Source: a virus | Strand: one strand, 5' to 3' | Length of the DNA: 64,000 bases | IMG/VR virus record: IMGVR_UViG_3300046694_000148 | Coordinates: 3,648 to 67,647 of that record | Shown: positions 1 to 64,000 of the stretch, in pieces | Layout: the number at the start of each line of letters is the position of its first letter | Numbering within the stretch: position 1 is the first letter of the stretch | Program-made: the position numbers and the translations under genes | Notes under the pieces: model-generated | The model's input: only the letters and a program-made list of their open reading frames with translations | Databases searched by the model: none | What the model was told of the DNA's origin: nothing

Positions 1-50
1 TCCGAAGTGCGGCCCGACCATTGAATCCTGGGTGGTCGGAAAGCTGAACG

Positions 51-635
51 ATGGCGAACTCTATCCTTGATGCCGTAGGTTTCTTCCAACGGCTTCCTGA
101 CGTGGCCGACAAGGCTGCACAACTGGCGATCAACACGGTGGCGACTCGGGGCGGTATGACCCTGGTTCGCCGCTCAATTCTCGACGAGATCGCCTTTCCC
201 AAAAACTACCTCACTGACGACCGGATCGGCGTGACCAAGAAAGCCAAACCTGGCGATCTGGAAGCCGTCATCACGGCACGCGATCGTGCGACCAGCCTGG
301 CACGTTTTGCAGCGCCAGGAACGCCTCTCGGCAGCCGTGCGCGCGTTGGCGTGCAGGTGCATGTCAAGAACAGCAACGGCGCGACGACGCTCAAGCAGGC
401 GTGGCTCACAAAGCTGCGCAACGGGAACGTTGGCCTGGCCGTGCGCCTGAAGCCGGGGCAAGCACTGAGCAACCGATACAAGGGCGTCACCGCCTGGCTG
501 GTGCCGGACAAGGTGGCGCTGCTGTACGGTCCATCCGTCGATCAGGTCTTCCGCGACGTGTCCGAGAAGTCGGCCGCGCCGGTAGGCCGCATGGTCAATG
601 AGGAATTCCTTCGACAATTTTTGAGGCTTTCATGA
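51..635 (+). CDS. Neck/tail-completion protein (lambda gpZ-like)
   Basis: 194 aa, basic, ends LYGPSVDQVF...EF.RQF.RL; lies upstream of the tail terminator and major tail genes. Confidence 0.65.
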   Translation: MANSILDAVGFFQRLPDVADKAAQLAINTVATRGGMTLVRRSILDEIAFPKNYLTDDRIGVTKKAKPGDLEAVITARDRATSLARFAAPGTPLGSRARVGVQVHVKNSNGATTLKQAWLTKLRNGNVGLAVRLKPGQALSNRYKGVTAWLVPDKVALLYGPSVDQVFRDVSEKSAAPVGRMVNEEFLRQFLRLS

Positions 636-1273
636 GCATCCCTGAAGATACTGGCGAGACGACACCTGGCACCGAAACACCACCACCACCACCGACAGGC
701 GGTGAAGTGCCGCCGCCGCCGCCCGACAGCGGCACGACGACTCCCACCCCGCCGCCCGCACGAATCGCACCGAAACGCCTGCGCGTCATCAAGGCCCTGG
801 CCGCGCTTCTCGGCTCGATCTCGACCGCCGATGGCGACAAGTTCACGATGGCCGGAAAGGTCACGTACAACCGCCTGCTGTTCGGCGCTGACGTGCAGGC
901 AAATCCGCCGATGCTGTCTATCGTGGAAGCGCCCCGCTCTGACGTGGCGTTCTACGGCGGCGAAGGCGGATCGAATCGCAGCGACAAATGGACGCTGATG
1001 ATCCAGGGCGTACTACCCGACACGAAGCGCAACGACGATCAGGACCAGGCTTACTACTTGGTGCAGGACGTGGAGCGCCGACTGTCGCGGATCAGCGCCG
1101 TCAACCCGAATTCAGGCAACGCCAAGTTTCCTGCCGACTACAACCTGGGTGATATGATCTCGGGCGTCGAGATTGCGCCGCCCGTAGTCCGGCCGCCAGA
1201 AGCAGGTGTGTCGGATCACGTTTTCTTCTACCTGCCGATTCGCGTCGGTATTTCGGTGGAGATCGGCGAGTGA
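632..1273 (+). CDS. Putative tail terminator protein with Pro-rich N-terminal extension
   Basis: ATGA overlap with previous gene; position just before the major tail gene. Confidence 0.55.
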   Translation: MSIPEDTGETTPGTETPPPPPTGGEVPPPPPDSGTTTPTPPPARIAPKRLRVIKALAALLGSISTADGDKFTMAGKVTYNRLLFGADVQANPPMLSIVEAPRSDVAFYGGEGGSNRSDKWTLMIQGVLPDTKRNDDQDQAYYLVQDVERRLSRISAVNPNSGNAKFPADYNLGDMISGVEIAPPVVRPPEAGVSDHVFFYLPIRVGISVEIGE

Positions 1274-1324
1274 AAAACTCGCAATTAGCAGCACAACTTT
1301 TTAGTCCAAAACTGGAGAATCAAA

Positions 1325-2143
1325 ATGGCTGAAGATAGCAACAACAAGCAGTATGTGATCGGCAAGGGCAAGCTGTATTTCGACCTGTTCGGGCCGGGCA
1401 CCAAGATCGGCACTGGCGAGCGTTACCTGGGCAACACCCCGGCGTTCGGTCAGTCCGTTTCGCAGGACTCGCTGGACCATGTGGACAGCGACCAGGGCCT
1501 CAACGTGAAGGACGAGTCGATCATCATCAAGAACGACCTGACCGGCTCGTTCGAGACGGACAACATCAGCGCGGAAAACGTCGCCATGTTCTTCGGCGGC
1601 GATCTGTCGCAGATGACCGTGGCTGCGGCCACCGATGTCGTCGATGCTGATCGCGTCGTGACTCGCGGTCGCACCTTCCAGATCGGTGCCGACGACGTGA
1701 CCCCGATGGGCACGAAGAAGATCACCAACGTCGTCATCAAGAAGGTGACGCCGGGCGCGCTGCCCGCCGACCCGCCGACCCTGACCGCTGTGACCCTGGC
1801 CGGTAACTTCGAGGTCGATCTGGAGCGTGCGCGTATCTATGTCGAAGTCGATGCGCCGGACGTGTCGAATGGCGACACCCTGCGCGTGACCTACGATCAG
1901 GAAGGCTACTCGCGCGAGATCATCATCGCCAAAGGTCAGCAGGTCAGCGGCGCTCTGCGCTTCCTGGCCGACAACCCGCACGGCAAGAACCGCGACTACT
2001 ACATGCCGTACGTGAAGATCACCTCGAACGGCGACTACGCCCTGAAGGGTGACGAATGGCAGAAGATGTCGTTCAACTACGAAGTGCTGAAGCGCGACGC
2101 CCGCGTCGAGCGCCAGTACATCGACGGCGCAGCGTCGGCCTAA
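1325..2143 (+). CDS. Major tail tube protein
   Basis: 272 aa, YVIGKGKLYF...ERYLGNTP N-terminus, GGAG RBS, precedes chaperone and tape measure. Confidence 0.85.
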   Translation: MAEDSNNKQYVIGKGKLYFDLFGPGTKIGTGERYLGNTPAFGQSVSQDSLDHVDSDQGLNVKDESIIIKNDLTGSFETDNISAENVAMFFGGDLSQMTVAAATDVVDADRVVTRGRTFQIGADDVTPMGTKKITNVVIKKVTPGALPADPPTLTAVTLAGNFEVDLERARIYVEVDAPDVSNGDTLRVTYDQEGYSREIIIAKGQQVSGALRFLADNPHGKNRDYYMPYVKITSNGDYALKGDEWQKMSFNYEVLKRDARVERQYIDGAASA

Positions 2144-2158
2144 AAGGGAAGCCCCGAA

Positions 2159-2581
2159 ATGTCACTGAAAGACTTCATCATTGCGACTGAAGTGGTGGCC
2201 TTTCGGGGCGGTTCCATCGAGCTTCGGGGCCTGGCCCTGAACGACGTGACCGCCCTGATACGCAATCACCTCGCCGACCTCAACCGCCTCTTCGACATGT
2301 ACGACGACGAGGAAACGCGCGCATCGGCCCTGGCTGAAGCCGCACGCTTCGCGCTGACCCTGGTGCAAGAATCGCCTGCCGTGGTGGCGAAGATGATCGC
2401 CCTGTGCTCCGACGAACCAGAACACGAAGCCACGGCCGCGCGCCTGCCGATACCTGTGCAGGTCGAAGCTGTACGCAAGATCATCGAACTGACCTTCGAG
2501 GAAGCGGGCGGCGCAAAAAAGTTTCTCGACAGCGTAACGAGCCTGGTGAAAGGGATCATGCCGCAAAGCCTGACCCCATAG
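2159..2581 (+). CDS. Tail assembly chaperone (gpG-like)
   Basis: Between major tail and tape measure; carries slippery A-AAA-AAG at 2515-2521. Confidence 0.85.
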   Translation: MSLKDFIIATEVVAFRGGSIELRGLALNDVTALIRNHLADLNRLFDMYDDEETRASALAEAARFALTLVQESPAVVAKMIALCSDEPEHEATAARLPIPVQVEAVRKIIELTFEEAGGAKKFLDSVTSLVKGIMPQSLTP

Positions 2582-2841
2582 CGCACCTGTCGCGCGCAGA
2601 GCGATTCCACAGGTCGCTCCGCGTGCAGGCGAGTCTGCTGATGGCCGAGGGCCACCTGCATGCAAACCGATACCCGCTGTCTAAACTGTGGATTGAAACC
2701 GAGATAGCACGCGAGCGAATCAATGCTCGATTGGCGTCCGAAACGGCGCTAATTCACTCAGCCATCGTTGCGGTTCTCGCGCCTGATGGTAAGGGCGTGA
2801 AAAACTTGAACCGACAACTAGAAGACCTGAACGATGGCTAA
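2159..2841 (+). CDS. Tail assembly chaperone, -1 frameshift product (gpGT-like)
   Basis: In-frame heptamer A AAA AAG (2515-2521); the -1 frame stays open to 2841 and overlaps the tape measure start. Confidence 0.8.
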
Positions 2842-5800
2842 TACCACAACCGATGTTGAACTGCGGATCAGGGCATCCAACTACTCGCGCAAAGCTGCGA
2901 AGGAAGTAGTGGATGACCTGAAGCGCATGACCGACGCACAAGATGCTCAGATCGAGGCCGCGAAGAACGGCACGGTCGCCATGCAGCAGCTTGAAAAATC
3001 CTACACCGAGATCGAGGCCGCAGCGAAGGCACTGGTCGGGCAGAACTCGCTCATCAAACTCTTCCAGGCGCAGGGCAGCGCGATCAGCGAACTCGAAGCA
3101 CGCCTGGCCGCCGCACGTAAAGCACAGCAGGACTACCAGGCCACCGCAGCACGCGGCGCGCAGGGCATGTCCTACAACGAGTTCAAGTCGAAGAACCTGG
3201 CCGACTTCACGAAGGCTGAAGGTTCGCACGCCGCCGCAATGGCGCGGATCTCGACCGAGTGGACCGCGTACAAGGCGTCGCTCGATGCCGGTAGCGAGTC
3301 GCAGGCCAAGTCGGCCGCCGAGGCGAAGAAGCTGGCGCAGGCCGTGGCCGCCACCGAAAAGGAACTCGCCCGCGCGCAGGGTCGCATCGAGACGACGAAG
3401 GCCAAGATGTCCGAGTTCGGCATCGACACCGCCGACGTGGCCGCCGCGCAGCAGAAGATCGTGGCCGCCGTCAACACCGCGAACGCCGCGCTGGAACGCC
3501 AGGAACAGGCGATCAACATGAACGACGCGCACGCGGCGCAGCGCAAGGCCGCCGCCGACGCCATCGCGCAGCGCGAGCAGCAGATCAAGGTGGATAACCA
3601 GTTCGCCGCAGCAGAGCGCGACGTGGCCGCCGCCCTCATGGCCGAGCGCCGCGCGCAGCAGGAAGCCAACGAAGCCGCCGCAATGAACCGCGCGCAGCAG
3701 CAGGCCGAAGTGGACATTCTGTTCTCGAATGCGCAGCGTCAGGCCGCCGAGGAACTGAACAAGAAGACTGCCGCGATCAACGCGCAGCGCCTCGCATTGC
3801 AGCAGGCCGCAGACCAGGCCGAGCGCATGTCGCGCGGTGCCAGCGCCACGGCACGCGGGCAAGGCCCGGTATCGACGCCGAATCTGGCCGGGCAGATCCG
3901 CGACATTCAGAACCCCGCCGATGCCGCCGTGCGCAGCGTGGCCGGTCTGGAATCGTCCATCGCTGGCCTCGAAACGCGCGTCACCGAGATCCGTGGCCCG
4001 GTGAAGAACTACCGAGAGGCGCTGGATGAGGCTACGCGGGCGCAGAGGGCGCTTTTGGACATCGCGGGCAGGGTGGATGCCTACCAGCGTCAACAAACCG
4101 CTCTGAGGGCCGCTGGAACCGATTTTGGCCGGGCGCAGGCAGCAGTGCGCGCCCTCGTGGCTGAAATGCGATCCGCTAACGCTGGCGACGACGTGACGAG
4201 CCGCCTGGCCCGCGCGCAGTCCACCCTGCAAGCCGCAGCACAGCGTCTCGGCAACGTGCGCACCGAAGCGCGCGCCATGCAGGCCGCCTTGCAAGCCGCA
4301 GGCGTGGACACGAACAACCTCACCAGCGCCGAGCAGCAGCTTGTCGCGCAGGCGAACCGCGCCACCGCCGCCGTCAACACGCTGAACGCCGCGTATCGCC
4401 GACATGGCGCTGCTGCCGACGACGCAGGCTCGCGGGTCCTCAGTTGGTTCGGCGGCTCGAATGGTCGCACCACCTTGTCCTACTTCCAGCGCATGCGTGG
4501 CGAACTGCTGGGCCTGGCTACCAGCTTTGTCGGACTCAACGCCGCAATCGAAGGCGGCAAGAAGACGCTCGACGCCTACAACAACAACCAGGCGATCTTG
4601 TCCCGCCTGACCATCGCCAACGGCGGCGACACGCGCAAGGCGGCCGACGAGTTCAAGTATCTCGAAGCGCAGGCCGACCGCATCGGCTTCGTCTTCTCCA
4701 AGATCTCCCCGGCCTACACGAAGTTCGCCATCGCAGCGCGCGAGGCGGGCTTCACCACGCAGCAGACCCACTTCGCGTTCGAGCAGATCGCCGGTTCTGC
4801 CGTGAAGGCGCGCCTCTCGACCGACGAACTAGAAGGCGTGATGAAGGCGTTCGAGCAGATGATGTCGAAGGGTACGATCCAGGCCGAAGAGTTGCGCGGC
4901 CAGCTTGGCGACCGACTGCCTGGCGCATTCCAGATCGCAGCGCGTGCCGCAAACATGACCGTCGAGCAGTTCACGAAAGCGGTCAGCGACGGCAAGATCG
5001 GTTCCGATCAGGTCATCAGCATCGCCCGCGAACTCGGCAAGACGTATGGCGCGGCGCAGGCCGGGACCGAGACGCTGCTGGTGGCGCAGGCCCGCTTCGA
5101 GAACGCGACGAACCGCTTCTTGTCGAACACCGCGAAGGGCGGCTTCGTCCAGGCGTATCAGGAACTTCTGAACAAGCTGACGACGATGCTGAACGACGGC
5201 ACCGCCGACAAATTCGCATCGGCGTTGTCCACCGCGCTCACCGCCGTGGTCGATGTGCTGAAGTTCTGCGCTGATAACGCCAATGGTCTGAAGCTGGCCT
5301 TCGAGGCGCTTATCGCGGTGAAGGTGGTGGCGTGGCTGTTCACGCTGCCCGGCCTGTTCAAGACGCTGCGCAACGAGATCATGCTTGCCCGCGCAGAGAT
5401 CGCGGCCCTCGAACTGTGGATGAACCGCGCCACTGCCGCGAACGCACTGTCGGCAGCACTCGGCGCTGGCGGACTCACTGGTGTGCTCGGCCGTCTCGCA
5501 CCTGTGCTGCGCGCCACCACCGCGCTTCTGATTGGCATGGCTCGTGCGATCCCGCAGTTCGCTCTCGCTGCCGTGGCAGGCGAAGCGATCAACTACGCTA
5601 TCGACAAGTACGACGAGAACTCGGTTGACGGCCTGGCGAAGACCATCGACGCGGGCACGCAAGCGATGAAGGAAGCGTACGCTGCGCGGGCGGCATACGA
5701 CGCTGCGCGTGGCACCAAAGACGAAGCCGCAATGAAGGCCGAGTACGACCGCAAAGCGAAGATCGCGCAGCAGGGCCAGTTCGCCGTTGACCGCGCAATC

Positions 5801-7726
5801 AGTGCAGCGCGCGATAAAAGCTGGTATCAGCAGGGCTACGGCGCGATGACCAACGACAAGGTGAAGGACGCACTCGCGCGCCGCAAAGAGTCCATCGACA
5901 ACCCGCCAGTATCGAGCGGCGCAACGCCTGATCCCGGCGATCCAGATAACTCGCGTCAAATGCTGGCGACCCTGAAGAAGAAGCTGGACACCGAAGACCA
6001 GAAGAACGAGCGCCAGTCCCGCCTCGCGCGCCTGAAGGCCGAGAAGGGCGACCTGGCCGAGCGCCTGGAGATCATCAAGGAGCCGTTCGACGAACTGCGG
6101 AAACAGTACGCCGACACGATCAAGGACACCGAGGCCAAGAACAAGGCTATCGCAATGGTCGATGCGTCGTATGCGAAGGCCGCCGCTGTCGAGCGCCAGA
6201 AGTACGCGAACGAGCAGGCCAAGAACGGCGAGTCGGCCGCGAAGCGGGCACAGACCCTCATCGAGCAGATCCGCACGCGCATCGACGAGGCGCAGAAGGA
6301 GATCGCCGACAAGGAAGCGAAGCAAGATCCGACCGAGCCGTTCGAGAAGCGCCTGGCCGCGCACGCCGCTGCTGTCGGCAAAGCGTACGACAAGATGGCG
6401 ACTGACATTGCGAAACTGCGCCCGCTCGATCCGAAGCAAGCCGCCGAGTTCGACAAGGTGCTGGCGAAGATCAAGGAGCAGCGCAAGGCTGTCGAAGACG
6501 TGAACTTCACCCGCGAAGAAGCGAACCGCCTGCTGGACGAGTACAACAAAAAGCAGGGCATCCTGAACAACAACCTGGCCGCAATCAAGGCCGAGGAAGA
6601 CAACGGGAAAATCTCGCATGGCGACGCGCTGGCGCAGGCGAACAAGCAGGTGCAGGATCTCGGTCCCGGCATCGAAGCGGCTGGCAACAAGGCCCTGGAG
6701 TTTGCGACGAAATTCGCGGATAAGCTGGACCCCACGCGCTTTGCCGAGATCGCGTCCACGATCCGTCAGGGCATGGCGAAGAACGGCACCGACGCGCAGA
6801 TCGCGCTGAACATGATGAACGCCGAGCAGACCCACCTCAACGATCTGCTGGCGGCGCAGGAACGCGAGTACGACGCGATCCATCTGAAACGGCAACTCGG
6901 ATTCATCGACGCGAATCAGGAAGTCGAGCAGATCAACTCGGTTACGGCGAAATACGCGGTCAGCATCCAGACCCTCGCGCAAAACCTGCTGAACTTCATC
7001 AGCATCGTGAAGCAGAAAGGCGGCATGACGCCCGAGCAGTTGGCCCCGATGGAAGCTGCCGCGACCAGGGTGCTCCAGACCTCGCAGGCTGGCATCGTGC
7101 AGGCGAAGGAATGGGAGACGACCCTGGTGCAGTCCATCGCGCAGAACGGCGTCACGGCGTTTGACCAGATGGCTCAGTCCATCGGCAAGGTCATCACCGG
7201 ACAGCAGGGTATCGGCGAAGGCTTCCGTGGAATGATGGCCGCGTCGGCGCAGTTCTTCGCATCGCTGCTGAAGGACATTGCGATGGCGATCCTGCGCATG
7301 CAGATCCTCAAGCTGCTGCAAGGCATGGGCGGCGGCATCGGCGGTGCGGCAACCGCGCTGCTGGGCGGACACCATACTGGCGGTATCGCTGGCGGCCAGG
7401 CCACCTTCAGCCGCGCAGTGCCGGTTTCGTCGATGGCCGGGGCGATCCGCTACCATACTGGCGGCATCGCGGGCCTGGCCCCGAACGAGGTGCCTGCGGT
7501 GCTCCAGCGCGGCGAAGAAGTCTTGACCCGCGACGATCCGCGCCACGTCCTGAACCTGGGCAAGCAAGTTGGCAGCATGGCCTCGCAAGCCGCGCAGCCG
7601 CAACGCTTCGTGCTCGTGGACGACCGCGCAATGGTGCCGCAGGCGATGGCCTCGTCGGAAGGCGAGAAGGTCACGCTGGTCCACCTGAAGAACAACCTGC
7701 CAACGCTCAAGCAGTGGCTCAGATAA
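2834..7726 (+). CDS. Tail tape measure protein (1630 aa)
   Basis: Ala/Gln-rich helical protein, tape-measure domain SKGTIQAEELRGQLGDRLPGA, C-terminal HTGG...EVPAVLQRGEEVL motif. Confidence 0.95.
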   Translation: MANTTTDVELRIRASNYSRKAAKEVVDDLKRMTDAQDAQIEAAKNGTVAMQQLEKSYTEIEAAAKALVGQNSLIKLFQAQGSAISELEARLAAARKAQQDYQATAARGAQGMSYNEFKSKNLADFTKAEGSHAAAMARISTEWTAYKASLDAGSESQAKSAAEAKKLAQAVAATEKELARAQGRIETTKAKMSEFGIDTADVAAAQQKIVAAVNTANAALERQEQAINMNDAHAAQRKAAADAIAQREQQIKVDNQFAAAERDVAAALMAERRAQQEANEAAAMNRAQQQAEVDILFSNAQRQAAEELNKKTAAINAQRLALQQAADQAERMSRGASATARGQGPVSTPNLAGQIRDIQNPADAAVRSVAGLESSIAGLETRVTEIRGPVKNYREALDEATRAQRALLDIAGRVDAYQRQQTALRAAGTDFGRAQAAVRALVAEMRSANAGDDVTSRLARAQSTLQAAAQRLGNVRTEARAMQAALQAAGVDTNNLTSAEQQLVAQANRATAAVNTLNAAYRRHGAAADDAGSRVLSWFGGSNGRTTLSYFQRMRGELLGLATSFVGLNAAIEGGKKTLDAYNNNQAILSRLTIANGGDTRKAADEFKYLEAQADRIGFVFSKISPAYTKFAIAAREAGFTTQQTHFAFEQIAGSAVKARLSTDELEGVMKAFEQMMSKGTIQAEELRGQLGDRLPGAFQIAARAANMTVEQFTKAVSDGKIGSDQVISIARELGKTYGAAQAGTETLLVAQARFENATNRFLSNTAKGGFVQAYQELLNKLTTMLNDGTADKFASALSTALTAVVDVLKFCADNANGLKLAFEALIAVKVVAWLFTLPGLFKTLRNEIMLARAEIAALELWMNRATAANALSAALGAGGLTGVLGRLAPVLRATTALLIGMARAIPQFALAAVAGEAINYAIDKYDENSVDGLAKTIDAGTQAMKEAYAARAAYDAARGTKDEAAMKAEYDRKAKIAQQGQFAVDRAISAARDKSWYQQGYGAMTNDKVKDALARRKESIDNPPVSSGATPDPGDPDNSRQMLATLKKKLDTEDQKNERQSRLARLKAEKGDLAERLEIIKEPFDELRKQYADTIKDTEAKNKAIAMVDASYAKAAAVERQKYANEQAKNGESAAKRAQTLIEQIRTRIDEAQKEIADKEAKQDPTEPFEKRLAAHAAAVGKAYDKMATDIAKLRPLDPKQAAEFDKVLAKIKEQRKAVEDVNFTREEANRLLDEYNKKQGILNNNLAAIKAEEDNGKISHGDALAQANKQVQDLGPGIEAAGNKALEFATKFADKLDPTRFAEIASTIRQGMAKNGTDAQIALNMMNAEQTHLNDLLAAQEREYDAIHLKRQLGFIDANQEVEQINSVTAKYAVSIQTLAQNLLNFISIVKQKGGMTPEQLAPMEAAATRVLQTSQAGIVQAKEWETTLVQSIAQNGVTAFDQMAQSIGKVITGQQGIGEGFRGMMAASAQFFASLLKDIAMAILRMQILKLLQGMGGGIGGAATALLGGHHTGGIAGGQATFSRAVPVSSMAGAIRYHTGGIAGLAPNEVPAVLQRGEEVLTRDDPRHVLNLGKQVGSMASQAAQPQRFVLVDDRAMVPQAMASSEGEKVTLVHLKNNLPTLKQWLR

Positions 7727-7739
7727 GGAGAAAATAGTA

Positions 7740-9401
7740 ATGCTGCGCACCCCCTTCGACTTCACCATCGACCCGCCATCGGAATTCGGCGAGAAGATGG
7801 TGTCGGTGGCAGATCCAATCGGTTCGGCAGGGGGTGCTCGCACCTTTTACCTGTCGCGCCGGTTCAACTTCACCGAAGGCATCTACACCTTCATCATGAC
7901 GGCCGACGACGCGGCGACGCTGTGGCTCGGTACGTCGCAGTTCGACAGCCGCGTGATCGCGTCCTGCACCCTGGCCGAGCCGAGCATGGCCGCTCAGTAC
8001 ATTCCGCAGGGCGAGTATCGCATCGACGTGATCCTGCAAAACCTGCCTGTCGCGCCGACGCCGTGCTACTTCACCCTGGTCATCCTCGACGCCGAGGGCA
8101 AGACCGTCTACGCATCGGATAAAACCGACTGGCTGCTGGACGACACCGCGATCAGCGACGACGACATTCCCGAAACCGACGACGTGCGCTTCAGCCTGCC
8201 GGTGTTCTCGCTTCTGCCGAACTGGGAAAGCGGCATCACCGAGCGCCTGGTCTGGATGACGGATCTGATGGCGAGCGAGACGGACGCCGAGCAGCGCCGG
8301 TCAGTGCGCCGCAACGCGCGCCGTCAGTTCGAGGCATCGTTCTTGCGCCAGCGCGCGCAACGTGGCCGCCTCGACTCGTTCTTCGTCGGTGTCGGTGCAT
8401 CGAGCTTCATGGTGCCGCTGTGGCACGAACAGGTCCGCATGACGGACGGCATCGACATGGAAGCGACAGGCGTGACCCTGGACCACATCGAAATGCGCGA
8501 GTTCCGCAAAGGCGATCTGGTCTTCGTGAACAACGGCGACCCCGACGACTTCGACATCTTGCAGGTCGGTGACATCGAGGCCACGCGCTTCTCGTGGGCC
8601 TTCCCGCCGAGGCGTACCTGGCCGGTCGGCACCCGCATCTATCCGATGCGCCAGGCCCGCATCTATTCCCAGCCGCCGCAGATGACGAACATCACTGACA
8701 CGGTGGCGCGCGCTCAAGTCCTTTTCGACCTCGACGAGCCTTACTACGTCGAAGCATCGTTCGGATCAAACGCGGGCGGCCAACCACTGTTCCGCTTTTC
8801 GCCTGACTGGACGGACGGCCTCACCGTGGACTACTCGCGCAAGTCGTACACCCTGGACAATCAGAGCGGATCGCCATACGTGATCGACCACGGCAAGTTC
8901 ACCACGACGGCCACGCAGGCGAAACTGCGGCTGTTCGGGCGCACGCAGGCATTCGCGTTCCGGCAGTTCATCCAGGCGGCGCGCGGCCGGTCCAAGAAAT
9001 TCATGTGCCCGACCTTCACGAGCGACGTGTACCCGCGCGGCGACATCGACGGTGGCAACCTGCTGAAGATCCACGCGCAGGGCTTCCGCGAGGCCATGTC
9101 TTCGCCGCAGCCGCTTCGCACGATGCTGGCCTTCCAGTTCTACAACGGCGCGCCTACGATCTATCGCAACGTGGTCGATGCGCACGCCGAGTACGACGGC
9201 CTGAAATCCGTGGGCGAGACGCTTACCCTGGACGGCGCGCTGCCGTCGATTAAACTCGCGGACCTCAAGCGGATCTCGTTCGTCGTTGAGACACGGTTCG
9301 ATCAGGACCAGATCGAGATCCACCACCCGGCAACCAATCAGGTGAGCATCGACGTGGCCGTCGTGCTGCACCAGTTCAGCGACAAGAGGATTGCGCAATG
9401 A
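7740..9401 (+). CDS. Distal tail (Dit-like) protein with N-terminal PA14-like domain
   Basis: Directly after TMP; PNW...ITERL.W.TD...EQRR core; N-terminal YTFIMTADDAATLW motif. Confidence 0.65.
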   Translation: MLRTPFDFTIDPPSEFGEKMVSVADPIGSAGGARTFYLSRRFNFTEGIYTFIMTADDAATLWLGTSQFDSRVIASCTLAEPSMAAQYIPQGEYRIDVILQNLPVAPTPCYFTLVILDAEGKTVYASDKTDWLLDDTAISDDDIPETDDVRFSLPVFSLLPNWESGITERLVWMTDLMASETDAEQRRSVRRNARRQFEASFLRQRAQRGRLDSFFVGVGASSFMVPLWHEQVRMTDGIDMEATGVTLDHIEMREFRKGDLVFVNNGDPDDFDILQVGDIEATRFSWAFPPRRTWPVGTRIYPMRQARIYSQPPQMTNITDTVARAQVLFDLDEPYYVEASFGSNAGGQPLFRFSPDWTDGLTVDYSRKSYTLDNQSGSPYVIDHGKFTTTATQAKLRLFGRTQAFAFRQFIQAARGRSKKFMCPTFTSDVYPRGDIDGGNLLKIHAQGFREAMSSPQPLRTMLAFQFYNGAPTIYRNVVDAHAEYDGLKSVGETLTLDGALPSIKLADLKRISFVVETRFDQDQIEIHHPATNQVSIDVAVVLHQFSDKRIAQ

Positions 9402-10213
9402 GTTTTGCAGTTATCGAGACAAGCAACGACGGCGGACGCCCCGTTTATCTTTATGCCTTCGCCATCGGATCGGCGACTTTCCGGTACACCTCGGCCGACA
9501 CGGATCTCACCGTGGACGGCTATCTGTGGAAGTCGGTAGCCATCGAAGACGACGGCGTAAAACTGACCGGCGACGCGAACACGGACGGCCTGACTATCAC
9601 CGCGCCGAACACCATCGCGCCGGTCCAGATGTTCTACGGCACGCCACCGTCGATGTCGATCATGGTCCGCATCTTCCACTACCACGAAGGCGACTCGCAG
9701 TCGGTACTCGGCTACATGGGCGAACTGCTTCAGGTGAATCAGCCGCAGCCAGGTACAGCAACCCTCACCTGCGGCACGATCAGCGCGTCGATGCAACGCG
9801 ACGGCCTGCGTCTCGGCTGGCAGCGGACGTGCCCGTATGCCCTCTTCGACCCGCTGAACTGCAAGGTGGACAAGACCGCTTTCGGCCAGCAGGTGATCGT
9901 GAAGGACGTGGTGGGCAGCACCGTCGAATTCCAGGGGATGACCGGCGCTGACGGCAAGTTCGACGGCGGCTTCATCCAATGGGAACACCCCTCGCGCGGC
10001 ACCGAATTCCTGGGCATCGAGCAGCAGATGGGCATCACCTGCGAAATGTTCGGCATGACCGACGCTCTATACTACGGCCTCAAAGCGACTGCGTACCCCG
10101 GCTGTGATCGAACGGTGGCAACGTGCGCGTCGAAATTCAACAATCTGGACAACCACGGCGGCGTGCCTGACCTTCCCGGCAAGTCACCCTTCGATGGAGA
10201 TCCAGTTTTCTAG
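9398..10213 (+). CDS. Tail-tip assembly protein (DUF2163/BR0599-like, Cys-containing)
   Basis: CPYALFD..C and PGCDRT..TC..KFNNLDNHGG.P motifs. Confidence 0.85.
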   Translation: MSFAVIETSNDGGRPVYLYAFAIGSATFRYTSADTDLTVDGYLWKSVAIEDDGVKLTGDANTDGLTITAPNTIAPVQMFYGTPPSMSIMVRIFHYHEGDSQSVLGYMGELLQVNQPQPGTATLTCGTISASMQRDGLRLGWQRTCPYALFDPLNCKVDKTAFGQQVIVKDVVGSTVEFQGMTGADGKFDGGFIQWEHPSRGTEFLGIEQQMGITCEMFGMTDALYYGLKATAYPGCDRTVATCASKFNNLDNHGGVPDLPGKSPFDGDPVF

Positions 10214-10225
10214 GGAGTCTTTAAA

Positions 10226-10462
10226 GTGACAATCGGCTGGGCAATTTTCATGCTGGTTGCGTCGTACATCATCAGCTACGCGACGCAACCGAAACAAGAA
10301 GGTGCAAAGCCGACCGCATTCGAGGACATCGACTTCCCGCAGGCCAACGAGGGCACGCCGCAAGCCGTGATCTTCGGCGACTGCTGGTCGGGCGATTGGA
10401 TGGTCCTCGCGGTCGGCAACTACAGGGTCGAAGAGATCCACGCGGGCGGGGGCAAGAAGTGA
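10226..10462 (+). CDS. Small tail assembly protein
   Basis: 78 aa, hydrophobic N-terminus, FPQA.EGTP..VIFGD motif. Confidence 0.75.
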   Translation: MTIGWAIFMLVASYIISYATQPKQEGAKPTAFEDIDFPQANEGTPQAVIFGDCWSGDWMVLAVGNYRVEEIHAGGGKK

Positions 10463-10677
10463 CGACCGTTCGCATCCGACATGTTCGCCAGGCCAATCTC
10501 TGCGCAAGCGGAACGCGCGCCTGGTTCCAACGATACAACATCGACTACACGCACTTCCTCAAGCACGGCATCGACGCCGAAGTTCTCATCGCTACGGGCG
10601 ATCACTTCGCGCATGTGGTCGTCGAGAAAGCGAAGGCGGAAGAAGGCGCACAACTGAAAGAGGCGAAGAATGGGTAA
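10459..10677 (+). CDS. Small tail-associated protein
   Basis: GTG start overlapping previous stop; C..G.RAWF...ID...FL..GI motif. Confidence 0.7.
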   Translation: MTTVRIRHVRQANLCASGTRAWFQRYNIDYTHFLKHGIDAEVLIATGDHFAHVVVEKAKAEEGAQLKEAKNG

Positions 10678-12244
10678 GGGTAGCGATCCGGTAACAGGCT
10701 ACAAGTACAGCTTCGGCATCCACATGGGGATCAGCCGAGGCCCGGTCAATGCACTGGTCGGAATCAAGGTCGGCGACAAGACAGCATGGGAAGGCAACGT
10801 CACTGCGTCGGGCGACGTGTCGATCAACATGCCTGACCTGTTTGGCGGCGACAAGTCGGAAGGCGGCATCGTCGGCACGCTGAAGGTCCTGATGGGCACG
10901 CCGACGCAGACCGCGCCTGGCGTACTTACCGCGATGCTTGGTCACGCTCTGCCGGGCTTCCGCCGCATGTTCACCGCGTTCTACGACGGTCAGATCTCGT
11001 CGAACTCGGCATACCCGAAAGCCTGGAAGTTCCGCGTCCGTCGCACCACCGAGGGATGGGATGGCGCACCCTGGTATCCCGAAAAGGCGATGATCCTGAT
11101 GCACGGCCCGGCGAAGACCACGACCCGCTACGTGCCGAAGCGCCTGAACCTCGACGGTGAACTGGGCGGAACGATGAGCGACGCCTTCAACGGCGCGATG
11201 ACGCAGTACGAGGACGAGACGTACGACACCGAGACGTTCACCAACACGCCCGACATTCACGCCATGAACCCGGCGCACATGATCTACGAGTGCATGACGA
11301 ACCGCGAGTGGGGCCGGGGCCTGCCTGCTGAAACGCTCGACATCGGATCGTTCACGCGCGCAGCCGACGCGCTGTTTGAAGAGGGCTTCGGCCTGTGCAT
11401 GCGCTGGAGTCGCCGCGACAGCATCGAGTCGTTCGTGCAGAGCGTGATCGACCACATCGGCGCTGTCATCTACTCCGACCGCGCCACCGCGCTCATCACG
11501 CTCAAGCTGATCCGCAAGGACTACGACGCAAGCACGCTGCCGATCTTCGACACGAACTCGGGCCTGCTTGCGATCACCGAGAACGAAGTGGCCGCAATGG
11601 GGCCTGCCGTCAACGAAGTCGTGGTCGAGTACACCGACCCGATCAGCGGTGAGACGCGCACGAAGAACGCGCAGAACCTCGCGTCGCTCCAGGCATCGAA
11701 GGGCATCTTCAACTCGATCAAGAAGACGTACAGCGGCATCCCGACCGTCGAACTGGCCGGGCGCGTCGCACAGCGGGATCTCCGCATGAACGCTATCGCG
11801 CTGCGCCGCTTCACGATCACGATGGACCGTAGCGGCTGGCGCGTCTCGCCTGGCGACGTGCTGCGCATCCGTGACATCGTGCGCGGCATCCGTGATGTGA
11901 TCGTGCGCGTCGGTCGCGTCGAAGACGGCACGCTGACGAAGGGCACCATCACCATCACCGCAGTGCAGGACGTGTTCGGTCTGCCGCTGGCGTCGTTCAC
12001 CGGCAATCAGCCACCAGGCGGCGTGCGGCCGGTCACGATCCCGAAGCTGGCGCGCCACCGCGCATTCGAGGTGCCGTACTTCCTGCTGCGCGGCGCATTG
12101 CGCCCGGCCGACTTCGAGTTCATCGACGACGACTCGGGTTTCCTGGGCACCGTGGTCGAGAAGCCGACCGACCTCTCGCTGGGCTACAACCTGTACGTGA
12201 AGCCGAGCGCGCCGACCCCTGACGATCTCCCACCGACTACCTGA
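10670..12244 (+). CDS. Tail tip/central spike hub protein (gpJ/Phage-tail_3-like)
   Basis: MNPAH.IYE..TN..WG.G motif, LKLIR.DY, RVAQRDL...PGDV. Confidence 0.8.
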   Translation: MGKGSDPVTGYKYSFGIHMGISRGPVNALVGIKVGDKTAWEGNVTASGDVSINMPDLFGGDKSEGGIVGTLKVLMGTPTQTAPGVLTAMLGHALPGFRRMFTAFYDGQISSNSAYPKAWKFRVRRTTEGWDGAPWYPEKAMILMHGPAKTTTRYVPKRLNLDGELGGTMSDAFNGAMTQYEDETYDTETFTNTPDIHAMNPAHMIYECMTNREWGRGLPAETLDIGSFTRAADALFEEGFGLCMRWSRRDSIESFVQSVIDHIGAVIYSDRATALITLKLIRKDYDASTLPIFDTNSGLLAITENEVAAMGPAVNEVVVEYTDPISGETRTKNAQNLASLQASKGIFNSIKKTYSGIPTVELAGRVAQRDLRMNAIALRRFTITMDRSGWRVSPGDVLRIRDIVRGIRDVIVRVGRVEDGTLTKGTITITAVQDVFGLPLASFTGNQPPGGVRPVTIPKLARHRAFEVPYFLLRGALRPADFEFIDDDSGFLGTVVEKPTDLSLGYNLYVKPSAPTPDDLPPTT

Positions 12245-12245
12245 C

Positions 12246-14051
12246 ATGGCAAATAGCGAATACCAAAAAAGCGGCGGCGGCGGCTACGCCAGCTTGCTCA
12301 AACTCGACGCGGCGCTGAATCGCGTCGAAACCTCGATTCCGTTCACCGTGTCGAGCTTCGTGCGGCCTATCGAGCCTGGCATGGTCGTGATGATCGGCGA
12401 CGAGATCATGTCCCTGGTCGCTGTCTACGACGCCAGCATCACGGTCAAGCGCGGCTGTGCCGACACGATCCCTGCCGAGCACGAGGCTGGCCTGATTGTC
12501 TGGATCTTCGATGCTGCCGCTGTCGGCCGCGACCTGAAGGAATGGAACGCGGGCGAGACGATTGGCGTGAAGGTGCAGCCGTACACCGTGGCTGGTGCGC
12601 TGCCGCTTACCGACATCTACCCGATGGGTATCGAATTCGACTTCCGCTTCGCGCGGCCGTACCCGCCAGCGCAGATGAAGGCGAACGCGGCACCCTGGTT
12701 CTCGAACCCGACCGTGAACGACGCGACGCCGATGCTGCACCTCACCTGGGTCCACCGCGACCGCGTGCTGCAAGCCGACCAACTCATCGGCCACGACGAC
12801 GGATCGGTCGGCCCCGAGCCTGGCGTCACCTACACCATGCGCGTCTACCACTCCGTCAGCGGCGCGCTGGTACGCGAGGAAACCGGCATCAGCGGCACCG
12901 ACTTCACCTACCCGCGCTCGCAGGCCACGTTCGACCAGGGCCAGCCGAGCGACGTGGTGAACCCGCGCTTCACCTTCACCGCCGTGCGGGACGGCATCGA
13001 GTCGTTCCAGCACTACGAGGGCACATTCACGCTGACCCCGAAGTACCCGCTCGACTCGAACTACCTGCTGTCCGAGAATCGCGTGGTCGAGTCGCCATAC
13101 TTCATGAACGTCACGCAGCAGTACGGCGAGAACGCGCACGCCTACGCCGTGGCCGCCAGGCCGAGTGATCGCCAGTCGGACATGTTCTCGCTGTTCGCGC
13201 TTAACTCGCCTCTCGGTGCAGCGGACTACACGCCCTGGCTCACCATCGACTACCGCCTGCCGGAACTCGAAACGATCATCAACGTGCGGTCGTCATCGCT
13301 GTTCGATGGTGTGGAAATCTCGGGCGATCTGGTCGGCAAGATCGCGCTCATCGACGACGAGTACGTGACGGTGCAGCGGGTCATCAGCGACAAGCAGATC
13401 GAGGTGGCGCGCGGCTGCGGCGATAGCATCCCTGCCGTGCATGCTGCCGGTGCTCGCCTGTGGTTCGTCGAGGGCTACGCCGCGTACGACTTCGTGGCGC
13501 GCGACGGACAGACCGTGCCGTACCAGATCGCGCCCGCAGTCTATGGTCCTGCAATCCCGCTGGGCCAGCTTCCCTACACGATCCTGACGTTCGCCTCGCG
13601 CGCAGTGCGCCCGTATCCGCCCGGCCGCATCGTGGTCAACGGTCGCCCCTGGTTCGAGGAAGCGCAGGCCACCAGCGGCGATCCTGTCGTGTTCTCGTGG
13701 GCGCGCCGCAACCGCATCACGCAGGGCGCGCAGGCAGTCGGACATGCCGCACCTGACACCTTGCCGGAATCGGGACAGATGACGCACCTGTCGTTCTTCT
13801 ACGAGATCCCAGCGGCGTCGCCTGGCAACCCGCCGACCGTGGTGTCGCTGCGCGAGGTGGACGTGTCGAGCGCGGGCATCGGCTACGCCTACACCTACGA
13901 CCTCGCCCTGGTCGATGGCGACGCTGCTGGTCGCGCCCTCGGCGTGTGCGGGACCGTGGTGATCCAGTGCCGGATCTCGTCGGTGCGCGCTGGCCTGCCG
14001 TCGATGCAGTCGTACGTGGTGCCGATCCGCGTTCCGTCGTATCCGTGCTAA
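12246..14051 (+). CDS. Tail tip-associated protein, two internal modules
   Basis: Two RGC.D..PA.H.AG..W(I/F) / RPYPP modules; paralog of 14121..16547. Confidence 0.75.
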   Translation: MANSEYQKSGGGGYASLLKLDAALNRVETSIPFTVSSFVRPIEPGMVVMIGDEIMSLVAVYDASITVKRGCADTIPAEHEAGLIVWIFDAAAVGRDLKEWNAGETIGVKVQPYTVAGALPLTDIYPMGIEFDFRFARPYPPAQMKANAAPWFSNPTVNDATPMLHLTWVHRDRVLQADQLIGHDDGSVGPEPGVTYTMRVYHSVSGALVREETGISGTDFTYPRSQATFDQGQPSDVVNPRFTFTAVRDGIESFQHYEGTFTLTPKYPLDSNYLLSENRVVESPYFMNVTQQYGENAHAYAVAARPSDRQSDMFSLFALNSPLGAADYTPWLTIDYRLPELETIINVRSSSLFDGVEISGDLVGKIALIDDEYVTVQRVISDKQIEVARGCGDSIPAVHAAGARLWFVEGYAAYDFVARDGQTVPYQIAPAVYGPAIPLGQLPYTILTFASRAVRPYPPGRIVVNGRPWFEEAQATSGDPVVFSWARRNRITQGAQAVGHAAPDTLPESGQMTHLSFFYEIPAASPGNPPTVVSLREVDVSSAGIGYAYTYDLALVDGDAAGRALGVCGTVVIQCRISSVRAGLPSMQSYVVPIRVPSYPC

Positions 14052-14053
14052 CG

Positions 14054-14116
14054 GTATAAACAATATAAATCGAATAAACAGTATTAACTGAATAAATCAT
14101 ATAAACGATATAAACG
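14054..14116 (+). repeat. Seven tandem 9-bp AT-rich units (consensus RWATAAAYN)
   Basis: gtataaaca atataaatc gaataaaca gtattaact gaataaatc atataaacg atataaacg, in an otherwise GC-rich genome. Confidence 0.9.
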
Positions 14117-14120
14117 ATTT

Positions 14121-16547
14121 ATGGCAAATAGCGATTACAAAGACAACGGCATGGCGGCGCAGTTCACGCCTATCGCCACGCTGGCCCTCGGGGTCAGCTT
14201 CCTCGACCGCACGCTGAACCTCGGCGCTGCGAACTTCCCGCGCACCGACTCGCTGAAGGTCGGCATGGCCGTGCTGGTCAACGACGAGTGGATGGCGATC
14301 ACCGCGATCCAGGGCAGCAGCGTCACCGTCAACCGTGGCTGCGCCGACTCGGTGCCAGCGGAACACCCGATTGGCTCGCTGTGCTGGTTCGTCGCGGTAA
14401 GCGTGGTCGGCACCGACGCAAAGGAGCACACGGCTGGCGAAATCAACTCGGTGAAGTATTCCCCGTACACGACCAGCGGCAGGCTCGATACGAGCACCAG
14501 TTCGGCAATCGACGTGGTTGAATACCGGAACCGCTACGCGCGGCCGTACCCGCCAGGTCATGTTCTCGTGAACGGCGCGCGCTGGTACTTGCCGCATGAA
14601 CTGTCGGCGGACATCGGGGCGCTCGTGCTGACGTGGACGCACCGTGATCGGCTGATCGAGGCCGACCAGCTTATCGACCATGACGCGGGCAACATCGGGC
14701 CGGAAGACGGAACCAGCTACACGGCGCGCGTCTACGACCGCAACATGAACCTGCGGCGCGTGTACCCCGGCATCCTGGCGAACAGCCGCGACATCTACGG
14801 CGATGCGGTCCCGGCCGCCTGGTCGTACACCTGGCATCAGGCCGTCACGGACCTCGACGTGCTCACCAGCGAGATCGGTGCCTTCACGCCGGGCTTCATC
14901 ACGCTCCACGCGACGCGCGACGAGTTCGATTCGTGGCAGGGTTACGTGATCCCGATCAGCGTCAACTCGCAGGGCTACTTCATGAAAGCCGCGCAGCTTG
15001 CGCAGATCGTCGGCCAGGGCCTCAGCGACGCCGACAACACGAACGGCTTCCCGCCGCTGAGTGGCGTGTTCGCGGGCCAGGTCGCGGCGCAGGCGGCGCA
15101 GAACCTCACCGATGCCGAGAACAATGCCAGCGGCCCCACGCATGGCGTCTACGTGGCGAGTCTGCACCAGGGCGTCGGCCAAGAGACGAACTTCTACACG
15201 GCGTTGAACCGCAATCTGTTCGAGGCCCCGTACGCGCTGCTGAAGAAGCGAAGCGCGAGCATCGACGCGAAGGTGGTCACTGTCGTCGCCAGGCCGTCCG
15301 ACCGACTGACCGATGCGCACTCGATCTGGACCCGCTACGATTGGCCGCGTGGTCACGGTGCCGTGGTGCCGTTCGAGAAGCGCGTCGATCCGCCGTTCAC
15401 GCCCTGGCTGACGCTGGGCGCGGATCTCGACTACCTGGCCGACACCATCGTGATCGGCAAGACCTCGTTCCTCGACGGTATCCCGCTGTCCGATGTGCAG
15501 CCGGGCCAGGTCGCCCTGGTGGACGCGGAATTCATTCGAGTCGATGGGCGCGACGCCACCACGATCACGATTGCGCGCGGCTGCTACGACACGGTGCCAG
15601 GCAAGCACTACGCCGGATCGCGCGTGTGGTTTATCGAGGCAGGTTCGAGCAACGACCCGACCGCCTACCCGTACACCCTGGACACGTACGCGCAGCTAGG
15701 CTCGGCCGCCGAGGTGAAGATGGTCCCGGCCGTCTACGGCCCGCCGCTGAACCTGAACGACGTGCCGACCGACCGCGTGGACATGGCGCATCGCGTCGAG
15801 CGGCCGTACCCGCCAGGCGAAGTGCTGGTGAACGGCGCGCCCTGGTACAACGGCTGCGTGATCGAGAAGGATCAGGCCGTGCGCATCACCTGGGTCCATC
15901 GCAACCGCGACACGCAGGCAGCGCAGGCCCTCGATCATCACGCACCTGGCCGCACGCCTGAAGACAATCAGAAGTACCGCCTGACGATCACGCTGAACCT
16001 CTACGACCAGGCGACGAAGCGGTCGTACACGGTCACGGTGCGCCAGGACATCGTGGAAGGTACGCAGTACGACTACACCTACTCGATGGCGACCACGGAC
16101 GGCTACCGCGCCGGTTCGCTGCTGCGCGTGTGTGGCCGCGTCACGGTCGGCATGACGCTGGAAGCGATTCGCGGCGACCTCGCGTCGTGGCAGTCGTACG
16201 TGATCCCGATGGCCCTGCCGTCGTATGCGTGCCCACCGAGTCAGCCACCAGGCGGCGGCCAGCTTCCACCGAACACTGGTGGCGGCAACGGCAGCACCGG
16301 CCCGACGCCAGGCGATCAGCCTGGGCCTGGAGATAACAGCGGTGATCCTGACCCCGGCGATAATGGCAGCGGCGGCAACGGCGACGGACCACCACCACCA
16401 CCGGATACACCGCCAGATTGGCCGGACCCGATTGACCCGCCGCCCGAGCCTGACCCCGACGATCCGAACCCTGCGCTGGGCGGACACTGGGACACAAACT
16501 GGGCGCGTCACTGGGACGCATACACGAAAGATAATCAGGGAACTTAA
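14121..16547 (+). CDS. Tail tip-associated protein, paralog of 12246..14051, with Pro/Gly-rich linker and Trp-rich C-terminus
   Basis: Same two modules; ends with a Pro/Gly/Asp tract then GGHWDTNWARHWDAY. Confidence 0.75.
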   Translation: MANSDYKDNGMAAQFTPIATLALGVSFLDRTLNLGAANFPRTDSLKVGMAVLVNDEWMAITAIQGSSVTVNRGCADSVPAEHPIGSLCWFVAVSVVGTDAKEHTAGEINSVKYSPYTTSGRLDTSTSSAIDVVEYRNRYARPYPPGHVLVNGARWYLPHELSADIGALVLTWTHRDRLIEADQLIDHDAGNIGPEDGTSYTARVYDRNMNLRRVYPGILANSRDIYGDAVPAAWSYTWHQAVTDLDVLTSEIGAFTPGFITLHATRDEFDSWQGYVIPISVNSQGYFMKAAQLAQIVGQGLSDADNTNGFPPLSGVFAGQVAAQAAQNLTDAENNASGPTHGVYVASLHQGVGQETNFYTALNRNLFEAPYALLKKRSASIDAKVVTVVARPSDRLTDAHSIWTRYDWPRGHGAVVPFEKRVDPPFTPWLTLGADLDYLADTIVIGKTSFLDGIPLSDVQPGQVALVDAEFIRVDGRDATTITIARGCYDTVPGKHYAGSRVWFIEAGSSNDPTAYPYTLDTYAQLGSAAEVKMVPAVYGPPLNLNDVPTDRVDMAHRVERPYPPGEVLVNGAPWYNGCVIEKDQAVRITWVHRNRDTQAAQALDHHAPGRTPEDNQKYRLTITLNLYDQATKRSYTVTVRQDIVEGTQYDYTYSMATTDGYRAGSLLRVCGRVTVGMTLEAIRGDLASWQSYVIPMALPSYACPPSQPPGGGQLPPNTGGGNGSTGPTPGDQPGPGDNSGDPDPGDNGSGGNGDGPPPPPDTPPDWPDPIDPPPEPDPDDPNPALGGHWDTNWARHWDAYTKDNQGT

Positions 16548-16549
16548 AC

Positions 16550-17272
16550 ATGCCACGACACGAATCATCACGACTGAAACTCTCATACGGCTGGCTGCGC
16601 GGCGAAGACTGGTGGGGAGATCCGGTATCCGACAACTTCCTCAAGATCGACATGCTGCTGAACCCGTACGTGCTGTCGATGACGGAGATCGTTCCGCCTG
16701 TGAACGGCCTGGCGGTCGGCGACATGTACATCGTGCCGGAAGGCGCGGTGCTCGCCTGGTCGGGTCACACGAACGACCTGGCTGTCTACGATGGTGCGAA
16801 ATGGGTCTTCTGTTCGCCGACGCGCGGCGTGCGCGCCAGGCTGGCAAACCCCTCGGCCTGGATCTGGTTTAACGGGACCGGATGGGTGGACGAATCTCAG
16901 GGCGAAGGCGCACCACCAGCACCGCAGGGAACGCGCTACGACGTGGCGCTGTCCATCGGCTACGAGGCCGAGCCGCAAGAAACGCTGCTGGTGTTCGCGC
17001 TGCCGGAAGCGATGACGTGGCCGACTGGCGCGCCAGGATCTACCGCGCGCAGTCTGGTCGCGCCGCTCGGCATTCTGCGGCTGACGGTGAAAAGGAACGG
17101 TGCTGACGTTGGTACAATCACCTTCTCGCCAGGCAGTGTCAAGGGCGTGTTCAGCGTAGTCGGCAACAAGCCTTTCGCTGCCGGTGATGTCCTCTCGATC
17201 CACATGCCCGACGATCCACCAGCAGGCTTCCAGAACTACTCGGCGACGCTGCGGCTGATACTTCAAAAATAA
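16550..17272 (+). CDS. Tail fibre protein, DUF2793-like
   Basis: L.YGW..GE..W...NF..ID, GD.YIV...A..AW.GH.N.LA.YDG..W motif. Confidence 0.8.
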   Translation: MPRHESSRLKLSYGWLRGEDWWGDPVSDNFLKIDMLLNPYVLSMTEIVPPVNGLAVGDMYIVPEGAVLAWSGHTNDLAVYDGAKWVFCSPTRGVRARLANPSAWIWFNGTGWVDESQGEGAPPAPQGTRYDVALSIGYEAEPQETLLVFALPEAMTWPTGAPGSTARSLVAPLGILRLTVKRNGADVGTITFSPGSVKGVFSVVGNKPFAAGDVLSIHMPDDPPAGFQNYSATLRLILQK

Positions 17273-17282
17273 CGAGGGATGA

Positions 17283-18269
17283 ATGAACACCACTATTCAC
17301 ATTGACGGCTTCGAGGAATTCGCGGGCGAGCAAAACCCGGCGTCCGCGATGCAGCGCGCCGACTACGCCACGGTCGGCCAGTGGGCGCTTGTCCAGGGCC
17401 GTCAAGGTGGCGCGGCGCTGTCGGGAAATGCCTGCGTCGTCTCGCGCGGCCTGCCCTGGAATGGTCAGAAGTTCGCGGTCGGCTTCGCGCACATGTTCAC
17501 GGCACGCGGCTCGGCCTGCTGGCTGAACATCGGCGACAAGCAGATCGTGCTGTGGACCAGTCCTGACAGCGGCGTGCCGTACCTGAACGACGTGCCGGGC
17601 GGCGCGCTGCCGACGATCAATCGCTGGTACTACTATGAACTGGAAGTGGATCGCACGGCAGGTACGGTGAGCCTCTTCATCAACAACCGCCCCGACGCCG
17701 TGCTTCAGATCGGGCAGGTGGTGGACCAGGCGATCACGGTCAACCTCGGCTACATGAACCCGGCGTCGTACCGGCCTGGCGTCGTGCCGGTGCCGAGCGA
17801 CAGCGCGAGCAAGTCCTTCGATGACTTCTACATGCGCGACGGTGCGCGGCTCGAACCCATCGCGGTCACGACGCGCTTCCCGACCGCCGACAAGCACGTC
17901 GAGTTCTTCGCGGCCGACCCGACCAAGAACCACAACGCATCGCTGTCGCTGCACCCGCCGAAGCCGCTGGATAACTACGTGGCTTCCGACGAGATCGGCG
18001 CAGAGGATCGCTTCACCTCGGGCATGCCGCTCACCAACGGCAACGATGTCATCGCCACCGGGATCGTCGTCCTGGCCCGCAAGTCTCCGCAGATGGCCGC
18101 GAAACTCGGCGTCTTCATCGGCGGCCAAGACGGTGCGCCGCTGCGCGAGGATAGCCGCGTTGTCGGCAGCGAGTGGCACACGCAGTTCATCTTCTTCAAC
18201 CAGAACAATGACGATACGGCGGCCGGGATCGCGGCTGCTGACTTCGGCATCACCGTCCAACCAAACTAA
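17283..18269 (+). CDS. Tail fibre subunit (HIDGF paralog 1, ConA-like fold)
   Basis: HIDGFE start, WYYYELEVD, DDFY; paralog of the next three genes. Confidence 0.7.
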   Translation: MNTTIHIDGFEEFAGEQNPASAMQRADYATVGQWALVQGRQGGAALSGNACVVSRGLPWNGQKFAVGFAHMFTARGSACWLNIGDKQIVLWTSPDSGVPYLNDVPGGALPTINRWYYYELEVDRTAGTVSLFINNRPDAVLQIGQVVDQAITVNLGYMNPASYRPGVVPVPSDSASKSFDDFYMRDGARLEPIAVTTRFPTADKHVEFFAADPTKNHNASLSLHPPKPLDNYVASDEIGAEDRFTSGMPLTNGNDVIATGIVVLARKSPQMAAKLGVFIGGQDGAPLREDSRVVGSEWHTQFIFFNQNNDDTAAGIAAADFGITVQPN

Positions 18270-18281
18270 AAGGGATTCACC

Positions 18282-20165
18282 ATGCTCAAGCACATCGACG
18301 GCTTCGACCAATTCCAGGGTCAAGGCTCGCAATCACTTCTGTCCTCGCTCCAGTCGGCAGGCTACTCGGTCACGACCGGCATGGGCATTGCCGATGGCCG
18401 CAAGGCTGCGACCTACGCGCTCGAACTCCAGATGTCTCCCGGCGCTGCCGGTACATCGTGGTCGGCGCGCGTCAACAACATCAAGTCCAATCTGAACGCG
18501 GTGGCCGCCAACTCGCAGGGCCGCTTCGTTGCGGTCGGCGACGGCGGCAATTCGACAACCTCGACGGACGGCATCAACTGGGCCGCGATGGTGCTGGGCG
18601 TGAACGTCTCCATGCGCGGCATCGAGTGCCACGGCGACACCTACATCGCGGTCGGCGACGGCGGCACGATCCTGCGTTCGACTGACGGCCAGAACTGGAG
18701 CAAGCGCAGCGCACCGAACGGCGCAGTGAACCTCGTTGACGTGGCCTACGGCGCTGGCCGCTGGCTGGCTGTCGGTTCGCTCGGCGGTGCCGGTGCGATC
18801 ATCGAGTCCGATGACGACGGCGTGACCTGGGCGACCGTGACCGAGAACCCCGGTCAGTACCCGAACCTGTGCGTCGAGTACGGCGACGCCTGGCTGGTGG
18901 GCGGGCAATACGGCCAGGTGCTCACTTCGCCGAACGGCCTGGGCTTCACGAACCGCGCGTTCGGCGTCGTCAACGATGTGCGCGACGTGGCCTTCTTCAA
19001 CGGCACCTGGCTCGCTGTCTGCGGTCAGGATATTCGCCGCAGCGTCGATGCCGGTGTCACCTGGACCTACGCGGGCAGCGCGCTCGAAAACAACTACGGC
19101 CTGCGCTGCATCGACGTGTCCGATGGGCGCTGGGTTGTCGGTGGCGACCGTGGTGGCCTGTTCTACTCGGACGACACGACGAACTGGCACTGGTGCGACT
19201 TCGCCGAGATCGGCGGCCAACAGCCGGTCTACGACATCAACGTGTCCACCGGCACGCGCGTCGGCTGGTGCCTGGTGGGCGCGCGCAACGGCAACCAGAC
19301 CAACTCGACCGCGATGGTGTACGTCTCGATGGCCCCGCCGACGAAGGTGACTCGCACGCTGCACAGCACCTCGAACAAGGTGGTGATCGGCTTCGCGCAT
19401 CGCGCCACCGCACGCGGCAAGATCCTCAGCATCGCGGGCCTGTTCGATCTCGACTGGCCTGCCGGTATCCGCATCCTCGGCGTCAACGGTGCGAGCGTCC
19501 CGATCCGCAACACTTGGTACTACTACGAGATCACCATCGACAAGCAGGCCAACAAGGTCACGCTGCACGTCAACGACACGTTCGATCTCGAAGCGCCGCT
19601 TCCTGCCGCTGCCGCCGCGATGGTCGATTACACGATGACGTGGATTGCCGAGAACGGTGCCGTCGCGCGCCTGGACGACCTGTATTTGCTGGATGGCGAC
19701 ATCAACGGTGGCGCATCGGCTCTCACCTCGCGCCTGAAGCCGATCAGCGTTTCGCTGCGCCTGCCGACCGCCGACGTACTGGGCGAATGGGATACCTCGG
19801 ACCCCGGCCTGCACTATCCACTGGTCGGCCTGCTGCCACCTTCGACCGACAGCTATGTGCGTTCCGCGACTTCGGGCGAACAGGATCTCTACTCGTCGAA
19901 CACCCCGTTGCCTGCTGGCGCTGGCACTGCGGCGGCCCCGATCATCGCGCTTGGCGTGCTGGCCCTGGCGCAGAAGTCCGACCTCGATAACCGCCAGCTT
20001 GGCCTGGTCATCGGCGCACCAGGCAATCAGGCCGAGGTGGTCGATACCGTGCTTTCAACTTCGATGGAATACAGCCAGGCGTTGTTCGAGAAAACCCCTG
20101 ACGGCCAGGCGTGGACGGCCGACAACGTACAATCCACCCCGTTCGGCATCGCCGTTCGTCCATAA
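18282..20165 (+). CDS. Tail fibre subunit (paralog 2) with inserted beta-propeller
   Basis: HIDGFD start; repeats of AVGDGG...S.DG..W (Asp-box/BNR-like). Confidence 0.7.
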   Translation: MLKHIDGFDQFQGQGSQSLLSSLQSAGYSVTTGMGIADGRKAATYALELQMSPGAAGTSWSARVNNIKSNLNAVAANSQGRFVAVGDGGNSTTSTDGINWAAMVLGVNVSMRGIECHGDTYIAVGDGGTILRSTDGQNWSKRSAPNGAVNLVDVAYGAGRWLAVGSLGGAGAIIESDDDGVTWATVTENPGQYPNLCVEYGDAWLVGGQYGQVLTSPNGLGFTNRAFGVVNDVRDVAFFNGTWLAVCGQDIRRSVDAGVTWTYAGSALENNYGLRCIDVSDGRWVVGGDRGGLFYSDDTTNWHWCDFAEIGGQQPVYDINVSTGTRVGWCLVGARNGNQTNSTAMVYVSMAPPTKVTRTLHSTSNKVVIGFAHRATARGKILSIAGLFDLDWPAGIRILGVNGASVPIRNTWYYYEITIDKQANKVTLHVNDTFDLEAPLPAAAAAMVDYTMTWIAENGAVARLDDLYLLDGDINGGASALTSRLKPISVSLRLPTADVLGEWDTSDPGLHYPLVGLLPPSTDSYVRSATSGEQDLYSSNTPLPAGAGTAAAPIIALGVLALAQKSDLDNRQLGLVIGAPGNQAEVVDTVLSTSMEYSQALFEKTPDGQAWTADNVQSTPFGIAVRP

Positions 20166-20183
20166 CGAAAAAGGAATCCTGAA

Positions 20184-21194
20184 ATGCTTCTTATCACTGA
20201 TGGCTTTGACCACTACGCGCCGAAGACCGCAGCAGCGGCGGACATCACGAGCTACCTGCAAGCGGCAGGCTACGTCGTGAACAACGCGACCAATACGACA
20301 TTCAACATCGCTGACGGCCAGGACGCCGGTTCGCTCGGCCTGAAGATGACGATCAACGCGGGCGCTTCGACGCCGCCGTCGTTCAGCCGCAACGTGACTT
20401 CGGCCGCAACGCTGGTCGTCTTCGGCTTCTCGCTGCGCGGCACGCAGTCGCGCCTGCGCATGGCCCGTATCGCTGGCGTGATCGACCTCGACTGGGACGC
20501 CGCCACCGGCAAGATGAAGGTCGGTAGCACGCTGGGCCAGGACGTGATTATCCTGAACGCCTTCTGGTTCATCGAGATCGAGATCGACAAGACCGCGAAC
20601 GAAGTGCGCGTGTGGGCGAACGATACGCTGCAACTGACTATCCCGCTGCCGGGCGGCGTGGGCACCACCTATACGATCACCTGGGGGATCTCGGCCGCGT
20701 CGGCAACTACCGGCGCAATCGACATCGACGACCTGTACGTGCTCGACAGCAGCGGCGGCCAGAACAACGCGCGCCTGGGTCCGGTGCAGATCATCACCCG
20801 CATGCCGACATCGGACGTTACCGCGCAGTGGACGCCGGTAGGCTCGACCGGCACGCACTCGTCGATCCTGGCGCAAGCAGAGCCGGGCAAGGCTGGTGCC
20901 GCATACCTGCAAGCCAACGTGGACGGCAAGGCCGACAAGTTCACCTCGAACGTGGTGCTGCCGAACGCGAACCAGATCTTCGGCGTGTCGCTCGTCTCGA
21001 TGGCGCGCAAGGGCGACCTCGACGACCGCAAACTCGGCCTCACCATCGGCACGGCAGGCGGCGACGTGGAAACGCAGATCGCCCTCGACACCTCGTTCGG
21101 ATTCAAGCAGGTGATCTTCGAGCAAGCGCCGGGCGGCCAGGTGTGGAACCGCAATCTTGTCGAGTCGTCGAACTTCGGCATCGTCGCGCGCTAA
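20184..21194 (+). CDS. Tail fibre subunit (paralog 3)
   Basis: TDGFD start; K.DLD.R.LGL and FE..P.GQ.W...FGI shared with paralog 2. Confidence 0.7.
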   Translation: MLLITDGFDHYAPKTAAAADITSYLQAAGYVVNNATNTTFNIADGQDAGSLGLKMTINAGASTPPSFSRNVTSAATLVVFGFSLRGTQSRLRMARIAGVIDLDWDAATGKMKVGSTLGQDVIILNAFWFIEIEIDKTANEVRVWANDTLQLTIPLPGGVGTTYTITWGISAASATTGAIDIDDLYVLDSSGGQNNARLGPVQIITRMPTSDVTAQWTPVGSTGTHSSILAQAEPGKAGAAYLQANVDGKADKFTSNVVLPNANQIFGVSLVSMARKGDLDDRKLGLTIGTAGGDVETQIALDTSFGFKQVIFEQAPGGQVWNRNLVESSNFGIVAR

Positions 21195-21203
21195 GGAGAA
21201 CGC

Positions 21204-23423
21204 ATGTCCCTCATTCACACCGAATCGTTCATGGGGATCGACCCTGTGGATATTTCTGTCGTCGGTGATAACTACGTTGCGGCACCAGGCAACTACCGCG
21301 TCGCGTATGCAGCGCAGTTGCGACAGACGAGCTACGACGTGGTGATCTCCGACCAGCTTGCGCAAGAGCGAACTGGCGGCTTCATGGTCCGTCCAGATCC
21401 CGTTGTCGCAAGCCGCAATGCTCTGGTGTTCGGTAGCGGCAGCGGCACGCCTAGCGTGTCCAACGCATACCAGATGCAGGCGGCAATTCGCAAGGTCATC
21501 GGATCGTACGACAAGCCGATCATCTTCGGCTTCAGTCTGTTCATCCCGCCCGAATACGTGGCGGTGCCTGGCGACACGGCCACGATGTTGCGCATCTTGG
21601 CCGGACCTGTCGGCGATACATCATGGTCGACGGCTGGCGCGGCGAACACCATCGACGTGTTCAACATCATGCGCAGCCTGCAATGCCGCTGGTACACGGA
21701 CGCGGCGCAAAGCTCGAAGACCCTTGTGGCGGGCAAGCAGAACTACCTCGAAGTAAGGATCGCCGATGGCGAGATTAAGGTATGGCTCGATGATGTGCTG
21801 GTGGTGCAGAAATCATGGTCGCTGAGTCCCGAGTACGTCGCATTCCAGTTCGTCCACAGCAACACGACTTCGATGTCTAGCTGGCTGGCTGGTGCGCCGG
21901 GACGCTGGGCGATCTCGAACTTCTACATCTTGACCGAAGATGCTGTAGCACCTAATGCGCGCCTCGGGCCGTCCACTCGCGTGATCGGTCAGCGGGCTAC
22001 GCGCGACATCGCCGCGAACTTCCTGAAACCTGACGCCGCGCCGAGTAATGCGTCAATCGCCGCGCAGGGCATTGGTGGTGTGCGCACCGGCACGCTGCAA
22101 ACTGCGCGCATCGGCGACTCGGACATCTACGCTGCGGATCAAACCACGCAGAACGACACCATCACGTCGTCGAAGGTCATTCATGGGGTAGTCAGCAGGG
22201 TTTCGGCGCAGAACCTCGACGGCATCGCGCACACCATTCGACCGACCGTCTTTAGCCCGCAACTCGATGAGGGCAACATGGCGACGAAGCCGCGAAGCAT
22301 CGCGTATATCGGCAACATCGGACCCGACCGTAGCGACGGCTGGGGCAACACGATCACCGGCATTGCTGTTCGCCCTACCGACAAGAAAATCTTTGCGGTC
22401 GGATGCAGTTTCTCTATTCTCACCAACACGAACAACGGTCAGGGTCCGTGGACACAAACTGACGCTATCGCGTTCGATGACGCGAAGGTGAACTGGAAGA
22501 TCGCGTTCGCTCCGAACGGCGCTGGAGTGATTGTGCGCAGCGATGGCAAGATCGGCTATCTTCCGCCAGGTGCAGATAAGCCTTCTGTTCTGGTTACGCC
22601 GCCAGGCCAGCCCGCAAGCAATGTACTGAAGTGCGTGCTGTACCACCCTGACGGATACTGGGTGATCTCGGGCGGCACCGGCACCGCTGGCGGCACCGAC
22701 TACTTCGCCACTACCACCACGCCCGACATTGCGGCCTCGTGGACTTACTACACTGGTGGCGGCCATGACATCGGCCTTGCGTACAACAAGACCACCAAGC
22801 GGATTCTGACGACGAACATCGTGGCCGGTACGCTGTATTACTCGGACGATATTCGCACTTCCGCTGGCTGGAAGCCGACGCCGACGCCTACCGCCGCTAC
22901 CGTGTACCGTGCAGTGACGTGGAACGGGAGCTACTTCTTCGCGGTAGGTAACAGCGACATCGCATCGTCGAACATGATTTACTCAACCGATGCCTTGGCG
23001 TGGACTGCCGCTACCACAATCGGTCAGCAGGGAACCGGCATTTCACAGATGGTCTTCGCCGAATCTGATCCGACCACCGGCTTCATGATTATGGGTGGCG
23101 CAAATGGCGCAATCTACACGTCGCAAGGCAACCCTGCGCAGTGGCGGCCGTTCACTAAGATCACCGGCTACAACGCGAAATTGAATGCGTACTATGTCCC
23201 GATGCTCCAGTGTGCAGGGCAGATGCCAAACGGTGACTGGTTGATCGTAGGTGACGGCGGCATCGCGGTCTTGCTGTCGCCTGCTGGCGCGGATCGACCG
23301 ATCCCGAATGGCTCGGGCTACGTGACAGTGGCGTGCGCTTCCACCATCAACCCGACGACCGGCGCACCCTGGACGCCGAGTCAAGCTGCGCTTGCCGACT
23401 TCGGCGCGCGAATCACCTCATAA
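21204..23423 (+). CDS. Tail fibre subunit (paralog 4), putative receptor-binding, with propeller insert
   Basis: HTESF start, NYLEVRI, C-terminal NP.TG.PWT...FG; propeller-like repeats; more T/A-ending codons. Confidence 0.65.
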   Translation: MSLIHTESFMGIDPVDISVVGDNYVAAPGNYRVAYAAQLRQTSYDVVISDQLAQERTGGFMVRPDPVVASRNALVFGSGSGTPSVSNAYQMQAAIRKVIGSYDKPIIFGFSLFIPPEYVAVPGDTATMLRILAGPVGDTSWSTAGAANTIDVFNIMRSLQCRWYTDAAQSSKTLVAGKQNYLEVRIADGEIKVWLDDVLVVQKSWSLSPEYVAFQFVHSNTTSMSSWLAGAPGRWAISNFYILTEDAVAPNARLGPSTRVIGQRATRDIAANFLKPDAAPSNASIAAQGIGGVRTGTLQTARIGDSDIYAADQTTQNDTITSSKVIHGVVSRVSAQNLDGIAHTIRPTVFSPQLDEGNMATKPRSIAYIGNIGPDRSDGWGNTITGIAVRPTDKKIFAVGCSFSILTNTNNGQGPWTQTDAIAFDDAKVNWKIAFAPNGAGVIVRSDGKIGYLPPGADKPSVLVTPPGQPASNVLKCVLYHPDGYWVISGGTGTAGGTDYFATTTTPDIAASWTYYTGGGHDIGLAYNKTTKRILTTNIVAGTLYYSDDIRTSAGWKPTPTPTAATVYRAVTWNGSYFFAVGNSDIASSNMIYSTDALAWTAATTIGQQGTGISQMVFAESDPTTGFMIMGGANGAIYTSQGNPAQWRPFTKITGYNAKLNAYYVPMLQCAGQMPNGDWLIVGDGGIAVLLSPAGADRPIPNGSGYVTVACASTINPTTGAPWTPSQAALADFGARITS

Positions 23424-23432
23424 GGGGGAACG

Positions 23433-25346
23433 GTGGCAAATCAGGTTGAAATTCAAACAGCCTGGCGTGAGGTGCTGCTTAGCGACCGCCTCGGCCTTAG
23501 TCTGAAGGCTGAGGTGCAGTCCGTCGTGCGCGAAGTGCTCATGGGCGAAGGGGCCGGTGTCGATCAGCATCCGGTTCTAATTCAGTCCGTCGTGCGCGAA
23601 GTGCTCATGACGGACCCACCGGCTCGCGTGCAGACCGTGTGGCGCGAGGTGCTGGCGCAGATCGACAACGAGCCGCTGACCATCGGCCGCCTCATCGTCA
23701 GCTACGACCAGCGCGTCATCATGCGTCGTCCGACCATGCCGTTGCCGTCCACCATTCGCTCTGCTGCTGAAATCCCGGCGCTGCGCGAGATCGCGGTGCA
23801 GGCGCGCAACGGCTACTGGCCGCACAGCTTCCAGTACAGCGGCTCGCTCGCGCAGCAGACATTGCAGCGTCGCCTGACGATGCGGGCGTTCGACGTGCGC
23901 AGCACCGACCGCGTGAATGGCTACGGGCAGCAGGTGGTCATGTCGCGCAACAAGGTCTACGTGCAGGTGTCGGAACTGCGGATCTCGCACCAGGCGCAGC
24001 AGGCCATCCAGCGTCGCAGCTTCACGGCCGCGCCGCAGGTCCGCACCGCGATCAGCGCGACTCGCCTGGCGCAGCAGTTCATCGCGTCGCGGGCGCAGAG
24101 CGTGATCGTCATCACGACGTACGCCTACGCCGAGAGCCTGGCACAGCAGACCGTGCAGGCCACCGGCAGGCCCGCGCCGCACTCGCCCGAGGACGTGCGC
24201 AGCCTGGTCCACATGACGGTGCAGAAGCACAACGTCGCGCCGCTCAGCATTGACGACCGCGTGACCAGCGTTGCGCAGCAGTCGGTGGCTAAGCGCGTGC
24301 CGACTGCGCCGTTCAGCGGTGAGTACGCGGCCGGTGTTCGCCAGCAGGTCGTGGTCCACTACAGCTTCACGACGCCGCGCTCAACGGAGTATGCGACCGG
24401 CCAGGTTCAGCTTGCCGTGCTCCACCGCGATACCTACGCCCCGGCGTACGCGATGGGTCGCCACACGGCGGGCCTGGTGCAGCAGATCGCAGTTCACCGC
24501 GATCAGCCGGTGCCGTCGCCGCGCTCGCCGCTGTTCGCATCGTCGCTCGGTGTGTCGTACATGCTTCACCGCGACGCACCTCACCCGCTGGACGTGATCG
24601 ACCCGAGCATCGGTCGTCACGCTTCGGCGCTGGCTTCGATGGCCGTGCTCCACCGCGCCACGATCTCGCCGGGCACCGTTGCATCGCAGAGCCGGTACGT
24701 GTTCAACGTGTTCAAGCAGATCGCCATCGGTGACAGCAGCTTCCCGCCGCCACCGCCGAAGCCGGATCTCGATCACGAGACGGACGTGTATCTGGTGAAC
24801 GAGCAGGTGATCGCGCAAGATCTCGGCCAGTGGTCGGCTGTCACCGCAGTCACGACGCGCCAGGTGTTCGCCACCACGACGCTCGGTGATACGGCAGGCT
24901 GGGTCGATGCGCACATACCGCAGTCCGAGGTCGAAGCTGGCGGCGTGATCGAGGCGCTGGTGGTCGGCGACACCGCGTTCCCCGACTCGATGGCGGTCCA
25001 GTCCGACGCCCTGGTCGCGGCAATCGGTGGCATGGTGACGGTGGGCGATCAGACCTTCCCCGACGCGATGATCCCGCAGTCGGAAGTCGAGGCGCGCAGT
25101 GTGATCGAAATAGCGGCCCTAGGAGACGCGCAGTTCACTGACCCTAGGATTCCAGCGTCGGAGATTCATTCGTCGCTTGTAGGGGCCATCCTGACCCTTG
25201 GCGACGCTTCTATGTTCGGTAACTTCGGTATGTCTGTAATTTCGACGACCAACGTGGCCGCATTCGTGGTGGTTCAAGATCCCTCGCTGGTCGGGATTCC
25301 ACTGCGCCAGGGGCCTCGACCCATCGTGTCCGTTTCGATGTCGTAA
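23433..25346 (+). CDS. Tail fibre-associated structural protein with short repeats
   Basis: GTG start with GGGG RBS; Q(S/T)..REVL x4 and GD..F.D...PQS repeats; last gene of the tail module. Confidence 0.65.
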   Translation: MANQVEIQTAWREVLLSDRLGLSLKAEVQSVVREVLMGEGAGVDQHPVLIQSVVREVLMTDPPARVQTVWREVLAQIDNEPLTIGRLIVSYDQRVIMRRPTMPLPSTIRSAAEIPALREIAVQARNGYWPHSFQYSGSLAQQTLQRRLTMRAFDVRSTDRVNGYGQQVVMSRNKVYVQVSELRISHQAQQAIQRRSFTAAPQVRTAISATRLAQQFIASRAQSVIVITTYAYAESLAQQTVQATGRPAPHSPEDVRSLVHMTVQKHNVAPLSIDDRVTSVAQQSVAKRVPTAPFSGEYAAGVRQQVVVHYSFTTPRSTEYATGQVQLAVLHRDTYAPAYAMGRHTAGLVQQIAVHRDQPVPSPRSPLFASSLGVSYMLHRDAPHPLDVIDPSIGRHASALASMAVLHRATISPGTVASQSRYVFNVFKQIAIGDSSFPPPPPKPDLDHETDVYLVNEQVIAQDLGQWSAVTAVTTRQVFATTTLGDTAGWVDAHIPQSEVEAGGVIEALVVGDTAFPDSMAVQSDALVAAIGGMVTVGDQTFPDAMIPQSEVEARSVIEIAALGDAQFTDPRIPASEIHSSLVGAILTLGDASMFGNFGMSVISTTNVAAFVVVQDPSLVGIPLRQGPRPIVSVSMS

Positions 25347-25351
25347 GGTGG

Positions 25352-25384
25352 GCCGGGGTTATAATTTCCCCGGCTCAACTTTTA
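25352..25384 (+). terminator. Hairpin/putative terminator between tail and lysis genes
   Basis: gccgggg-ttataattt-ccccggc followed by a T-rich tract. Confidence 0.45.
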
Positions 25385-25418
25385 TTAACGACACCTCTTC
25401 ACCGAGGGGAAACAAACC

Positions 25419-25814
25419 ATGAATCAGGGATCGCCCACACCACCGCAGGACCGCCGCAATTACAGCGGCCCCGAGCGTCGTTCGCCGAAAATCGGCGTTG
25501 ACCTTTCGATCAACATTCCCACCATGATCTCGATTCTCGTGCTGATCGTCAGCGTATCGGCAACGGGCGTCGGGTTGTACAACTATCTCGATAAACGCCA
25601 ACTGGCAACCGAGTTCGCAGTAGCGAATCTCAGTACGCGCATCGAGAAGGCCGAAGCCAGTCTGACCGCGATCAAGGTCGAGCAGGGCGCATCGAACGAC
25701 CGGCTGCGCGCCGACGTGAAGTCCGACCTGGCCGAGATCAAAGGGCAACTGGACCGCCTGATGTTCAACGCGCCGCCGCAAGTACAGCAACGCCTCAACG
25801 CCTGGAGACGCTAA
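25419..25814 (+). CDS. Holin-like membrane protein (1 TM plus coiled coil)
   Basis: Immediately before endolysin; TM segment ISILVLIVSVSATGVGLY. Confidence 0.55.
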   Translation: MNQGSPTPPQDRRNYSGPERRSPKIGVDLSINIPTMISILVLIVSVSATGVGLYNYLDKRQLATEFAVANLSTRIEKAEASLTAIKVEQGASNDRLRADVKSDLAEIKGQLDRLMFNAPPQVQQRLNAWRR

Positions 25815-25817
25815 GCC

Positions 25818-26519
25818 ATGACCACCGCAAACACCGTGCCGCGCGGTATCCGCAACAACAACCCCGGCAACATCGACTATCACGTCAACACGAAATGGCA
25901 GGGCCTCGTGCTCGACGCCGACCGCAAAGACACGCGCTTCTGCGAATTCAAAGATCCGACCTGGGGCGTGCGCGCGATGTGCGTCGTCCTGATCGGCTAT
26001 CAAGACCGCTACGGGATCAACACCATTCGCGGCATCATCGGCCGGTGGGCACCGTCGAACGAGAACGACACCCTGGCCTACGTCACCGCCGTCGCCAACG
26101 CGGTCGCCGTGAAGCCTGACCAGGCGCTCGACCTGCATACCTACGACCACCTGGCCCCGCTGGTCGAAGCGATCATTCGCCACGAGAACGGCATCGGCCC
26201 GAAGGCTACGCCGAACACTTGGTACGACCGCAGCGTGATCGACACCGCCCTGCTGCGCGCCGGGGTCGAGCGTCCGGCCGCAACCGTGGCCGCCGTGCCG
26301 GTGACGAAAGAAACCGTGGCCGCCAGCGGCACCGCAACGCTCGGTATCGCGCAACTCGCCGACGTGATGCCGCAGGTGATGCAGGCCGTGGACAGCCAGC
26401 AGGAACACCTCTCGTCGGGCAGCTACGTGCGCATCGCCTTCGCGGTCATGACCATCGGCGTCGCCGTCTTCATGGCCTATGCGCAGGTGAAGAAGCACCA
26501 GGCCGGGGTGGTCGCATGA
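25818..26519 (+). CDS. Endolysin (RGIRNNNPGNI family) with C-terminal hydrophobic segment
   Basis: RGIRNNNPGNI, RWAP..ENDT.AY, AII.HENG motifs. Confidence 0.85.
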   Translation: MTTANTVPRGIRNNNPGNIDYHVNTKWQGLVLDADRKDTRFCEFKDPTWGVRAMCVVLIGYQDRYGINTIRGIIGRWAPSNENDTLAYVTAVANAVAVKPDQALDLHTYDHLAPLVEAIIRHENGIGPKATPNTWYDRSVIDTALLRAGVERPAATVAAVPVTKETVAASGTATLGIAQLADVMPQVMQAVDSQQEHLSSGSYVRIAFAVMTIGVAVFMAYAQVKKHQAGVVA

Positions 26520-26812
26520 TGGCCGTCGAATGGCTGAAGGCGAAGGCGCTGCTGCTGCTGGCTGTCCTGCTGGTGCTGTTCGGCGCGTACGCGATGGGTG
26601 GCCGGGCGTCGCGTCGCTCGGCCGAAAAGAAACGCAACTATGACGATGCACTGCGCGCTGCCGCAGGTGCGAAAGGGGTACACGATGCTGAAGTCGAAGT
26701 TATCAAACTGCCTGCTGGCGCTGCTGCTGACCAGCTTCGCCGTGACTGGATGCGCGACGGCGACGCCGGAACAAACAGCGGTGCAGAAAGCAATCGCCGC
26801 GACGGCACCTGA
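26516..26812 (+). CDS. i-spanin (Rz-like)
   Basis: N-terminal TM LLLLAVLLVLFGAYA; follows endolysin with ATGA overlap. Confidence 0.8.
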   Translation: MMAVEWLKAKALLLLAVLLVLFGAYAMGGRASRRSAEKKRNYDDALRAAAGAKGVHDAEVEVIKLPAGAAADQLRRDWMRDGDAGTNSGAESNRRDGT

Positions 26813-26927
26813 CTTCTGCGCCACGGCAAAGCCGATCTACATCGGCAAGGCCGACGTGATCTCGGATCAAACGGCGAACGAGATCCTGGCGCACAACCTG
26901 ACAGGCCGCAAACTCTGTGGCTGGTAG
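26685..26927 (+). CDS. o-spanin lipoprotein (Rz1-like), overlapping i-spanin
   Basis: Lipobox VTGC after signal peptide; AAAGGGG RBS; FC...KPI...HN...CGW. Confidence 0.85.
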   Translation: MLKSKLSNCLLALLLTSFAVTGCATATPEQTAVQKAIAATAPDFCATAKPIYIGKADVISDQTANEILAHNLTGRKLCGW

Positions 26928-26972
26928 GAGACGGAAGATGGAATTGAAGCGGTACTTGCGAAAGGGGGTGAC

Positions 26973-27000
26973 TTGATCTCGTAGCGCATGCTGTTAAAAT
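26973..27000 (+). promoter_or_regulatory. Putative sigma70 promoter with extended -10
   Basis: TTGATC (26973-78), 16-bp spacer, TGtTAAAAT (-10 at 26995-27000). Confidence 0.5.
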
Positions 27001-27004
27001 GTGC

Positions 27005-27064
27005 GCTCCGTTAAGAAGAAGGTAGGTGGGGCCGGTCTGGAGAAATCCGCACCGGCCCTTTTTT
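27005..27064 (+). ncRNA. Candidate ~60-nt small RNA
   Basis: Lies between a predicted promoter and an intrinsic terminator, no plausible ORF; 5' end complementary to several phage RBSs. Confidence 0.35.
27028..27064 (+). terminator. Rho-independent terminator at the end of the late/lysis operon
   Basis: gggccggt...accggccc stem plus TTTTTT. Confidence 0.8.
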
Positions 27065-27067
27065 CGT

Positions 27068-27406
27068 CTACTGCCAGTACATGCTGCGGATCGTCGAGTG
27101 GATCTTGTCCACGTTGCCGCCGAGGTAGTGCGGGTTTGCGACGGTCTGAATCGGATCGCCCTTCGTGGCACGAGCCTCGATCAGCGTGTTCGTCCATAGC
27201 ACCTTAGCCGTCGCAATCGGATCGGCCTTGCAGCCGATGCTGATGAGGGCGCGCTTCACCTCGCCGTAAAACTCAGGGTCGATGTTGCGACGGTCTGCCT
27301 GATCGAGCACCTGGCCGGTGCCCTTGCAGTCCTGGCAGGTGTCGTCCTCGTGGATCATCGGCGGATCGGTCGTGATCCCCTGGCCGAAGCACTCGGGGCA
27401 CATCAT
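27068..27406 (-). CDS. Small protein with DnaJ-like CxxCxGxG zinc finger
   Basis: CPECFGQG and CQDCKGTG. Confidence 0.7.
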   Translation of the reverse strand: MMCPECFGQGITTDPPMIHEDDTCQDCKGTGQVLDQADRRNIDPEFYGEVKRALISIGCKADPIATAKVLWTNTLIEARATKGDPIQTVANPHYLGGNVDKIHSTIRSMYWQ

Positions 27407-27774
27407 GCGCGCTTGCGACGCTCGACGTAATCGACCAGTTGCCCGGCCGCGAACCAGCGTTCGTCGTAGCAGCCGTCAGCGCGCATGTAGCCGAGCAGGT
27501 ATTGCGCGACGCCGCCGTGGTGCAGGTACTCGGCCCGCGCGATGATCGTGCCGCGCTCGTTCGATGCGTCGATCACGGCCTGGGTGCCGAGTTCGCGCAG
27601 CGCGGGCACAACGGGCTTTGCGGCCGGTGCCGCTGGCGTCGAGGCGCTGTCCGCGCTGCCTGCCGTTGCCTTGTTCGCTGCGCGCGTGGCCGCGCCCTTC
27701 GCTGCTGCCGCTTTGCGCTGGCGGACGCCAGGCTTCTTGCGTGCGGGCTTGTCGGCTTGATTGGTGGTTGCCAT
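27403..27774 (-). CDS. Hypothetical protein, Lys/Ala-rich N-terminus
   Basis: GGAG RBS; compact C-terminal domain G.IIARAEY...YLL.Y...DG..E.W. Confidence 0.75.
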   Translation of the reverse strand: MATTNQADKPARKKPGVRQRKAAAAKGAATRAANKATAGSADSASTPAAPAAKPVVPALRELGTQAVIDASNERGTIIARAEYLHHGGVAQYLLGYMRADGCYDERWFAAGQLVDYVERRKRA

Positions 27775-27824
27775 TTTCAGTTCTCCGTTAGTTCAGGTAT
27801 GCCGCTGATCCTCGCGGCCAGGTA

Positions 27825-28121
27825 TTACAGTTCGTCGTCGAGATTGAATGCTGCCCTCGGGCCGATCACCACCTCGGGGCAGCGGTCGGTGCGCAGCGTG
27901 TCCATCAGGTGAACCCGGCCGCCATGCAGGTGCGCCTCGACATAATTAAACACCGCGTCGAGTTGCGGAATACTGCGGGCGATCACGATCACGTCTTCAC
28001 CAGCGATGCTCATGCCCATCGCGCGCCCGGTATGCACCGGCACGCCGTTCAGGACCGACATCGCAGTCTCCAGCGGCAATTCGACGTTGCGCAGCGGCTT
28101 CTTCGTGTCGGCCATCATCAC
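27825..28121 (-). CDS. Hypothetical protein ending DDEL
   Basis: Start overlaps the upstream stop codon. Confidence 0.7.
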   Translation of the reverse strand: MMMADTKKPLRNVELPLETAMSVLNGVPVHTGRAMGMSIAGEDVIVIARSIPQLDAVFNYVEAHLHGGRVHLMDTLRTDRCPEVVIGPRAAFNLDDEL

Positions 28122-28498
28122 ACCTTTTGGCATACCGCGATCATCCATGCGAATTCGACGATGGCGCGCATGCGTTCTGCGAGCAGTCTGTCAGCGTCGT
28201 CGATGGGCGACATCGCAACGTACAGCGCGCCACTCGCCGCGTCCTTCTTCGACGAGTTCACGGCGATCTGCACGTCGGTGCCGTTGAAGCGGTAGTTCAC
28301 GTTCATCATCAGCGTAGCTTCGACCATGAATGCGTCGCACGGATCGGCCAGTGGTGCGAACACCTCGCGCTCGTCGTAATTATCGCCACCGATCCAGGGG
28401 CCGCCCATTCCCAGCGCCTTGTCGTCCCAGCGGTAGCCGGTGAGGTCACGGCCGATCAGCTTCGCCGCCGCGCGTGTCATTTCTTCGTTGCGGTTCAT
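28118..28498 (-). CDS. Hypothetical phage protein
   Basis: F.PL.D..DAF..EA.L motif; coupled overlaps at both ends. Confidence 0.75.
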   Translation of the reverse strand: MNRNEEMTRAAAKLIGRDLTGYRWDDKALGMGGPWIGGDNYDEREVFAPLADPCDAFMVEATLMMNVNYRFNGTDVQIAVNSSKKDAASGALYVAMSPIDDADRLLAERMRAIVEFAWMIAVCQKV

Positions 28499-28893
28499 TT
28501 CGCTCCCCTTGTCCTGCGGTCTGCCTTGCGGCGATCCTTACCTACGAATTCGGTGTTGCTCTTGCGGCGGTCACGCCCCGATCCGCGCTTCTCGATGAAC
28601 TTGATCTTGCTGCCGTTCTGCTGCGCCAGGAACACCGGCACGTCGAGCACTTCGCCGCCGACCTTGATGCTCGCTGCACCGTTATCCGTCATCCATTTGC
28701 GAATGTCCCGGCCGTCGTTCAGGCTGACGAACAGGATCATGGTCGATCCGTTCTTACCGCTGATGCGCGCACGCTCGATGTTCGGCTTGTAGTCTGCGGG
28801 AAGCCACTCGATTGCGATGATGTCGGAGTACCACAGAAGCGCAGGCACGCCGGTCATTGCGTCGAAGAAGGTGATGTGGGCGGCGGGGATCAT
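28495..28893 (-). CDS. Hypothetical protein with C-terminal DRR repeats
   Basis: ATGA-coupled start at 28893; ends EKRGSGRDRRK...FVGKDRRKADRR. Confidence 0.7.
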   Translation of the reverse strand: MIPAAHITFFDAMTGVPALLWYSDIIAIEWLPADYKPNIERARISGKNGSTMILFVSLNDGRDIRKWMTDNGAASIKVGGEVLDVPVFLAQQNGSKIKFIEKRGSGRDRRKSNTEFVGKDRRKADRRTRGAK

Positions 28894-29243
28894 AGCTCGT
28901 CGTCCTCGGCCAGTTTCTTGCGCAGGTCGGCTTCGATGGCGGCCAGGGGTTCGAGCAGCGAAGGGCGGATCTTGCCACGGCCGCGCACCTCTCTGAAGAC
29001 TTCCGGCATCACAGGTTCGCCGACGAACGTGAAGATCCACTCATCGCCGTTCAGGCCGTCCTCGTGCTCGATGGTCAGCTTGCCGCGTTCGACAGCGAGG
29101 ATGCCGTCAATGCCGAGTACCGGCACGCCCGCCATGAACAGCTTTTCCCTTACCGCGACGCCCGCGATAAAGAGGTTGCGGCCGGGATTCTTCGGGCCGA
29201 TCATTTCGTCGCGCGTGATCGTTACGCGAATTGTCTTGGTCAT
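28890..29243 (-). CDS. Hypothetical protein ending DDEL
   Basis: TAACGGA RBS, phage codon usage. Confidence 0.75.
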   Translation of the reverse strand: MTKTIRVTITRDEMIGPKNPGRNLFIAGVAVREKLFMAGVPVLGIDGILAVERGKLTIEHEDGLNGDEWIFTFVGEPVMPEVFREVRGRGKIRPSLLEPLAAIEADLRKKLAEDDEL

Positions 29244-29264
29244 TGTTCGTTCCGTTAAATGAGA

Positions 29265-29287
29265 ACCGGCCGCACGCGGCGACCGGC
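29265..29287 (-). terminator. Hairpin after the histone-like gene
   Basis: gccggtcgc-cgcgt-gcggccggt on the minus strand; weak U tract. Confidence 0.4.
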
Positions 29288-29296
29288 TTTGCTACT

Positions 29297-29674
29297 TTAC
29301 TTCTTCGGGATCAGCTTGACTTGCGCGAGCGTCCGGCCGCGCGTGTTCAGCAGGTTGACGATACTGATGCCGAACTTGAAATCGACGCTGTAGCCGGTGG
29401 CGTTCGGGTACTTGTCCATCGCGGCGCGCAGGCCCTTCAGGTTCTTGACGACGTGCTCGGGCATCATCGTCTCGGCGCTCACTTTCGACGGCGCGCTGAC
29501 GGTCTTCTTCGCTGCGGCATTCTTCTTGACGGTGGCGTCGGCCAGGGCGGTCAGGGTGTCCTTGCGTTTTGCCGGTGCCTTCTTCGCGGCGGCTTTCAGT
29601 TCTGGCTTGTTGCCGCGCTTCGGTGCTGCGGTGGTCTTGGTGGCGGTAGTTTTGGTTTTTGCTGCGGTAGCCAT
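29297..29674 (-). CDS. Histone H1-like Lys/Ala-rich DNA-binding protein
   Basis: AAKTKTTATKTTAAPKR...AAAKKAPAKRK; has its own promoter and AAGGA RBS. Confidence 0.65.
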   Translation of the reverse strand: MATAAKTKTTATKTTAAPKRGNKPELKAAAKKAPAKRKDTLTALADATVKKNAAAKKTVSAPSKVSAETMMPEHVVKNLKGLRAAMDKYPNATGYSVDFKFGISIVNLLNTRGRTLAQVKLIPKK

Positions 29675-29721
29675 TCGGCGTTTCCTTTTACGTTATTGAA
29701 GATAGGGTACTGCTGAGGTGA

Positions 29722-29751
29722 ATAATATTCGACACGGAAATTCCCTGTCAA
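29722..29751 (-). promoter_or_regulatory. sigma70 promoter with palindromic operator, copy 1
   Basis: TTGACA-18-TATTAT; operator GACACGG-AAATT-CCCTGTC 29731-29749. Confidence 0.8.
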
Positions 29752-29757
29752 CTGTTT

Positions 29758-29985
29758 TTACAACTCATCGTCTATTCCGAGACGCTTTTCGAGGTCGGCG
29801 ATGATCTGTCGTTGGCGCTGCCTGATGCTTCGGTTTGCGGCCAGTTCGGCGCGCAGTGTGTCGTTCTGATCCTGCTGGTCGAAGAACAGGCCGCGATAGG
29901 CTTGCGCATGTTCGACCGCTGCATCGAGCGCGCGCTTCAGGCTGGCGATCTGTTCTTCCGGCGTGCGTTCGTCACAGGTCGTCAT
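29758..29985 (-). CDS. Coiled-coil protein ending DDEL
   Basis: 75 aa, heptad pattern. Confidence 0.7.
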   Translation of the reverse strand: MTTCDERTPEEQIASLKRALDAAVEHAQAYRGLFFDQQDQNDTLRAELAANRSIRQRQRQIIADLEKRLGIDDEL

Positions 29986-30265
29986 ACGCGCCTGCCTCGC
30001 GCCAGATACGCACGCCCGCCTGCTGGTAGATCTCGTCCATTTCGACGCGGCGGATCGTGATCCCCACGCCAGCGGCGAGCGCCGGGCGGCGCATGAACTC
30101 CACGTCGGCAGGCTGCACGCCAGCGATGAAGAACGAGTCGCCCGGCCGGTACGCGATGAACTTCGCCACGAGCACCTTGATCTGTTCCTGCGCGGTCCTG
30201 TCCAGCGGCATGCGCGACTTGCCGCGATTGGACGTGACCGGCGTGTCGTCAGAGGTCGTCGTCAT
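29972..30265 (-). CDS. Small protein, possibly DNA-binding, ending YDDL
   Basis: PGDSFF...GVRIWR motif; start overlaps the end of rdgC. Confidence 0.65.
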   Translation of the reverse strand: MTTTSDDTPVTSNRGKSRMPLDRTAQEQIKVLVAKFIAYRPGDSFFIAGVQPADVEFMRRPALAAGVGITIRRVEMDEIYQQAGVRIWREAGAYDDL

Positions 30266-31226
30266 CGCTCGTCTCGTCAGCGTCGGCCTGGAGCGCGTAG
30301 AGCACATTCGCCAGGATGGTGTTGAGCGTGGTGGCGTACAGCCAGTACGTCGCGTGCAGATCGTCCACGTCGTCGCCGATGCCGCTGACCGTGATGTCGG
30401 ACAGCTTGATCGCCTTGAATACCAGCTTGTCGGTCAGCGTGAACGCGGCCGTCTCTTCGTCGATCACGCGCAGGCGCAGCGCCAGTTCGGTCGCGCTGTA
30501 GCTGCCGCTGGTCGAGATCTTCTGGATCTCTTCGCTTGCCAGGTCGCGGTCCTTCACGCGGATCGCGCGCTTGTCCTCGCCCTTGAACACGGCGGCTTCA
30601 CCGGCTTCCAGCTTGGTCGAGTCTTCGTCGTCGGTGTAGACCAGGCCCTCGCGTGCGATCTGGCCCAGCAGGTAGCCCGGCGTGCTGCCGGTCGGGATCT
30701 CACCGAACTGCCAGTCAACCTTGCGGGCGTCGGCCAGGCGCGCCATCTGGACCAGCACGCGCTCGACCTGCGTGGCGCTCGACGAGCAGACCAGCACGCG
30801 ATCCTTGAACACGAGCACCGGCACGATCTTGCGCGTGATGAACGCCTTCGGCAGCAGCGAGATCTCAACGTCCTCGCGCAACTGTGCGAATTCTTTCTTG
30901 TTGAGCGCGCGGCCTTCCTTCTCGGTCAGTTCGCGGTAACGCTTGTTCACTTCCTCGTCGCGCACCGAGGCGGGCAGCTTGCGCTCGCTGAACTGGAACT
31001 TCAGCACGCGGGCCGTTCCGTCGAGATCGTGGACGTAGCTGCCTTTCTCCAGCGGCTCGATCAGGCCGAGGTTCGTCCATTCGCTTTCGCCGGGATCGCG
31101 GGCGATGAAGAGTTCGATGACCGGGGCCGTCTTGTCGGGATTGCGCGCAGCGCGCCCGCACCAATCGAATAGTGCGGCGGTGCTGGTGAAAGGCGTGAAC
31201 GCCTTAATGAGTTTCGAGACTTTCAA
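30249..31226 (-). CDS. rdgC: Recombination-associated protein RdgC
   Basis: ERKLPASV...E.EGR.L.KKE..QLREDV...LLPKAF...SSATQVE; FTLTD.L.FK.IK. Confidence 0.85.
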   Translation of the reverse strand: MKVSKLIKAFTPFTSTAALFDWCGRAARNPDKTAPVIELFIARDPGESEWTNLGLIEPLEKGSYVHDLDGTARVLKFQFSERKLPASVRDEEVNKRYRELTEKEGRALNKKEFAQLREDVEISLLPKAFITRKIVPVLVFKDRVLVCSSSATQVERVLVQMARLADARKVDWQFGEIPTGSTPGYLLGQIAREGLVYTDDEDSTKLEAGEAAVFKGEDKRAIRVKDRDLASEEIQKISTSGSYSATELALRLRVIDEETAAFTLTDKLVFKAIKLSDITVSGIGDDVDDLHATYWLYATTLNTILANVLYALQADADETSDDDDL

Positions 31227-31387
31227 AGTTCGTCATCCTCGGTTTGGGTGGTGGGGGTTTTCTTCGACACGTACTCGGTCACGAAGTCGCCCTTGCTGCG
31301 GCGCTTGTCGGCCACTTCAGGATTCAGTGTCAGGTACGGCGGCTTGTCTGCGGCCATCGGTTCGATGATCCAGGCGATGACTTTCAT
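31223..31387 (-). CDS. Small hypothetical protein ending DDEL
   Basis: GAGG RBS; overlaps neighbours at both ends. Confidence 0.65.
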   Translation of the reverse strand: MKVIAWIIEPMAADKPPYLTLNPEVADKRRSKGDFVTEYVSKKTPTTQTEDDEL

Positions 31388-31512
31388 TTCACGGTGTCCT
31401 CGTTGATCGGCCACATGCGGGCGATATAGTAATCGACTAGCAGGGCCAGGCAGATGATTGCGACGATGAACAGAACGGCGCTGATGGTGAGCGGGATCAG
31501 TTCGGCGCGCAT
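31384..31512 (-). CDS. 42-aa membrane peptide (not in ORF track)
   Basis: MRAELIPLTISAVLFIVAIICLALLVDYYIARMWPINEDTVK; fills the gap with an ATGA overlap. Confidence 0.6.
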   Translation of the reverse strand: MRAELIPLTISAVLFIVAIICLALLVDYYIARMWPINEDTVK

Positions 31513-31514
31513 GG

Positions 31515-32012
31515 CTAGATCTCGCCGATGGGGGTCAGGCGGTAGTCAACGATGCTCGTGGATTCGTCAACGATGGCTACGCTGAAGTCGATGTGCTGGC
31601 GCTCGAATACGGTGGCGACCTGTTCGAGATCCAGGGTCATCGTCGCAAGTCCGCGCTGTTCCATGATGGCGGCGACGGCGGTGGGAAGCGTCAGCTTCGT
31701 GCGGGCCTCGTATTGCTTGTCGAGCAGCGATTCGACGGCGCTGTTCTGTTCGAGCGCGTCGGCATGGCCGCAGTTGTAGGCTTCACCGATGGCCCCCTTC
31801 AGGTACGTCTCGATCAGCGCCTTGTGCTTCGGGTCGAGGTTCGCGCCGAGCGGGATGGCCGCATAGATCTTCTCGCGTGTGCGCTGGAAGATCTGGCTCG
31901 TGTCACGGCGCTCACGCTTCGGTGCCGTGGCCGGTGCTGCCGGTACGCCGCGATCCAGCAGTGCGCCGATGTTCGCCAGTCCTTTAACGCTGGCTTTGGT
32001 CTGTTTGGTCAT
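31515..32012 (-). CDS. Hypothetical protein
   Basis: 165 aa, downstream of promoter 32043-32071. Confidence 0.75.
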   Translation of the reverse strand: MTKQTKASVKGLANIGALLDRGVPAAPATAPKRERRDTSQIFQRTREKIYAAIPLGANLDPKHKALIETYLKGAIGEAYNCGHADALEQNSAVESLLDKQYEARTKLTLPTAVAAIMEQRGLATMTLDLEQVATVFERQHIDFSVAIVDESTSIVDYRLTPIGEI

Positions 32013-32042
32013 GTCTCTTTCCGGTTAAGTTGAAGCATTGAA

Positions 32043-32071
32043 AGTATAACGGCAGGGACGAACCCTGCCAA
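32043..32071 (-). promoter_or_regulatory. sigma70 promoter with palindromic operator, copy 2
   Basis: TTGGCA-17-TATACT; GGCAGGG-ACGAA-CCCTGCC 32051-32069 (perfectly matched arms). Confidence 0.7.
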
Positions 32072-32076
32072 TCTTT

Positions 32077-32730
32077 TTACAGCGGTTCCTGGTCTTCGAG
32101 GAAGCCGCGCCACGCGATGTTCTGCGGCAGCGCGTCCGGCATGAAGTGCGCGTCTTCGGGCTTCTTGAATCCGTCTTCACGCTCGTGCTGCGGTTGCAGC
32201 GGCCAGGACCAGCGCAGGCCATCGAACCAGCGCATGTGCGTCTTCTCGGCTTCGACGAGCGTGCTGAGAAGTTTGCACTGGTAGGGGCCAGGAACAACGG
32301 GGTCTTGTCCGCTGATCCAGTCCGTCATCTTACTCGCGTCTTGTGTCGCACCTGCGAGATCGGTTTTCACATCGTTCATGTTCATCTTCATCCTCTTCTT
32401 TTTACGTCGTTCAACGCCGCCGAAGAAACTCAGCGGCAGGTCGTTGTACTGCCTTCCCGAAAAGCGCGTCACGATGGGCGGGCCGTACTTGTAGACAGCC
32501 GGGGAATTGCGTCCCTGCGACTGCGCTTTGATTGCGGTGTGGATCTCACCCTTCACCAGCAAATGCTGCACGAAGCGGTTGGCCGTTTGCAGGCTTGCCG
32601 GGATCATGTCAGCGATGTCCTGTTGCGTCGCGCCGTGAAGCGGTCGCCCCATGAGGAACGCCAGGATCTTCTCGATGGTTTCGAGCGACGCGGGCGAGTC
32701 GTAGTTCAGGACTTGCTTCTTGTCGCTCAT
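32077..32730 (-). CDS. Winged-HTH-like protein fused to a second domain (possible internal start near 32390)
   Basis: ATQQDIADMIPASLQTANRFVQHL...GEIH HTH; internal AGAGG-ATG. Confidence 0.6.
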   Translation of the reverse strand: MSDKKQVLNYDSPASLETIEKILAFLMGRPLHGATQQDIADMIPASLQTANRFVQHLLVKGEIHTAIKAQSQGRNSPAVYKYGPPIVTRFSGRQYNDLPLSFFGGVERRKKKRMKMNMNDVKTDLAGATQDASKMTDWISGQDPVVPGPYQCKLLSTLVEAEKTHMRWFDGLRWSWPLQPQHEREDGFKKPEDAHFMPDALPQNIAWRGFLEDQEPL

Positions 32731-32732
32731 GG

Positions 32733-33410
32733 CTAGGCCCCTGAATGATCCGAGCCGCGCCGCTTGCACATCGGCCGTTCGGGATCGTTCATGTCCCATC
32801 GCAGATCGCACTTCTCGCACGTCATCTGATCGCTGTGCTGCACGGCCAGGCACTTCGTCGGCTCGCGGCGCTTCGACTTGAAGGTGCGCACGTAGTCGCG
32901 GTGCAGCATCTTCGACCCTTCAACGAGGAAGCCCCACGGCCCGAGGTAGCGGCCGAACACGAAGAACGTCAGCGCCTCGCCGCCGTGCAGCCTCGTGATC
33001 TTGTGGAACTGGTCGTGGCCCAGTGCCGCACTGTCGCCCGGCAGGTAGTGTTGCTCGACCATCTGACGTTCGGTCCACCAGGGATCGAGTGCGTTCACGA
33101 TGGTCACGCTGCGCACTTCGTCGTAGCCGCCGCGCATGATCCACGTACGCGCTTTGAACGGATGGTCGTGCAGGTGACGATCAGGATCAGGCATGACGAT
33201 GTGGTGGATGCGGATCGAGAACGGGATCATGCGGTACTTGCGCTTGTAGGTCCTCGGGTCGATCTGGTTGAACAGCCAGTAGCGATACATGTAGACCTGG
33301 CTTCCGTCCGGCGACATGATGTGCGCGTCGGGCGTGCGCTTTGCGATTGCGAGTAGGCGTTCACGGATAGCGGGCTTGCGCAGCACGCGGCCGATGATGT
33401 TTGCGATCAT
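32733..33410 (-). CDS. Cupin-fold protein with C-terminal Cys cluster
   Basis: RIHHI..PD.DRHLHDHP...GGYDE...FHKI; C-terminal C...QHSDQM.CEKC. Confidence 0.65.
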   Translation of the reverse strand: MIANIIGRVLRKPAIRERLLAIAKRTPDAHIMSPDGSQVYMYRYWLFNQIDPRTYKRKYRMIPFSIRIHHIVMPDPDRHLHDHPFKARTWIMRGGYDEVRSVTIVNALDPWWTERQMVEQHYLPGDSAALGHDQFHKITRLHGGEALTFFVFGRYLGPWGFLVEGSKMLHRDYVRTFKSKRREPTKCLAVQHSDQMTCEKCDLRWDMNDPERPMCKRRGSDHSGA

Positions 33411-33451
33411 GCTTTCTTATTCCCTTCGTTATCGTGGTACTGGTTGACGGA

Positions 33452-33787
33452 TTATTTGTTCTCGATCTCAAGGATCTCCGTCATCTTATCGCCGATGGTG
33501 CGGTGCGCGTCCGCCCATCGGTTCTGTCCGCTGTAGCCGGTGATCTCGCTCGCAAGATCGGTGAGGCGGTACAGCTTGTGCTCTGCTTCTCGCAACTTCT
33601 CGCTGAGGTCCATGTTGCGGGCGGTCTGCTTCGACAGCGGGTCCTGCGATTCGTCCTGCGGAATCGGCGGCATTTCCGTCCATCCCGAGGTCAGGCCCCA
33701 CAGCGTTCCGTCGTTGCACAGTGCGTATAGATCGGCGTCACCGTCCGGCCTGGCCGTGGCTGCGATCTGGATGATTGCGCGCTTCAT
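33452..33787 (-). CDS. Hypothetical phage protein
   Basis: IIQIA...LYALCNDGTLW...W..MPPIPQ. Confidence 0.7.
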   Translation of the reverse strand: MKRAIIQIAATARPDGDADLYALCNDGTLWGLTSGWTEMPPIPQDESQDPLSKQTARNMDLSEKLREAEHKLYRLTDLASEITGYSGQNRWADAHRTIGDKMTEILEIENK

Positions 33788-34398
33788 GTCCGCACCTTCC
33801 GCGCCGCCAGGGCCTTCTCGCAGATGTCGGGCGGTGGCGTCTCGCACGGATCTTCGACCAGGCCGCCGCAGAACTTGCACGGCTCGGGCATCGGCTTGCG
33901 GTAGCCCTCGACAAGCAGGGCAATCGGATCGACCGTGACCTCATCGAGCACGGCGACGCGGAACGCCCGCTGGCTCTTGCCGACGAGCGGCACCACGGCG
34001 TAGACCGGCACCGGCTGATCGGCCTCGCGGCGCAGCGGTGGCGTGACCTGCACGTCTTCAGGCGCAGCGAGCGTGCGCATGCCATCGCCAGGTCCACCGA
34101 GGATCGTGACGATGTGCTCGTTCGCTGCTTCACGCTCGTCGCTCTCGTCGGCATACGGGCGGTGGTAGGCCGTCAGCAGGTCGAGGATCGCGCAGCGGTT
34201 CAGGTCACGCACGCCGATGTGGTGCTGCGCTCCAAACGCGCCGGTCAGGATGCCGACCGCGTAGCAGAACTCTTTCCCCTTGTGCTCGGGCGTCGTGGTT
34301 TCAAGATAGGTGAAGTCGCGGGTACGCGCGTCGAGCAGGAAACGCTGGCCGTCAGCGGGGCCGCCGATCATCAGTACGGTTTTCGGATTCATGTTCAT
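33784..34398 (-). CDS. Hypothetical protein with duplicated GGPxDG module and terminal Cys cluster
   Basis: IGGPADG / LGGPGDG; GGAG RBS. Confidence 0.7.
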   Translation of the reverse strand: MNMNPKTVLMIGGPADGQRFLLDARTRDFTYLETTTPEHKGKEFCYAVGILTGAFGAQHHIGVRDLNRCAILDLLTAYHRPYADESDEREAANEHIVTILGGPGDGMRTLAAPEDVQVTPPLRREADQPVPVYAVVPLVGKSQRAFRVAVLDEVTVDPIALLVEGYRKPMPEPCKFCGGLVEDPCETPPPDICEKALAARKVRT

Positions 34399-34399
34399 G

Positions 34400-35278
34400 T
34401 CATTCTCCAGCGGGGGTGTCAGGGCAGTCGCCAGCGCAAAACGCGCCGCCGTTGTCGCTGTCGTTCTCGATGCGAACGTTCGGGCAGGGGCACTCGTCAA
34501 AGGCCCGCTCGTCGCTGGACGGCGACAGGAACGGCAGGCCGACGAACGGTGCGAGGATCTGCGGGACCGGCTGACCGATCTGCTGCACGCCGAGTTCAAC
34601 GCGCAGGCGTTCCGATTGCTCGATGGCCTGCGGCACGTCGGTGCCCATTTCGCGGCGGCACACGCCAATCACCGCATCGAACTCCGTGGGCTGAATGTCG
34701 GCGATAAACTTACCCTTACCGTACCGGCGAATGATCTCCTTCGCAGTCGGCACTCCGAAGCGGTCCTTCACGCGGTTCAGCAGGCGTGTCATTTCTTCGC
34801 GCTTCGCTGCAAGCTGTGCCGATTCGACGGCCGGTGCCGCCTGGTCGGTGCTACCGAAGCCGCCAGTGCCGCGCGCCGTCGCGTTCAACACATTGCGCTC
34901 GATGAAACGCACCATCGGGAAAGGGATGATGATCGCCTGTGCGACTGCCTTGTTCTTCGGGAAGTCGAGATGGCCGTGGTTCTCGTCCATGCGCAGCTTC
35001 AGCTTCACGCTGTCGCGGTAGTCGCTGTCGATGATGCCGGTGCCGTTCGCCAGGCACACGTCGTACTTGAAGCCGTGGCCGCTGCGAGAGAACACGAACA
35101 TGACGTAGCCGGGCGGGATCTCGAAGGCCAATCCGGTGTCGATGACTTGCGGGTGGCCGTACTCCAGCTTGAAGTCTTCGAGCGGGAAAATGTCGAAGCA
35201 GCCTGCGCCTGCGGTCGCGTAGAACGGAATGGTTGCGCGCGGGTCGGTGCGTTTAAAAACGGTGTCGATGTAGCTCAT
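34400..35278 (-). CDS. dut: dUTPase with long C-terminal extension
   Basis: All five trimeric dUTPase motifs: AGCFDI, RSG, GIIDSDYR, AQ, RGTGGFGST. Confidence 0.92.
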   Translation of the reverse strand: MSYIDTVFKRTDPRATIPFYATAGAGCFDIFPLEDFKLEYGHPQVIDTGLAFEIPPGYVMFVFSRSGHGFKYDVCLANGTGIIDSDYRDSVKLKLRMDENHGHLDFPKNKAVAQAIIIPFPMVRFIERNVLNATARGTGGFGSTDQAAPAVESAQLAAKREEMTRLLNRVKDRFGVPTAKEIIRRYGKGKFIADIQPTEFDAVIGVCRREMGTDVPQAIEQSERLRVELGVQQIGQPVPQILAPFVGLPFLSPSSDERAFDECPCPNVRIENDSDNGGAFCAGDCPDTPAGE

Positions 35279-35287
35279 GGTCTTCCT

Positions 35288-35656
35288 TCAGGTGATGATA
35301 ATTTCGCGGTAGTTGTTGGTGCAGTATTTCGGCCACGTCTCGTCTTTGCCGAACCAGCACAGGCTCCATTTGTCGGTGAAGCGCAGCCGCTTCATGCCGT
35401 CGATCACGACCGTCTCGCACTGGCGGATCTTCCAGCACTTGCCGGGGTAGACGCCGCTCGGCTGGCTGCGGGAGTAGTCCGCGAGGCCGTCGAACTGCGC
35501 TTGTGTCAGCAGGACATGCGTGTCGTCGAACTCCACGTCGCACATGTCCTTCGGCTGGTCCCAGTGGCGGCCGAGCGGATCGGTGATCGGCGGGATGAAC
35601 GCGGCAGTCGGGATGGCCGCCGCGAACGCTGGTGCAGGGTAGATCGAGCGAATCAC
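35288..35656 (-). CDS. Hypothetical phage protein
   Basis: DPLGRHWDQP...YS.S.PSGVYPGKCWK. Confidence 0.75.
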   Translation of the reverse strand: MIRSIYPAPAFAAAIPTAAFIPPITDPLGRHWDQPKDMCDVEFDDTHVLLTQAQFDGLADYSRSQPSGVYPGKCWKIRQCETVVIDGMKRLRFTDKWSLCWFGKDETWPKYCTNNYREIIIT

Positions 35657-37059
35657 TTTCCGTCACCCTTCACTGGCGGCAGGTCGCCCTTGTGGTCGAA
35701 GTGCGGGATCATGTCAGCCTGCGGTTCTTCGGCGGCCAGTTCCTTCTCGGCCGCGACGAAGATGACGCGGTGGAAGCTGGTCCCGCTGTAACGGCGAGCC
35801 TTGCCGGTGCTGCGAGCGTGGCTGTCGCCGACTTGCAGGCCCCACTCAGTCGTCGCATCGTCCTGGCCGATGGTGATGTACTCGCTGCTGCCGTTCTCGA
35901 CGTAGCCACACATGCGGCGCAGCTTGTCCAGCAGATCGGCATCGTTGACGAACCGCTGCGCGGCGATGATCGACTCAGCGATGAAGGCGTCGCGCAGGCC
36001 GCGCAGCTTGTCGATGTCGTTCTGCGAGAGGACGTATTCGCGGTCGCCGCTGCCGTCACCGACCATGCGCGATTCGCAGTTGTCGATGATGTCCCGCACG
36101 TCGCGCATGGCGATGTCCGCGTTCATGTGCTGCGCTGGGGTGTTCATCAGGATCTCGAAGTCGCGCAGAGGCTTGCGGGTCGAGCGAGTGCCGCTTCGCA
36201 CGACGCGACCATCCTGGCCGTACGCGAGGATCTTGATGGAATTGATTGGAGTGCTCCGCACCGGGCCGCCGTGGTGGATCACCTTGGGCATGTCGTCACG
36301 GCCGGACGCCAGGCTGTGATCGAACGTGCTGTAGGCCAGGTCGAAGGCGGCCAGTTCATGCTCCCAGTAAGCGCGCTGGTCAGGGTCTTTCTCGACCGCG
36401 ATTGCGACGTTGATGGCTGCACGCCACGACGCCTGATGCGTGCTGAAGTTGTGATGCAGGACCGGCTGCGGCATCGGCATGCGGTGGTCGCTGGCGCGGT
36501 TGCGGCTCACCAGGGCCTTCATGCAGGCGTCGCAGGACACGGCCTTACCGCTTTCCGCGTCATGCACCTCGCCGTAGTTGAGCGCGCCGCACGCGGTCGC
36601 GGTGTCGCCATCGAACAAGGCATGCACCGACGTGCCGCCCTTCTGCGTTACGTTCCTGTAGGTCTTCATGTTGTCTTCTCCGTTAAGAATTGATGCTTCG
36701 ATAAAGCGAGGCCGCGTGCGGCGCTCGAAGCCTGGATAGGCTGGCTCACTGACACACCGCAATGCGGTGCTTACTGCTTGACTCACACTGGCACTGTGGG
36801 CGGCCGTCTCGCGGATTTTCCGTGCAGCAGAAATGCAGGCTGCGCACGACACCACGCGATCCGATGCGACGCGCTCCATGTCCATCATTTCCACTTCACC
36901 GCACAGCGACTTCATCGGAATGCGGCCGGTCATCACGCCTTCGATGACGGCGATCTGCGGCGGCTTGACGAGGTGGACGATTGCTCGCGGTGCCACCTGG
37001 CTCGTGTCTTCGGCGCGCATCGCTTCGCGCAGTGCCACTTTCAGGAAGTTCATGGTCAT
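35653..37059 (-). CDS. Multidomain protein with two H-C-CxxC zinc modules (internal start at 36669)
   Basis: 468-aa ORF; internal TTAACGGAG RBS before MKTYRN. Confidence 0.65.
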   Translation of the reverse strand: MTMNFLKVALREAMRAEDTSQVAPRAIVHLVKPPQIAVIEGVMTGRIPMKSLCGEVEMMDMERVASDRVVSCAACISAARKIRETAAHSASVSQAVSTALRCVSEPAYPGFERRTRPRFIEASILNGEDNMKTYRNVTQKGGTSVHALFDGDTATACGALNYGEVHDAESGKAVSCDACMKALVSRNRASDHRMPMPQPVLHHNFSTHQASWRAAINVAIAVEKDPDQRAYWEHELAAFDLAYSTFDHSLASGRDDMPKVIHHGGPVRSTPINSIKILAYGQDGRVVRSGTRSTRKPLRDFEILMNTPAQHMNADIAMRDVRDIIDNCESRMVGDGSGDREYVLSQNDIDKLRGLRDAFIAESIIAAQRFVNDADLLDKLRRMCGYVENGSSEYITIGQDDATTEWGLQVGDSHARSTGKARRYSGTSFHRVIFVAAEKELAAEEPQADMIPHFDHKGDLPPVKGDGK

Positions 37060-37412
37060 CCCCTGTTATGTTTATCGTAGGCCGCGATCATGTCTTCCGG
37101 CGAGTCGTACACCGGGGCGCTCATGTCCAGCTTCGTTCTGTCGTACCATCCCATGCGCTCCCATATCCGCATAGCCTGGTTCGGTTGCTCGATCTTCTCC
37201 AGCATGATCGTCGCGCCTGCGCAGTGCTGTTCCTTGCTCGATGGTATGCACTCACCCTCATCGTCGAACTGCGTGGTCTTGTGGCATGCGAACGTGCTGT
37301 CCTCGTTGACCATGCTGTCGCAGATCTCGGCCACGCGGTCGGTGCGCAGGTACGGCGTCACGTCGGTTCGGAACGGGCACTTCGGACACGGCCGGATCAG
37401 GTCGAAGTTCAT
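37056..37412 (-). CDS. Cys-rich metal-binding protein
   Basis: PC..CPFR...FACHKT...CAGA. Confidence 0.75.
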   Translation of the reverse strand: MNFDLIRPCPKCPFRTDVTPYLRTDRVAEICDSMVNEDSTFACHKTTQFDDEGECIPSSKEQHCAGATIMLEKIEQPNQAMRIWERMGWYDRTKLDMSAPVYDSPEDMIAAYDKHNRG

Positions 37413-37633
37413 GCCGGTTGCTCCACGATCTCGAACTCGCAGCCGTTCGCCTTCACCTTCACGCGGCGGATCATGCCCTTGCACTCCAGCGACAGCGCGC
37501 TCGTCGTGACCTTCGGATGGCCCGGCGTGGTCAGGTAGCAGTACGAGTCGTAGCCGAACATGTAGCGCAGCTTGTAGCCGCTGCGCATCGACGCCAGGAT
37601 GCTCCCCTGGACCGCACTGATCCGCTTGCTCAT
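37409..37633 (-). CDS. Small hypothetical protein
   Basis: ATGA overlaps at both ends. Confidence 0.65.
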   Translation of the reverse strand: MSKRISAVQGSILASMRSGYKLRYMFGYDSYCYLTTPGHPKVTTSALSLECKGMIRRVKVKANGCEFEIVEQPA

Positions 37634-38088
37634 GCTTCACCTGCTATGCGCGCCATCATCGACTCGGCGATCTCGTTCGACCCGACTTCACCGGCCGGGC
37701 CGTCGATGTACATGCGCAGCGCGATAATCAGCACCTCGCGTTCTTCGCCACTGACCGGCACACCGTCGATGCTGACCTCACACTCGTCGTCGCGCTTGAA
37801 TGCCTCGCGTACTTCTGCCTGGCGCTGCTGATAGCGTGCTGTGCCATCGCGGCTGCGGCGCTGGCGTTCTTTCTTCAGGGCCTTCAGGCAGTCGGGGCAC
37901 GTCACGATGAAGCTGTGGCCGGGCATGTCGTGCTTCAGGTACACCACGTCCAGGGCTTCGACCTTTCCGCAGATCGTGGCGTCGGCGTCGCGCATCAGCG
38001 CATGCACCTTGCCGGTCGGCGGGTTCTGCGGCTTCGCCAGCAGGTCGGCACGCGCCGCTACGACGCGGTATTCATCGCTCAGGCTCAT
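37630..38088 (-). CDS. Hypothetical protein with H-C-CxxC zinc module
   Basis: KVHAL...ICG...VTCPDC. Confidence 0.7.
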   Translation of the reverse strand: MSLSDEYRVVAARADLLAKPQNPPTGKVHALMRDADATICGKVEALDVVYLKHDMPGHSFIVTCPDCLKALKKERQRRSRDGTARYQQRQAEVREAFKRDDECEVSIDGVPVSGEEREVLIIALRMYIDGPAGEVGSNEIAESMMARIAGEA

Positions 38089-38450
38089 TGGAATGCCCTC
38101 GCGCTCGGATACTGCACGTTGAAGTCCTTGATGCGCTGCGTGAACTCGTAGCGGGCATAACGCTTCTCGCCGCGCTTGAAGAAGACACCCATGCGCACAA
38201 GCTGGTCCGCCGCACGTTCTTGCAGCATTTCGTGCATCGGGTTCCTGCCGAAGCGGCACGGCTCGACGAATCCATCCCTTGCGACATCGCGGACGAACGC
38301 CAACTGAAGCGGGCGAAGGCGGTAGTACAGGCGCTTCGCCTTGTCGATGTCGAGCGGCGTTTCAGGATTGAACAGTTCCGCCAATTCCAGTTCGCGCTCG
38401 CTCGGCTTGTCCATCATGTCGTCGATAATCTGCTTCAGGTTCTCGTTCAT
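38085..38450 (-). CDS. Hypothetical protein, possible winged helix
   Basis: GAGG RBS; ATGA overlap. Confidence 0.65.
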   Translation of the reverse strand: MNENLKQIIDDMMDKPSERELELAELFNPETPLDIDKAKRLYYRLRPLQLAFVRDVARDGFVEPCRFGRNPMHEMLQERAADQLVRMGVFFKRGEKRYARYEFTQRIKDFNVQYPSARAFQ

Positions 38451-38857
38451 TCCTCGTCTCCCAGGTGCGGCCGGAACGCCTCGACGACGGTGTAGCGGTC
38501 CTTCGACGTGTCGTGTTCGAGGACACCGTTGCGGGCCAGGTTGCGGCACGCTTTCGCCTCGTCATTGATCTGCGGCTCGAATGGTTCGTTGTCGCGCACC
38601 TTGCGGGCGACGAAGCGATGGAAGTCGCCCATGTCTGCCAGCACCTTTGCGATCTCGACCGGGATTACCTGGCCGGTGCCAGCATTGACCACCATGTCTT
38701 CGAGCAGGCGCAGTTCGGTCAGCAGCCAGTCGCGCTTTGCCTCGTACATGCGGGTGTCGATGCCTTCGGCTTTGGCGATCTCGATGGCACCGCTTAGTGC
38801 TTGGACCGCCACGTTGACGGCGGCGATGGTCATCGGGTATTTAGGTTTCAGTTTCAT
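38447..38857 (-). CDS. Hypothetical protein
   Basis: AGGAG RBS; 136 aa. Confidence 0.75.
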   Translation of the reverse strand: MKLKPKYPMTIAAVNVAVQALSGAIEIAKAEGIDTRMYEAKRDWLLTELRLLEDMVVNAGTGQVIPVEIAKVLADMGDFHRFVARKVRDNEPFEPQINDEAKACRNLARNGVLEHDTSKDRYTVVEAFRPHLGDEE

Positions 38858-38868
38858 GTTGGTTCTCC

Positions 38869-39054
38869 TTACCAGGGCAAAAAGTTGACGCGATGGCCGA
38901 GCAGCGATGCGACGAGCAGGTAGGCGGCCATGACGAGGAATCGAAGATGCGAGTCGTCGTACCCCTTCAGCAAAGCGTCGAGCGCCAGGAACAGCCAGAA
39001 GGTGAGAACGAAGGTGACTACGACTGCGATGATGACTGCGGTACGGGTGCGCAT
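38869..39054 (-). CDS. Small two-TM membrane protein
   Basis: MRTRTAVIIAVVVTFVLTFWLFLAL...FLVMAAYLLVASLL; AGGAG RBS. Confidence 0.65.
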   Translation of the reverse strand: MRTRTAVIIAVVVTFVLTFWLFLALDALLKGYDDSHLRFLVMAAYLLVASLLGHRVNFLPW

Positions 39055-39386
39055 GATTGCTCCTTTTCCTTCAGTTTCTTTGCCTTGTATCGCGCCTGCC
39101 GTTGAGCCGGTGTCAGCTTCGGGCGAGGCACGTCCGTGTCGGTGGCCTTCAGCTTCAACGCGAAGATCGGCGTCGTCGCACGACCCATTGTGTCCTTGTT
39201 CCAGCCTGCGATGAACACGACCCCTTTGCGGTGGAAGCAGCGCATCAGGTCTTGCACCGTGGTCAGCGCCAGGCCGCTTTTCTTCTCCAGCTTGTAGCAG
39301 TCGGACGGCCATGCGATCAGCGTCTTCATCACGATTGCGTAGCAGTCCTGATTGACCTTGTGTTGCGTGCTGCGGGTCTTCAGCAT
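39018..39386 (-). CDS. HTH-like DNA-binding protein
   Basis: L.KKSGLALTTVQD...H..GVVFI.GW..D..GR; PKLTPAQRQARY. Confidence 0.6.
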   Translation of the reverse strand: MLKTRSTQHKVNQDCYAIVMKTLIAWPSDCYKLEKKSGLALTTVQDLMRCFHRKGVVFIAGWNKDTMGRATTPIFALKLKATDTDVPRPKLTPAQRQARYKAKKLKEKEQSCAPVPQSSSQS

Positions 39387-39709
39387 TACTTCTTCTCCCG
39401 GCGCGGCAGGTGTTTGAAGATGGCAAGCAGCGCCGTCATGATGTGCAGCATTTCGGTGTGCTTCATCGCCACGTACTTGCGCTCCGATACGCTCATGGTA
39501 TTCATGGCGTCATGGAAGTCGCTCGCCAGGATCACGCCCTTGAAGTGAACATGGCCGGTCAGTTCGTCGGTGTGGACGACCATCGAGCTTTCCTGCGGCT
39601 CGGGCTTGCCGAGCTTCTTCTTTGCGGCGTCGATGTGTCGCTGGATGGCGCGGCCGAGAATCACACCTGCGCCCATCAGGCAGATGTCGGCGAGGGCCTG
39701 GAGCATCAT
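39386..39709 (-). CDS. Hypothetical protein with N-terminal hydrophobic segment
   Basis: TAATG overlap with next gene. Confidence 0.6.
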   Translation of the reverse strand: MMLQALADICLMGAGVILGRAIQRHIDAAKKKLGKPEPQESSMVVHTDELTGHVHFKGVILASDFHDAMNTMSVSERKYVAMKHTEMLHIMTALLAIFKHLPRREKK

Positions 39710-39711
39710 GG

Positions 39712-40323
39712 TCACACGCTCCAGCCGGGCACGTTGATGCGGACCAGGGTGCGCTCGCAATCGAACGCCATCGGCACGCTCTCGTGCAGCATGGTCACGT
39801 TACCGGCATACGCATAGCCCGACAACATGGGGATCTCACGCAGGCCGGACAGGTCGATGTGCGTGCAGTCGCCGCCGACGCCAGGCTGACCGACGAACGA
39901 GCCATCGAACGCACGCGCCGCTTGCACGCTCGACGCGAGCAGGATGCCTTCGCGTTCGATGTAGTCGGAATCGGCCCAGGTATCCGCGCCACTCACATGA
40001 CGACCGCCGCCGTGCGCCGACTTGCCGATATGCCCACCAGTGCCGCCGTGCGTACGCACTGCCGGATTCCAGTAGCCGTCGATGTGGACACCGGGGCGAC
40101 GATGCGAGACACCGCCGCGCACAACGCCCTGGTCGATCATCAGGTACAGCGGGCCATCGGCGGTCACACCATCGAGCATTGCGTCAACGGTCGGTTGCCA
40201 GCGGGCCAGGTCGAACGGCAGGTCATCGGCTTTGCGGAACTCGCGCATGTAGACACGCTCGCCAGTGAATTCAGGGAAGGCGACTGCGCCGCGTTGCTGC
40301 ACTACAGAGTTGAAGGTTTTCAT
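39712..40323 (-). CDS. Fe(II)/2-oxoglutarate dioxygenase-like protein
   Basis: HRRPGVHIDG (HxD), distal HES, and RTLVR near the C-terminus. Confidence 0.55.
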   Translation of the reverse strand: MKTFNSVVQQRGAVAFPEFTGERVYMREFRKADDLPFDLARWQPTVDAMLDGVTADGPLYLMIDQGVVRGGVSHRRPGVHIDGYWNPAVRTHGGTGGHIGKSAHGGGRHVSGADTWADSDYIEREGILLASSVQAARAFDGSFVGQPGVGGDCTHIDLSGLREIPMLSGYAYAGNVTMLHESVPMAFDCERTLVRINVPGWSV

Positions 40324-40334
40324 GATGGTTCCTT

Positions 40335-40691
40335 TTAGGCCAGGCGCGAGACGAGCGCGATCAGGTGCAGGCCGGACTTCGCGGTGAGGTCCGAGATCTC
40401 GATGCTGAAGTCGGCACCGGCACCGAGGCGGCGCTTCGCCTGGCTGACCGACGACTGTGCGGTGTTGCGCAGTTTCTCGCTGAGCGTCGGGCGTGCGGTG
40501 TTGAACTCTTCCAATGTCATGCCGCTGTCGATGCGCATCACCTTCGCGGCCGGATCTCCGTTCACCTTCAGATCGGCGACGACCGATGCGAACGATGCGC
40601 TGCGAGCACGCTGCGGTTGTGCGACTTCAGGCTCGGGCGACATGGCTGCGGTGAGTGCTTTTGCTACGGTTTCGGTGGCGCGTTTGTTCAT
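40335..40691 (-). CDS. Hypothetical protein, first gene of the leftward operon
   Basis: AGGGAG RBS before ATG 40691; downstream of promoter 40739-40767. Confidence 0.7.
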   Translation of the reverse strand: MNKRATETVAKALTAAMSPEPEVAQPQRARSASFASVVADLKVNGDPAAKVMRIDSGMTLEEFNTARPTLSEKLRNTAQSSVSQAKRRLGAGADFSIEISDLTAKSGLHLIALVSRLA

Positions 40692-40738
40692 GTGGTGCTC
40701 CCTTGTTTGGTTATTCAATGAATAGTGCAGTAATGTGG

Positions 40739-40767
40739 ATTATGGCGACAAGGAAAACCCCTGTCAA
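40739..40767 (-). promoter_or_regulatory. sigma70 promoter with palindromic operator, copy 3
   Basis: TTGACA-17-CATAAT; GACAAGG-AAAAC-CCCTGTC 40747-40765. Confidence 0.85.
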
Positions 40768-41154
40768 CTAAATTGTTGAGTCGGTTTGGTTTTTGCGGGA
40801 CAGGCTGACGTTGCGAAGCAAGCAAGGCAGGGTAGGGGGTGGCCTGGCTAAAACTGATTCGTTTTCAGGGAACCGGCCAGGGTGCCGAAGTAAGCCGGAA
40901 AGCCTGGTGAGTGCTGTCGCTGTCGAGTACCTGAAGGCGCGTACCGGCTGGACCTTTCAGGTACTTGCCTATAGCGCAAAAGCCGAGGTGTCGCGGCATC
41001 AGGCGGATCGGGCCGGCGTCGGCCTGGATCGGGGCGGGAAGGGGTGGCCGCTGCCCTGGATGGCGGCGAGCCTGGAGCATGGCCGGGCGGCCTGCTGCCG
41101 GTGGTGTCGGCGTGCCCTGGATGGCGGGCCGCACACTGTTCGGCTAGAAAAGCA

Positions 41155-41184
41155 TTGACAGGGTTTTTCCTTGTCGCTTATATT
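41155..41184 (+). promoter_or_regulatory. sigma70 promoter with palindromic operator, copy 4
   Basis: TTGACA-18-TATATT; GACAGGG-TTTTT-CCTTGTC 41157-41175. Confidence 0.85.
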
Positions 41185-41227
41185 TGAGTCCGCAGCACTT
41201 CAAACAACCTCATTCAAGGGTGAACAA

Positions 41228-41830
41228 ATGCACAATGTCGCTTACATCGCTTCCTATTTCGTGGACGGTCTGCCGTCGCTCGGCCTCGGCAAGAATAAAG
41301 GCCGCCGTACCGCTATCGGCTACTTCCTCAATAAACAATGCGTGGTTTCCTTCCCGGCACGGCTGAACGGTCGCAACGTGCCTACCATGAGTGAAGCCGC
41401 CGCGATACTGCGCGGCGATGGCGTGGCCGATGCCATGCGCGAATTCAACGGCGAACCCGCCGCGCAGAAATGGGAAAAGGAACGCGACGAATTAGGATGG
41501 GTTCACCACTTCCCGACCGGGACGCCGGGCTACTGGATGAAAGTCGAGAAGACGCCCGCAGGCGATTACACCATCTGCGCCCGACATGATGACGACATTG
41601 CAGGCGGCGAACTCGACTACCGCGACGACCTGCGCACCGCAAAGCGCCTTGCGGAATCGCTCGCGGCGTCCGGCAACTGGACCGATTACACCATGTTCCC
41701 CGAAGAGGCCCGCGCCGCCCTGGAAGCGCAGCAGCGCGGCACGCCCGACGAAGAGAACGCCCGCGCCCTTGACGCCGAACAGGCCCGCGCCAACGCTGCC
41801 GCCGCGCTGATGAATAAGGGCGCACCATGA
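41228..41830 (+). CDS. Hypothetical early protein
   Basis: AAGGGTG RBS before ATG 41228. Confidence 0.75.
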   Translation: MHNVAYIASYFVDGLPSLGLGKNKGRRTAIGYFLNKQCVVSFPARLNGRNVPTMSEAAAILRGDGVADAMREFNGEPAAQKWEKERDELGWVHHFPTGTPGYWMKVEKTPAGDYTICARHDDDIAGGELDYRDDLRTAKRLAESLAASGNWTDYTMFPEEARAALEAQQRGTPDEENARALDAEQARANAAAALMNKGAP

Positions 41831-42177
41831 CCAGCGCCGACAACCGGAAAGTACACCTGACGACGACGAAGGCCGAAGCCCTCAAGCTGTTGCGCTCGTG
41901 CCGCGCCCGCGCGCATTTCCGCATCCATGCGGCCTGTGATGGCATGCTACCCGCCGACCCTGAACACTACATGCCCGGCGCGTTTAGCGCGGGCGTGCAG
42001 GTTAGCCGGGGCGCTGCTGAAATGTTCGTCAATGATGCGTTCCGCGAGACGCACGAGAAGCGCGGCTATGCGCTGAAGATCACGATTAGCGAAGGCTCGC
42101 GCCGGTCGAAGTGGGACGACACGAAACGCGCCTATGTCGAATACGGCGCGCCGTCCCTGTTCGTGTGGATCGGTTAA
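41827..42177 (+). CDS. Hypothetical early protein
   Basis: ATGA overlap, AAGGG RBS. Confidence 0.75.
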   Translation: MTSADNRKVHLTTTKAEALKLLRSCRARAHFRIHAACDGMLPADPEHYMPGAFSAGVQVSRGAAEMFVNDAFRETHEKRGYALKITISEGSRRSKWDDTKRAYVEYGAPSLFVWIG

Positions 42178-42189
42178 TGTGAAAAGGTG

Positions 42190-42219
42190 TTGACAAGGAA
42201 AATCCCTGTCATTTATACT
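42190..42219 (+). promoter_or_regulatory. sigma70 promoter with palindromic operator, copy 5
   Basis: TTGACA-18-TATACT; GACAAGG-AAAAT-CCCTGTC 42192-42210. Confidence 0.85.
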
Positions 42220-42226
42220 GCATCGC

Positions 42227-42328
42227 ATGAACACTCTTTTCCGCATCGCTGATTTTGTCGCCCCACTGATGGCCGCCGCTGGTTCGGTCGTCGCGGCGGT
42301 GGCGTTATACAACCTCTTCACCCTGTAA
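42227..42328 (+). CDS. 33-aa hydrophobic peptide, probably leaderless (not in ORF track)
   Basis: MNTLFRIADFVAPLMAAAGSVVAAVALYNLFTL; ATG 7 nt after the -10 box. Confidence 0.5.
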   Translation: MNTLFRIADFVAPLMAAAGSVVAAVALYNLFTL

Positions 42329-42337
42329 AGGCTCATC

Positions 42338-42811
42338 ATGTTGAAACCCTTAGACGCTGAAAGTATTAAAAAATCCCTGTTCGGCATTGTGCCGGACCTG
42401 TCCGCCCTGTTCTCTGAATTCGCGTTCGTCGGCATGTCCCACGAATACCGCCAGAACACCCCGCAAAGCCGCCGCGAAATCCACCGGACCTATCACAATT
42501 TCCCGCAGCGTTTCTTTTATCTGGCCGCGCGCAACTGCCCGACCATTGACCAGACTTTCGCAACTTTCGTTAGCAAAGGTTTTGCCCTGTGCGCTGAACC
42601 TCTCGCCGCCGTTCGCAAAGCCGCAGAAAATCGCTGCTGCGAAGGCCGCCTAGCATCGTTTGAAATCATTCCGTGGCCGCATACCGGGCACGCGCTTGTA
42701 CTGGCGCACGATGCTGTAATGATCGCTAATCCGTGGCTTGCCTTCGTGCCGCTCGACGCGCTGCCGACGATCAGCATGGACAATACCCGCGTTATTCAGG
42801 GGGTCAAATAA
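42338..42811 (+). CDS. Hypothetical early protein
   Basis: 157 aa, AAGG RBS, lower GC. Confidence 0.7.
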   Translation: MLKPLDAESIKKSLFGIVPDLSALFSEFAFVGMSHEYRQNTPQSRREIHRTYHNFPQRFFYLAARNCPTIDQTFATFVSKGFALCAEPLAAVRKAAENRCCEGRLASFEIIPWPHTGHALVLAHDAVMIANPWLAFVPLDALPTISMDNTRVIQGVK

Positions 42812-43209
42812 TGAACCGCGTTAAACACGACATCATGCGCGATGCGCTGCAACGCATTGCAAGCAAGGCGGAACACTCGCCCGCCATGTATCAAGAGATC
42901 GCCCGCGCAGCACTGGCCGACGTTGCCGCCGTCATTGAATACCGCATCACTGCGCGCACTTGGTACGGGCGCAACGGTGGCGAGTTTCGCGCCGAACTGA
43001 CCCGCACCGACACCGGGCAAAAACTTATCGGCGTGTCTGGTACGACGTGGGGCAGCGATGCATGGTCTTACGCCATGCGCGACGCGATGCACGCACAGCG
43101 CCCGGACCTGTTCCCGGCGCACGATGGCGGACACCCTACTATCTATTTCCGCGAAGTCTGCAAGGTCGATTATGACCATGCGGAAGTGGACCGCAAACGC
43201 GATCTCTAA
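42811..43209 (+). CDS. Hypothetical early protein
   Basis: TAATG overlap; ends V.RKRDL. Confidence 0.7.
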   Translation: MNRVKHDIMRDALQRIASKAEHSPAMYQEIARAALADVAAVIEYRITARTWYGRNGGEFRAELTRTDTGQKLIGVSGTTWGSDAWSYAMRDAMHAQRPDLFPAHDGGHPTIYFREVCKVDYDHAEVDRKRDL

Positions 43210-43255
43210 ACCGTTTATATCGTTTATCAAATAATCCACCATCAAGGGGAACACC

Positions 43256-43918
43256 GTGAATCAAAACTACGTAAGCGCCGATGATCTTTACCTTTCCGCC
43301 GTCAGCGATGGCCGCCTGTATGACCGTTGCTTGACCGCTGCCCGCGCCACGAGTGGCCGCAAGGCGCGCTTTACTGCGATCATTAACGAAGCGTGGCGGC
43401 TGTACAAAAAAGAGGTGAACAGCGGCGCAATCATCAAAACTGAAGACATGGCCGCCGCTGCAACTTTGCTTGAGGCTGACCGCGTGCAGCACGTCGCGGA
43501 CATCGGCCCGCAGGCCGCGCCGAATCTGGCCCGCTGGGAATTCTGCGGCATGGCGAAGCGCGGCGAGATCGCCCGCCCGGTTTGGCGCTGCAACGCTGAC
43601 GACGGCCGCCGCTACGTGTACCAAGTCGGCGACGCTGAAAAGCCCGACACGCCGCCGAGCGCGGGCAGCGGCGGATACTTCGACCTGTCCGAACTGCTGC
43701 GCCTGCGCGGCCTGACGATGGATTACAAGCCGGGGCAAACGTTCCGCAGCAAATGCAGCCGCGCCCGCATCACGTACGCGCCCGAGTGGGACCGCTCGCA
43801 ACCCTGGACTAGCTTTATCGACGGCACGGCGGGCCGCCACTTCGCAACGCCTTTTGATGCGCTGCCTTACTTCGCGTCGCGCGGCTTCTCGCTGGTCTTG
43901 GATGAGGTGACGAAATGA
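43256..43918 (+). CDS. Hypothetical early protein
   Basis: AAGGGG RBS, GTG start. Confidence 0.75.
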   Translation: MNQNYVSADDLYLSAVSDGRLYDRCLTAARATSGRKARFTAIINEAWRLYKKEVNSGAIIKTEDMAAAATLLEADRVQHVADIGPQAAPNLARWEFCGMAKRGEIARPVWRCNADDGRRYVYQVGDAEKPDTPPSAGSGGYFDLSELLRLRGLTMDYKPGQTFRSKCSRARITYAPEWDRSQPWTSFIDGTAGRHFATPFDALPYFASRGFSLVLDEVTK

Positions 43919-44484
43919 GCGACACCACCAACAAAACCGGCGGCGCAACGTCCGTTATCTGCCCGACCTGTGGCCGCCTGAATGGTCAAATCTGCTGCAC
44001 GTCGAGCGGGCGCGGCCTGTGGGGCAAACCGCACGCCGCCCGGCGCAAGCTGGCCGCCGCTGCCGATACCGCAAACAAGCCCGTAACGCTCGCGCCGCAT
44101 GATCGCCCGATGGCCGCCGCTGGCCTGAAGTCGTACCGCTACAAAGGCCGCTTTGGCTGGATCATGATAGGCGCGACCGACGACGCCGACGCGATGCAGC
44201 AGGCCCGGCGCAGTATCGACGATCAGCACCGCCCGCACCGTGGCCGCCTGGAAGCCTGGAATGGTTCGCGGTACGTGCCCATGCTCGGCGCTGCGCTGCG
44301 CGATCTGGCAAACGGCATTGCGATTGCTGCCGACGAATACAGCGCGGCCCGCGATCATGCCGCCACGACGAACAACGATAAAGACGCCCTCATGCGGGTT
44401 ATGTACGGCTCGCCCTTGCGCGGCGACCGTGACCGCGTGCGCGATCTGGCAACCGAAATTGAAGAACGGGGAAACCGTAAATGA
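43915..44484 (+). CDS. Early protein with N-terminal CxxC..C..H zinc finger
   Basis: VICPTC...GQICC...PHAAR. Confidence 0.7.
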   Translation: MSDTTNKTGGATSVICPTCGRLNGQICCTSSGRGLWGKPHAARRKLAAAADTANKPVTLAPHDRPMAAAGLKSYRYKGRFGWIMIGATDDADAMQQARRSIDDQHRPHRGRLEAWNGSRYVPMLGAALRDLANGIAIAADEYSAARDHAATTNNDKDALMRVMYGSPLRGDRDRVRDLATEIEERGNRK

Positions 44485-44813
44485 GCCGCAAGACCTTGCA
44501 GACCGTCGCCGCACTGGTGGCGAAAGCCCGCGCAGCAGATGACGCGATCAACGCCGCCGAGCGTGCGCCGGAAGGCGATGACTACAACGCGCTTTATGTG
44601 CTCGTGCGGCAGATTGCCGAAGCACTGCCCGCCGTGGTCACGATGACCCCTATGCAAATGGAAGTTGGTGCGCCGCGTAACGGCAAGCCCGGTTTCAAGT
44701 GGGCGCAGGGCTACCGCGTCAACAATGAATATCCGCCGCTGTTGCGCCGTGCGGCCCTGGAGCGCGCCCGCGAGATCGGCGGCGCTGATGTAATCATCAT
44801 CATTGAGGAATAA
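44481..44813 (+). CDS. Hypothetical early protein
   Basis: ATGA overlap. Confidence 0.7.
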   Translation: MSRKTLQTVAALVAKARAADDAINAAERAPEGDDYNALYVLVRQIAEALPAVVTMTPMQMEVGAPRNGKPGFKWAQGYRVNNEYPPLLRRAALERAREIGGADVIIIIEE

Positions 44814-44817
44814 GGCC

Positions 44818-45141
44818 ATGTGCAAAAATAACCCGCTCAAGAAGTTCCGCACCCTGGAAGGCGCAGCACGTCGCGCCGCTGTTCGTTCGCATATGGTCAA
44901 GGTTGAGGGGATCGACTTTACCGCCGACCCGCACGCGCTGCGCATCAGCCAGCAATGCGCCCTTGCCGACATGGCTAAGGCTATCTCGTGGCGCAAGTCG
45001 CCAACATCGCCGCTGTCGCTCGGGCTTGCGTTCTTCGTGTATCTGGCCCGCGACGCATCGCCGCCGCGCGAGCCGTCCGGCGCGCCGATCATCAGCACGC
45101 CCCGCGCCGCTTTCAGCTTTGGCCGGGGGTGCGCAGTATGA
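44818..45141 (+). CDS. Hypothetical early protein
   Basis: GAGG RBS. Confidence 0.55.
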   Translation: MCKNNPLKKFRTLEGAARRAAVRSHMVKVEGIDFTADPHALRISQQCALADMAKAISWRKSPTSPLSLGLAFFVYLARDASPPREPSGAPIISTPRAAFSFGRGCAV

Positions 45142-45365
45142 TTATGGCTCTTATCCTGCTGCGCATCCTCGTGCAGTTCGTCGCGGTGCTGGTGGCCCTT
45201 GTGGGCGGCCTTATCCTGTGCGGCACTGGCCTCGGCTCGCAGGCTGTCGGCTTGCTCATGACGTGCGGTCTTATTGCCTGGATGGCTCGCCCCGATCCCG
45301 AAGAACGCGCCGCCTTTGACGACTTCCAAAAGCAACGCCTAGCGAAGCACGGCATAGAAATCTAA
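45138..45365 (+). CDS. Small two-TM membrane protein
   Basis: MIMALILLRILVQFVAVLVALVGGLILCG... Confidence 0.65.
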   Translation: MIMALILLRILVQFVAVLVALVGGLILCGTGLGSQAVGLLMTCGLIAWMARPDPEERAAFDDFQKQRLAKHGIEI

Positions 45366-45386
45366 CCCGCTAAAACGCAACACCGA

Positions 45387-45421
45387 ACCCGCCCGCGTGG
45401 CGGGTATTCGCGTTTTCTTTT
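45387..45421 (+). terminator. Intrinsic terminator
   Basis: ACCCGCC-CGCGT-GGCGGGT stem followed by a T-rich tract. Confidence 0.7.
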
Positions 45422-45430
45422 GAATTGTTG

Positions 45431-45459
45431 TTGACAGGGTTTTTCCTTGTCATTAGAAT
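45431..45459 (+). promoter_or_regulatory. sigma70 promoter with palindromic operator, copy 6
   Basis: TTGACA-17-TAGAAT; GACAGGG-TTTTT-CCTTGTC 45433-45451. Confidence 0.85.
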
Positions 45460-45496
45460 TAAAGCTCATCAAACAAACCACCGTCAAGGGGTGAAC

Positions 45497-45748
45497 ATGA
45501 AAACCACCGCAACGCCGCAAGTCCAGGCCGCCCGCAAAATGCGCATGTCGCGCCTGTCGGGCCAGATCGCAACCAAGTACAACCCGCGCCAGCATCGCCG
45601 CGCCGCCCGCATTGCTGCAAAGTGGTCTACCGCGCTTTTTGGCGATCGCTCGCAGGCTGACATGTGGCGCACGCTCTTGCAGGACTCTTACCACTACACG
45701 CACCGCCGCTTTGCACGCATCCAGGCCCGCAAGGCCGCAACCATCTAA
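45497..45748 (+). CDS. Small Arg-rich early protein
   Basis: AAGGGG RBS, 83 aa. Confidence 0.7.
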   Translation: MKTTATPQVQAARKMRMSRLSGQIATKYNPRQHRRAARIAAKWSTALFGDRSQADMWRTLLQDSYHYTHRRFARIQARKAATI

Positions 45749-46437
45749 CAGGACCCGACGCCATGAGCAAGCAATTCCACCATCAGCACGATTGGAAAAA
45801 ATACTTAGTCACCCTGGACGACTCGGGCGAAATCATCGGCCTTGCGGTCGAAGTGAACGCACGCGGGCGCGGTCCAACTGATCGCCGTTTGTGGGCGCTG
45901 TCGTCGGGTAAGCCCATGCCGCCTATCGTCAAAGCGGTAACGACTTCTCGCGGCTATTGCGATGCCGTGGCGCGTGCGTGCGACTGGACAAAAGACACGC
46001 CCGCAGCGCCCGCCGCCCGCGTCGCCGTGGTCGTGGAAGTCGTTGCGGTAGGCTTCGACGGCAGCACAGATAAAACTGACGACCGCGTTTTGTGGGTCGG
46101 TGCGCCGTCCGTCGAAATCGTAGCCGAAATGCTCAACGCGCTGAACGTGCCGCACGAGTCGATAAGCGCAACGGACCTTGACCCCGCGAAGGTTGAAAAA
46201 CCTGAAGTGCTGGACTATGAACACGACGCCGCCGAACTCGTGGCCGCCCTGTATCGCTTCGCGCTGGCCGACGCTGGCGCGGCCCTGGATACCGCCGAAT
46301 CATTCATGTCCGGCTTTGAAGGCGATGAAATGCAAGAGGGCATGCCCGCCATGCTCGAACAAGTGCGCCATGCGCGCTTTACCGCTAACCGTGCCGCCCG
46401 CAACCCCGCAACCATCTAACAGGACCCGACGCCATGA
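45735..46437 (+). repeat. 32-bp perfect direct repeats (45735-45766, 46406-46437) flanking one gene
   Basis: ccgcaaccatctaacaggacccgacgccatga occurs twice. Confidence 0.9.
45763..46419 (+). CDS. Hypothetical early protein (repeat-flanked)
   Basis: AGGA RBS inside the repeat. Confidence 0.75.
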   Translation: MSKQFHHQHDWKKYLVTLDDSGEIIGLAVEVNARGRGPTDRRLWALSSGKPMPPIVKAVTTSRGYCDAVARACDWTKDTPAAPAARVAVVVEVVAVGFDGSTDKTDDRVLWVGAPSVEIVAEMLNALNVPHESISATDLDPAKVEKPEVLDYEHDAAELVAALYRFALADAGAALDTAESFMSGFEGDEMQEGMPAMLEQVRHARFTANRAARNPATI

Positions 46438-46949
46438 ACGTTAAAAAAGCCATCACGACGAAATACTATCCACCGACCACGCACCGTTCCGCGTGCATCG
46501 TCGCCACGGACAACGACGGCAACCGCGCCAGCTTGAGCGGCGACAAAATGACAGACTACGCTTTCGGCGAGCCGCGACACCGCGCCGCCGCTGAACTGCT
46601 GTCCCGCAAAATGGGGTGGCCTGTTGATAACCTCGTGGCCGGTGCGCTCGGTGGAAGCGGAAATTATGTGTTCGTCGAAGATACCCGCCCGCAGGCCGCG
46701 CCGCCTGTGCTGTTCGGTCAAGAGGTGGCCGGGCCGCTTGTCTGCATTGAATTGACAGTGCCGCATCAGTTCCCGGTGAAGGTCGAACAGTTCGCAAACA
46801 AGCGTTTCCGCGTGTCGTACGGCGCAGAGGTGAAAGGCGCTAACCCTTCGAGCGGCCTGGGATATGGTGCGGCTGCCGATGCGTTCGGGCAAGCGGTGTT
46901 TCATTCGCTCGCGTGCGGCTTCGCCCTGGATAACAACGGCCCCGACTAA
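46434..46949 (+). CDS. Hypothetical early protein
   Basis: AI.TKY.PPT...; H..AA..L..K.GW. Confidence 0.75.
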   Translation: MNVKKAITTKYYPPTTHRSACIVATDNDGNRASLSGDKMTDYAFGEPRHRAAAELLSRKMGWPVDNLVAGALGGSGNYVFVEDTRPQAAPPVLFGQEVAGPLVCIELTVPHQFPVKVEQFANKRFRVSYGAEVKGANPSSGLGYGAAADAFGQAVFHSLACGFALDNNGPD

Positions 46950-46971
46950 ATCAACCCTGGAGCAAACAGCC

Positions 46972-47463
46972 ATGAAAATCGAACGTCAATTCAATAAAAC
47001 TGCGGCCTTCCCGGTGGCCGTGCAACAGCCGATTATCACGACAGGCGGCGGCGCGTCCGCGCTCGGCGTCAAGATCACTTTCCAGGCCGACGCGGAAGAC
47101 GGTGAAACCGTGGGACAGCGCAACGCGCACGGCCATAAGATCGCACTGCACGCCACGCCCTACGAAGCCGCGAAGCTGGGCCGCCGCTTGATCGCAGTCA
47201 GCGAGCCGACCCGCTACACCGTGACCATGCGCAGCACGAACGGCGGCGGGCGGCTGGAGTTCGACACGATCACGATTCAACCTGACCAGTGCGCAGAGGA
47301 TGAAGCCGCCGCGCATGCTGCCGGTTATGGCGCGGTAGTCGTGGGACTGACGCCGCAGAACGCCGACACGCTGCGCGACATGCTGCGCGCCCTGCTGCCT
47401 CATGTCCACATTGCCGACGCTGGCGCGCTGTACGACGAAGCGCGCGAAATGGTAAAGCCCTGA
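46972..47463 (+). CDS. Hypothetical early protein, last gene before the genome end
   Basis: GGAG RBS. Confidence 0.7.
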   Translation: MKIERQFNKTAAFPVAVQQPIITTGGGASALGVKITFQADAEDGETVGQRNAHGHKIALHATPYEAAKLGRRLIAVSEPTRYTVTMRSTNGGGRLEFDTITIQPDQCAEDEAAAHAAGYGAVVVGLTPQNADTLRDMLRALLPHVHIADAGALYDEAREMVKP

Positions 47464-47495
47464 TCTAGCCCGCCTTCCCCGCACCCCTTCAATCA

Positions 47496-47524
47496 GACCC
47501 GCCCTCGTGGCGGGTTTTCCTTTT
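47496..47524 (+). terminator. Intrinsic terminator
   Basis: ACCCGCC-CTCGT-GGCGGGT plus TTTCCTTTT. Confidence 0.8.
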
Positions 47525-48015
47525 GGGCCGTCCGGCCCGCCTTCCCCGCACCCCTTCTTGTCCGGCCCTCGTGTATGCGCATGGGCGCTTGCATGCGTGC
47601 CCGCCCTCGTGTATGCGCGTGTACGTGCGTTCGCATGTGCGCTTGCCCTTGTACGTGTACGCGCATGGCCGCGTGTCTGCGCCTGGACGTGTGACCGCAT
47701 CCCCGCTTGTCCGTGTAGCCGCCTGGACGCCGAGCCGAATAGCGGCCCGCTGTGCCGGTGGCCGGGGTGGCGGCCTGTCCGCATACCTGCTGCGCTGTGG
47801 TCGTGGCGTGGCGGCCTGTCTGCTGCCCTGGATGGCCCTATTTCCCCTCATGTCCTGATGTCCTGATGGCTGTATGGCCGCATATCGGGGTGTTCCCTGC
47901 TGTGCTGATGGGCCTGGGACGCGCGAGAAGGGGCATACAAGGCGCGATCTATGCCCGGCCTATGGCGTGGTAGCCGCGCAGCCGGAAAACGGCGTAGCGG
48001 GCCGCATGGGTCAAT

Positions 48016-48058
48016 GGGTCCCTCCCCGGTGCGATAGGGCCTCGGGGGGCCGTGGAGC
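48016..48058 (+). other. Putative cos site (cosQ-like GGGTCCC 48016-22; cosN-like GGGCCGTGGAGC 48047-58)
   Basis: In the 1-kb gene-free interval next to the primase gene; resembles lambda cosQ (GGGTCCT) and, as I recall it, the phage Chi 12-nt end GGTGCGCAGAGC (8/12). Confidence 0.55.
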
Positions 48059-48435
48059 CTCGATGCCCGAGAATTTATCGAAATCGCTATAGCACCAAGT
48101 CGAAGCGGCGTTTTTGGGCCATTTTCCGGCCAGGATTTGCCCGGCCGCAACCGATGATCCCGAAAAGTGGGGTTTTCGTATTCTCTACCAGAACTTCTTT
48201 TTATATTTTTTTCTCGCTACACGTAGTCAGAATCAAGGAAATAGAGATCATAGAGATCAGAAAAGGGGTAAAAACGGTGTTTCCTTGTGGAAAATGCAAC
48301 CAATGATCCCGATAATCGGGGTTTTCAAGGTCGTCAGCGATTCAGAATTTTTTCTAAGCCGCGCCTGACCGTGGCCGATGGTCGCAATTTTCGGGATTTT
48401 CGGGTCGTTCCCGGTTTCGCGGGAATCTGCGAGCG

Positions 48436-48461
48436 AAAAAAACCCGCCACGAGGGCGGGTC
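48436..48461 (-). terminator. Intrinsic terminator of the primase gene
   Basis: Reverse complement of the 47496 hairpin, with a T7 tail. Confidence 0.85.
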
Positions 48462-48480
48462 AAACGGAGAAACGTGAAAA

Positions 48481-51048
48481 TCAGAGTTCGTCGTCATCAT
48501 CGGCGAGTTTTTTCGCCGCGTCGATGTATTTTCGCACTTTCGCATTGTCGATGGTGATGCTGCCGTCGCCGAACGTGGACTGGAACCGCTCGACATCGCG
48601 GGTGTAGTAGGTCCGGTAGTCGCTGCCGACGCGGATCTTACCCAGGCTCTCGAAACGGTGGCGGGACAGCATCGAACCGACCGCTTTATTCGCCGGAACG
48701 TCCAGGCCCCGGTCCATCAGCACTTCGGCCAGGCGGCCACTGTCCAGCAACTCGAACGAAATCAGCGGATCGGCCTGTTCCGAGATCAGGTCGTGCAGAT
48801 CTTGGATGAACTGCGGCTGCGCCTGGCGGATCATGTACTTCTTCGCGTCGGTGTTCGGCGCGTCGCCGTACGGCTTGAACGATTCATCCTGTTCCCACTC
48901 CAGCAGCCATTTCCGCAGAGCCGGTGCCGACGACGCGATGGTCCCGTACAGATCCTCGTAGTAGTCGGGGTTCTCGTCCTTGAATTCGTCGAGTTTGTCC
49001 TTCCGCTGCCACTGGCTGAACAGCACGCAGTATCGGCGGCCGTCGTCGTCCAGCGGCAGCGCGTCGCGGAAGTTCGAGAACAGCAGGTAGGACGTGGTGT
49101 TCACCGCGTTGTACTGCGACTTGCCTTTCGGGTGGACCTCGATCACGTCGTTCGTGATGTAGGGCTTGATCCGGTTCAGCAGTTCGTACTTGTTGTTCGC
49201 GTTGATGAGGCGGACTTCTTCGATACAGGTGAGGCACTGGCCGACAACCCAGTCGGTGAACGACGATTCGAGAATGTGGGCGTTGAGCATCTGGACGTTC
49301 GACACGCCCATGACCGACCGCATCAGGAAAGCGAAGAACGACTTGCCGTCACCCTCGACGCCTTGCAGCAGGATCGACCAGTTGACGTGACGGCCGGGGT
49401 TCTGCACTACCCACGACAGCCAGTCGAGCAGGATGCGGCGTTCTTCCGGCTTCACGAGCAGGTGGCGAATATGGTTCTTCACGCGCTTGATGGCCGCTTT
49501 ATCGCGGGGCAGCATCGCGTCCGGCAGTTCGGGGATCTCGTGCGCCGCATACGTGTTGGCGAAGATGCCGTCAGCGCGATAGAACACCGGATCGGCACCA
49601 GGCTCATACCGGCGACCGTTCACGACCTTGATCTTGTACTTGTTCAGCGCCAGGGTCGAGGCCGAGTTCGACGGCGAGGTCTTGCCGTCCAAGATGTCCT
49701 TCTTCGTCATTGCGTAGCGGTCGAACATCGCATCGAAGCCCTGCTTCGTGGTCGAGATATTGCGCGAGGTGTCGAAGAAGCGGTCGTCGCTCGTGTCGTA
49801 GACCCAGTTCTCGCACCAGCCTGGAATCTTTTCGCCCTTCGACGGCGCGTATGCGATGGCTTTCTTCACTTCCGACAGCGGCGTCTTCGATCCGCCGTTG
49901 ATGATGTCGAGGCGTTCCTTCGCCAGCGAGGCCAGCGCCGACCGCGTGAGGCCGTCGATCTCCGCTTCGCGTGCAGCATCGCGGGCCTTGTTCCAGGCCG
50001 CCAGGTCTTTCGCTTCGCTGAACTGGTCGCGCAGTTTCACCGCCAGCGCAGCAGCGCCTTCGGCCGCAGCCTCTTTCGACAGCTTCAGGATGAAGCGGGC
50101 CGTGATCGGTGCGCGCTTCTTGCCGTCGATACCGAAATCATCCCAGCGACGTTCGAGCGCATCGCGGTCGAAGTTGTCGGCCGTCTCGGACCACTCGGAC
50201 CACAGTTCAAGGCCATCCTCGCCGCCGTCGTACTGGTGATACAGGGCCATGCCGACCTGAACCCAGGTGTCGTAGTCGTCAGGGTTCGGCACCATCATCA
50301 GGCGCGAGCGCAATTCCGTCTCGCTGATGTCCACGGCCTGCGTGTCTTCGATGAACGGATCGTCCATGTCGATGTCGGCCAGGTTGCCGCTGCGCTGCTT
50401 CTTCACCACCTTCCAGTCGGATTCCTGTTCGGCGCGCTCGTGGAACCAGTCGATGAGTTCCTGACATTGCTCGACCGTGATGATCGTGAGTTCGTTCGCC
50501 GGGATGGTCAGCGGACCACCGGCCTCGATCACCTCGAAGTCTTTTCCGACCTTCTCGGACGGCCACATGTACGGCCTGCCGGTGTCGGGGTGAATGTGAT
50601 ACGCGACGAACTGCTGGCCGTCGCAAAGGATCTCGATCTGGTGCAGTTCGCCCCACTCGTCCTGATAGCGGTTCGAGCGCATTTTGCGGAACGGCGTTTC
50701 GGTGCGATAGACGAGCAGGCGCTTCGGCGGCATACCGATTCGCAGCGGTGCGTCACCGAAGATCTTGCGCGCTTTTTCTTCCGCTTCGAGTGCGACCTTT
50801 TCGTCACGAATGTCGAGGTCAACTGCGGGCGTACGCTTGGTCAGAATTCCGACGCCAGAATTGCGGTGCCCCGACTCGATCCATTCGGCGAGTTGCGGCT
50901 TGTTCGAGCGGGCCTTGCTCCAGTTGTCGAAGCCTGGCGCTTTCTTCCCGACCGCGATGGGCACGATCTCGTAAGCGTTGTCGATGAGACGTGATCCCAG
51001 GTAGGCCAGCGGCCCACTATTTTTGGACGTATATTCTTCGTTCTTCAT
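48481..51048 (-). CDS. Prim-Pol primase / PriCT-2 / SF3 helicase fusion
   Basis: VPI..GKKAP, GVGILT...AVDLD, YDTWVQVGMAL...W..WS (PriCT-2), Walker A GVEGDGKS, Walker B CIEE. Confidence 0.9.
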   Translation of the reverse strand: MKNEEYTSKNSGPLAYLGSRLIDNAYEIVPIAVGKKAPGFDNWSKARSNKPQLAEWIESGHRNSGVGILTKRTPAVDLDIRDEKVALEAEEKARKIFGDAPLRIGMPPKRLLVYRTETPFRKMRSNRYQDEWGELHQIEILCDGQQFVAYHIHPDTGRPYMWPSEKVGKDFEVIEAGGPLTIPANELTIITVEQCQELIDWFHERAEQESDWKVVKKQRSGNLADIDMDDPFIEDTQAVDISETELRSRLMMVPNPDDYDTWVQVGMALYHQYDGGEDGLELWSEWSETADNFDRDALERRWDDFGIDGKKRAPITARFILKLSKEAAAEGAAALAVKLRDQFSEAKDLAAWNKARDAAREAEIDGLTRSALASLAKERLDIINGGSKTPLSEVKKAIAYAPSKGEKIPGWCENWVYDTSDDRFFDTSRNISTTKQGFDAMFDRYAMTKKDILDGKTSPSNSASTLALNKYKIKVVNGRRYEPGADPVFYRADGIFANTYAAHEIPELPDAMLPRDKAAIKRVKNHIRHLLVKPEERRILLDWLSWVVQNPGRHVNWSILLQGVEGDGKSFFAFLMRSVMGVSNVQMLNAHILESSFTDWVVGQCLTCIEEVRLINANNKYELLNRIKPYITNDVIEVHPKGKSQYNAVNTTSYLLFSNFRDALPLDDDGRRYCVLFSQWQRKDKLDEFKDENPDYYEDLYGTIASSAPALRKWLLEWEQDESFKPYGDAPNTDAKKYMIRQAQPQFIQDLHDLISEQADPLISFELLDSGRLAEVLMDRGLDVPANKAVGSMLSRHRFESLGKIRVGSDYRTYYTRDVERFQSTFGDGSITIDNAKVRKYIDAAKKLADDDDEL

Positions 51049-51344
51049 TGGGTCAGTTCGTGAATTTCGAGCGGGAACATAAGCCACTCGCGTCGTACGA
51101 CGTTTCGACCGCAAACCTTCTCGATCTTCGACGCCATCGTCGGCGACAGCTTGCCTTCCCTGATTGATGCGTGTACCTGCGAGCGGTCGATCTTGCAGGC
51201 GTCAGCGAGTGCCGCGATGCTGCCGTTTGGCGTGCTGCTGATCGCGGCCTTCAATACAAGGTAACGCACGCGCCTGGATTCGAGCGTGCCGTCATCATTG
51301 TTAGCCTTCGGTCCTTCGACCCACGGCGGAAAAATTACTTGCAA
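51045..51344 (-). CDS. Cro/CI-like HTH regulator
   Basis: TTG start with AGGAGA RBS; SIAALADACKIDRSQVHASIREG.LS..MA.KIE. Confidence 0.7.
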   Translation of the reverse strand: MQVIFPPWVEGPKANNDDGTLESRRVRYLVLKAAISSTPNGSIAALADACKIDRSQVHASIREGKLSPTMASKIEKVCGRNVVRREWLMFPLEIHELTQ

Positions 51345-51466
51345 AATGAATCTCCTAGTATCCGTCAAAAACATGTGAGAATTATCCCACAGGTACTTGA
51401 CGCGGGGCAAGGCGGTATGAGAAGATTCAACTCATGCACTGACCAACAAACGACAGGGCGATACGA

Positions 51467-51856
51467 ATGAAGAACTACGACCTGATCGCGGATTTACAGG
51501 CGGCGGAATCGGTGGAATTCGATCCGCAGGCCGTGGCCGATTTGACGGTAAAGCAAATGCACGTACTTATGACGAAACTGCACATGTTGCGGTACGCCCT
51601 GAGAGGTGCAAGGCAGCGCGAAGTGATCGTGAATCTCGGCGAGTCGTTGCAAGACCTGATCCTCGAATTTCAACGGGGCGAAGTGACGGCAGCAATCACC
51701 GACGCGGATCGCACGACGCTTCTGACTGCCGACGTGGAATTAGCACGCTTCAGTGTCGCTTTAGTAGTCGCACAATCCGTCGATGCCAACGCAGCGTTCA
51801 CGCTGTTCGGTGAAGGTGGAAAAGGCATCGACCTGTCGAGTGTCCTGAAAGAGTAG
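51467..51856 (+). CDS. Hypothetical protein
   Basis: 129 aa, first gene of the rightward replication operon. Confidence 0.65.
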   Translation: MKNYDLIADLQAAESVEFDPQAVADLTVKQMHVLMTKLHMLRYALRGARQREVIVNLGESLQDLILEFQRGEVTAAITDADRTTLLTADVELARFSVALVVAQSVDANAAFTLFGEGGKGIDLSSVLKE

Positions 51857-51939
51857 TTTTGCAAAATGCGTTGTTCGATTTTGGCGGTAGAACAGCGCAC
51901 AATTTAACCGCCGATTTTTCTATTAACGGAGCTTCAAAA

Positions 51940-52323
51940 ATGCTGGAAAAACTGATTCAAGACCTGATCGCTGCCCTGAACGCCAACACCGCCGCACACA
52001 TGGGCAACGGTGGCGCTGCTTCGACCGACAAACCGGCCGCATCGACCGACAAGCCTGCCGGTGGCAAAGCCGCTGGTGGCAAAGCCGCCCCGAAGGCGAA
52101 GGAAGAACCGGCAGGCCCGACCGTCGAAGAAATGCAGGCTGCACTCGGCCAGGTGAAGGAGAAGTTCGGCGCGGCAGAAGCCAAAGCGATCATCAAGTCC
52201 TTCGGTAAAGTCGAGAAGATGGGCGAGATCCCGGCCGACAAGGTGAAGGCCGTGTTCGACGCCGCGACCGCGAAGCTGGCCCCGGCCGACACCACCGCCA
52301 CCGACGACGACGACGACATCTAA
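51940..52323 (+). CDS. Small replication-module protein preceding DUF2800
   Basis: LE..IQ.L.AAL..NT N-terminus, Ala/Lys/Pro linker, helical C-domain, ends DDDDDI. Confidence 0.8.
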   Translation: MLEKLIQDLIAALNANTAAHMGNGGAASTDKPAASTDKPAGGKAAGGKAAPKAKEEPAGPTVEEMQAALGQVKEKFGAAEAKAIIKSFGKVEKMGEIPADKVKAVFDAATAKLAPADTTATDDDDDI

Positions 52324-52329
52324 TCGTCC

Positions 52330-53622
52330 GTGACCGAGCACCGCATCAGCGTCGCGCAGATGCGTGACGCGATCAGGATGGTCGAGGAAGGCGGTCACTC
52401 CGTCTTCTCGCCATCCGGCTCGAAGATGTGGCTCGGTTGCGCGGGATCGCTGATCCCAAACCTGTTCGCGCCGGATGATTCTGGCGAGGACGCGGCCTAC
52501 GGAACCGTCGCCCACATGGTCGGCGAAACGTGGCTAACAGATGGGAAGCGTCCGAAGCACCTACTCGGCAAAACGTACTGGGTTGACGGCGAGGGCTTCG
52601 GGTTCTTCATCACCGTGGATGAGGTGATGATGGACTTCGTGAAACGGTATGTGGACTGGTGCAAGAACCTGCCAGGCGAGCATTTCGTTGAGACGCGCGT
52701 GGACTTCTCGCAGCTTACCCCGATCCCGAACCAGGGCGGCACCGCCGATCACTGCGCATGCACCTTTCAGCGCATGGTCATCACCGACCTGAAGATGGGC
52801 AAAGGGGTGCGGGTCTACGCGAAGGAAAATTCACAGGCATTGCTGTACGCCCTCGGATTCTTCTTCGCATGGGACTGGCTGTATGACTTCCGCGAGATCG
52901 TGATTCGGATCGCGCAGCCGCGCCTCGACGTGTTCGAGGAATGGGTCGTAGATCGAGAGTACCTGCTGGCGTTTGCAGAGTACGTGCGTGAACGCGCAGC
53001 GGCAGCATGGGTGCAGAACGCACCTCGCACGCCGAGCGCAGAATCGTGCCAGTGGTGCCGCGTCCAATCGACGTGCGCCGCGAAGGCGAAGGTGGTGCTG
53101 GATCTGACCGGGGGCGCGTTCGACGACCTCGAAAAGCCAGTCACCGAGGCAGACATGCTGTACTTCAAAGAGGTGCTGCATGACACCGATTCGCCGGACG
53201 TGTTGGCAGCGGCAACGCTGACGACGTATGAGTTAGAAAAGCTGTATGACTGGCGCGGCACGGTCGAGAAGTTCTTCAAGTCGGTGTGCGAAGAACTCGA
53301 ACGCCGGGCACGCCTCGGTGAGAAGCTGAAGCTGCAAAAACTCGTGGAAGGCCGCTCGTTCAGGGTGTTCCGCAACAAGGAAAAGGCCGTCGAAGCATTG
53401 GTCGGCCTGGGCCTCGAAAGGGGTGATCTCGTGAAAGAGGAAATGGCATCCCCGGCCGAGGTTGAGAGGTTGCTTACAGCAGCAGGCCACAAGCGCAAGG
53501 ACATTCCCGATCTGCTGAACGATCTGGTTTTCCGACCGCCTGGCAAAGCAACCCTGGCGTCCGTTCGTGACAGTAGGCCAGCATTGGCCGACAAGTACGA
53601 CGACGCTTTTAGCGACGTGTGA
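52330..53622 (+). CDS. DUF2800 Cas4-like PD-(D/E)xK exonuclease
   Basis: HS.FSPS...W..C.GS, GTVAH, GGTAD, DLKMGKG, N.Q.LLYALG, C.WC...C. Confidence 0.88.
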   Translation: MTEHRISVAQMRDAIRMVEEGGHSVFSPSGSKMWLGCAGSLIPNLFAPDDSGEDAAYGTVAHMVGETWLTDGKRPKHLLGKTYWVDGEGFGFFITVDEVMMDFVKRYVDWCKNLPGEHFVETRVDFSQLTPIPNQGGTADHCACTFQRMVITDLKMGKGVRVYAKENSQALLYALGFFFAWDWLYDFREIVIRIAQPRLDVFEEWVVDREYLLAFAEYVRERAAAAWVQNAPRTPSAESCQWCRVQSTCAAKAKVVLDLTGGAFDDLEKPVTEADMLYFKEVLHDTDSPDVLAAATLTTYELEKLYDWRGTVEKFFKSVCEELERRARLGEKLKLQKLVEGRSFRVFRNKEKAVEALVGLGLERGDLVKEEMASPAEVERLLTAAGHKRKDIPDLLNDLVFRPPGKATLASVRDSRPALADKYDDAFSDV

Positions 53623-53677
53623 CGAGTAGATCGTTAAACCGTTTTTATCGTGAAGTCCTTTTTTGGGAAAATCTGAA

Positions 53678-54319
53678 ATGAGTGCATTGGTTGTTAAAAA
53701 ACGCGGCAAGAACTTCGTGCTGTACGAGAACGGCATGATCCGTGTCGATAACGTCCGCTTCTCCTATCCCCACGTCGATAAGCCGTGGAAGAAAGAGAGC
53801 GACAAGGGCGTGGCAAAGTACGGCCTGGTCGGCCTGCTGCCGAAGGAGACGCACGAAGAAGCGAAGTCCGTGATTGCACAAGAAATCAAGCGCGTCCTGA
53901 CTGAAGCCAAACTCACCGTACCGACCGACAAGAAATTCTTGCGCGACGGTGACGCGAACGTCGATCCTGATGATCCCGACGCAGGCGAGAACTCTTACCG
54001 TGGTCACTGGTTCCTCAGTGCCCGCGAGACGAACCGCCCGACCTTGCGCGACAAGTCCGGCCGCAAGCTGGACCCGGTGGAAGACCTGCAAACCATCAAT
54101 GAGCTTTTCTATGGTGGCGCATGGGGCCACATGCTGATTCGTCCGTGGGTTCAGAACAACGAGCACGGCAAGCGCATCAATGCTGGCCTGGTCGGCGCGA
54201 TGTTCGCCAAAGACGACAAGGCGTTCGGCCAGGGTCGTGTCGATGACTCCGATGCGTGGGATGACCACGCTTCCGGTGACACTGGCGGCAGCAGCAACGA
54301 TGACGACGACGACCTGTAA
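53678..54319 (+). CDS. DUF2815 single-stranded DNA-binding protein
   Basis: VRFSYPH, LRDGD, FYGG.W, N..GKR.NAGL, D..FG, acidic tail. Confidence 0.88.
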   Translation: MSALVVKKRGKNFVLYENGMIRVDNVRFSYPHVDKPWKKESDKGVAKYGLVGLLPKETHEEAKSVIAQEIKRVLTEAKLTVPTDKKFLRDGDANVDPDDPDAGENSYRGHWFLSARETNRPTLRDKSGRKLDPVEDLQTINELFYGGAWGHMLIRPWVQNNEHGKRINAGLVGAMFAKDDKAFGQGRVDDSDAWDDHASGDTGGSSNDDDDDL

Positions 54320-54338
54320 CACCAACATGTAGCACCCG

Positions 54339-54376
54339 CGACGCCGCAGCCTCACAACCTGCGGCGTTGTTTCGTT
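54339..54376 (+). terminator. Hairpin/terminator after SSB
   Basis: cgacgccgcag...ctgcggcgttg plus tttcgtt. Confidence 0.6.
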
Positions 54377-54388
54377 CTGAAAGAGCAC

Positions 54389-56557
54389 ATGCCAATCTCC
54401 ACAAAAACATTCCTCGAAAAGCGGCCTGAAGCCGGGAGCGATACCGAGTGCTACCGCGATTACTGGAGCATCGGCTTCATCAATCTGGACACCGGCAAGA
54501 AGGTCATCATCGAAAAATACGATGGCCTCGAACTCGACCGCCCGAAGATCGCGCGCATCATGCGCAAGTTCCGCCTGTACACGTTCAACGGCATCGGCTA
54601 CGACATTCCGATGATCTGCCTGGCGATGGCCGGGGCCAGCAACGAACTGCTGAAGAAGGCCAGCGACGACATCATCGTCAACCGCCTGCGGCCGTACCAG
54701 TTCTTCGAGAAGTACGGCGTCGAGCCGCCCGAATGGCTGGACCACATCGACCTGTATGACGTAGCGCCAGGCGTCAAGCTGTCCCTGAAGAAGTACGGCG
54801 CACGCATGAACATGAAGCGCCTGCAAGAACTCCCCATCGACCCGAGCGAACCTGTCGGCGTGGCCCGCCGTCCGCTGATGCGCCGCTACCTCGGCAACGA
54901 TCTTGAGACGACCCGCGAACTGGCCCTGAACCTGCGCGAAGAGATCGACATTCGCAACGAGATCAGCGCGGAATACGGCATCGACGTGCGCTCGAAGTCC
55001 GACGCGCAGATCGCCGAAACGCTAATCAAGGCTGAGGTCGAGCGCGTCACCGGCCGCAAGGTCGAGAAGCCGGTGGTCACGACGTTCGAGTTCAAGTACG
55101 AGCCACCACCGTTCATCAAGTTCAATACCCCGCTGCTGCAAAACGTGCTGAAGGTCGTGACCTCGGTGCGCTTCAAAGTGAGCGGCGAGAAGGACCTGCC
55201 GGGCGCGAAGAAAAAGAACTACGGCGTGGTGCGCCTGCCGCAAGAGATCAGCGACATTAAGCTGCGCATCGGCTTCACCGACTACAAGATGGGCATCGGC
55301 GGCCTGCACTCGAAAGAGAAGCGCCGCTCGTTCCGCGCCGACGAAGACACGATCATCGAAGACCGCGACGTGCGCGCCTACTACCCGCGCCTGATGCTCG
55401 CGTGCGGTTACGTCCCGGCCGCGCTGGGCCAGAACTTCCTGGGCGTGTTCTCCAAGTTCGTCAACCTGCGCGACAGCTACAAGGAGAAGGCCGCCGCGCT
55501 GAAGAAGGCTGGCGAAATGGGCCAGTCGATCAAGTACAAGAAGCGTTCCGACTCCTTCAAGATTGTTAATAACGGCACCTACGGAAAGACCGGCTCACCG
55601 TACGCCGTCGTCTACGCGCCGAAGCTGATGATCTCCACCACGATCACCGGGCAGTTGTCGCTGCTGATGCTGATCGAGGAACTGGAAGCCAACAGGTTCG
55701 CGGTGATCTCGGCGAACACTGACGGTATCGTGACCGTGATCCCGCGCGACCGCTACTGGCTGTTCAACGCCATCGTGTTCGAGTGGGAATGTGCGACCTC
55801 GTTCCAGACGGAAGCCGTGCGCTACCTGGGCGTGTTCTCGCGCGACGTGAACAGCTACATGGCCCTGGTCGAAGACGCGAAGGTGCCGGGCAAGGTCGCT
55901 GAGGTGAAGCGCAAGGGCCTGTTCGCAAAGGCTGGCCTGCAAGCGAAGCACGATCCGACCTTCGACATTTGCTCGACCGCCGTGGTCGAATACCTGACGA
56001 ACGGCGCTGACATCGAAGACACGATCATGCGGTGCGACGACATCACGCAGTTCATCGGCGTCAAGCAGGTGGGCAACGTGAAAGTCGGCGACAAGATGGT
56101 CGGCGGCGGCTACGACTCGCATGGCAACTACCTCGGCAAAATGGTGCGCTGGTACTACGCCGAGGGTGAGCGCGGATTCATTGCGAAGGCCAACGGCTCG
56201 CGCGTCGCGGGCACTACTGGCGCTTCTCCGGTCATGGATCTGCCTGACGACTTCCCCGACGACATCGACTACGCCTGGTACGTGCGCGAGGCGTATGCGC
56301 GCCTGGACGACATCGGCCTCGACGTGCGCAACCCGCGCCTGAACGGTCGTCAGGGCTACAAGCTGGGCGTGCTGCCGAAGATGAAGACGGTCCACATCAT
56401 CGACCTGCAAAGCATGACGGCGCTGTGCGGCCGGGCCGAGAAGAACGTGCGCGAGCCGTGGGAAGAACTGAAGTTCTTGCCGGACGACATGCGCGTGTGC
56501 AAGACCTGCCGGGAAGAACGCGGCCTGCCTGAAGAGGAAGACGATGAGGACGAGTAA
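54389..56557 (+). CDS. DNA polymerase with family-B-type motifs, 3'-5' exonuclease and C-terminal zinc module
   Basis: Exo DTE and FNGIGYD; DVRAYYP, K...NGTYG, NTDG. Confidence 0.9.
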   Translation: MPISTKTFLEKRPEAGSDTECYRDYWSIGFINLDTGKKVIIEKYDGLELDRPKIARIMRKFRLYTFNGIGYDIPMICLAMAGASNELLKKASDDIIVNRLRPYQFFEKYGVEPPEWLDHIDLYDVAPGVKLSLKKYGARMNMKRLQELPIDPSEPVGVARRPLMRRYLGNDLETTRELALNLREEIDIRNEISAEYGIDVRSKSDAQIAETLIKAEVERVTGRKVEKPVVTTFEFKYEPPPFIKFNTPLLQNVLKVVTSVRFKVSGEKDLPGAKKKNYGVVRLPQEISDIKLRIGFTDYKMGIGGLHSKEKRRSFRADEDTIIEDRDVRAYYPRLMLACGYVPAALGQNFLGVFSKFVNLRDSYKEKAAALKKAGEMGQSIKYKKRSDSFKIVNNGTYGKTGSPYAVVYAPKLMISTTITGQLSLLMLIEELEANRFAVISANTDGIVTVIPRDRYWLFNAIVFEWECATSFQTEAVRYLGVFSRDVNSYMALVEDAKVPGKVAEVKRKGLFAKAGLQAKHDPTFDICSTAVVEYLTNGADIEDTIMRCDDITQFIGVKQVGNVKVGDKMVGGGYDSHGNYLGKMVRWYYAEGERGFIAKANGSRVAGTTGASPVMDLPDDFPDDIDYAWYVREAYARLDDIGLDVRNPRLNGRQGYKLGVLPKMKTVHIIDLQSMTALCGRAEKNVREPWEELKFLPDDMRVCKTCREERGLPEEEDDEDE

Positions 56558-56834
56558 GCCGCGCATCGAGAGCGACAACACCAGCGACGCGCACAAATAC
56601 GCCGAGCGCCGTGGCTGGTGGACGATCAAGGTCGATTCGCCGACCTGCAACGGCATCCCCGACCGCCTGTACCTGCGCCGTGGCCGGTACGTGTGGGTCG
56701 AGTGGAAGCGCCCTGGTCGCGGCGAGAACGGCCTGTCCGCGATTCAGGTAGTGCGCATCAAGGAAATGCGAGAGCACGGTGCAGAGGTGTACGTGCTCGA
56801 CGATATTGAAGAGTTCAAGGAGATCATGAAATGA
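56544..56834 (+). CDS. VRR-NUC domain nuclease
   Basis: IE, GIPDR, VEWKRPG...LS.IQ. Confidence 0.9.
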   Translation: MRTSKPRIESDNTSDAHKYAERRGWWTIKVDSPTCNGIPDRLYLRRGRYVWVEWKRPGRGENGLSAIQVVRIKEMREHGAEVYVLDDIEEFKEIMK

Positions 56835-58615
56835 TGCGCGAGTCGCACGCCCTGAAGGCGATTGTCGAAGGCATACGCGCGAAGTTCTACGACGTGGAAC
56901 TGACACGCGAGCAGTTGCACGAGTATCAGCGCATCGGCTACAACTTCCTGAAGGAGAATCCATTCTCCGCGCTGTTCATCGACATGGGCCTGGGCAAAAC
57001 GGTCACGTCGCTGACGCTGATCGCCGACCTGCTGGCCGAGTTCGCCGACGACAACAAGGTGCTGGTGATCGGGCCGCTGAAGGTGGCGACCCGTACCTGG
57101 CCGGACGAGATCAGGAAGTGGAAACACCTGGCGCATTTGAATCATTCGGTCATCCACGTCGATGAGGACGACCCGCGCATCAAAGAGGCGTACAAGGCCG
57201 CATATCGCTACGAGAAGGCGCACAGCAGCGAGCAGTTCCCATCGAAGCGCGAGAAGGAAGCCATTCAGCACGCGACCCGCGTGGCCGCACAGAAGCGCGA
57301 GGAACTGCGCATCGCCGCAACGCTCAATTCGGCCTCGGTCCACATGATTAGCCGCGACTGGATCGACTGGCTCGTCACGTACTACCGAGTAGCGAAGAAG
57401 CCCTGGCCGTATCGCACCATCATCATCGACGAATCGAGCGGCTTCAAGGACCACAACTCGGGGCGCTTCAAGGCGCTCCAGATGCTCGTCGATAACGGCA
57501 AGGTGGATCGCCTGCACCTGCTGACGGCGACGCCCGCCACCGAGGGCTACATGGGCCTCTTCCCGCAGATCTACCTGCTGGACCGTGGCAAGCGTCTCGG
57601 CCGCAACGTGACCTCCTACCGCGAACGCTATTTCACCGAGGACCGATACACCCGCAAATGGAAGCTGCGGCCCGACGCCGAAAAAGAGATCCTGGCGAAG
57701 ATCACCGACATCTGCCTGGTGATGAAGGAAGAGGATTATCTGCCGAAGGTGCCGCCGCTGTTCGTGAACCGCAACGTGTTCATGACGCCCGAGCAGCGCA
57801 CCCTGTACCTGACGATGGAAAAGGACATGGTAGTGACGCTCGACGACGGCACAGAGGTCCAGGCCGAGACGGCTGCGGCGCTGTCGGCGAAGCTGCTGCA
57901 AATGGCATCCGGCGTGCTGTACGACACGAAGCTGGAGCCAGGACAAACCGAGGAAGACGATCACGTCAAGATCACCAAGATCCACAAGATCCACGAGCAC
58001 AAGATCGAAGAGTTGAAGCAGATCGTGGAAGAGGCGCAGGGCAAGCCGATCCTCGTCGGCTATCACCACCGTTCGTCAAGGGATCGACTGCTGAAGGCTT
58101 TCCCGCAAGCGGTCAAGATGGACAAGGACGGCAAGAACATCAAGAAGTGGAACCAGGGGAAGATACCGATCCTGCTGATGCACCCGCAGTCGGGCGGGCA
58201 CGGCCTGAACCTGCAAGCCGGTGGTCACATCATCGTATTCTTCGACATACCGTGGTCGCTCGAACTCTACCTTCAGTTCATCGGTCGCCTGGCGCGCCAG
58301 GGCCAGAAGCACCGCGTCACGGTCTTCCTGCTGGTCTGCAAGGACACGCTCGACGAAACCGTGGTCAAGGCCCTGACGGCGAAAGAGGACGCGCAGGACC
58401 AGCTATTCAAGATCCTGAAACGCATGCGTCATCGCCTGCGGTCGCTGCTAAAGGGGCGCAAGATCAAGGCCGACGATCCCGAGTGGGACAAGGTGGTCGA
58501 TGTGCTGACCGGCTTCGCGGATCTCGACGACGACATGGTGTCGAAGGGTGTAACGATTGGCGATGGCCTGCGCGACGAAGAACTCGTGGCCGCCATCGAC
58601 GACGACGAACTTTGA
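56831..58615 (+). CDS. SNF2-like SF2 helicase
   Basis: LHEYQ, DMGLGKT, IIDES, TATP, GHGLNLQ, Q.IGRL.RQGQ. Confidence 0.92.
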   Translation: MMRESHALKAIVEGIRAKFYDVELTREQLHEYQRIGYNFLKENPFSALFIDMGLGKTVTSLTLIADLLAEFADDNKVLVIGPLKVATRTWPDEIRKWKHLAHLNHSVIHVDEDDPRIKEAYKAAYRYEKAHSSEQFPSKREKEAIQHATRVAAQKREELRIAATLNSASVHMISRDWIDWLVTYYRVAKKPWPYRTIIIDESSGFKDHNSGRFKALQMLVDNGKVDRLHLLTATPATEGYMGLFPQIYLLDRGKRLGRNVTSYRERYFTEDRYTRKWKLRPDAEKEILAKITDICLVMKEEDYLPKVPPLFVNRNVFMTPEQRTLYLTMEKDMVVTLDDGTEVQAETAAALSAKLLQMASGVLYDTKLEPGQTEEDDHVKITKIHKIHEHKIEELKQIVEEAQGKPILVGYHHRSSRDRLLKAFPQAVKMDKDGKNIKKWNQGKIPILLMHPQSGGHGLNLQAGGHIIVFFDIPWSLELYLQFIGRLARQGQKHRVTVFLLVCKDTLDETVVKALTAKEDAQDQLFKILKRMRHRLRSLLKGRKIKADDPEWDKVVDVLTGFADLDDDMVSKGVTIGDGLRDEELVAAIDDDEL

Positions 58616-58625
58616 AAGGAGCAGT

Positions 58626-58988
58626 ATGGCGGTGTACGTGGACGATATGCGAGCGAAGTACGGCAGGATGGTCATGTGCCACATGCTCGCCGATAGCGAT
58701 GAAGAACTACACGCGATGGCCGACAAGATCGGCGTCGCGCGGCGCTGGTGGCAATCGCCGCAGAAGACCAGCGGCAGTCACTACGACATCGCGTTGAGCA
58801 AGCGCGCTGTTGCGGTAGCTGCCGGTGCCGTCGAAATCACCTGGCGACAGGCTGGCTCGATGAACACGCGGCGACGTGTGACCGGAAGCCTCGGCGATCC
58901 CGCCGACGCCGAAGCCTGGCTTTCCGACTACCTGGCAAAGCGCCGCGCCGAGAAGGCCGCGCGAGAAGCAGAGGACGACGAACTTTGA
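58626..58988 (+). CDS. DUF4031 protein
   Basis: MAVYVDD...CHMLAD..EELHAMA..IG..RRW.Q...HYD. Confidence 0.85.
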   Translation: MAVYVDDMRAKYGRMVMCHMLADSDEELHAMADKIGVARRWWQSPQKTSGSHYDIALSKRAVAVAAGAVEITWRQAGSMNTRRRVTGSLGDPADAEAWLSDYLAKRRAEKAAREAEDDEL

Positions 58989-59051
58989 ATTCGTTCTGAC
59001 GTTTCCTGCAAGCATGTAAGATGCCGACCTATTCAATGGATAGGTCGGTAA

Positions 59052-59288
59052 ATGGATAAACAGTATAAATTGTTAGCGGACTTCGAGGCCCTGGTCGGCC
59101 TCAAGCCTGCGCAGGCGTGCCAGTTGCTCGGCATCGCCTATTCCACCTACGCGGCGTATCGCAACTGCGGTCGCCCGCTCCAGCCGTATCACCACAATCA
59201 CATCGCCGACATTTCGCTCATTGCGAAGCTGTCCTCGCGCGCACTCAAAAAACTTATCGACGAGCGAATCAATGGTCAAACGAACTGA
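59052..59288 (+). CDS. Small HTH protein
   Basis: GL..AQACQLLGIAYSTY..YR. Confidence 0.7.
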   Translation: MDKQYKLLADFEALVGLKPAQACQLLGIAYSTYAAYRNCGRPLQPYHHNHIADISLIAKLSSRALKKLIDERINGQTN

Positions 59289-59865
59289 ACTAACCGATGA
59301 CACTACGCGCGCCATCCTGTACGACGGCGCGAACCTGTCGCAGCTTGGTCAACTGTTCAGGATGGACCACCGCAGCATCGTTGCGAAGATCCACACCTGC
59401 AAGCCGATTGGCACGCGCAACGGTGCGGACATCTACGCGGTACACGAGGTTGCACCATTCCTCGTGAAGCCCGCGTACGACATCGAGACGTACATCAAGA
59501 AGATGCACCACAACGACCTGCCGAAGATGCTCACCAAAGAGTTTTGGGCAGGCCAGCGGTCGCGCCAGGAATTCGAGCAGCGCGAGGGCAACCTGTGGCC
59601 GACAGATCGCGTCGTCAGCGTCATCGGCGAGATCATGAAGCTGGTGAAGATGAGCATTCGCTTGAACGCCGACGCGGTGGACCGCCAGGCCGAACTGAGC
59701 GACCGCCAGCGCGGCATCGTGAAGGCCCTCGGCGACGGCCTGCTGGAGACGCTGTATGCAACGGTGATCGAGAAGTTCGCCGAGAAGCCGACGAACCTGG
59801 CCGTGCAGGAACGCGCCGAGCAGGTGGTCACTGAATTGAAGGACGAGGAAGACGATGAACTTTAA
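59272..59865 (+). CDS. terS: Terminase small subunit (DUF1441-like)
   Basis: N-terminal HTH, DLP..L.KEFW.GQ; overlaps TerL. Confidence 0.8.
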   Translation: MVKRTELTDDTTRAILYDGANLSQLGQLFRMDHRSIVAKIHTCKPIGTRNGADIYAVHEVAPFLVKPAYDIETYIKKMHHNDLPKMLTKEFWAGQRSRQEFEQREGNLWPTDRVVSVIGEIMKLVKMSIRLNADAVDRQAELSDRQRGIVKALGDGLLETLYATVIEKFAEKPTNLAVQERAEQVVTELKDEEDDEL

Positions 59866-61912
59866 TAGCATCGAGCAGTTGGTTATCGCGTGCGCTGAAA
59901 TGCTGCGCCCGCCCGAGCGCACCACCGTGGCCGAAGCCGCCGCGAAGTACCGTGTCGTGAATTCGCCTGGCGCATACGTCGGCCCCTGGTACAACTCGAC
60001 GACGCCGTACATGGTCGAGCCGCAAAACGTCTTCGCGTCCACGACTTACAACGGCATGATCTTCGTCGGCCCGGCGCAGTCGGCGAAGACGGACGCCCTG
60101 GTGGTGAACTGCACGCTGTACTCGATCAAGATCGACCCGATGGACATGATGATCGTGTGCCCGACCAACACGGCGGCGCGCGACTTCTCGATGCGTCGTA
60201 TCGACCGCCTGAACCGCTATTCGCCAGCGGTCGGAAAAATGCTGCTGCCGGGCGCGGACAACGACAACAAGTTCGACAAGCTCTATAACACCGGAATGAT
60301 GCTCAGCCTGTCCTGGCCGACGCCGACCGAACTGGCAGGTAAGCCAATCGGCCGCGTGGTGCTGACCGACCGTGATCGCATGGTGGACGACGTGGACGGT
60401 GAGGGCGAGCCGTACGACCTGGCCGCGAAGCGAACCACCACCTTCGGCTCGAACGCCATGTGCGTCGCTGAATCGTCGCCGTCGCGCGAGGTCAAGGACA
60501 TCAAGTGGATTCCGCGCACCCCGCACGAAGCGCCGCCGTGCGACGGCATCATCGGCTTGTACAACCGTGGCGACCGCCGCCGCTGGTACTGGCCCTGCCC
60601 CTGCTGCGATCACTACTTCGAGGGCCGCTTTGAAATGCTGAAGTACGACCGCCGCGAAGGAATGTCGAACCTCGAAGTGGCCGAGACGGTCTACATGGAA
60701 TGCCCGAAGTGCGCTGGCCGGATATCGCCGGACGACCGCTACGAAATGAACCTGTGGGGCATGTGGGTCAAAGACGGCGAGGCCATCGACCCTGACGGCA
60801 AACGCTTCGGCAAGCCGATCCGCTCGCTGATCGCATCGTTCTGGCTGCGCGGCGTGGCCGCTGCGTTCACCACCTGGAAAAAACTGCTGGTGACGTACCT
60901 CGACGCGATGGACGACTACGAGCGCACACGCACCGAAGAGACGCTGAAGAAGTTCTACAACAACGACCTGGGCGAGCCTTACTACAGCCGGGCGCGCATG
61001 GAGATCCGCCTACCTGAAACCATCAAGGCCCGCGCCGAGGCGTCGCTGGGCGAGCGCGTGGTGCCGGACGGCGTGCGCTTCCTGATCGCCACCGTGGACG
61101 TGCAGAAGAACATGTGGGTTGTGCAGGTGTTCGGGATCATGCCAGGCTACCCGTTCGATATGGTCATCATCGACCGATACGAGGTGAAGAAGTCGAAGCG
61201 CACGGACGAAGACGGCGACGCCATTTGGGTCAAGCCGCACGCCTACCTCGAAGACTGGGACGAACTGATCGAGCACGTCATCGAGAAGGAATACCCGCTG
61301 GCTGACGAATCCGGCCGCCTCATGTCGATCAAGATGGTCGGCTGCGACTCGGGCGGTAAGAAGGGCGCGACAACGCAGGCATACAACTTCTATCGCAAGC
61401 TGGTTGGCATGAACAAGCATCGTCGCTTCATCCTGTTGAAAGGTGACGCGAAGCCTGGACAGCCGCGCACGCGCATCAGCTATCCAGACAGCAGCCGCAA
61501 GGACTCGAAGGCTGGCGCACGCGGCGACATTCCGGTGCTCATGCTGAACCCGACGATCCTGAAGGACGATCTCGACGGCCGCCTGGACTGCGTGCAACCT
61601 GGCAAGGGCATGTACCGCACGCCCGGCTGGTTCGACGACAACTTCTACGCCGAACTGTGCGCCGAGGTCCGCACCGACAAAGGATGGGAGCACAACACGA
61701 ATGTGCGCAACGAGGCATGGGACTTGTCGTACTACTGCATCGGCGTTGCCGTGTCGCAGTTCGTGCGCATCGAGAGCATCGACTGGAACAACCCGCCATC
61801 GTGGGCCGACGAGTGGGACAAGAACGATCTCGTGCGAGAGCCTGAAGCCGAAAAGCCATTTTCCGGTGCTGTAAAATTTGACTTTTCAAAGATGGCGGGC
61901 GCGCTCGCTTAA
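59855..61912 (+). CDS. terL: Terminase large subunit, lambda GpA family
   Basis: TPYM.EP, GPAQSAKT, LA.KRTTTF, SSP, RGDRRRWYWPCP.C, F.NNDLGEP, VDVQ, DSGG, RNEAWD. Confidence 0.95.
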   Translation: MNFNSIEQLVIACAEMLRPPERTTVAEAAAKYRVVNSPGAYVGPWYNSTTPYMVEPQNVFASTTYNGMIFVGPAQSAKTDALVVNCTLYSIKIDPMDMMIVCPTNTAARDFSMRRIDRLNRYSPAVGKMLLPGADNDNKFDKLYNTGMMLSLSWPTPTELAGKPIGRVVLTDRDRMVDDVDGEGEPYDLAAKRTTTFGSNAMCVAESSPSREVKDIKWIPRTPHEAPPCDGIIGLYNRGDRRRWYWPCPCCDHYFEGRFEMLKYDRREGMSNLEVAETVYMECPKCAGRISPDDRYEMNLWGMWVKDGEAIDPDGKRFGKPIRSLIASFWLRGVAAAFTTWKKLLVTYLDAMDDYERTRTEETLKKFYNNDLGEPYYSRARMEIRLPETIKARAEASLGERVVPDGVRFLIATVDVQKNMWVVQVFGIMPGYPFDMVIIDRYEVKKSKRTDEDGDAIWVKPHAYLEDWDELIEHVIEKEYPLADESGRLMSIKMVGCDSGGKKGATTQAYNFYRKLVGMNKHRRFILLKGDAKPGQPRTRISYPDSSRKDSKAGARGDIPVLMLNPTILKDDLDGRLDCVQPGKGMYRTPGWFDDNFYAELCAEVRTDKGWEHNTNVRNEAWDLSYYCIGVAVSQFVRIESIDWNNPPSWADEWDKNDLVREPEAEKPFSGAVKFDFSKMAGALA

Positions 61913-61932
61913 CACCAAAACAGGGAACCAAA

Positions 61933-62184
61933 ATGATCGGACAAATTCTCACCGCCGACGAACGCCTTGTGCTGCAAGGGCAACTCGACGAAGCCGTGGC
62001 GGCATACCACCAACTCACCATCGGCGGCCAGGCCCGCGTGGTCGTTGACCAGAACGGCGAGCGCGTCGAATTCACCGCTGCGAAGCGTTCGGATCTCGCA
62101 TCGTATATCACCAGCCTGCGCATGAAACTGGCCCCGCTTGGCGGCATGTGCAACCCGCTGGCCCCGGCTCAATTCATCTTCTAA
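61933..62184 (+). CDS. Head-tail joining protein, gpW family
   Basis: AYH.L..G...VV.DQNGERVEFT.A...L..YI..L. Confidence 0.88.
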   Translation: MIGQILTADERLVLQGQLDEAVAAYHQLTIGGQARVVVDQNGERVEFTAAKRSDLASYITSLRMKLAPLGGMCNPLAPAQFIF

Positions 62185-62187
62185 GTC

Positions 62188-63903
62188 ATGAGCAAGAACA
62201 GCACAAAGGCACTGTCGGCCGCCGCAAGCGCCGCCGCTCCAATGCAGACCATCGAAGTCGGCCGCCCGCGCGAAAACGCGATGGTCGGCGGCCTCGAAGG
62301 TGCGAGCAAAAACAGCCGCGAACTGATGTCGTGGGTCCCGCCTATCGTGTCGCCTGACACGCAGATGAGCGGTGCGAAGGAACTGATGGATGCGCGTGGC
62401 CGCGACGCCACGCAGAACGACGGCCTGGTGTCCGGCGCAGTCCACACGCACAAGGACAGCATCGTCGGCTCGCAGTACCGCCTGATCCTGACGCCGGACT
62501 TCGTGACGCTCGGTGCCGACGAAGAGTGGGCCGCCGAATGGGTCCAGTACATCGAGTCGCGCTTCAACCTACTGGCCGATTCGACCGAATGCTGGTTCGA
62601 CGCGAGCGGCACGATGACGCTGACCGACATGATCCGTCTCGGCATCGGCGGCTTCGTAATGACCGGCGAAGTCCTGGCTACCGCTGAATGGCTCCAGTTT
62701 GATAAGGCTCGCCCGTTCTTCACCGCGATCCAGATGGTGTCGCCGACGCGCCTGTCGAACCCTGACGGCTCGATGGACACGAAGGTGATCCGCAATGGCG
62801 TCGAGCGCAACCCGTACGGCAAGCCGGTGGCCTATCACATTCGCTCGACGCACCCCGGCGACTTCTACATGGACGACACGATCCCGACATGGAAGCGTGT
62901 TCCGGCGACGACGAACTGGGGCCGCCGCCAGGTGATCCACATCATCGAGCGCCAGATGCCGGACCAGTCGCGCGGTATCAGCGACATGGTGTCGGTGCTG
63001 AAGCAGATGCGCATGACGAAGAAGTTTCAGGACGTGGTGCTGCAAAGCGCCGTGGTCAATGCGACCTACGCCGCCGCCATCGAATCCGAACTGCCGAGCG
63101 AAATGGTCTTCGCGTCGATGGGTGCCGGTAACGCGGGCATGGCCGACATGCTGGGCCAGTACATGACCGCACTGACCTCGTACGTGAACGGCGCGCAGAA
63201 CATCGCCATCGACGGCGTGAAGATGCCGCACCTGTTCCCCGGCACGAAGCTGAGCATGAAGCCCGCTGGCACGCCTGGCGGCGTCGGCACGAACTTCGAG
63301 GAATCGCTGCTGCGCCACATCGCCGCGCCTCTCGGCATGTCGTACGAGCAGTTCAGCAAGGACTACACGAAGACGAACTACTCGTCGGCGCGCGCTTCGA
63401 TGGCCGAGACGTGGAAGTACATGCAGTCGCGGAAGAAGACCGTGGCCGACCGCCAGGCGACGATGATGTTCCTGCTGTGGCTCGAAGAAGAGATCAACAC
63501 GCGCACCAACGTGATCCCGCTGCCGAAGGGTGTCTCGCGCGATCAGTTCCGCTCGATGTTCTACGACCCGGTGATGCGTGAAGCGATGAGCGCATGTCAG
63601 TGGATCGGCGCATCGCGTGGTCAGATCGACGAGGTGAAGGAAACTCAAGCGGCTATCATGCGTATCAAGTCCGGTCTGTCCACGTACCAGATCGAGTGCG
63701 CACGACTCGGCGAAGACTTCCGCAAGATCTTCATGCAGCAGGCGCGCGAGCAGAAGATGATGACGACGCTGGGCCTCACCTTCAACGCTGACGCGACGAA
63801 GGAAGGCGCGAATGATCGCCAGCAGACCATGACCGACGACGAAGATCAGGCCGACGAATCTCAGCCGAAACCGAAAAACGACAGCAAGAAAGGAAAGAAA
63901 TAA
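62188..63903 (+). CDS. Portal protein, lambda family
   Basis: R.RD...ND, GE.L, RL.NP, Q.RG.S, DY..TNYSSARAS, ID.VKE. Confidence 0.95.
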   Translation: MSKNSTKALSAAASAAAPMQTIEVGRPRENAMVGGLEGASKNSRELMSWVPPIVSPDTQMSGAKELMDARGRDATQNDGLVSGAVHTHKDSIVGSQYRLILTPDFVTLGADEEWAAEWVQYIESRFNLLADSTECWFDASGTMTLTDMIRLGIGGFVMTGEVLATAEWLQFDKARPFFTAIQMVSPTRLSNPDGSMDTKVIRNGVERNPYGKPVAYHIRSTHPGDFYMDDTIPTWKRVPATTNWGRRQVIHIIERQMPDQSRGISDMVSVLKQMRMTKKFQDVVLQSAVVNATYAAAIESELPSEMVFASMGAGNAGMADMLGQYMTALTSYVNGAQNIAIDGVKMPHLFPGTKLSMKPAGTPGGVGTNFEESLLRHIAAPLGMSYEQFSKDYTKTNYSSARASMAETWKYMQSRKKTVADRQATMMFLLWLEEEINTRTNVIPLPKGVSRDQFRSMFYDPVMREAMSACQWIGASRGQIDEVKETQAAIMRIKSGLSTYQIECARLGEDFRKIFMQQAREQKMMTTLGLTFNADATKEGANDRQQTMTDDEDQADESQPKPKNDSKKGKK

Positions 63904-64000
63904 TGAGCGACATTGTGGCTCGGCAGGCGTTGTCCCGCATGCACATGCGTGAGCAACTGATCGCCAAAGAACACCAGGCGGGCTTCGCTACCGACATGGC
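63903..64000 (+). CDS. Probable head maturation protease (S49), truncated by window end
   Basis: TAATG overlap with portal; function inferred from position only. Confidence 0.5.
   Translation, partial: MSDIVARQALSRMHMREQLIAKEHQAGFATDM

Follow-up and report, generated by a model that had tools for sequence, protein, structure and literature searches.

Why should a dozen proteins of one phage, among them a primase-helicase, an SNF2-family helicase and a terminase subunit, end in nearly the same four residues? The source phage possesses a 67.6-kb Casjensviridae-like genome (G000), for which our own gene call yielded 79 proteins; this home-made procedure is based on codon log-odds, so that the count for any one genome could err by a few proteins. 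Inside the window, the whole 64,000-nt stretch of this genome that was analysed, the original prediction listed twelve non-virion proteins with an acidic C-terminal tag. All twelve termini were found at the given stops, while some of the given starts differ from those of the longest ORFs (e.g., 58626 instead of 58557 and 59272 instead of 59221). The list itself turned out to be incomplete, as a head-module protein encoded just outside the window is also tagged. In total, 13 of the 79 proteins end in two to five Asp/Glu residues followed by Leu or Ile (12 inside the window, one just outside), and the carriers lie in two co-located gene blocks. The carriers, together with three further proteins discussed below, are as follows:

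27825..28148, minus strand: 107-aa protein without Pfam, PHROG or NCBIfam match, ends NLDDEL
28890..29243, minus strand: 117-aa protein without Pfam, PHROG or NCBIfam match, ends AEDDEL
29758..29985, minus strand: 75-aa protein without Pfam, PHROG or NCBIfam match, ends GIDDEL
29972..30307, minus strand: phrog_7200 protein (PHROG match), ends AYDDL
30249..31226, minus strand: RdgC-family protein (PF04381, E 3.7e-27; phrog_724), ends SDDDDL
31223..31414, minus strand: 63-aa protein without Pfam, PHROG or NCBIfam match, ends TEDDEL
32077..32853, minus strand: 258-aa protein, variant end EDQEPL
48481..51114, minus strand: primase-helicase (domain matches to Prim-Pol, PriCT_2 and DUF5906), ends DDDDEL
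51859..52323, plus strand: replication-module protein phrog_7721 (PHROG match), ends DDDDDI
52330..53622, plus strand: DUF2800 / PD-(D/E)XK exonuclease (domain matches), degenerate end DDAFSDV
53663..54319, plus strand: gp2.5-type (DUF2815 / Enc34 ORF6) ssDNA-binding protein (SSB; PF10991, phrog_112), ends DDDDDL
54389..56557, plus strand: DNA polymerase phrog_1252 (PHROG match), ends EEEDDEDE, without a hydrophobic last residue
56831..58615, plus strand: SNF2-family helicase (domain match), ends IDDDEL
58557..58988, plus strand: DUF4031 protein (PF13223), ends AEDDEL
59221..59865, plus strand: terminase small subunit TerS (family matches to phrog_141 and DUF1441), ends EEDDEL
G000:C1:3038-3331, just outside the window, next gene after that of the major head protein: 97-aa protein in the gene-order position of phage lambda gpFI, ends AAADDL

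The tag is an extreme C-terminal short linear motif, composed of two to five Asp/Glu residues and one aliphatic residue with a free carboxylate; a variable, flexible linker precedes it in most carriers. Its enrichment is real and far beyond chance. DDEL ends 8 of the 79 called proteins against a shuffle mean of 0.001 and occurs in none of 20,662 internal windows. Ends of the form [DE]3[LI] number 11/79, with 0.02–0.03 expected and a maximum of 2 in 2000 shuffles; for [DE]2[LIVMF] the figures are 13/79 observed and 0.30–0.37 expected. The tags use the Leu codons CTG (five times), CTT (four), CTC (two), CTA and TTG and the stops TAA or TGA, and the sequence downstream of them differs among carriers. 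Since the codons differ, the signal lies at the protein level and is not a DNA repeat, in agreement with the earlier claim.

Termini not conserved among orthologues had been named in advance as a result that would speak against a functional tag. We compared 21 related genomes (10 IMG/VR relatives and 11 named phages) and found the tag retained in orthologues, including those at 30–50% protein identity, while the preceding residues vary. Four orthologues of the 107-aa protein end in TLDEEL, TFDDEL, IYDDEL and TFDDEL, and all five of the 117-aa protein end in D[DE]EL, with differing sequences in the 25 residues before the tag. The 75-aa protein keeps GIDDEL in two relatives (G007 and G010) and has GIDQEL in a third (G004); orthologues of the 63-aa protein end in EEDDEL and DEEEEL. 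The phrog_7200 protein, for which a PDB profile search returned no match below E 0.1, has eight orthologues ending in [YF]D[DE]L and a homologue in phage SS2019XI ending in EYDDL; its homologues in JS26 and Chi-like phages are untagged. The RdgC tail is retained in 14/14 homologues found, with a DDEV end in Chi-like phages.

The SSB matches PF10991 (E 1.3e-20), phrog_112 (E 2.1e-38) and, by profile, PDB 5odj (Enc34 ORF6, E 1.9e-65); it is thus a member of the gp2.5 family. The likeness of the tag to the acidic C-terminal docking motifs of SSB and gp2.5 of T7, drawn in the original prediction, is supported. A hydrophobic last residue follows the acidic run in 87/87 full-length SSB homologues (Leu in 56, Ile in 25, Phe in 3), acidic residues occupy positions −2 to −5 in 82–89% of them, and the linker before the tag of the SSB is a flexible Gly/Ser/Asp stretch. 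Of the 120 best primase-helicase homologues, 114 are tagged, 111 end in Leu and 55 in DDEL; in these two sets high information content is found only in the last 4–6 residues. The phrog_7721 protein has homologues in 12 genomes, where Ile, Leu or Met closes an acidic run, and a protein-atlas search with it returned just unnamed viral clusters with scores below 0.9. The tail of the DUF2800 exonuclease is degenerate in the clade of the source phage and tagged in most other genera (FDDLEGEDDL in SS2019XI, FDDLDADEL in FoX4, VFDDL in AH2, DDLTADDGL in Nazgul, DDDDEV in Chi-like phages). The SNF2 helicase ends in DEL in 9/9 orthologues of close relatives, despite two different C-terminal extensions; its homologues in SS2019XI, AH2, R22L, Carli and Salvo are untagged. 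TerS retains its tail in relatives with a lineage-specific end, and 90 of 150 representatives of its family carry a tag, as do 28 of the 30 nearest ones among them. The DUF4031 protein behaves differently: the tag is present on 2 of its 120 best homologues, a set with named Burkholderiales chromosomal proteins in it, and the 21 phage genomes compared yielded no homologue. Its gene is host-like, was acquired by capture and has gained the tag.

Within a genome, the last two residues of the tag switch together. The source phage uses DEL, and other genomes DDL, DEL/DEM, DDI, DEV (the Chi-like form) or xGL (the Nazgul/AH2 form). Asp is penultimate in 11/11 tails of SS2019XI and Glu in 11/12 of phiAxp-2; Val is last in 10/12 tails of BP12C and Ile in 6/10 of R22L. 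Pairs of tails from one genome with identical last two residues number 71. In 20,000 permutations the mean was 26.6 and the highest value 56, so that no permutation equalled the real count; a test on a sparser genome set agreed. This concerted change, together with the tag gain by the DUF4031 protein, lends indirect support to the common address postulated in the original prediction; the hub or compartment attached there to this address is hypothetical.

The tag is not special to the source phage but occurs across Casjensviridae and other phages with a gp2.5-like SSB module. In low-GC loci with the SSB/exonuclease/primase module 33 of 276 genes are tagged, versus 4 of 366 in loci sharing the polymerase alone; it is thus the SSB module, and not the polymerase, that the tag accompanies. 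Nor does the tag type follow host taxonomy: EL is found in JS26 (Serratia), DEV in Chi-like phages (Salmonella, Providencia), GL in AH2 and Nazgul (Burkholderia) and DEL in phiAxp-2 (Achromobacter). Among the called genes inside the window, those for tail, portal, TerL and lysis proteins and those at 41–47 kb bear no tag, as had been stated; beyond the window this does not hold throughout, as the FoX4 portal homologue is tagged. In Salvo just 2 of 58 proteins are tagged and Nazgul has only the weakly acidic xGL form; therefore, the tag system is dispensable or replaceable. Judging by the entries listed, a literature search outside subscription journals gave no earlier account of acidic C-terminal tags in Casjensviridae, of phage DDEL ends or of such tags on DUF2815/DUF2800 proteins.

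Phage T7 offers the closest precedent for comparison, with such tails on exactly two of its 56 CDS products, gp2.5 (..DEDGDF) and gp4 (..NDTDF). Both tails are reported to bind basic patches of the T7 polymerase and to compete for the same patches (PMC12339929; bioRxiv 10.64898/2026.05.20.726333). The source phage shares with T7 an acidic run and one hydrophobic residue at a free C-terminus after a flexible segment, as well as its presence on the SSB (gp2.5 / DUF2815 family, DDDDDL) and the primase-helicase (DDDDEL). The last residue, however, is Phe in gp2.5 and gp4, Leu or Ile in the source phage and Val in some relatives, and there are 13 carriers in the source phage versus 2 in T7, including packaging proteins, RdgC, SNF2, DUF4031 and proteins without an assigned family. 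Moreover, the polymerase is unlike that of T7 and differs between members of the family, and the primase-helicase has a PrimPol/PriCT_2/DUF5906 architecture, which is not known from gp4.

Bacterial SSB also carries an acidic-then-hydrophobic docking peptide at its free C-terminus, the tip DDDIPF on a disordered linker. There the logic is reversed, as one tail serves many pockets, whereas here one tail sits on many proteins; the source-phage tag also lacks Pro-Phe, and the SSB belongs to another family (PF10991). The C-terminal four-residue motifs [KH]DEL (ER retrieval), PDZ class III and TPR EEVD are likewise read via the free carboxylate; this is a likeness of form alone, and the bacterial host has no ER. 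Closer to the carriers themselves, the Enc34 ORF6 protein is described as resembling gp2.5, and in its crystal the tail occupies a sheet groove of a neighbouring molecule (PMC5686142). The TerS of phage PaP3 is described as having an acidic disordered C-terminal tail without an assigned role, while the C-terminal tail of P22 TerS binds TerL and DNA (PMC7672466). A flexible C-terminal tail is what the source-phage TerS has in common with both, PaP3 being compared by description; it differs in its family (DUF1441 / phrog_141), and that report mentions no motif shared with replication proteins.

On balance, and by analogy with T7, we are inclined to think that a dozen proteins of the source phage bear an acidic docking tail of the T7 type, for which they share one reading site or a few, probably phage-encoded. 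The tag would be the same kind of device as the tails of gp2.5 and gp4 (the former docks also on its own DNA-binding cleft). With the gp2.5-type SSB and the primase-helicase as its first carriers, this device has probably been extended to around a dozen proteins acting on phage DNA. Putative recipients are RdgC, the SNF2 helicase, the DUF2800 exonuclease in most genera, TerS, the gpFI-position protein, the captured DUF4031 protein and several small proteins. We infer that a single site, or a small set of sites, probably of phage origin, serves every one of these tails, and that the carriers would be brought to, or be rivals for, a common partner on DNA undergoing replication and packaging. Candidate receptors are the SSB cleft or whichever site reads the SSB tail; a comparison of the last SSB residue (Leu or Ile) with core columns for covariation comprised just 5–7 independent pairs. 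Phages of this family have one or the other of two unrelated polymerases (BLASTP detects no relationship between phrog_1252 and the PolA-like polymerase of SS2019XI), and the tag type follows neither, which makes the polymerase, the receptor in T7, an improbable sole receptor here.

Several observations count against this reading, among them the two polymerase types and the state of the tags in Salvo and Nazgul described above. The polymerase of the source phage itself ends in an acidic run. In the AF2 monomer model of the SSB, the tail is not confidently placed (pLDDT 49–71 over the last ~33 residues) and is not docked in its own cleft, although such a monomer says nothing for or against binding of the tail to the polymerase or the cleft. 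According to the alignment, the tag of the phrog_7200 protein directly follows the conserved folded region, without a linker. The very widely tagged TerS tails could serve a separate contact with TerL or DNA, as in P22.

The tails might instead act in cis, as acidic DNA mimics that fold back on the DNA-binding surface of their own protein and tune its affinity or specificity without any shared receptor. All carriers of known function bind DNA (SSB, primase-helicase, RdgC, SNF2, TerS), and Enc34 ORF6 deprived of its tail is reported to gain dsDNA binding (PMC5686142). Nevertheless, action in cis would give no reason for the joint switch of the last two residues in 7–12 unrelated proteins per lineage, nor for the strictly aliphatic last residue; the AF2 model leaves the SSB tail undocked, and the captured, enzyme-like DUF4031 protein gained the tag as well. 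We therefore regard it as unlikely. Mimicry of the host SSB C-terminus, with hijacking of the host readers of that tail or competition for them, was part of the original prediction and now appears less likely still. Both have the general layout of an acidic run with a hydrophobic end, and true host-type ends do exist in relatives, confined to the SSB homologue P0074 (DEDIPF) and a 137-aa protein of R22L (DDLDDDIPF). The tags of the source phage, however, end in DEL or DDL and not in IPF, an end found on no G000 protein in the gene list, and tag types differ between phages of related hosts while being common to phages of different hosts.

Free C-termini govern proteolysis in bacteria, and the arrangement of the carriers in two co-located gene blocks would suit a degron or anti-degron by which a host or phage protease co-regulates their half-lives. 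However, known C-terminal degrons are non-polar (as ssrA LAA) or basic and not acidic, whereas in 13/13 carriers an acidic run precedes the last residue; nor would a host protease account for tag types that are independent of host taxonomy. A stability signal of this kind is, in our view, quite improbable. Finally, the proteome is rich in Asp (6.9%), which might suggest that the pattern merely follows from composition, from a DNA repeat or from a signal for the downstream gene, such as a Shine–Dalgarno sequence. This origin is refuted and its probability negligible: codons and downstream sequences vary, internal DDEL does not occur, just 2 of 491 uncalled (shadow) ORFs of at least 40 aa match the tag pattern, and the tag persists at the protein identities given above.

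Returning to the shared docking tail, we tentatively propose a stricter form of it, in which [DE]n and a final aliphatic residue with its free carboxylate form an address code private to these phages; it would wire a dozen replication, recombination, packaging and accessory proteins to one phage-encoded reader. Code and reader would co-evolve as a unit (DEL, DDL, DDI, DEV, xGL) and for this reason be orthogonal to the host SSB-IPF system, and captured genes could join by acquiring four residues. Its holders might be the Casjensviridae and other phages built on the gp2.5-type SSB / DUF2800 / PrimPol-helicase module. If such a code exists, the small, sequence-diverse tagged proteins beside rdgC would be accessory factors for the replisome or packaging complex.

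Recruitment of a dozen proteins by one four-residue address would amount to a simple, testable wiring rule for the DNA factory of this phage family, physically linking replication, recombination and packaging and extending the two-tail paradigm of T7 to a many-tail system. It would explain how a captured host gene was plugged into the network and provide a sequence rule for spotting accessory proteins among ORFs without an assigned function. The lineage variants (L, V, I, GL) would then lend themselves to swap experiments with naturally occurring ends and might serve phage engineering as orthogonal tags.

Over the last four codons, comparison of the source phage with each orthologue shows the same codon in 188 cases, a synonymous one in 52 and a change of amino acid in 68; in the printed tails that we inspected, and without a tally, these changes are often D/E swaps. 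The variant end of the 258-aa protein is also retained, with five orthologues ending in EDQEPL, DDQEPL, EDQDEL, EDPDPL and EDQDPL.

The phage encodes proteins sharing a C-terminal tag, an acidic run closed by an aliphatic residue. Eight of them end in DDEL and four in the close variants YDDL, DDDDL (RdgC), DDDDDI and DDDDDL (SSB); the polymerase ends in EEEDDEDE. All of these termini, reported in the original prediction, were found in place, and the observation is extended here by a thirteenth carrier and by an EDQEPL variant. The proteins concerned are the following (window coordinates unless another locus is named).

27825, 28890, 29758, 29972, 31223, 51859 (ORF positions): tagged proteins without a match to any family of known function
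30249-31226 (-): RdgC, tagged
32077-32853 (-): protein ending in EDQEPL, a variant end kept in orthologues
48481-51114 (-): primase-helicase of PrimPol/PriCT_2/DUF5906 type, tagged
52330-53622 (+): DUF2800 exonuclease
53663-54319 (+): SSB of DUF2815/Enc34 ORF6/gp2.5 type (PF10991, phrog_112; PDB 5odj, E 1.9e-65), tagged
54389-56557 (+): polymerase, phrog_1252, with weak family-B-like matches
56831-58615 (+): SNF2 helicase, tagged
58557/58626-58988 (+): DUF4031 protein, tagged
59221/59272-59865 (+): TerS, tagged
G000:C1:3038-3331 (L147:3038-3331), just left of the window: thirteenth carrier, 97 aa, ending in AAADDL

The tag is enriched far above chance. DDEL terminates 8 of 79 proteins and occurs in none of 20,662 internal windows; [DE]3[LI] ends number 11 of 79 (0.02-0.03 expected) and [DE]2[LIVMF] ends 13 of 79 (0.30-0.37 expected), and only 2/491 uncalled ORFs of at least 40 aa match the pattern. 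The terminal Leu is encoded by CTG (five times), CTT (four), CTC (two), CTA and TTG, the stop codon is TAA or TGA, and the sequence 3′ of it varies. Set beside these figures, an origin by chance or as a DNA-level artefact is hardly conceivable. An uncalled 53-aa ORF at 45459-45620 (-), in the early region otherwise devoid of the tag, ends in LFDEL; given the 2/491 background, this could be a chance match.

The window covers bases 3648-67647 of an IMG/VR virus record that is 67,647 bp long, has a G+C content of 62% and carries direct terminal repeats of 127 bp. Protein similarity places it with Casjensviridae. Its primase-helicase shares 52.6% identity with that of Pseudomonas phage vB_Pae-SS2019XI and 39-44% with the counterparts in phiAxp-2, FoX4, AH2, BcepNazgul and JS26. 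Because of the high G+C content, genes were called by a codon log-odds score trained on long ORFs, yielding 76-79 genes. The comparison set comprised ten IMG/VR relatives and eleven named phages, homologues being best BLASTP matches per genome, one-way and not reciprocal. Nine of the IMG/VR relatives hold the polymerase gene (57-84% identity); only G010 gave no polymerase match.

Homologues of the primase-helicase, SSB, RdgC, TerS, SNF2, the proteins at 51859, 29972, 27825 and 28890, and the thirteenth carrier retain the tag, although the preceding 10-30 residues vary in sequence and length. All 87 full-length SSB homologues have a hydrophobic last residue after the acidic run (L 56, I 25, F 3), and the tag is present on 114 of 120 homologues of the primase (last residue L in 111, DDEL end in 55); in both families high information content is restricted to the last 4-6 positions. 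Over the last four codons, comparison with orthologues gave 188 identities, 52 synonymous and 68 amino-acid differences, the latter often D/E swaps among the tails inspected, without a tally. Such conservation marks the tag as a short linear motif located at the free C-terminus.

The form of the tag differs between genomes and is largely uniform within each.

Tagged genes per genome (loose rule: two or more acidic residues among positions -5 to -2, with the final residue hydrophobic); counts depend on a home-made gene caller and may err by a few
Window phage: 14/79; L 13, I 1
SS2019XI: 11/73; penultimate D in 11/11 (DDL)
phiAxp-2: 12/73; penultimate E in 11 (DEL, DEM)
FoX4: 12/60; mostly EL (10 L, 1 M, 1 I)
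JS26: 11/80; mostly EL (L 11; penultimate E 8)
R22L: 10/66; I 6 (DDI)
BP12C: 12/72; V 10 (DEV)
PatoteraRojo: 12/70; V 7, I 5
AH2: 7/67; several xGL forms
Nazgul: 3/57; xGL forms
Salvo: 2/58; almost none

Most AH2 and Nazgul tails escape this loose rule because their TerS, SSB, primase, exonuclease and SNF2 homologues carry only weakly acidic xGL ends. There were 71 within-genome tail pairs with identical last two residues, a number never attained in 20,000 permutations that shuffled genome labels within each of eight orthogroups from eleven genomes (null mean 26.6, maximum 56). The result also held for the last one or three residues and for a sparser nine-genome set. A quick tree of SSB cores shows this residue to be clade-bound in that protein, with about 12 changes of the last position against a shuffled mean of 27.5. 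Since the tails lie in different genes, a lineage-wide switch needs parallel substitutions in many of them, as co-evolution with a shared reader would predict.

Tags are also gained and lost. DUF4031 lacks a homologue in the remaining 21 phage genomes. Of its 120 best homologues, some of them named Burkholderiales chromosomal proteins, only two are tagged (its own sequence and one other); the tag was thus added to a captured gene. The closest homologues of this gene (58626-58988), at 68-89% identity, are, where named, Burkholderiales chromosomal proteins, which hints at the host clade and a recent capture. SNF2 is tagged in the window phage's clade, phiAxp-2, FoX4, Nazgul and JS26 and untagged in SS2019XI, AH2, R22L, Carli and Salvo. 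The exonuclease has a degenerate end in the window phage's clade and a tag in most genera; TerS is tagged in 90 of 150 cluster representatives (28/30 nearest versus 9/30 farthest).

Two unrelated polymerase types occupy the same replication-module slot within Casjensviridae: BLASTP gives no similarity between the window polymerase (54389-56557) and the PolA-like enzyme of SS2019XI (L101:757-2805). The phrog_1252 type occurs in the window phage's clade, phiAxp-2, FoX4, AH2 and JS26, and the PolA-like type in SS2019XI, Nazgul, R22L, Carli, Salvo and Chi-like phages. Among the genomes compared, tag type follows neither polymerase type nor host taxonomy. IMG/VR loci sharing only the window-type polymerase have 4/366 genes tagged, versus 33/276 in low-GC loci that also hold a gp2.5-type SSB, DUF2800 exonuclease and primase-helicase; in the latter, primase, SSB, VRR-NUC and exonuclease end in an acidic run plus F, Y or L, uniform within a locus. 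On these distributions, the reader of the tag is more likely phage-encoded and linked to the SSB module rather than to the phrog_1252 polymerase.

In T7, the same rule picks exactly 2 of 56 annotated CDS, gp2.5 (..DEDGDF) and gp4 (..NDTDF). Both tails are reported to attach to basic patches on the T7 polymerase, where gp2.5 is in competition with gp4 (PMC12339929; bioRxiv 10.64898/2026.05.20.726333). We consider it fairly probable that the tag is a docking tail of this kind, carried, unlike in T7, by some dozen proteins of DNA transactions and recognised at one or a few common sites; the motif and its evolution are observed directly, and binding, a shared receptor and what that receptor is are inferred. 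The tag is a variant of the T7-type acidic tail that is family-wide, sharply defined and directly testable. The original prediction had proposed recruitment to a common hub: concerted evolution and tag gain on a captured gene lend this idea partial support, but no hub was found. A literature search outside subscription journals returned no description of one tag common to many proteins of a phage.

In Enc34 ORF6, the unstructured acidic C-terminus occupies a neighbouring molecule's sheet groove in the crystal, and its removal alters DNA specificity (PMC5686142); the AF2 model of the window SSB shows a predicted flexible tail with no docked pose (core mean pLDDT 87.6, last ~33 residues 49-71). 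Among TerS proteins, that of PaP3 is reported to have an acidic disordered tail of unknown role, and that of P22 a tail that binds TerL and DNA (PMC7672466). As alternative explanations, cis-acting DNA-mimic tails are unlikely, mimicry of the host SSB tip is a poor candidate, host taxonomy not being followed by tag type, and a stability signal, under which the tails would govern protein lifetime, seems poorer still. A 137-aa protein of Erythrobacter phage R22L (loci L130-L132; 42028-42441, -) ends in DDLDDDIPF and the SSB homologue P0074 in DEDIPF, both resembling the bacterial SSB tip, and some relatives may also use the host SSB code.

The thirteenth carrier has no PHROG match and lies immediately 3′ of the gene for the major head protein, where the lambda gene order has gpFI, a non-virion packaging helper. 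The head module follows lambda order (TerS, TerL, gpW-like adaptor, portal, protease, decoration protein, major head protein), and after the carrier come a gpFII-position protein, a neck protein and the tail terminator. In 11 genomes the homologue of the carrier bears the lineage-typical tag after a long low-complexity linker. In Xanthomonas phage FoX4 (L116-L119) a virion protein is tagged, the portal homologue (15241-16938) ending in EDEDEL.

In phiAxp-2 (L112-L115), seven consecutive minus-strand genes up to rdgC (47302-51153) are all tagged; the small ones have no BLASTP match at E 1e-4 among the window phage's proteins, and the rdgC surroundings may be a cassette of diverse tagged accessory proteins. 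Common to the exonuclease (52330-53622), the SSB (53663-54319) and their homologues is another motif, upstream of the tag: a small residue, F/W and DD (AWDD, AFDD, VFDDL). The AH2 exonuclease ends exactly at FDDL, and certain tails resemble tandem DD[LI] units, such as DDLDDL and DIDI.
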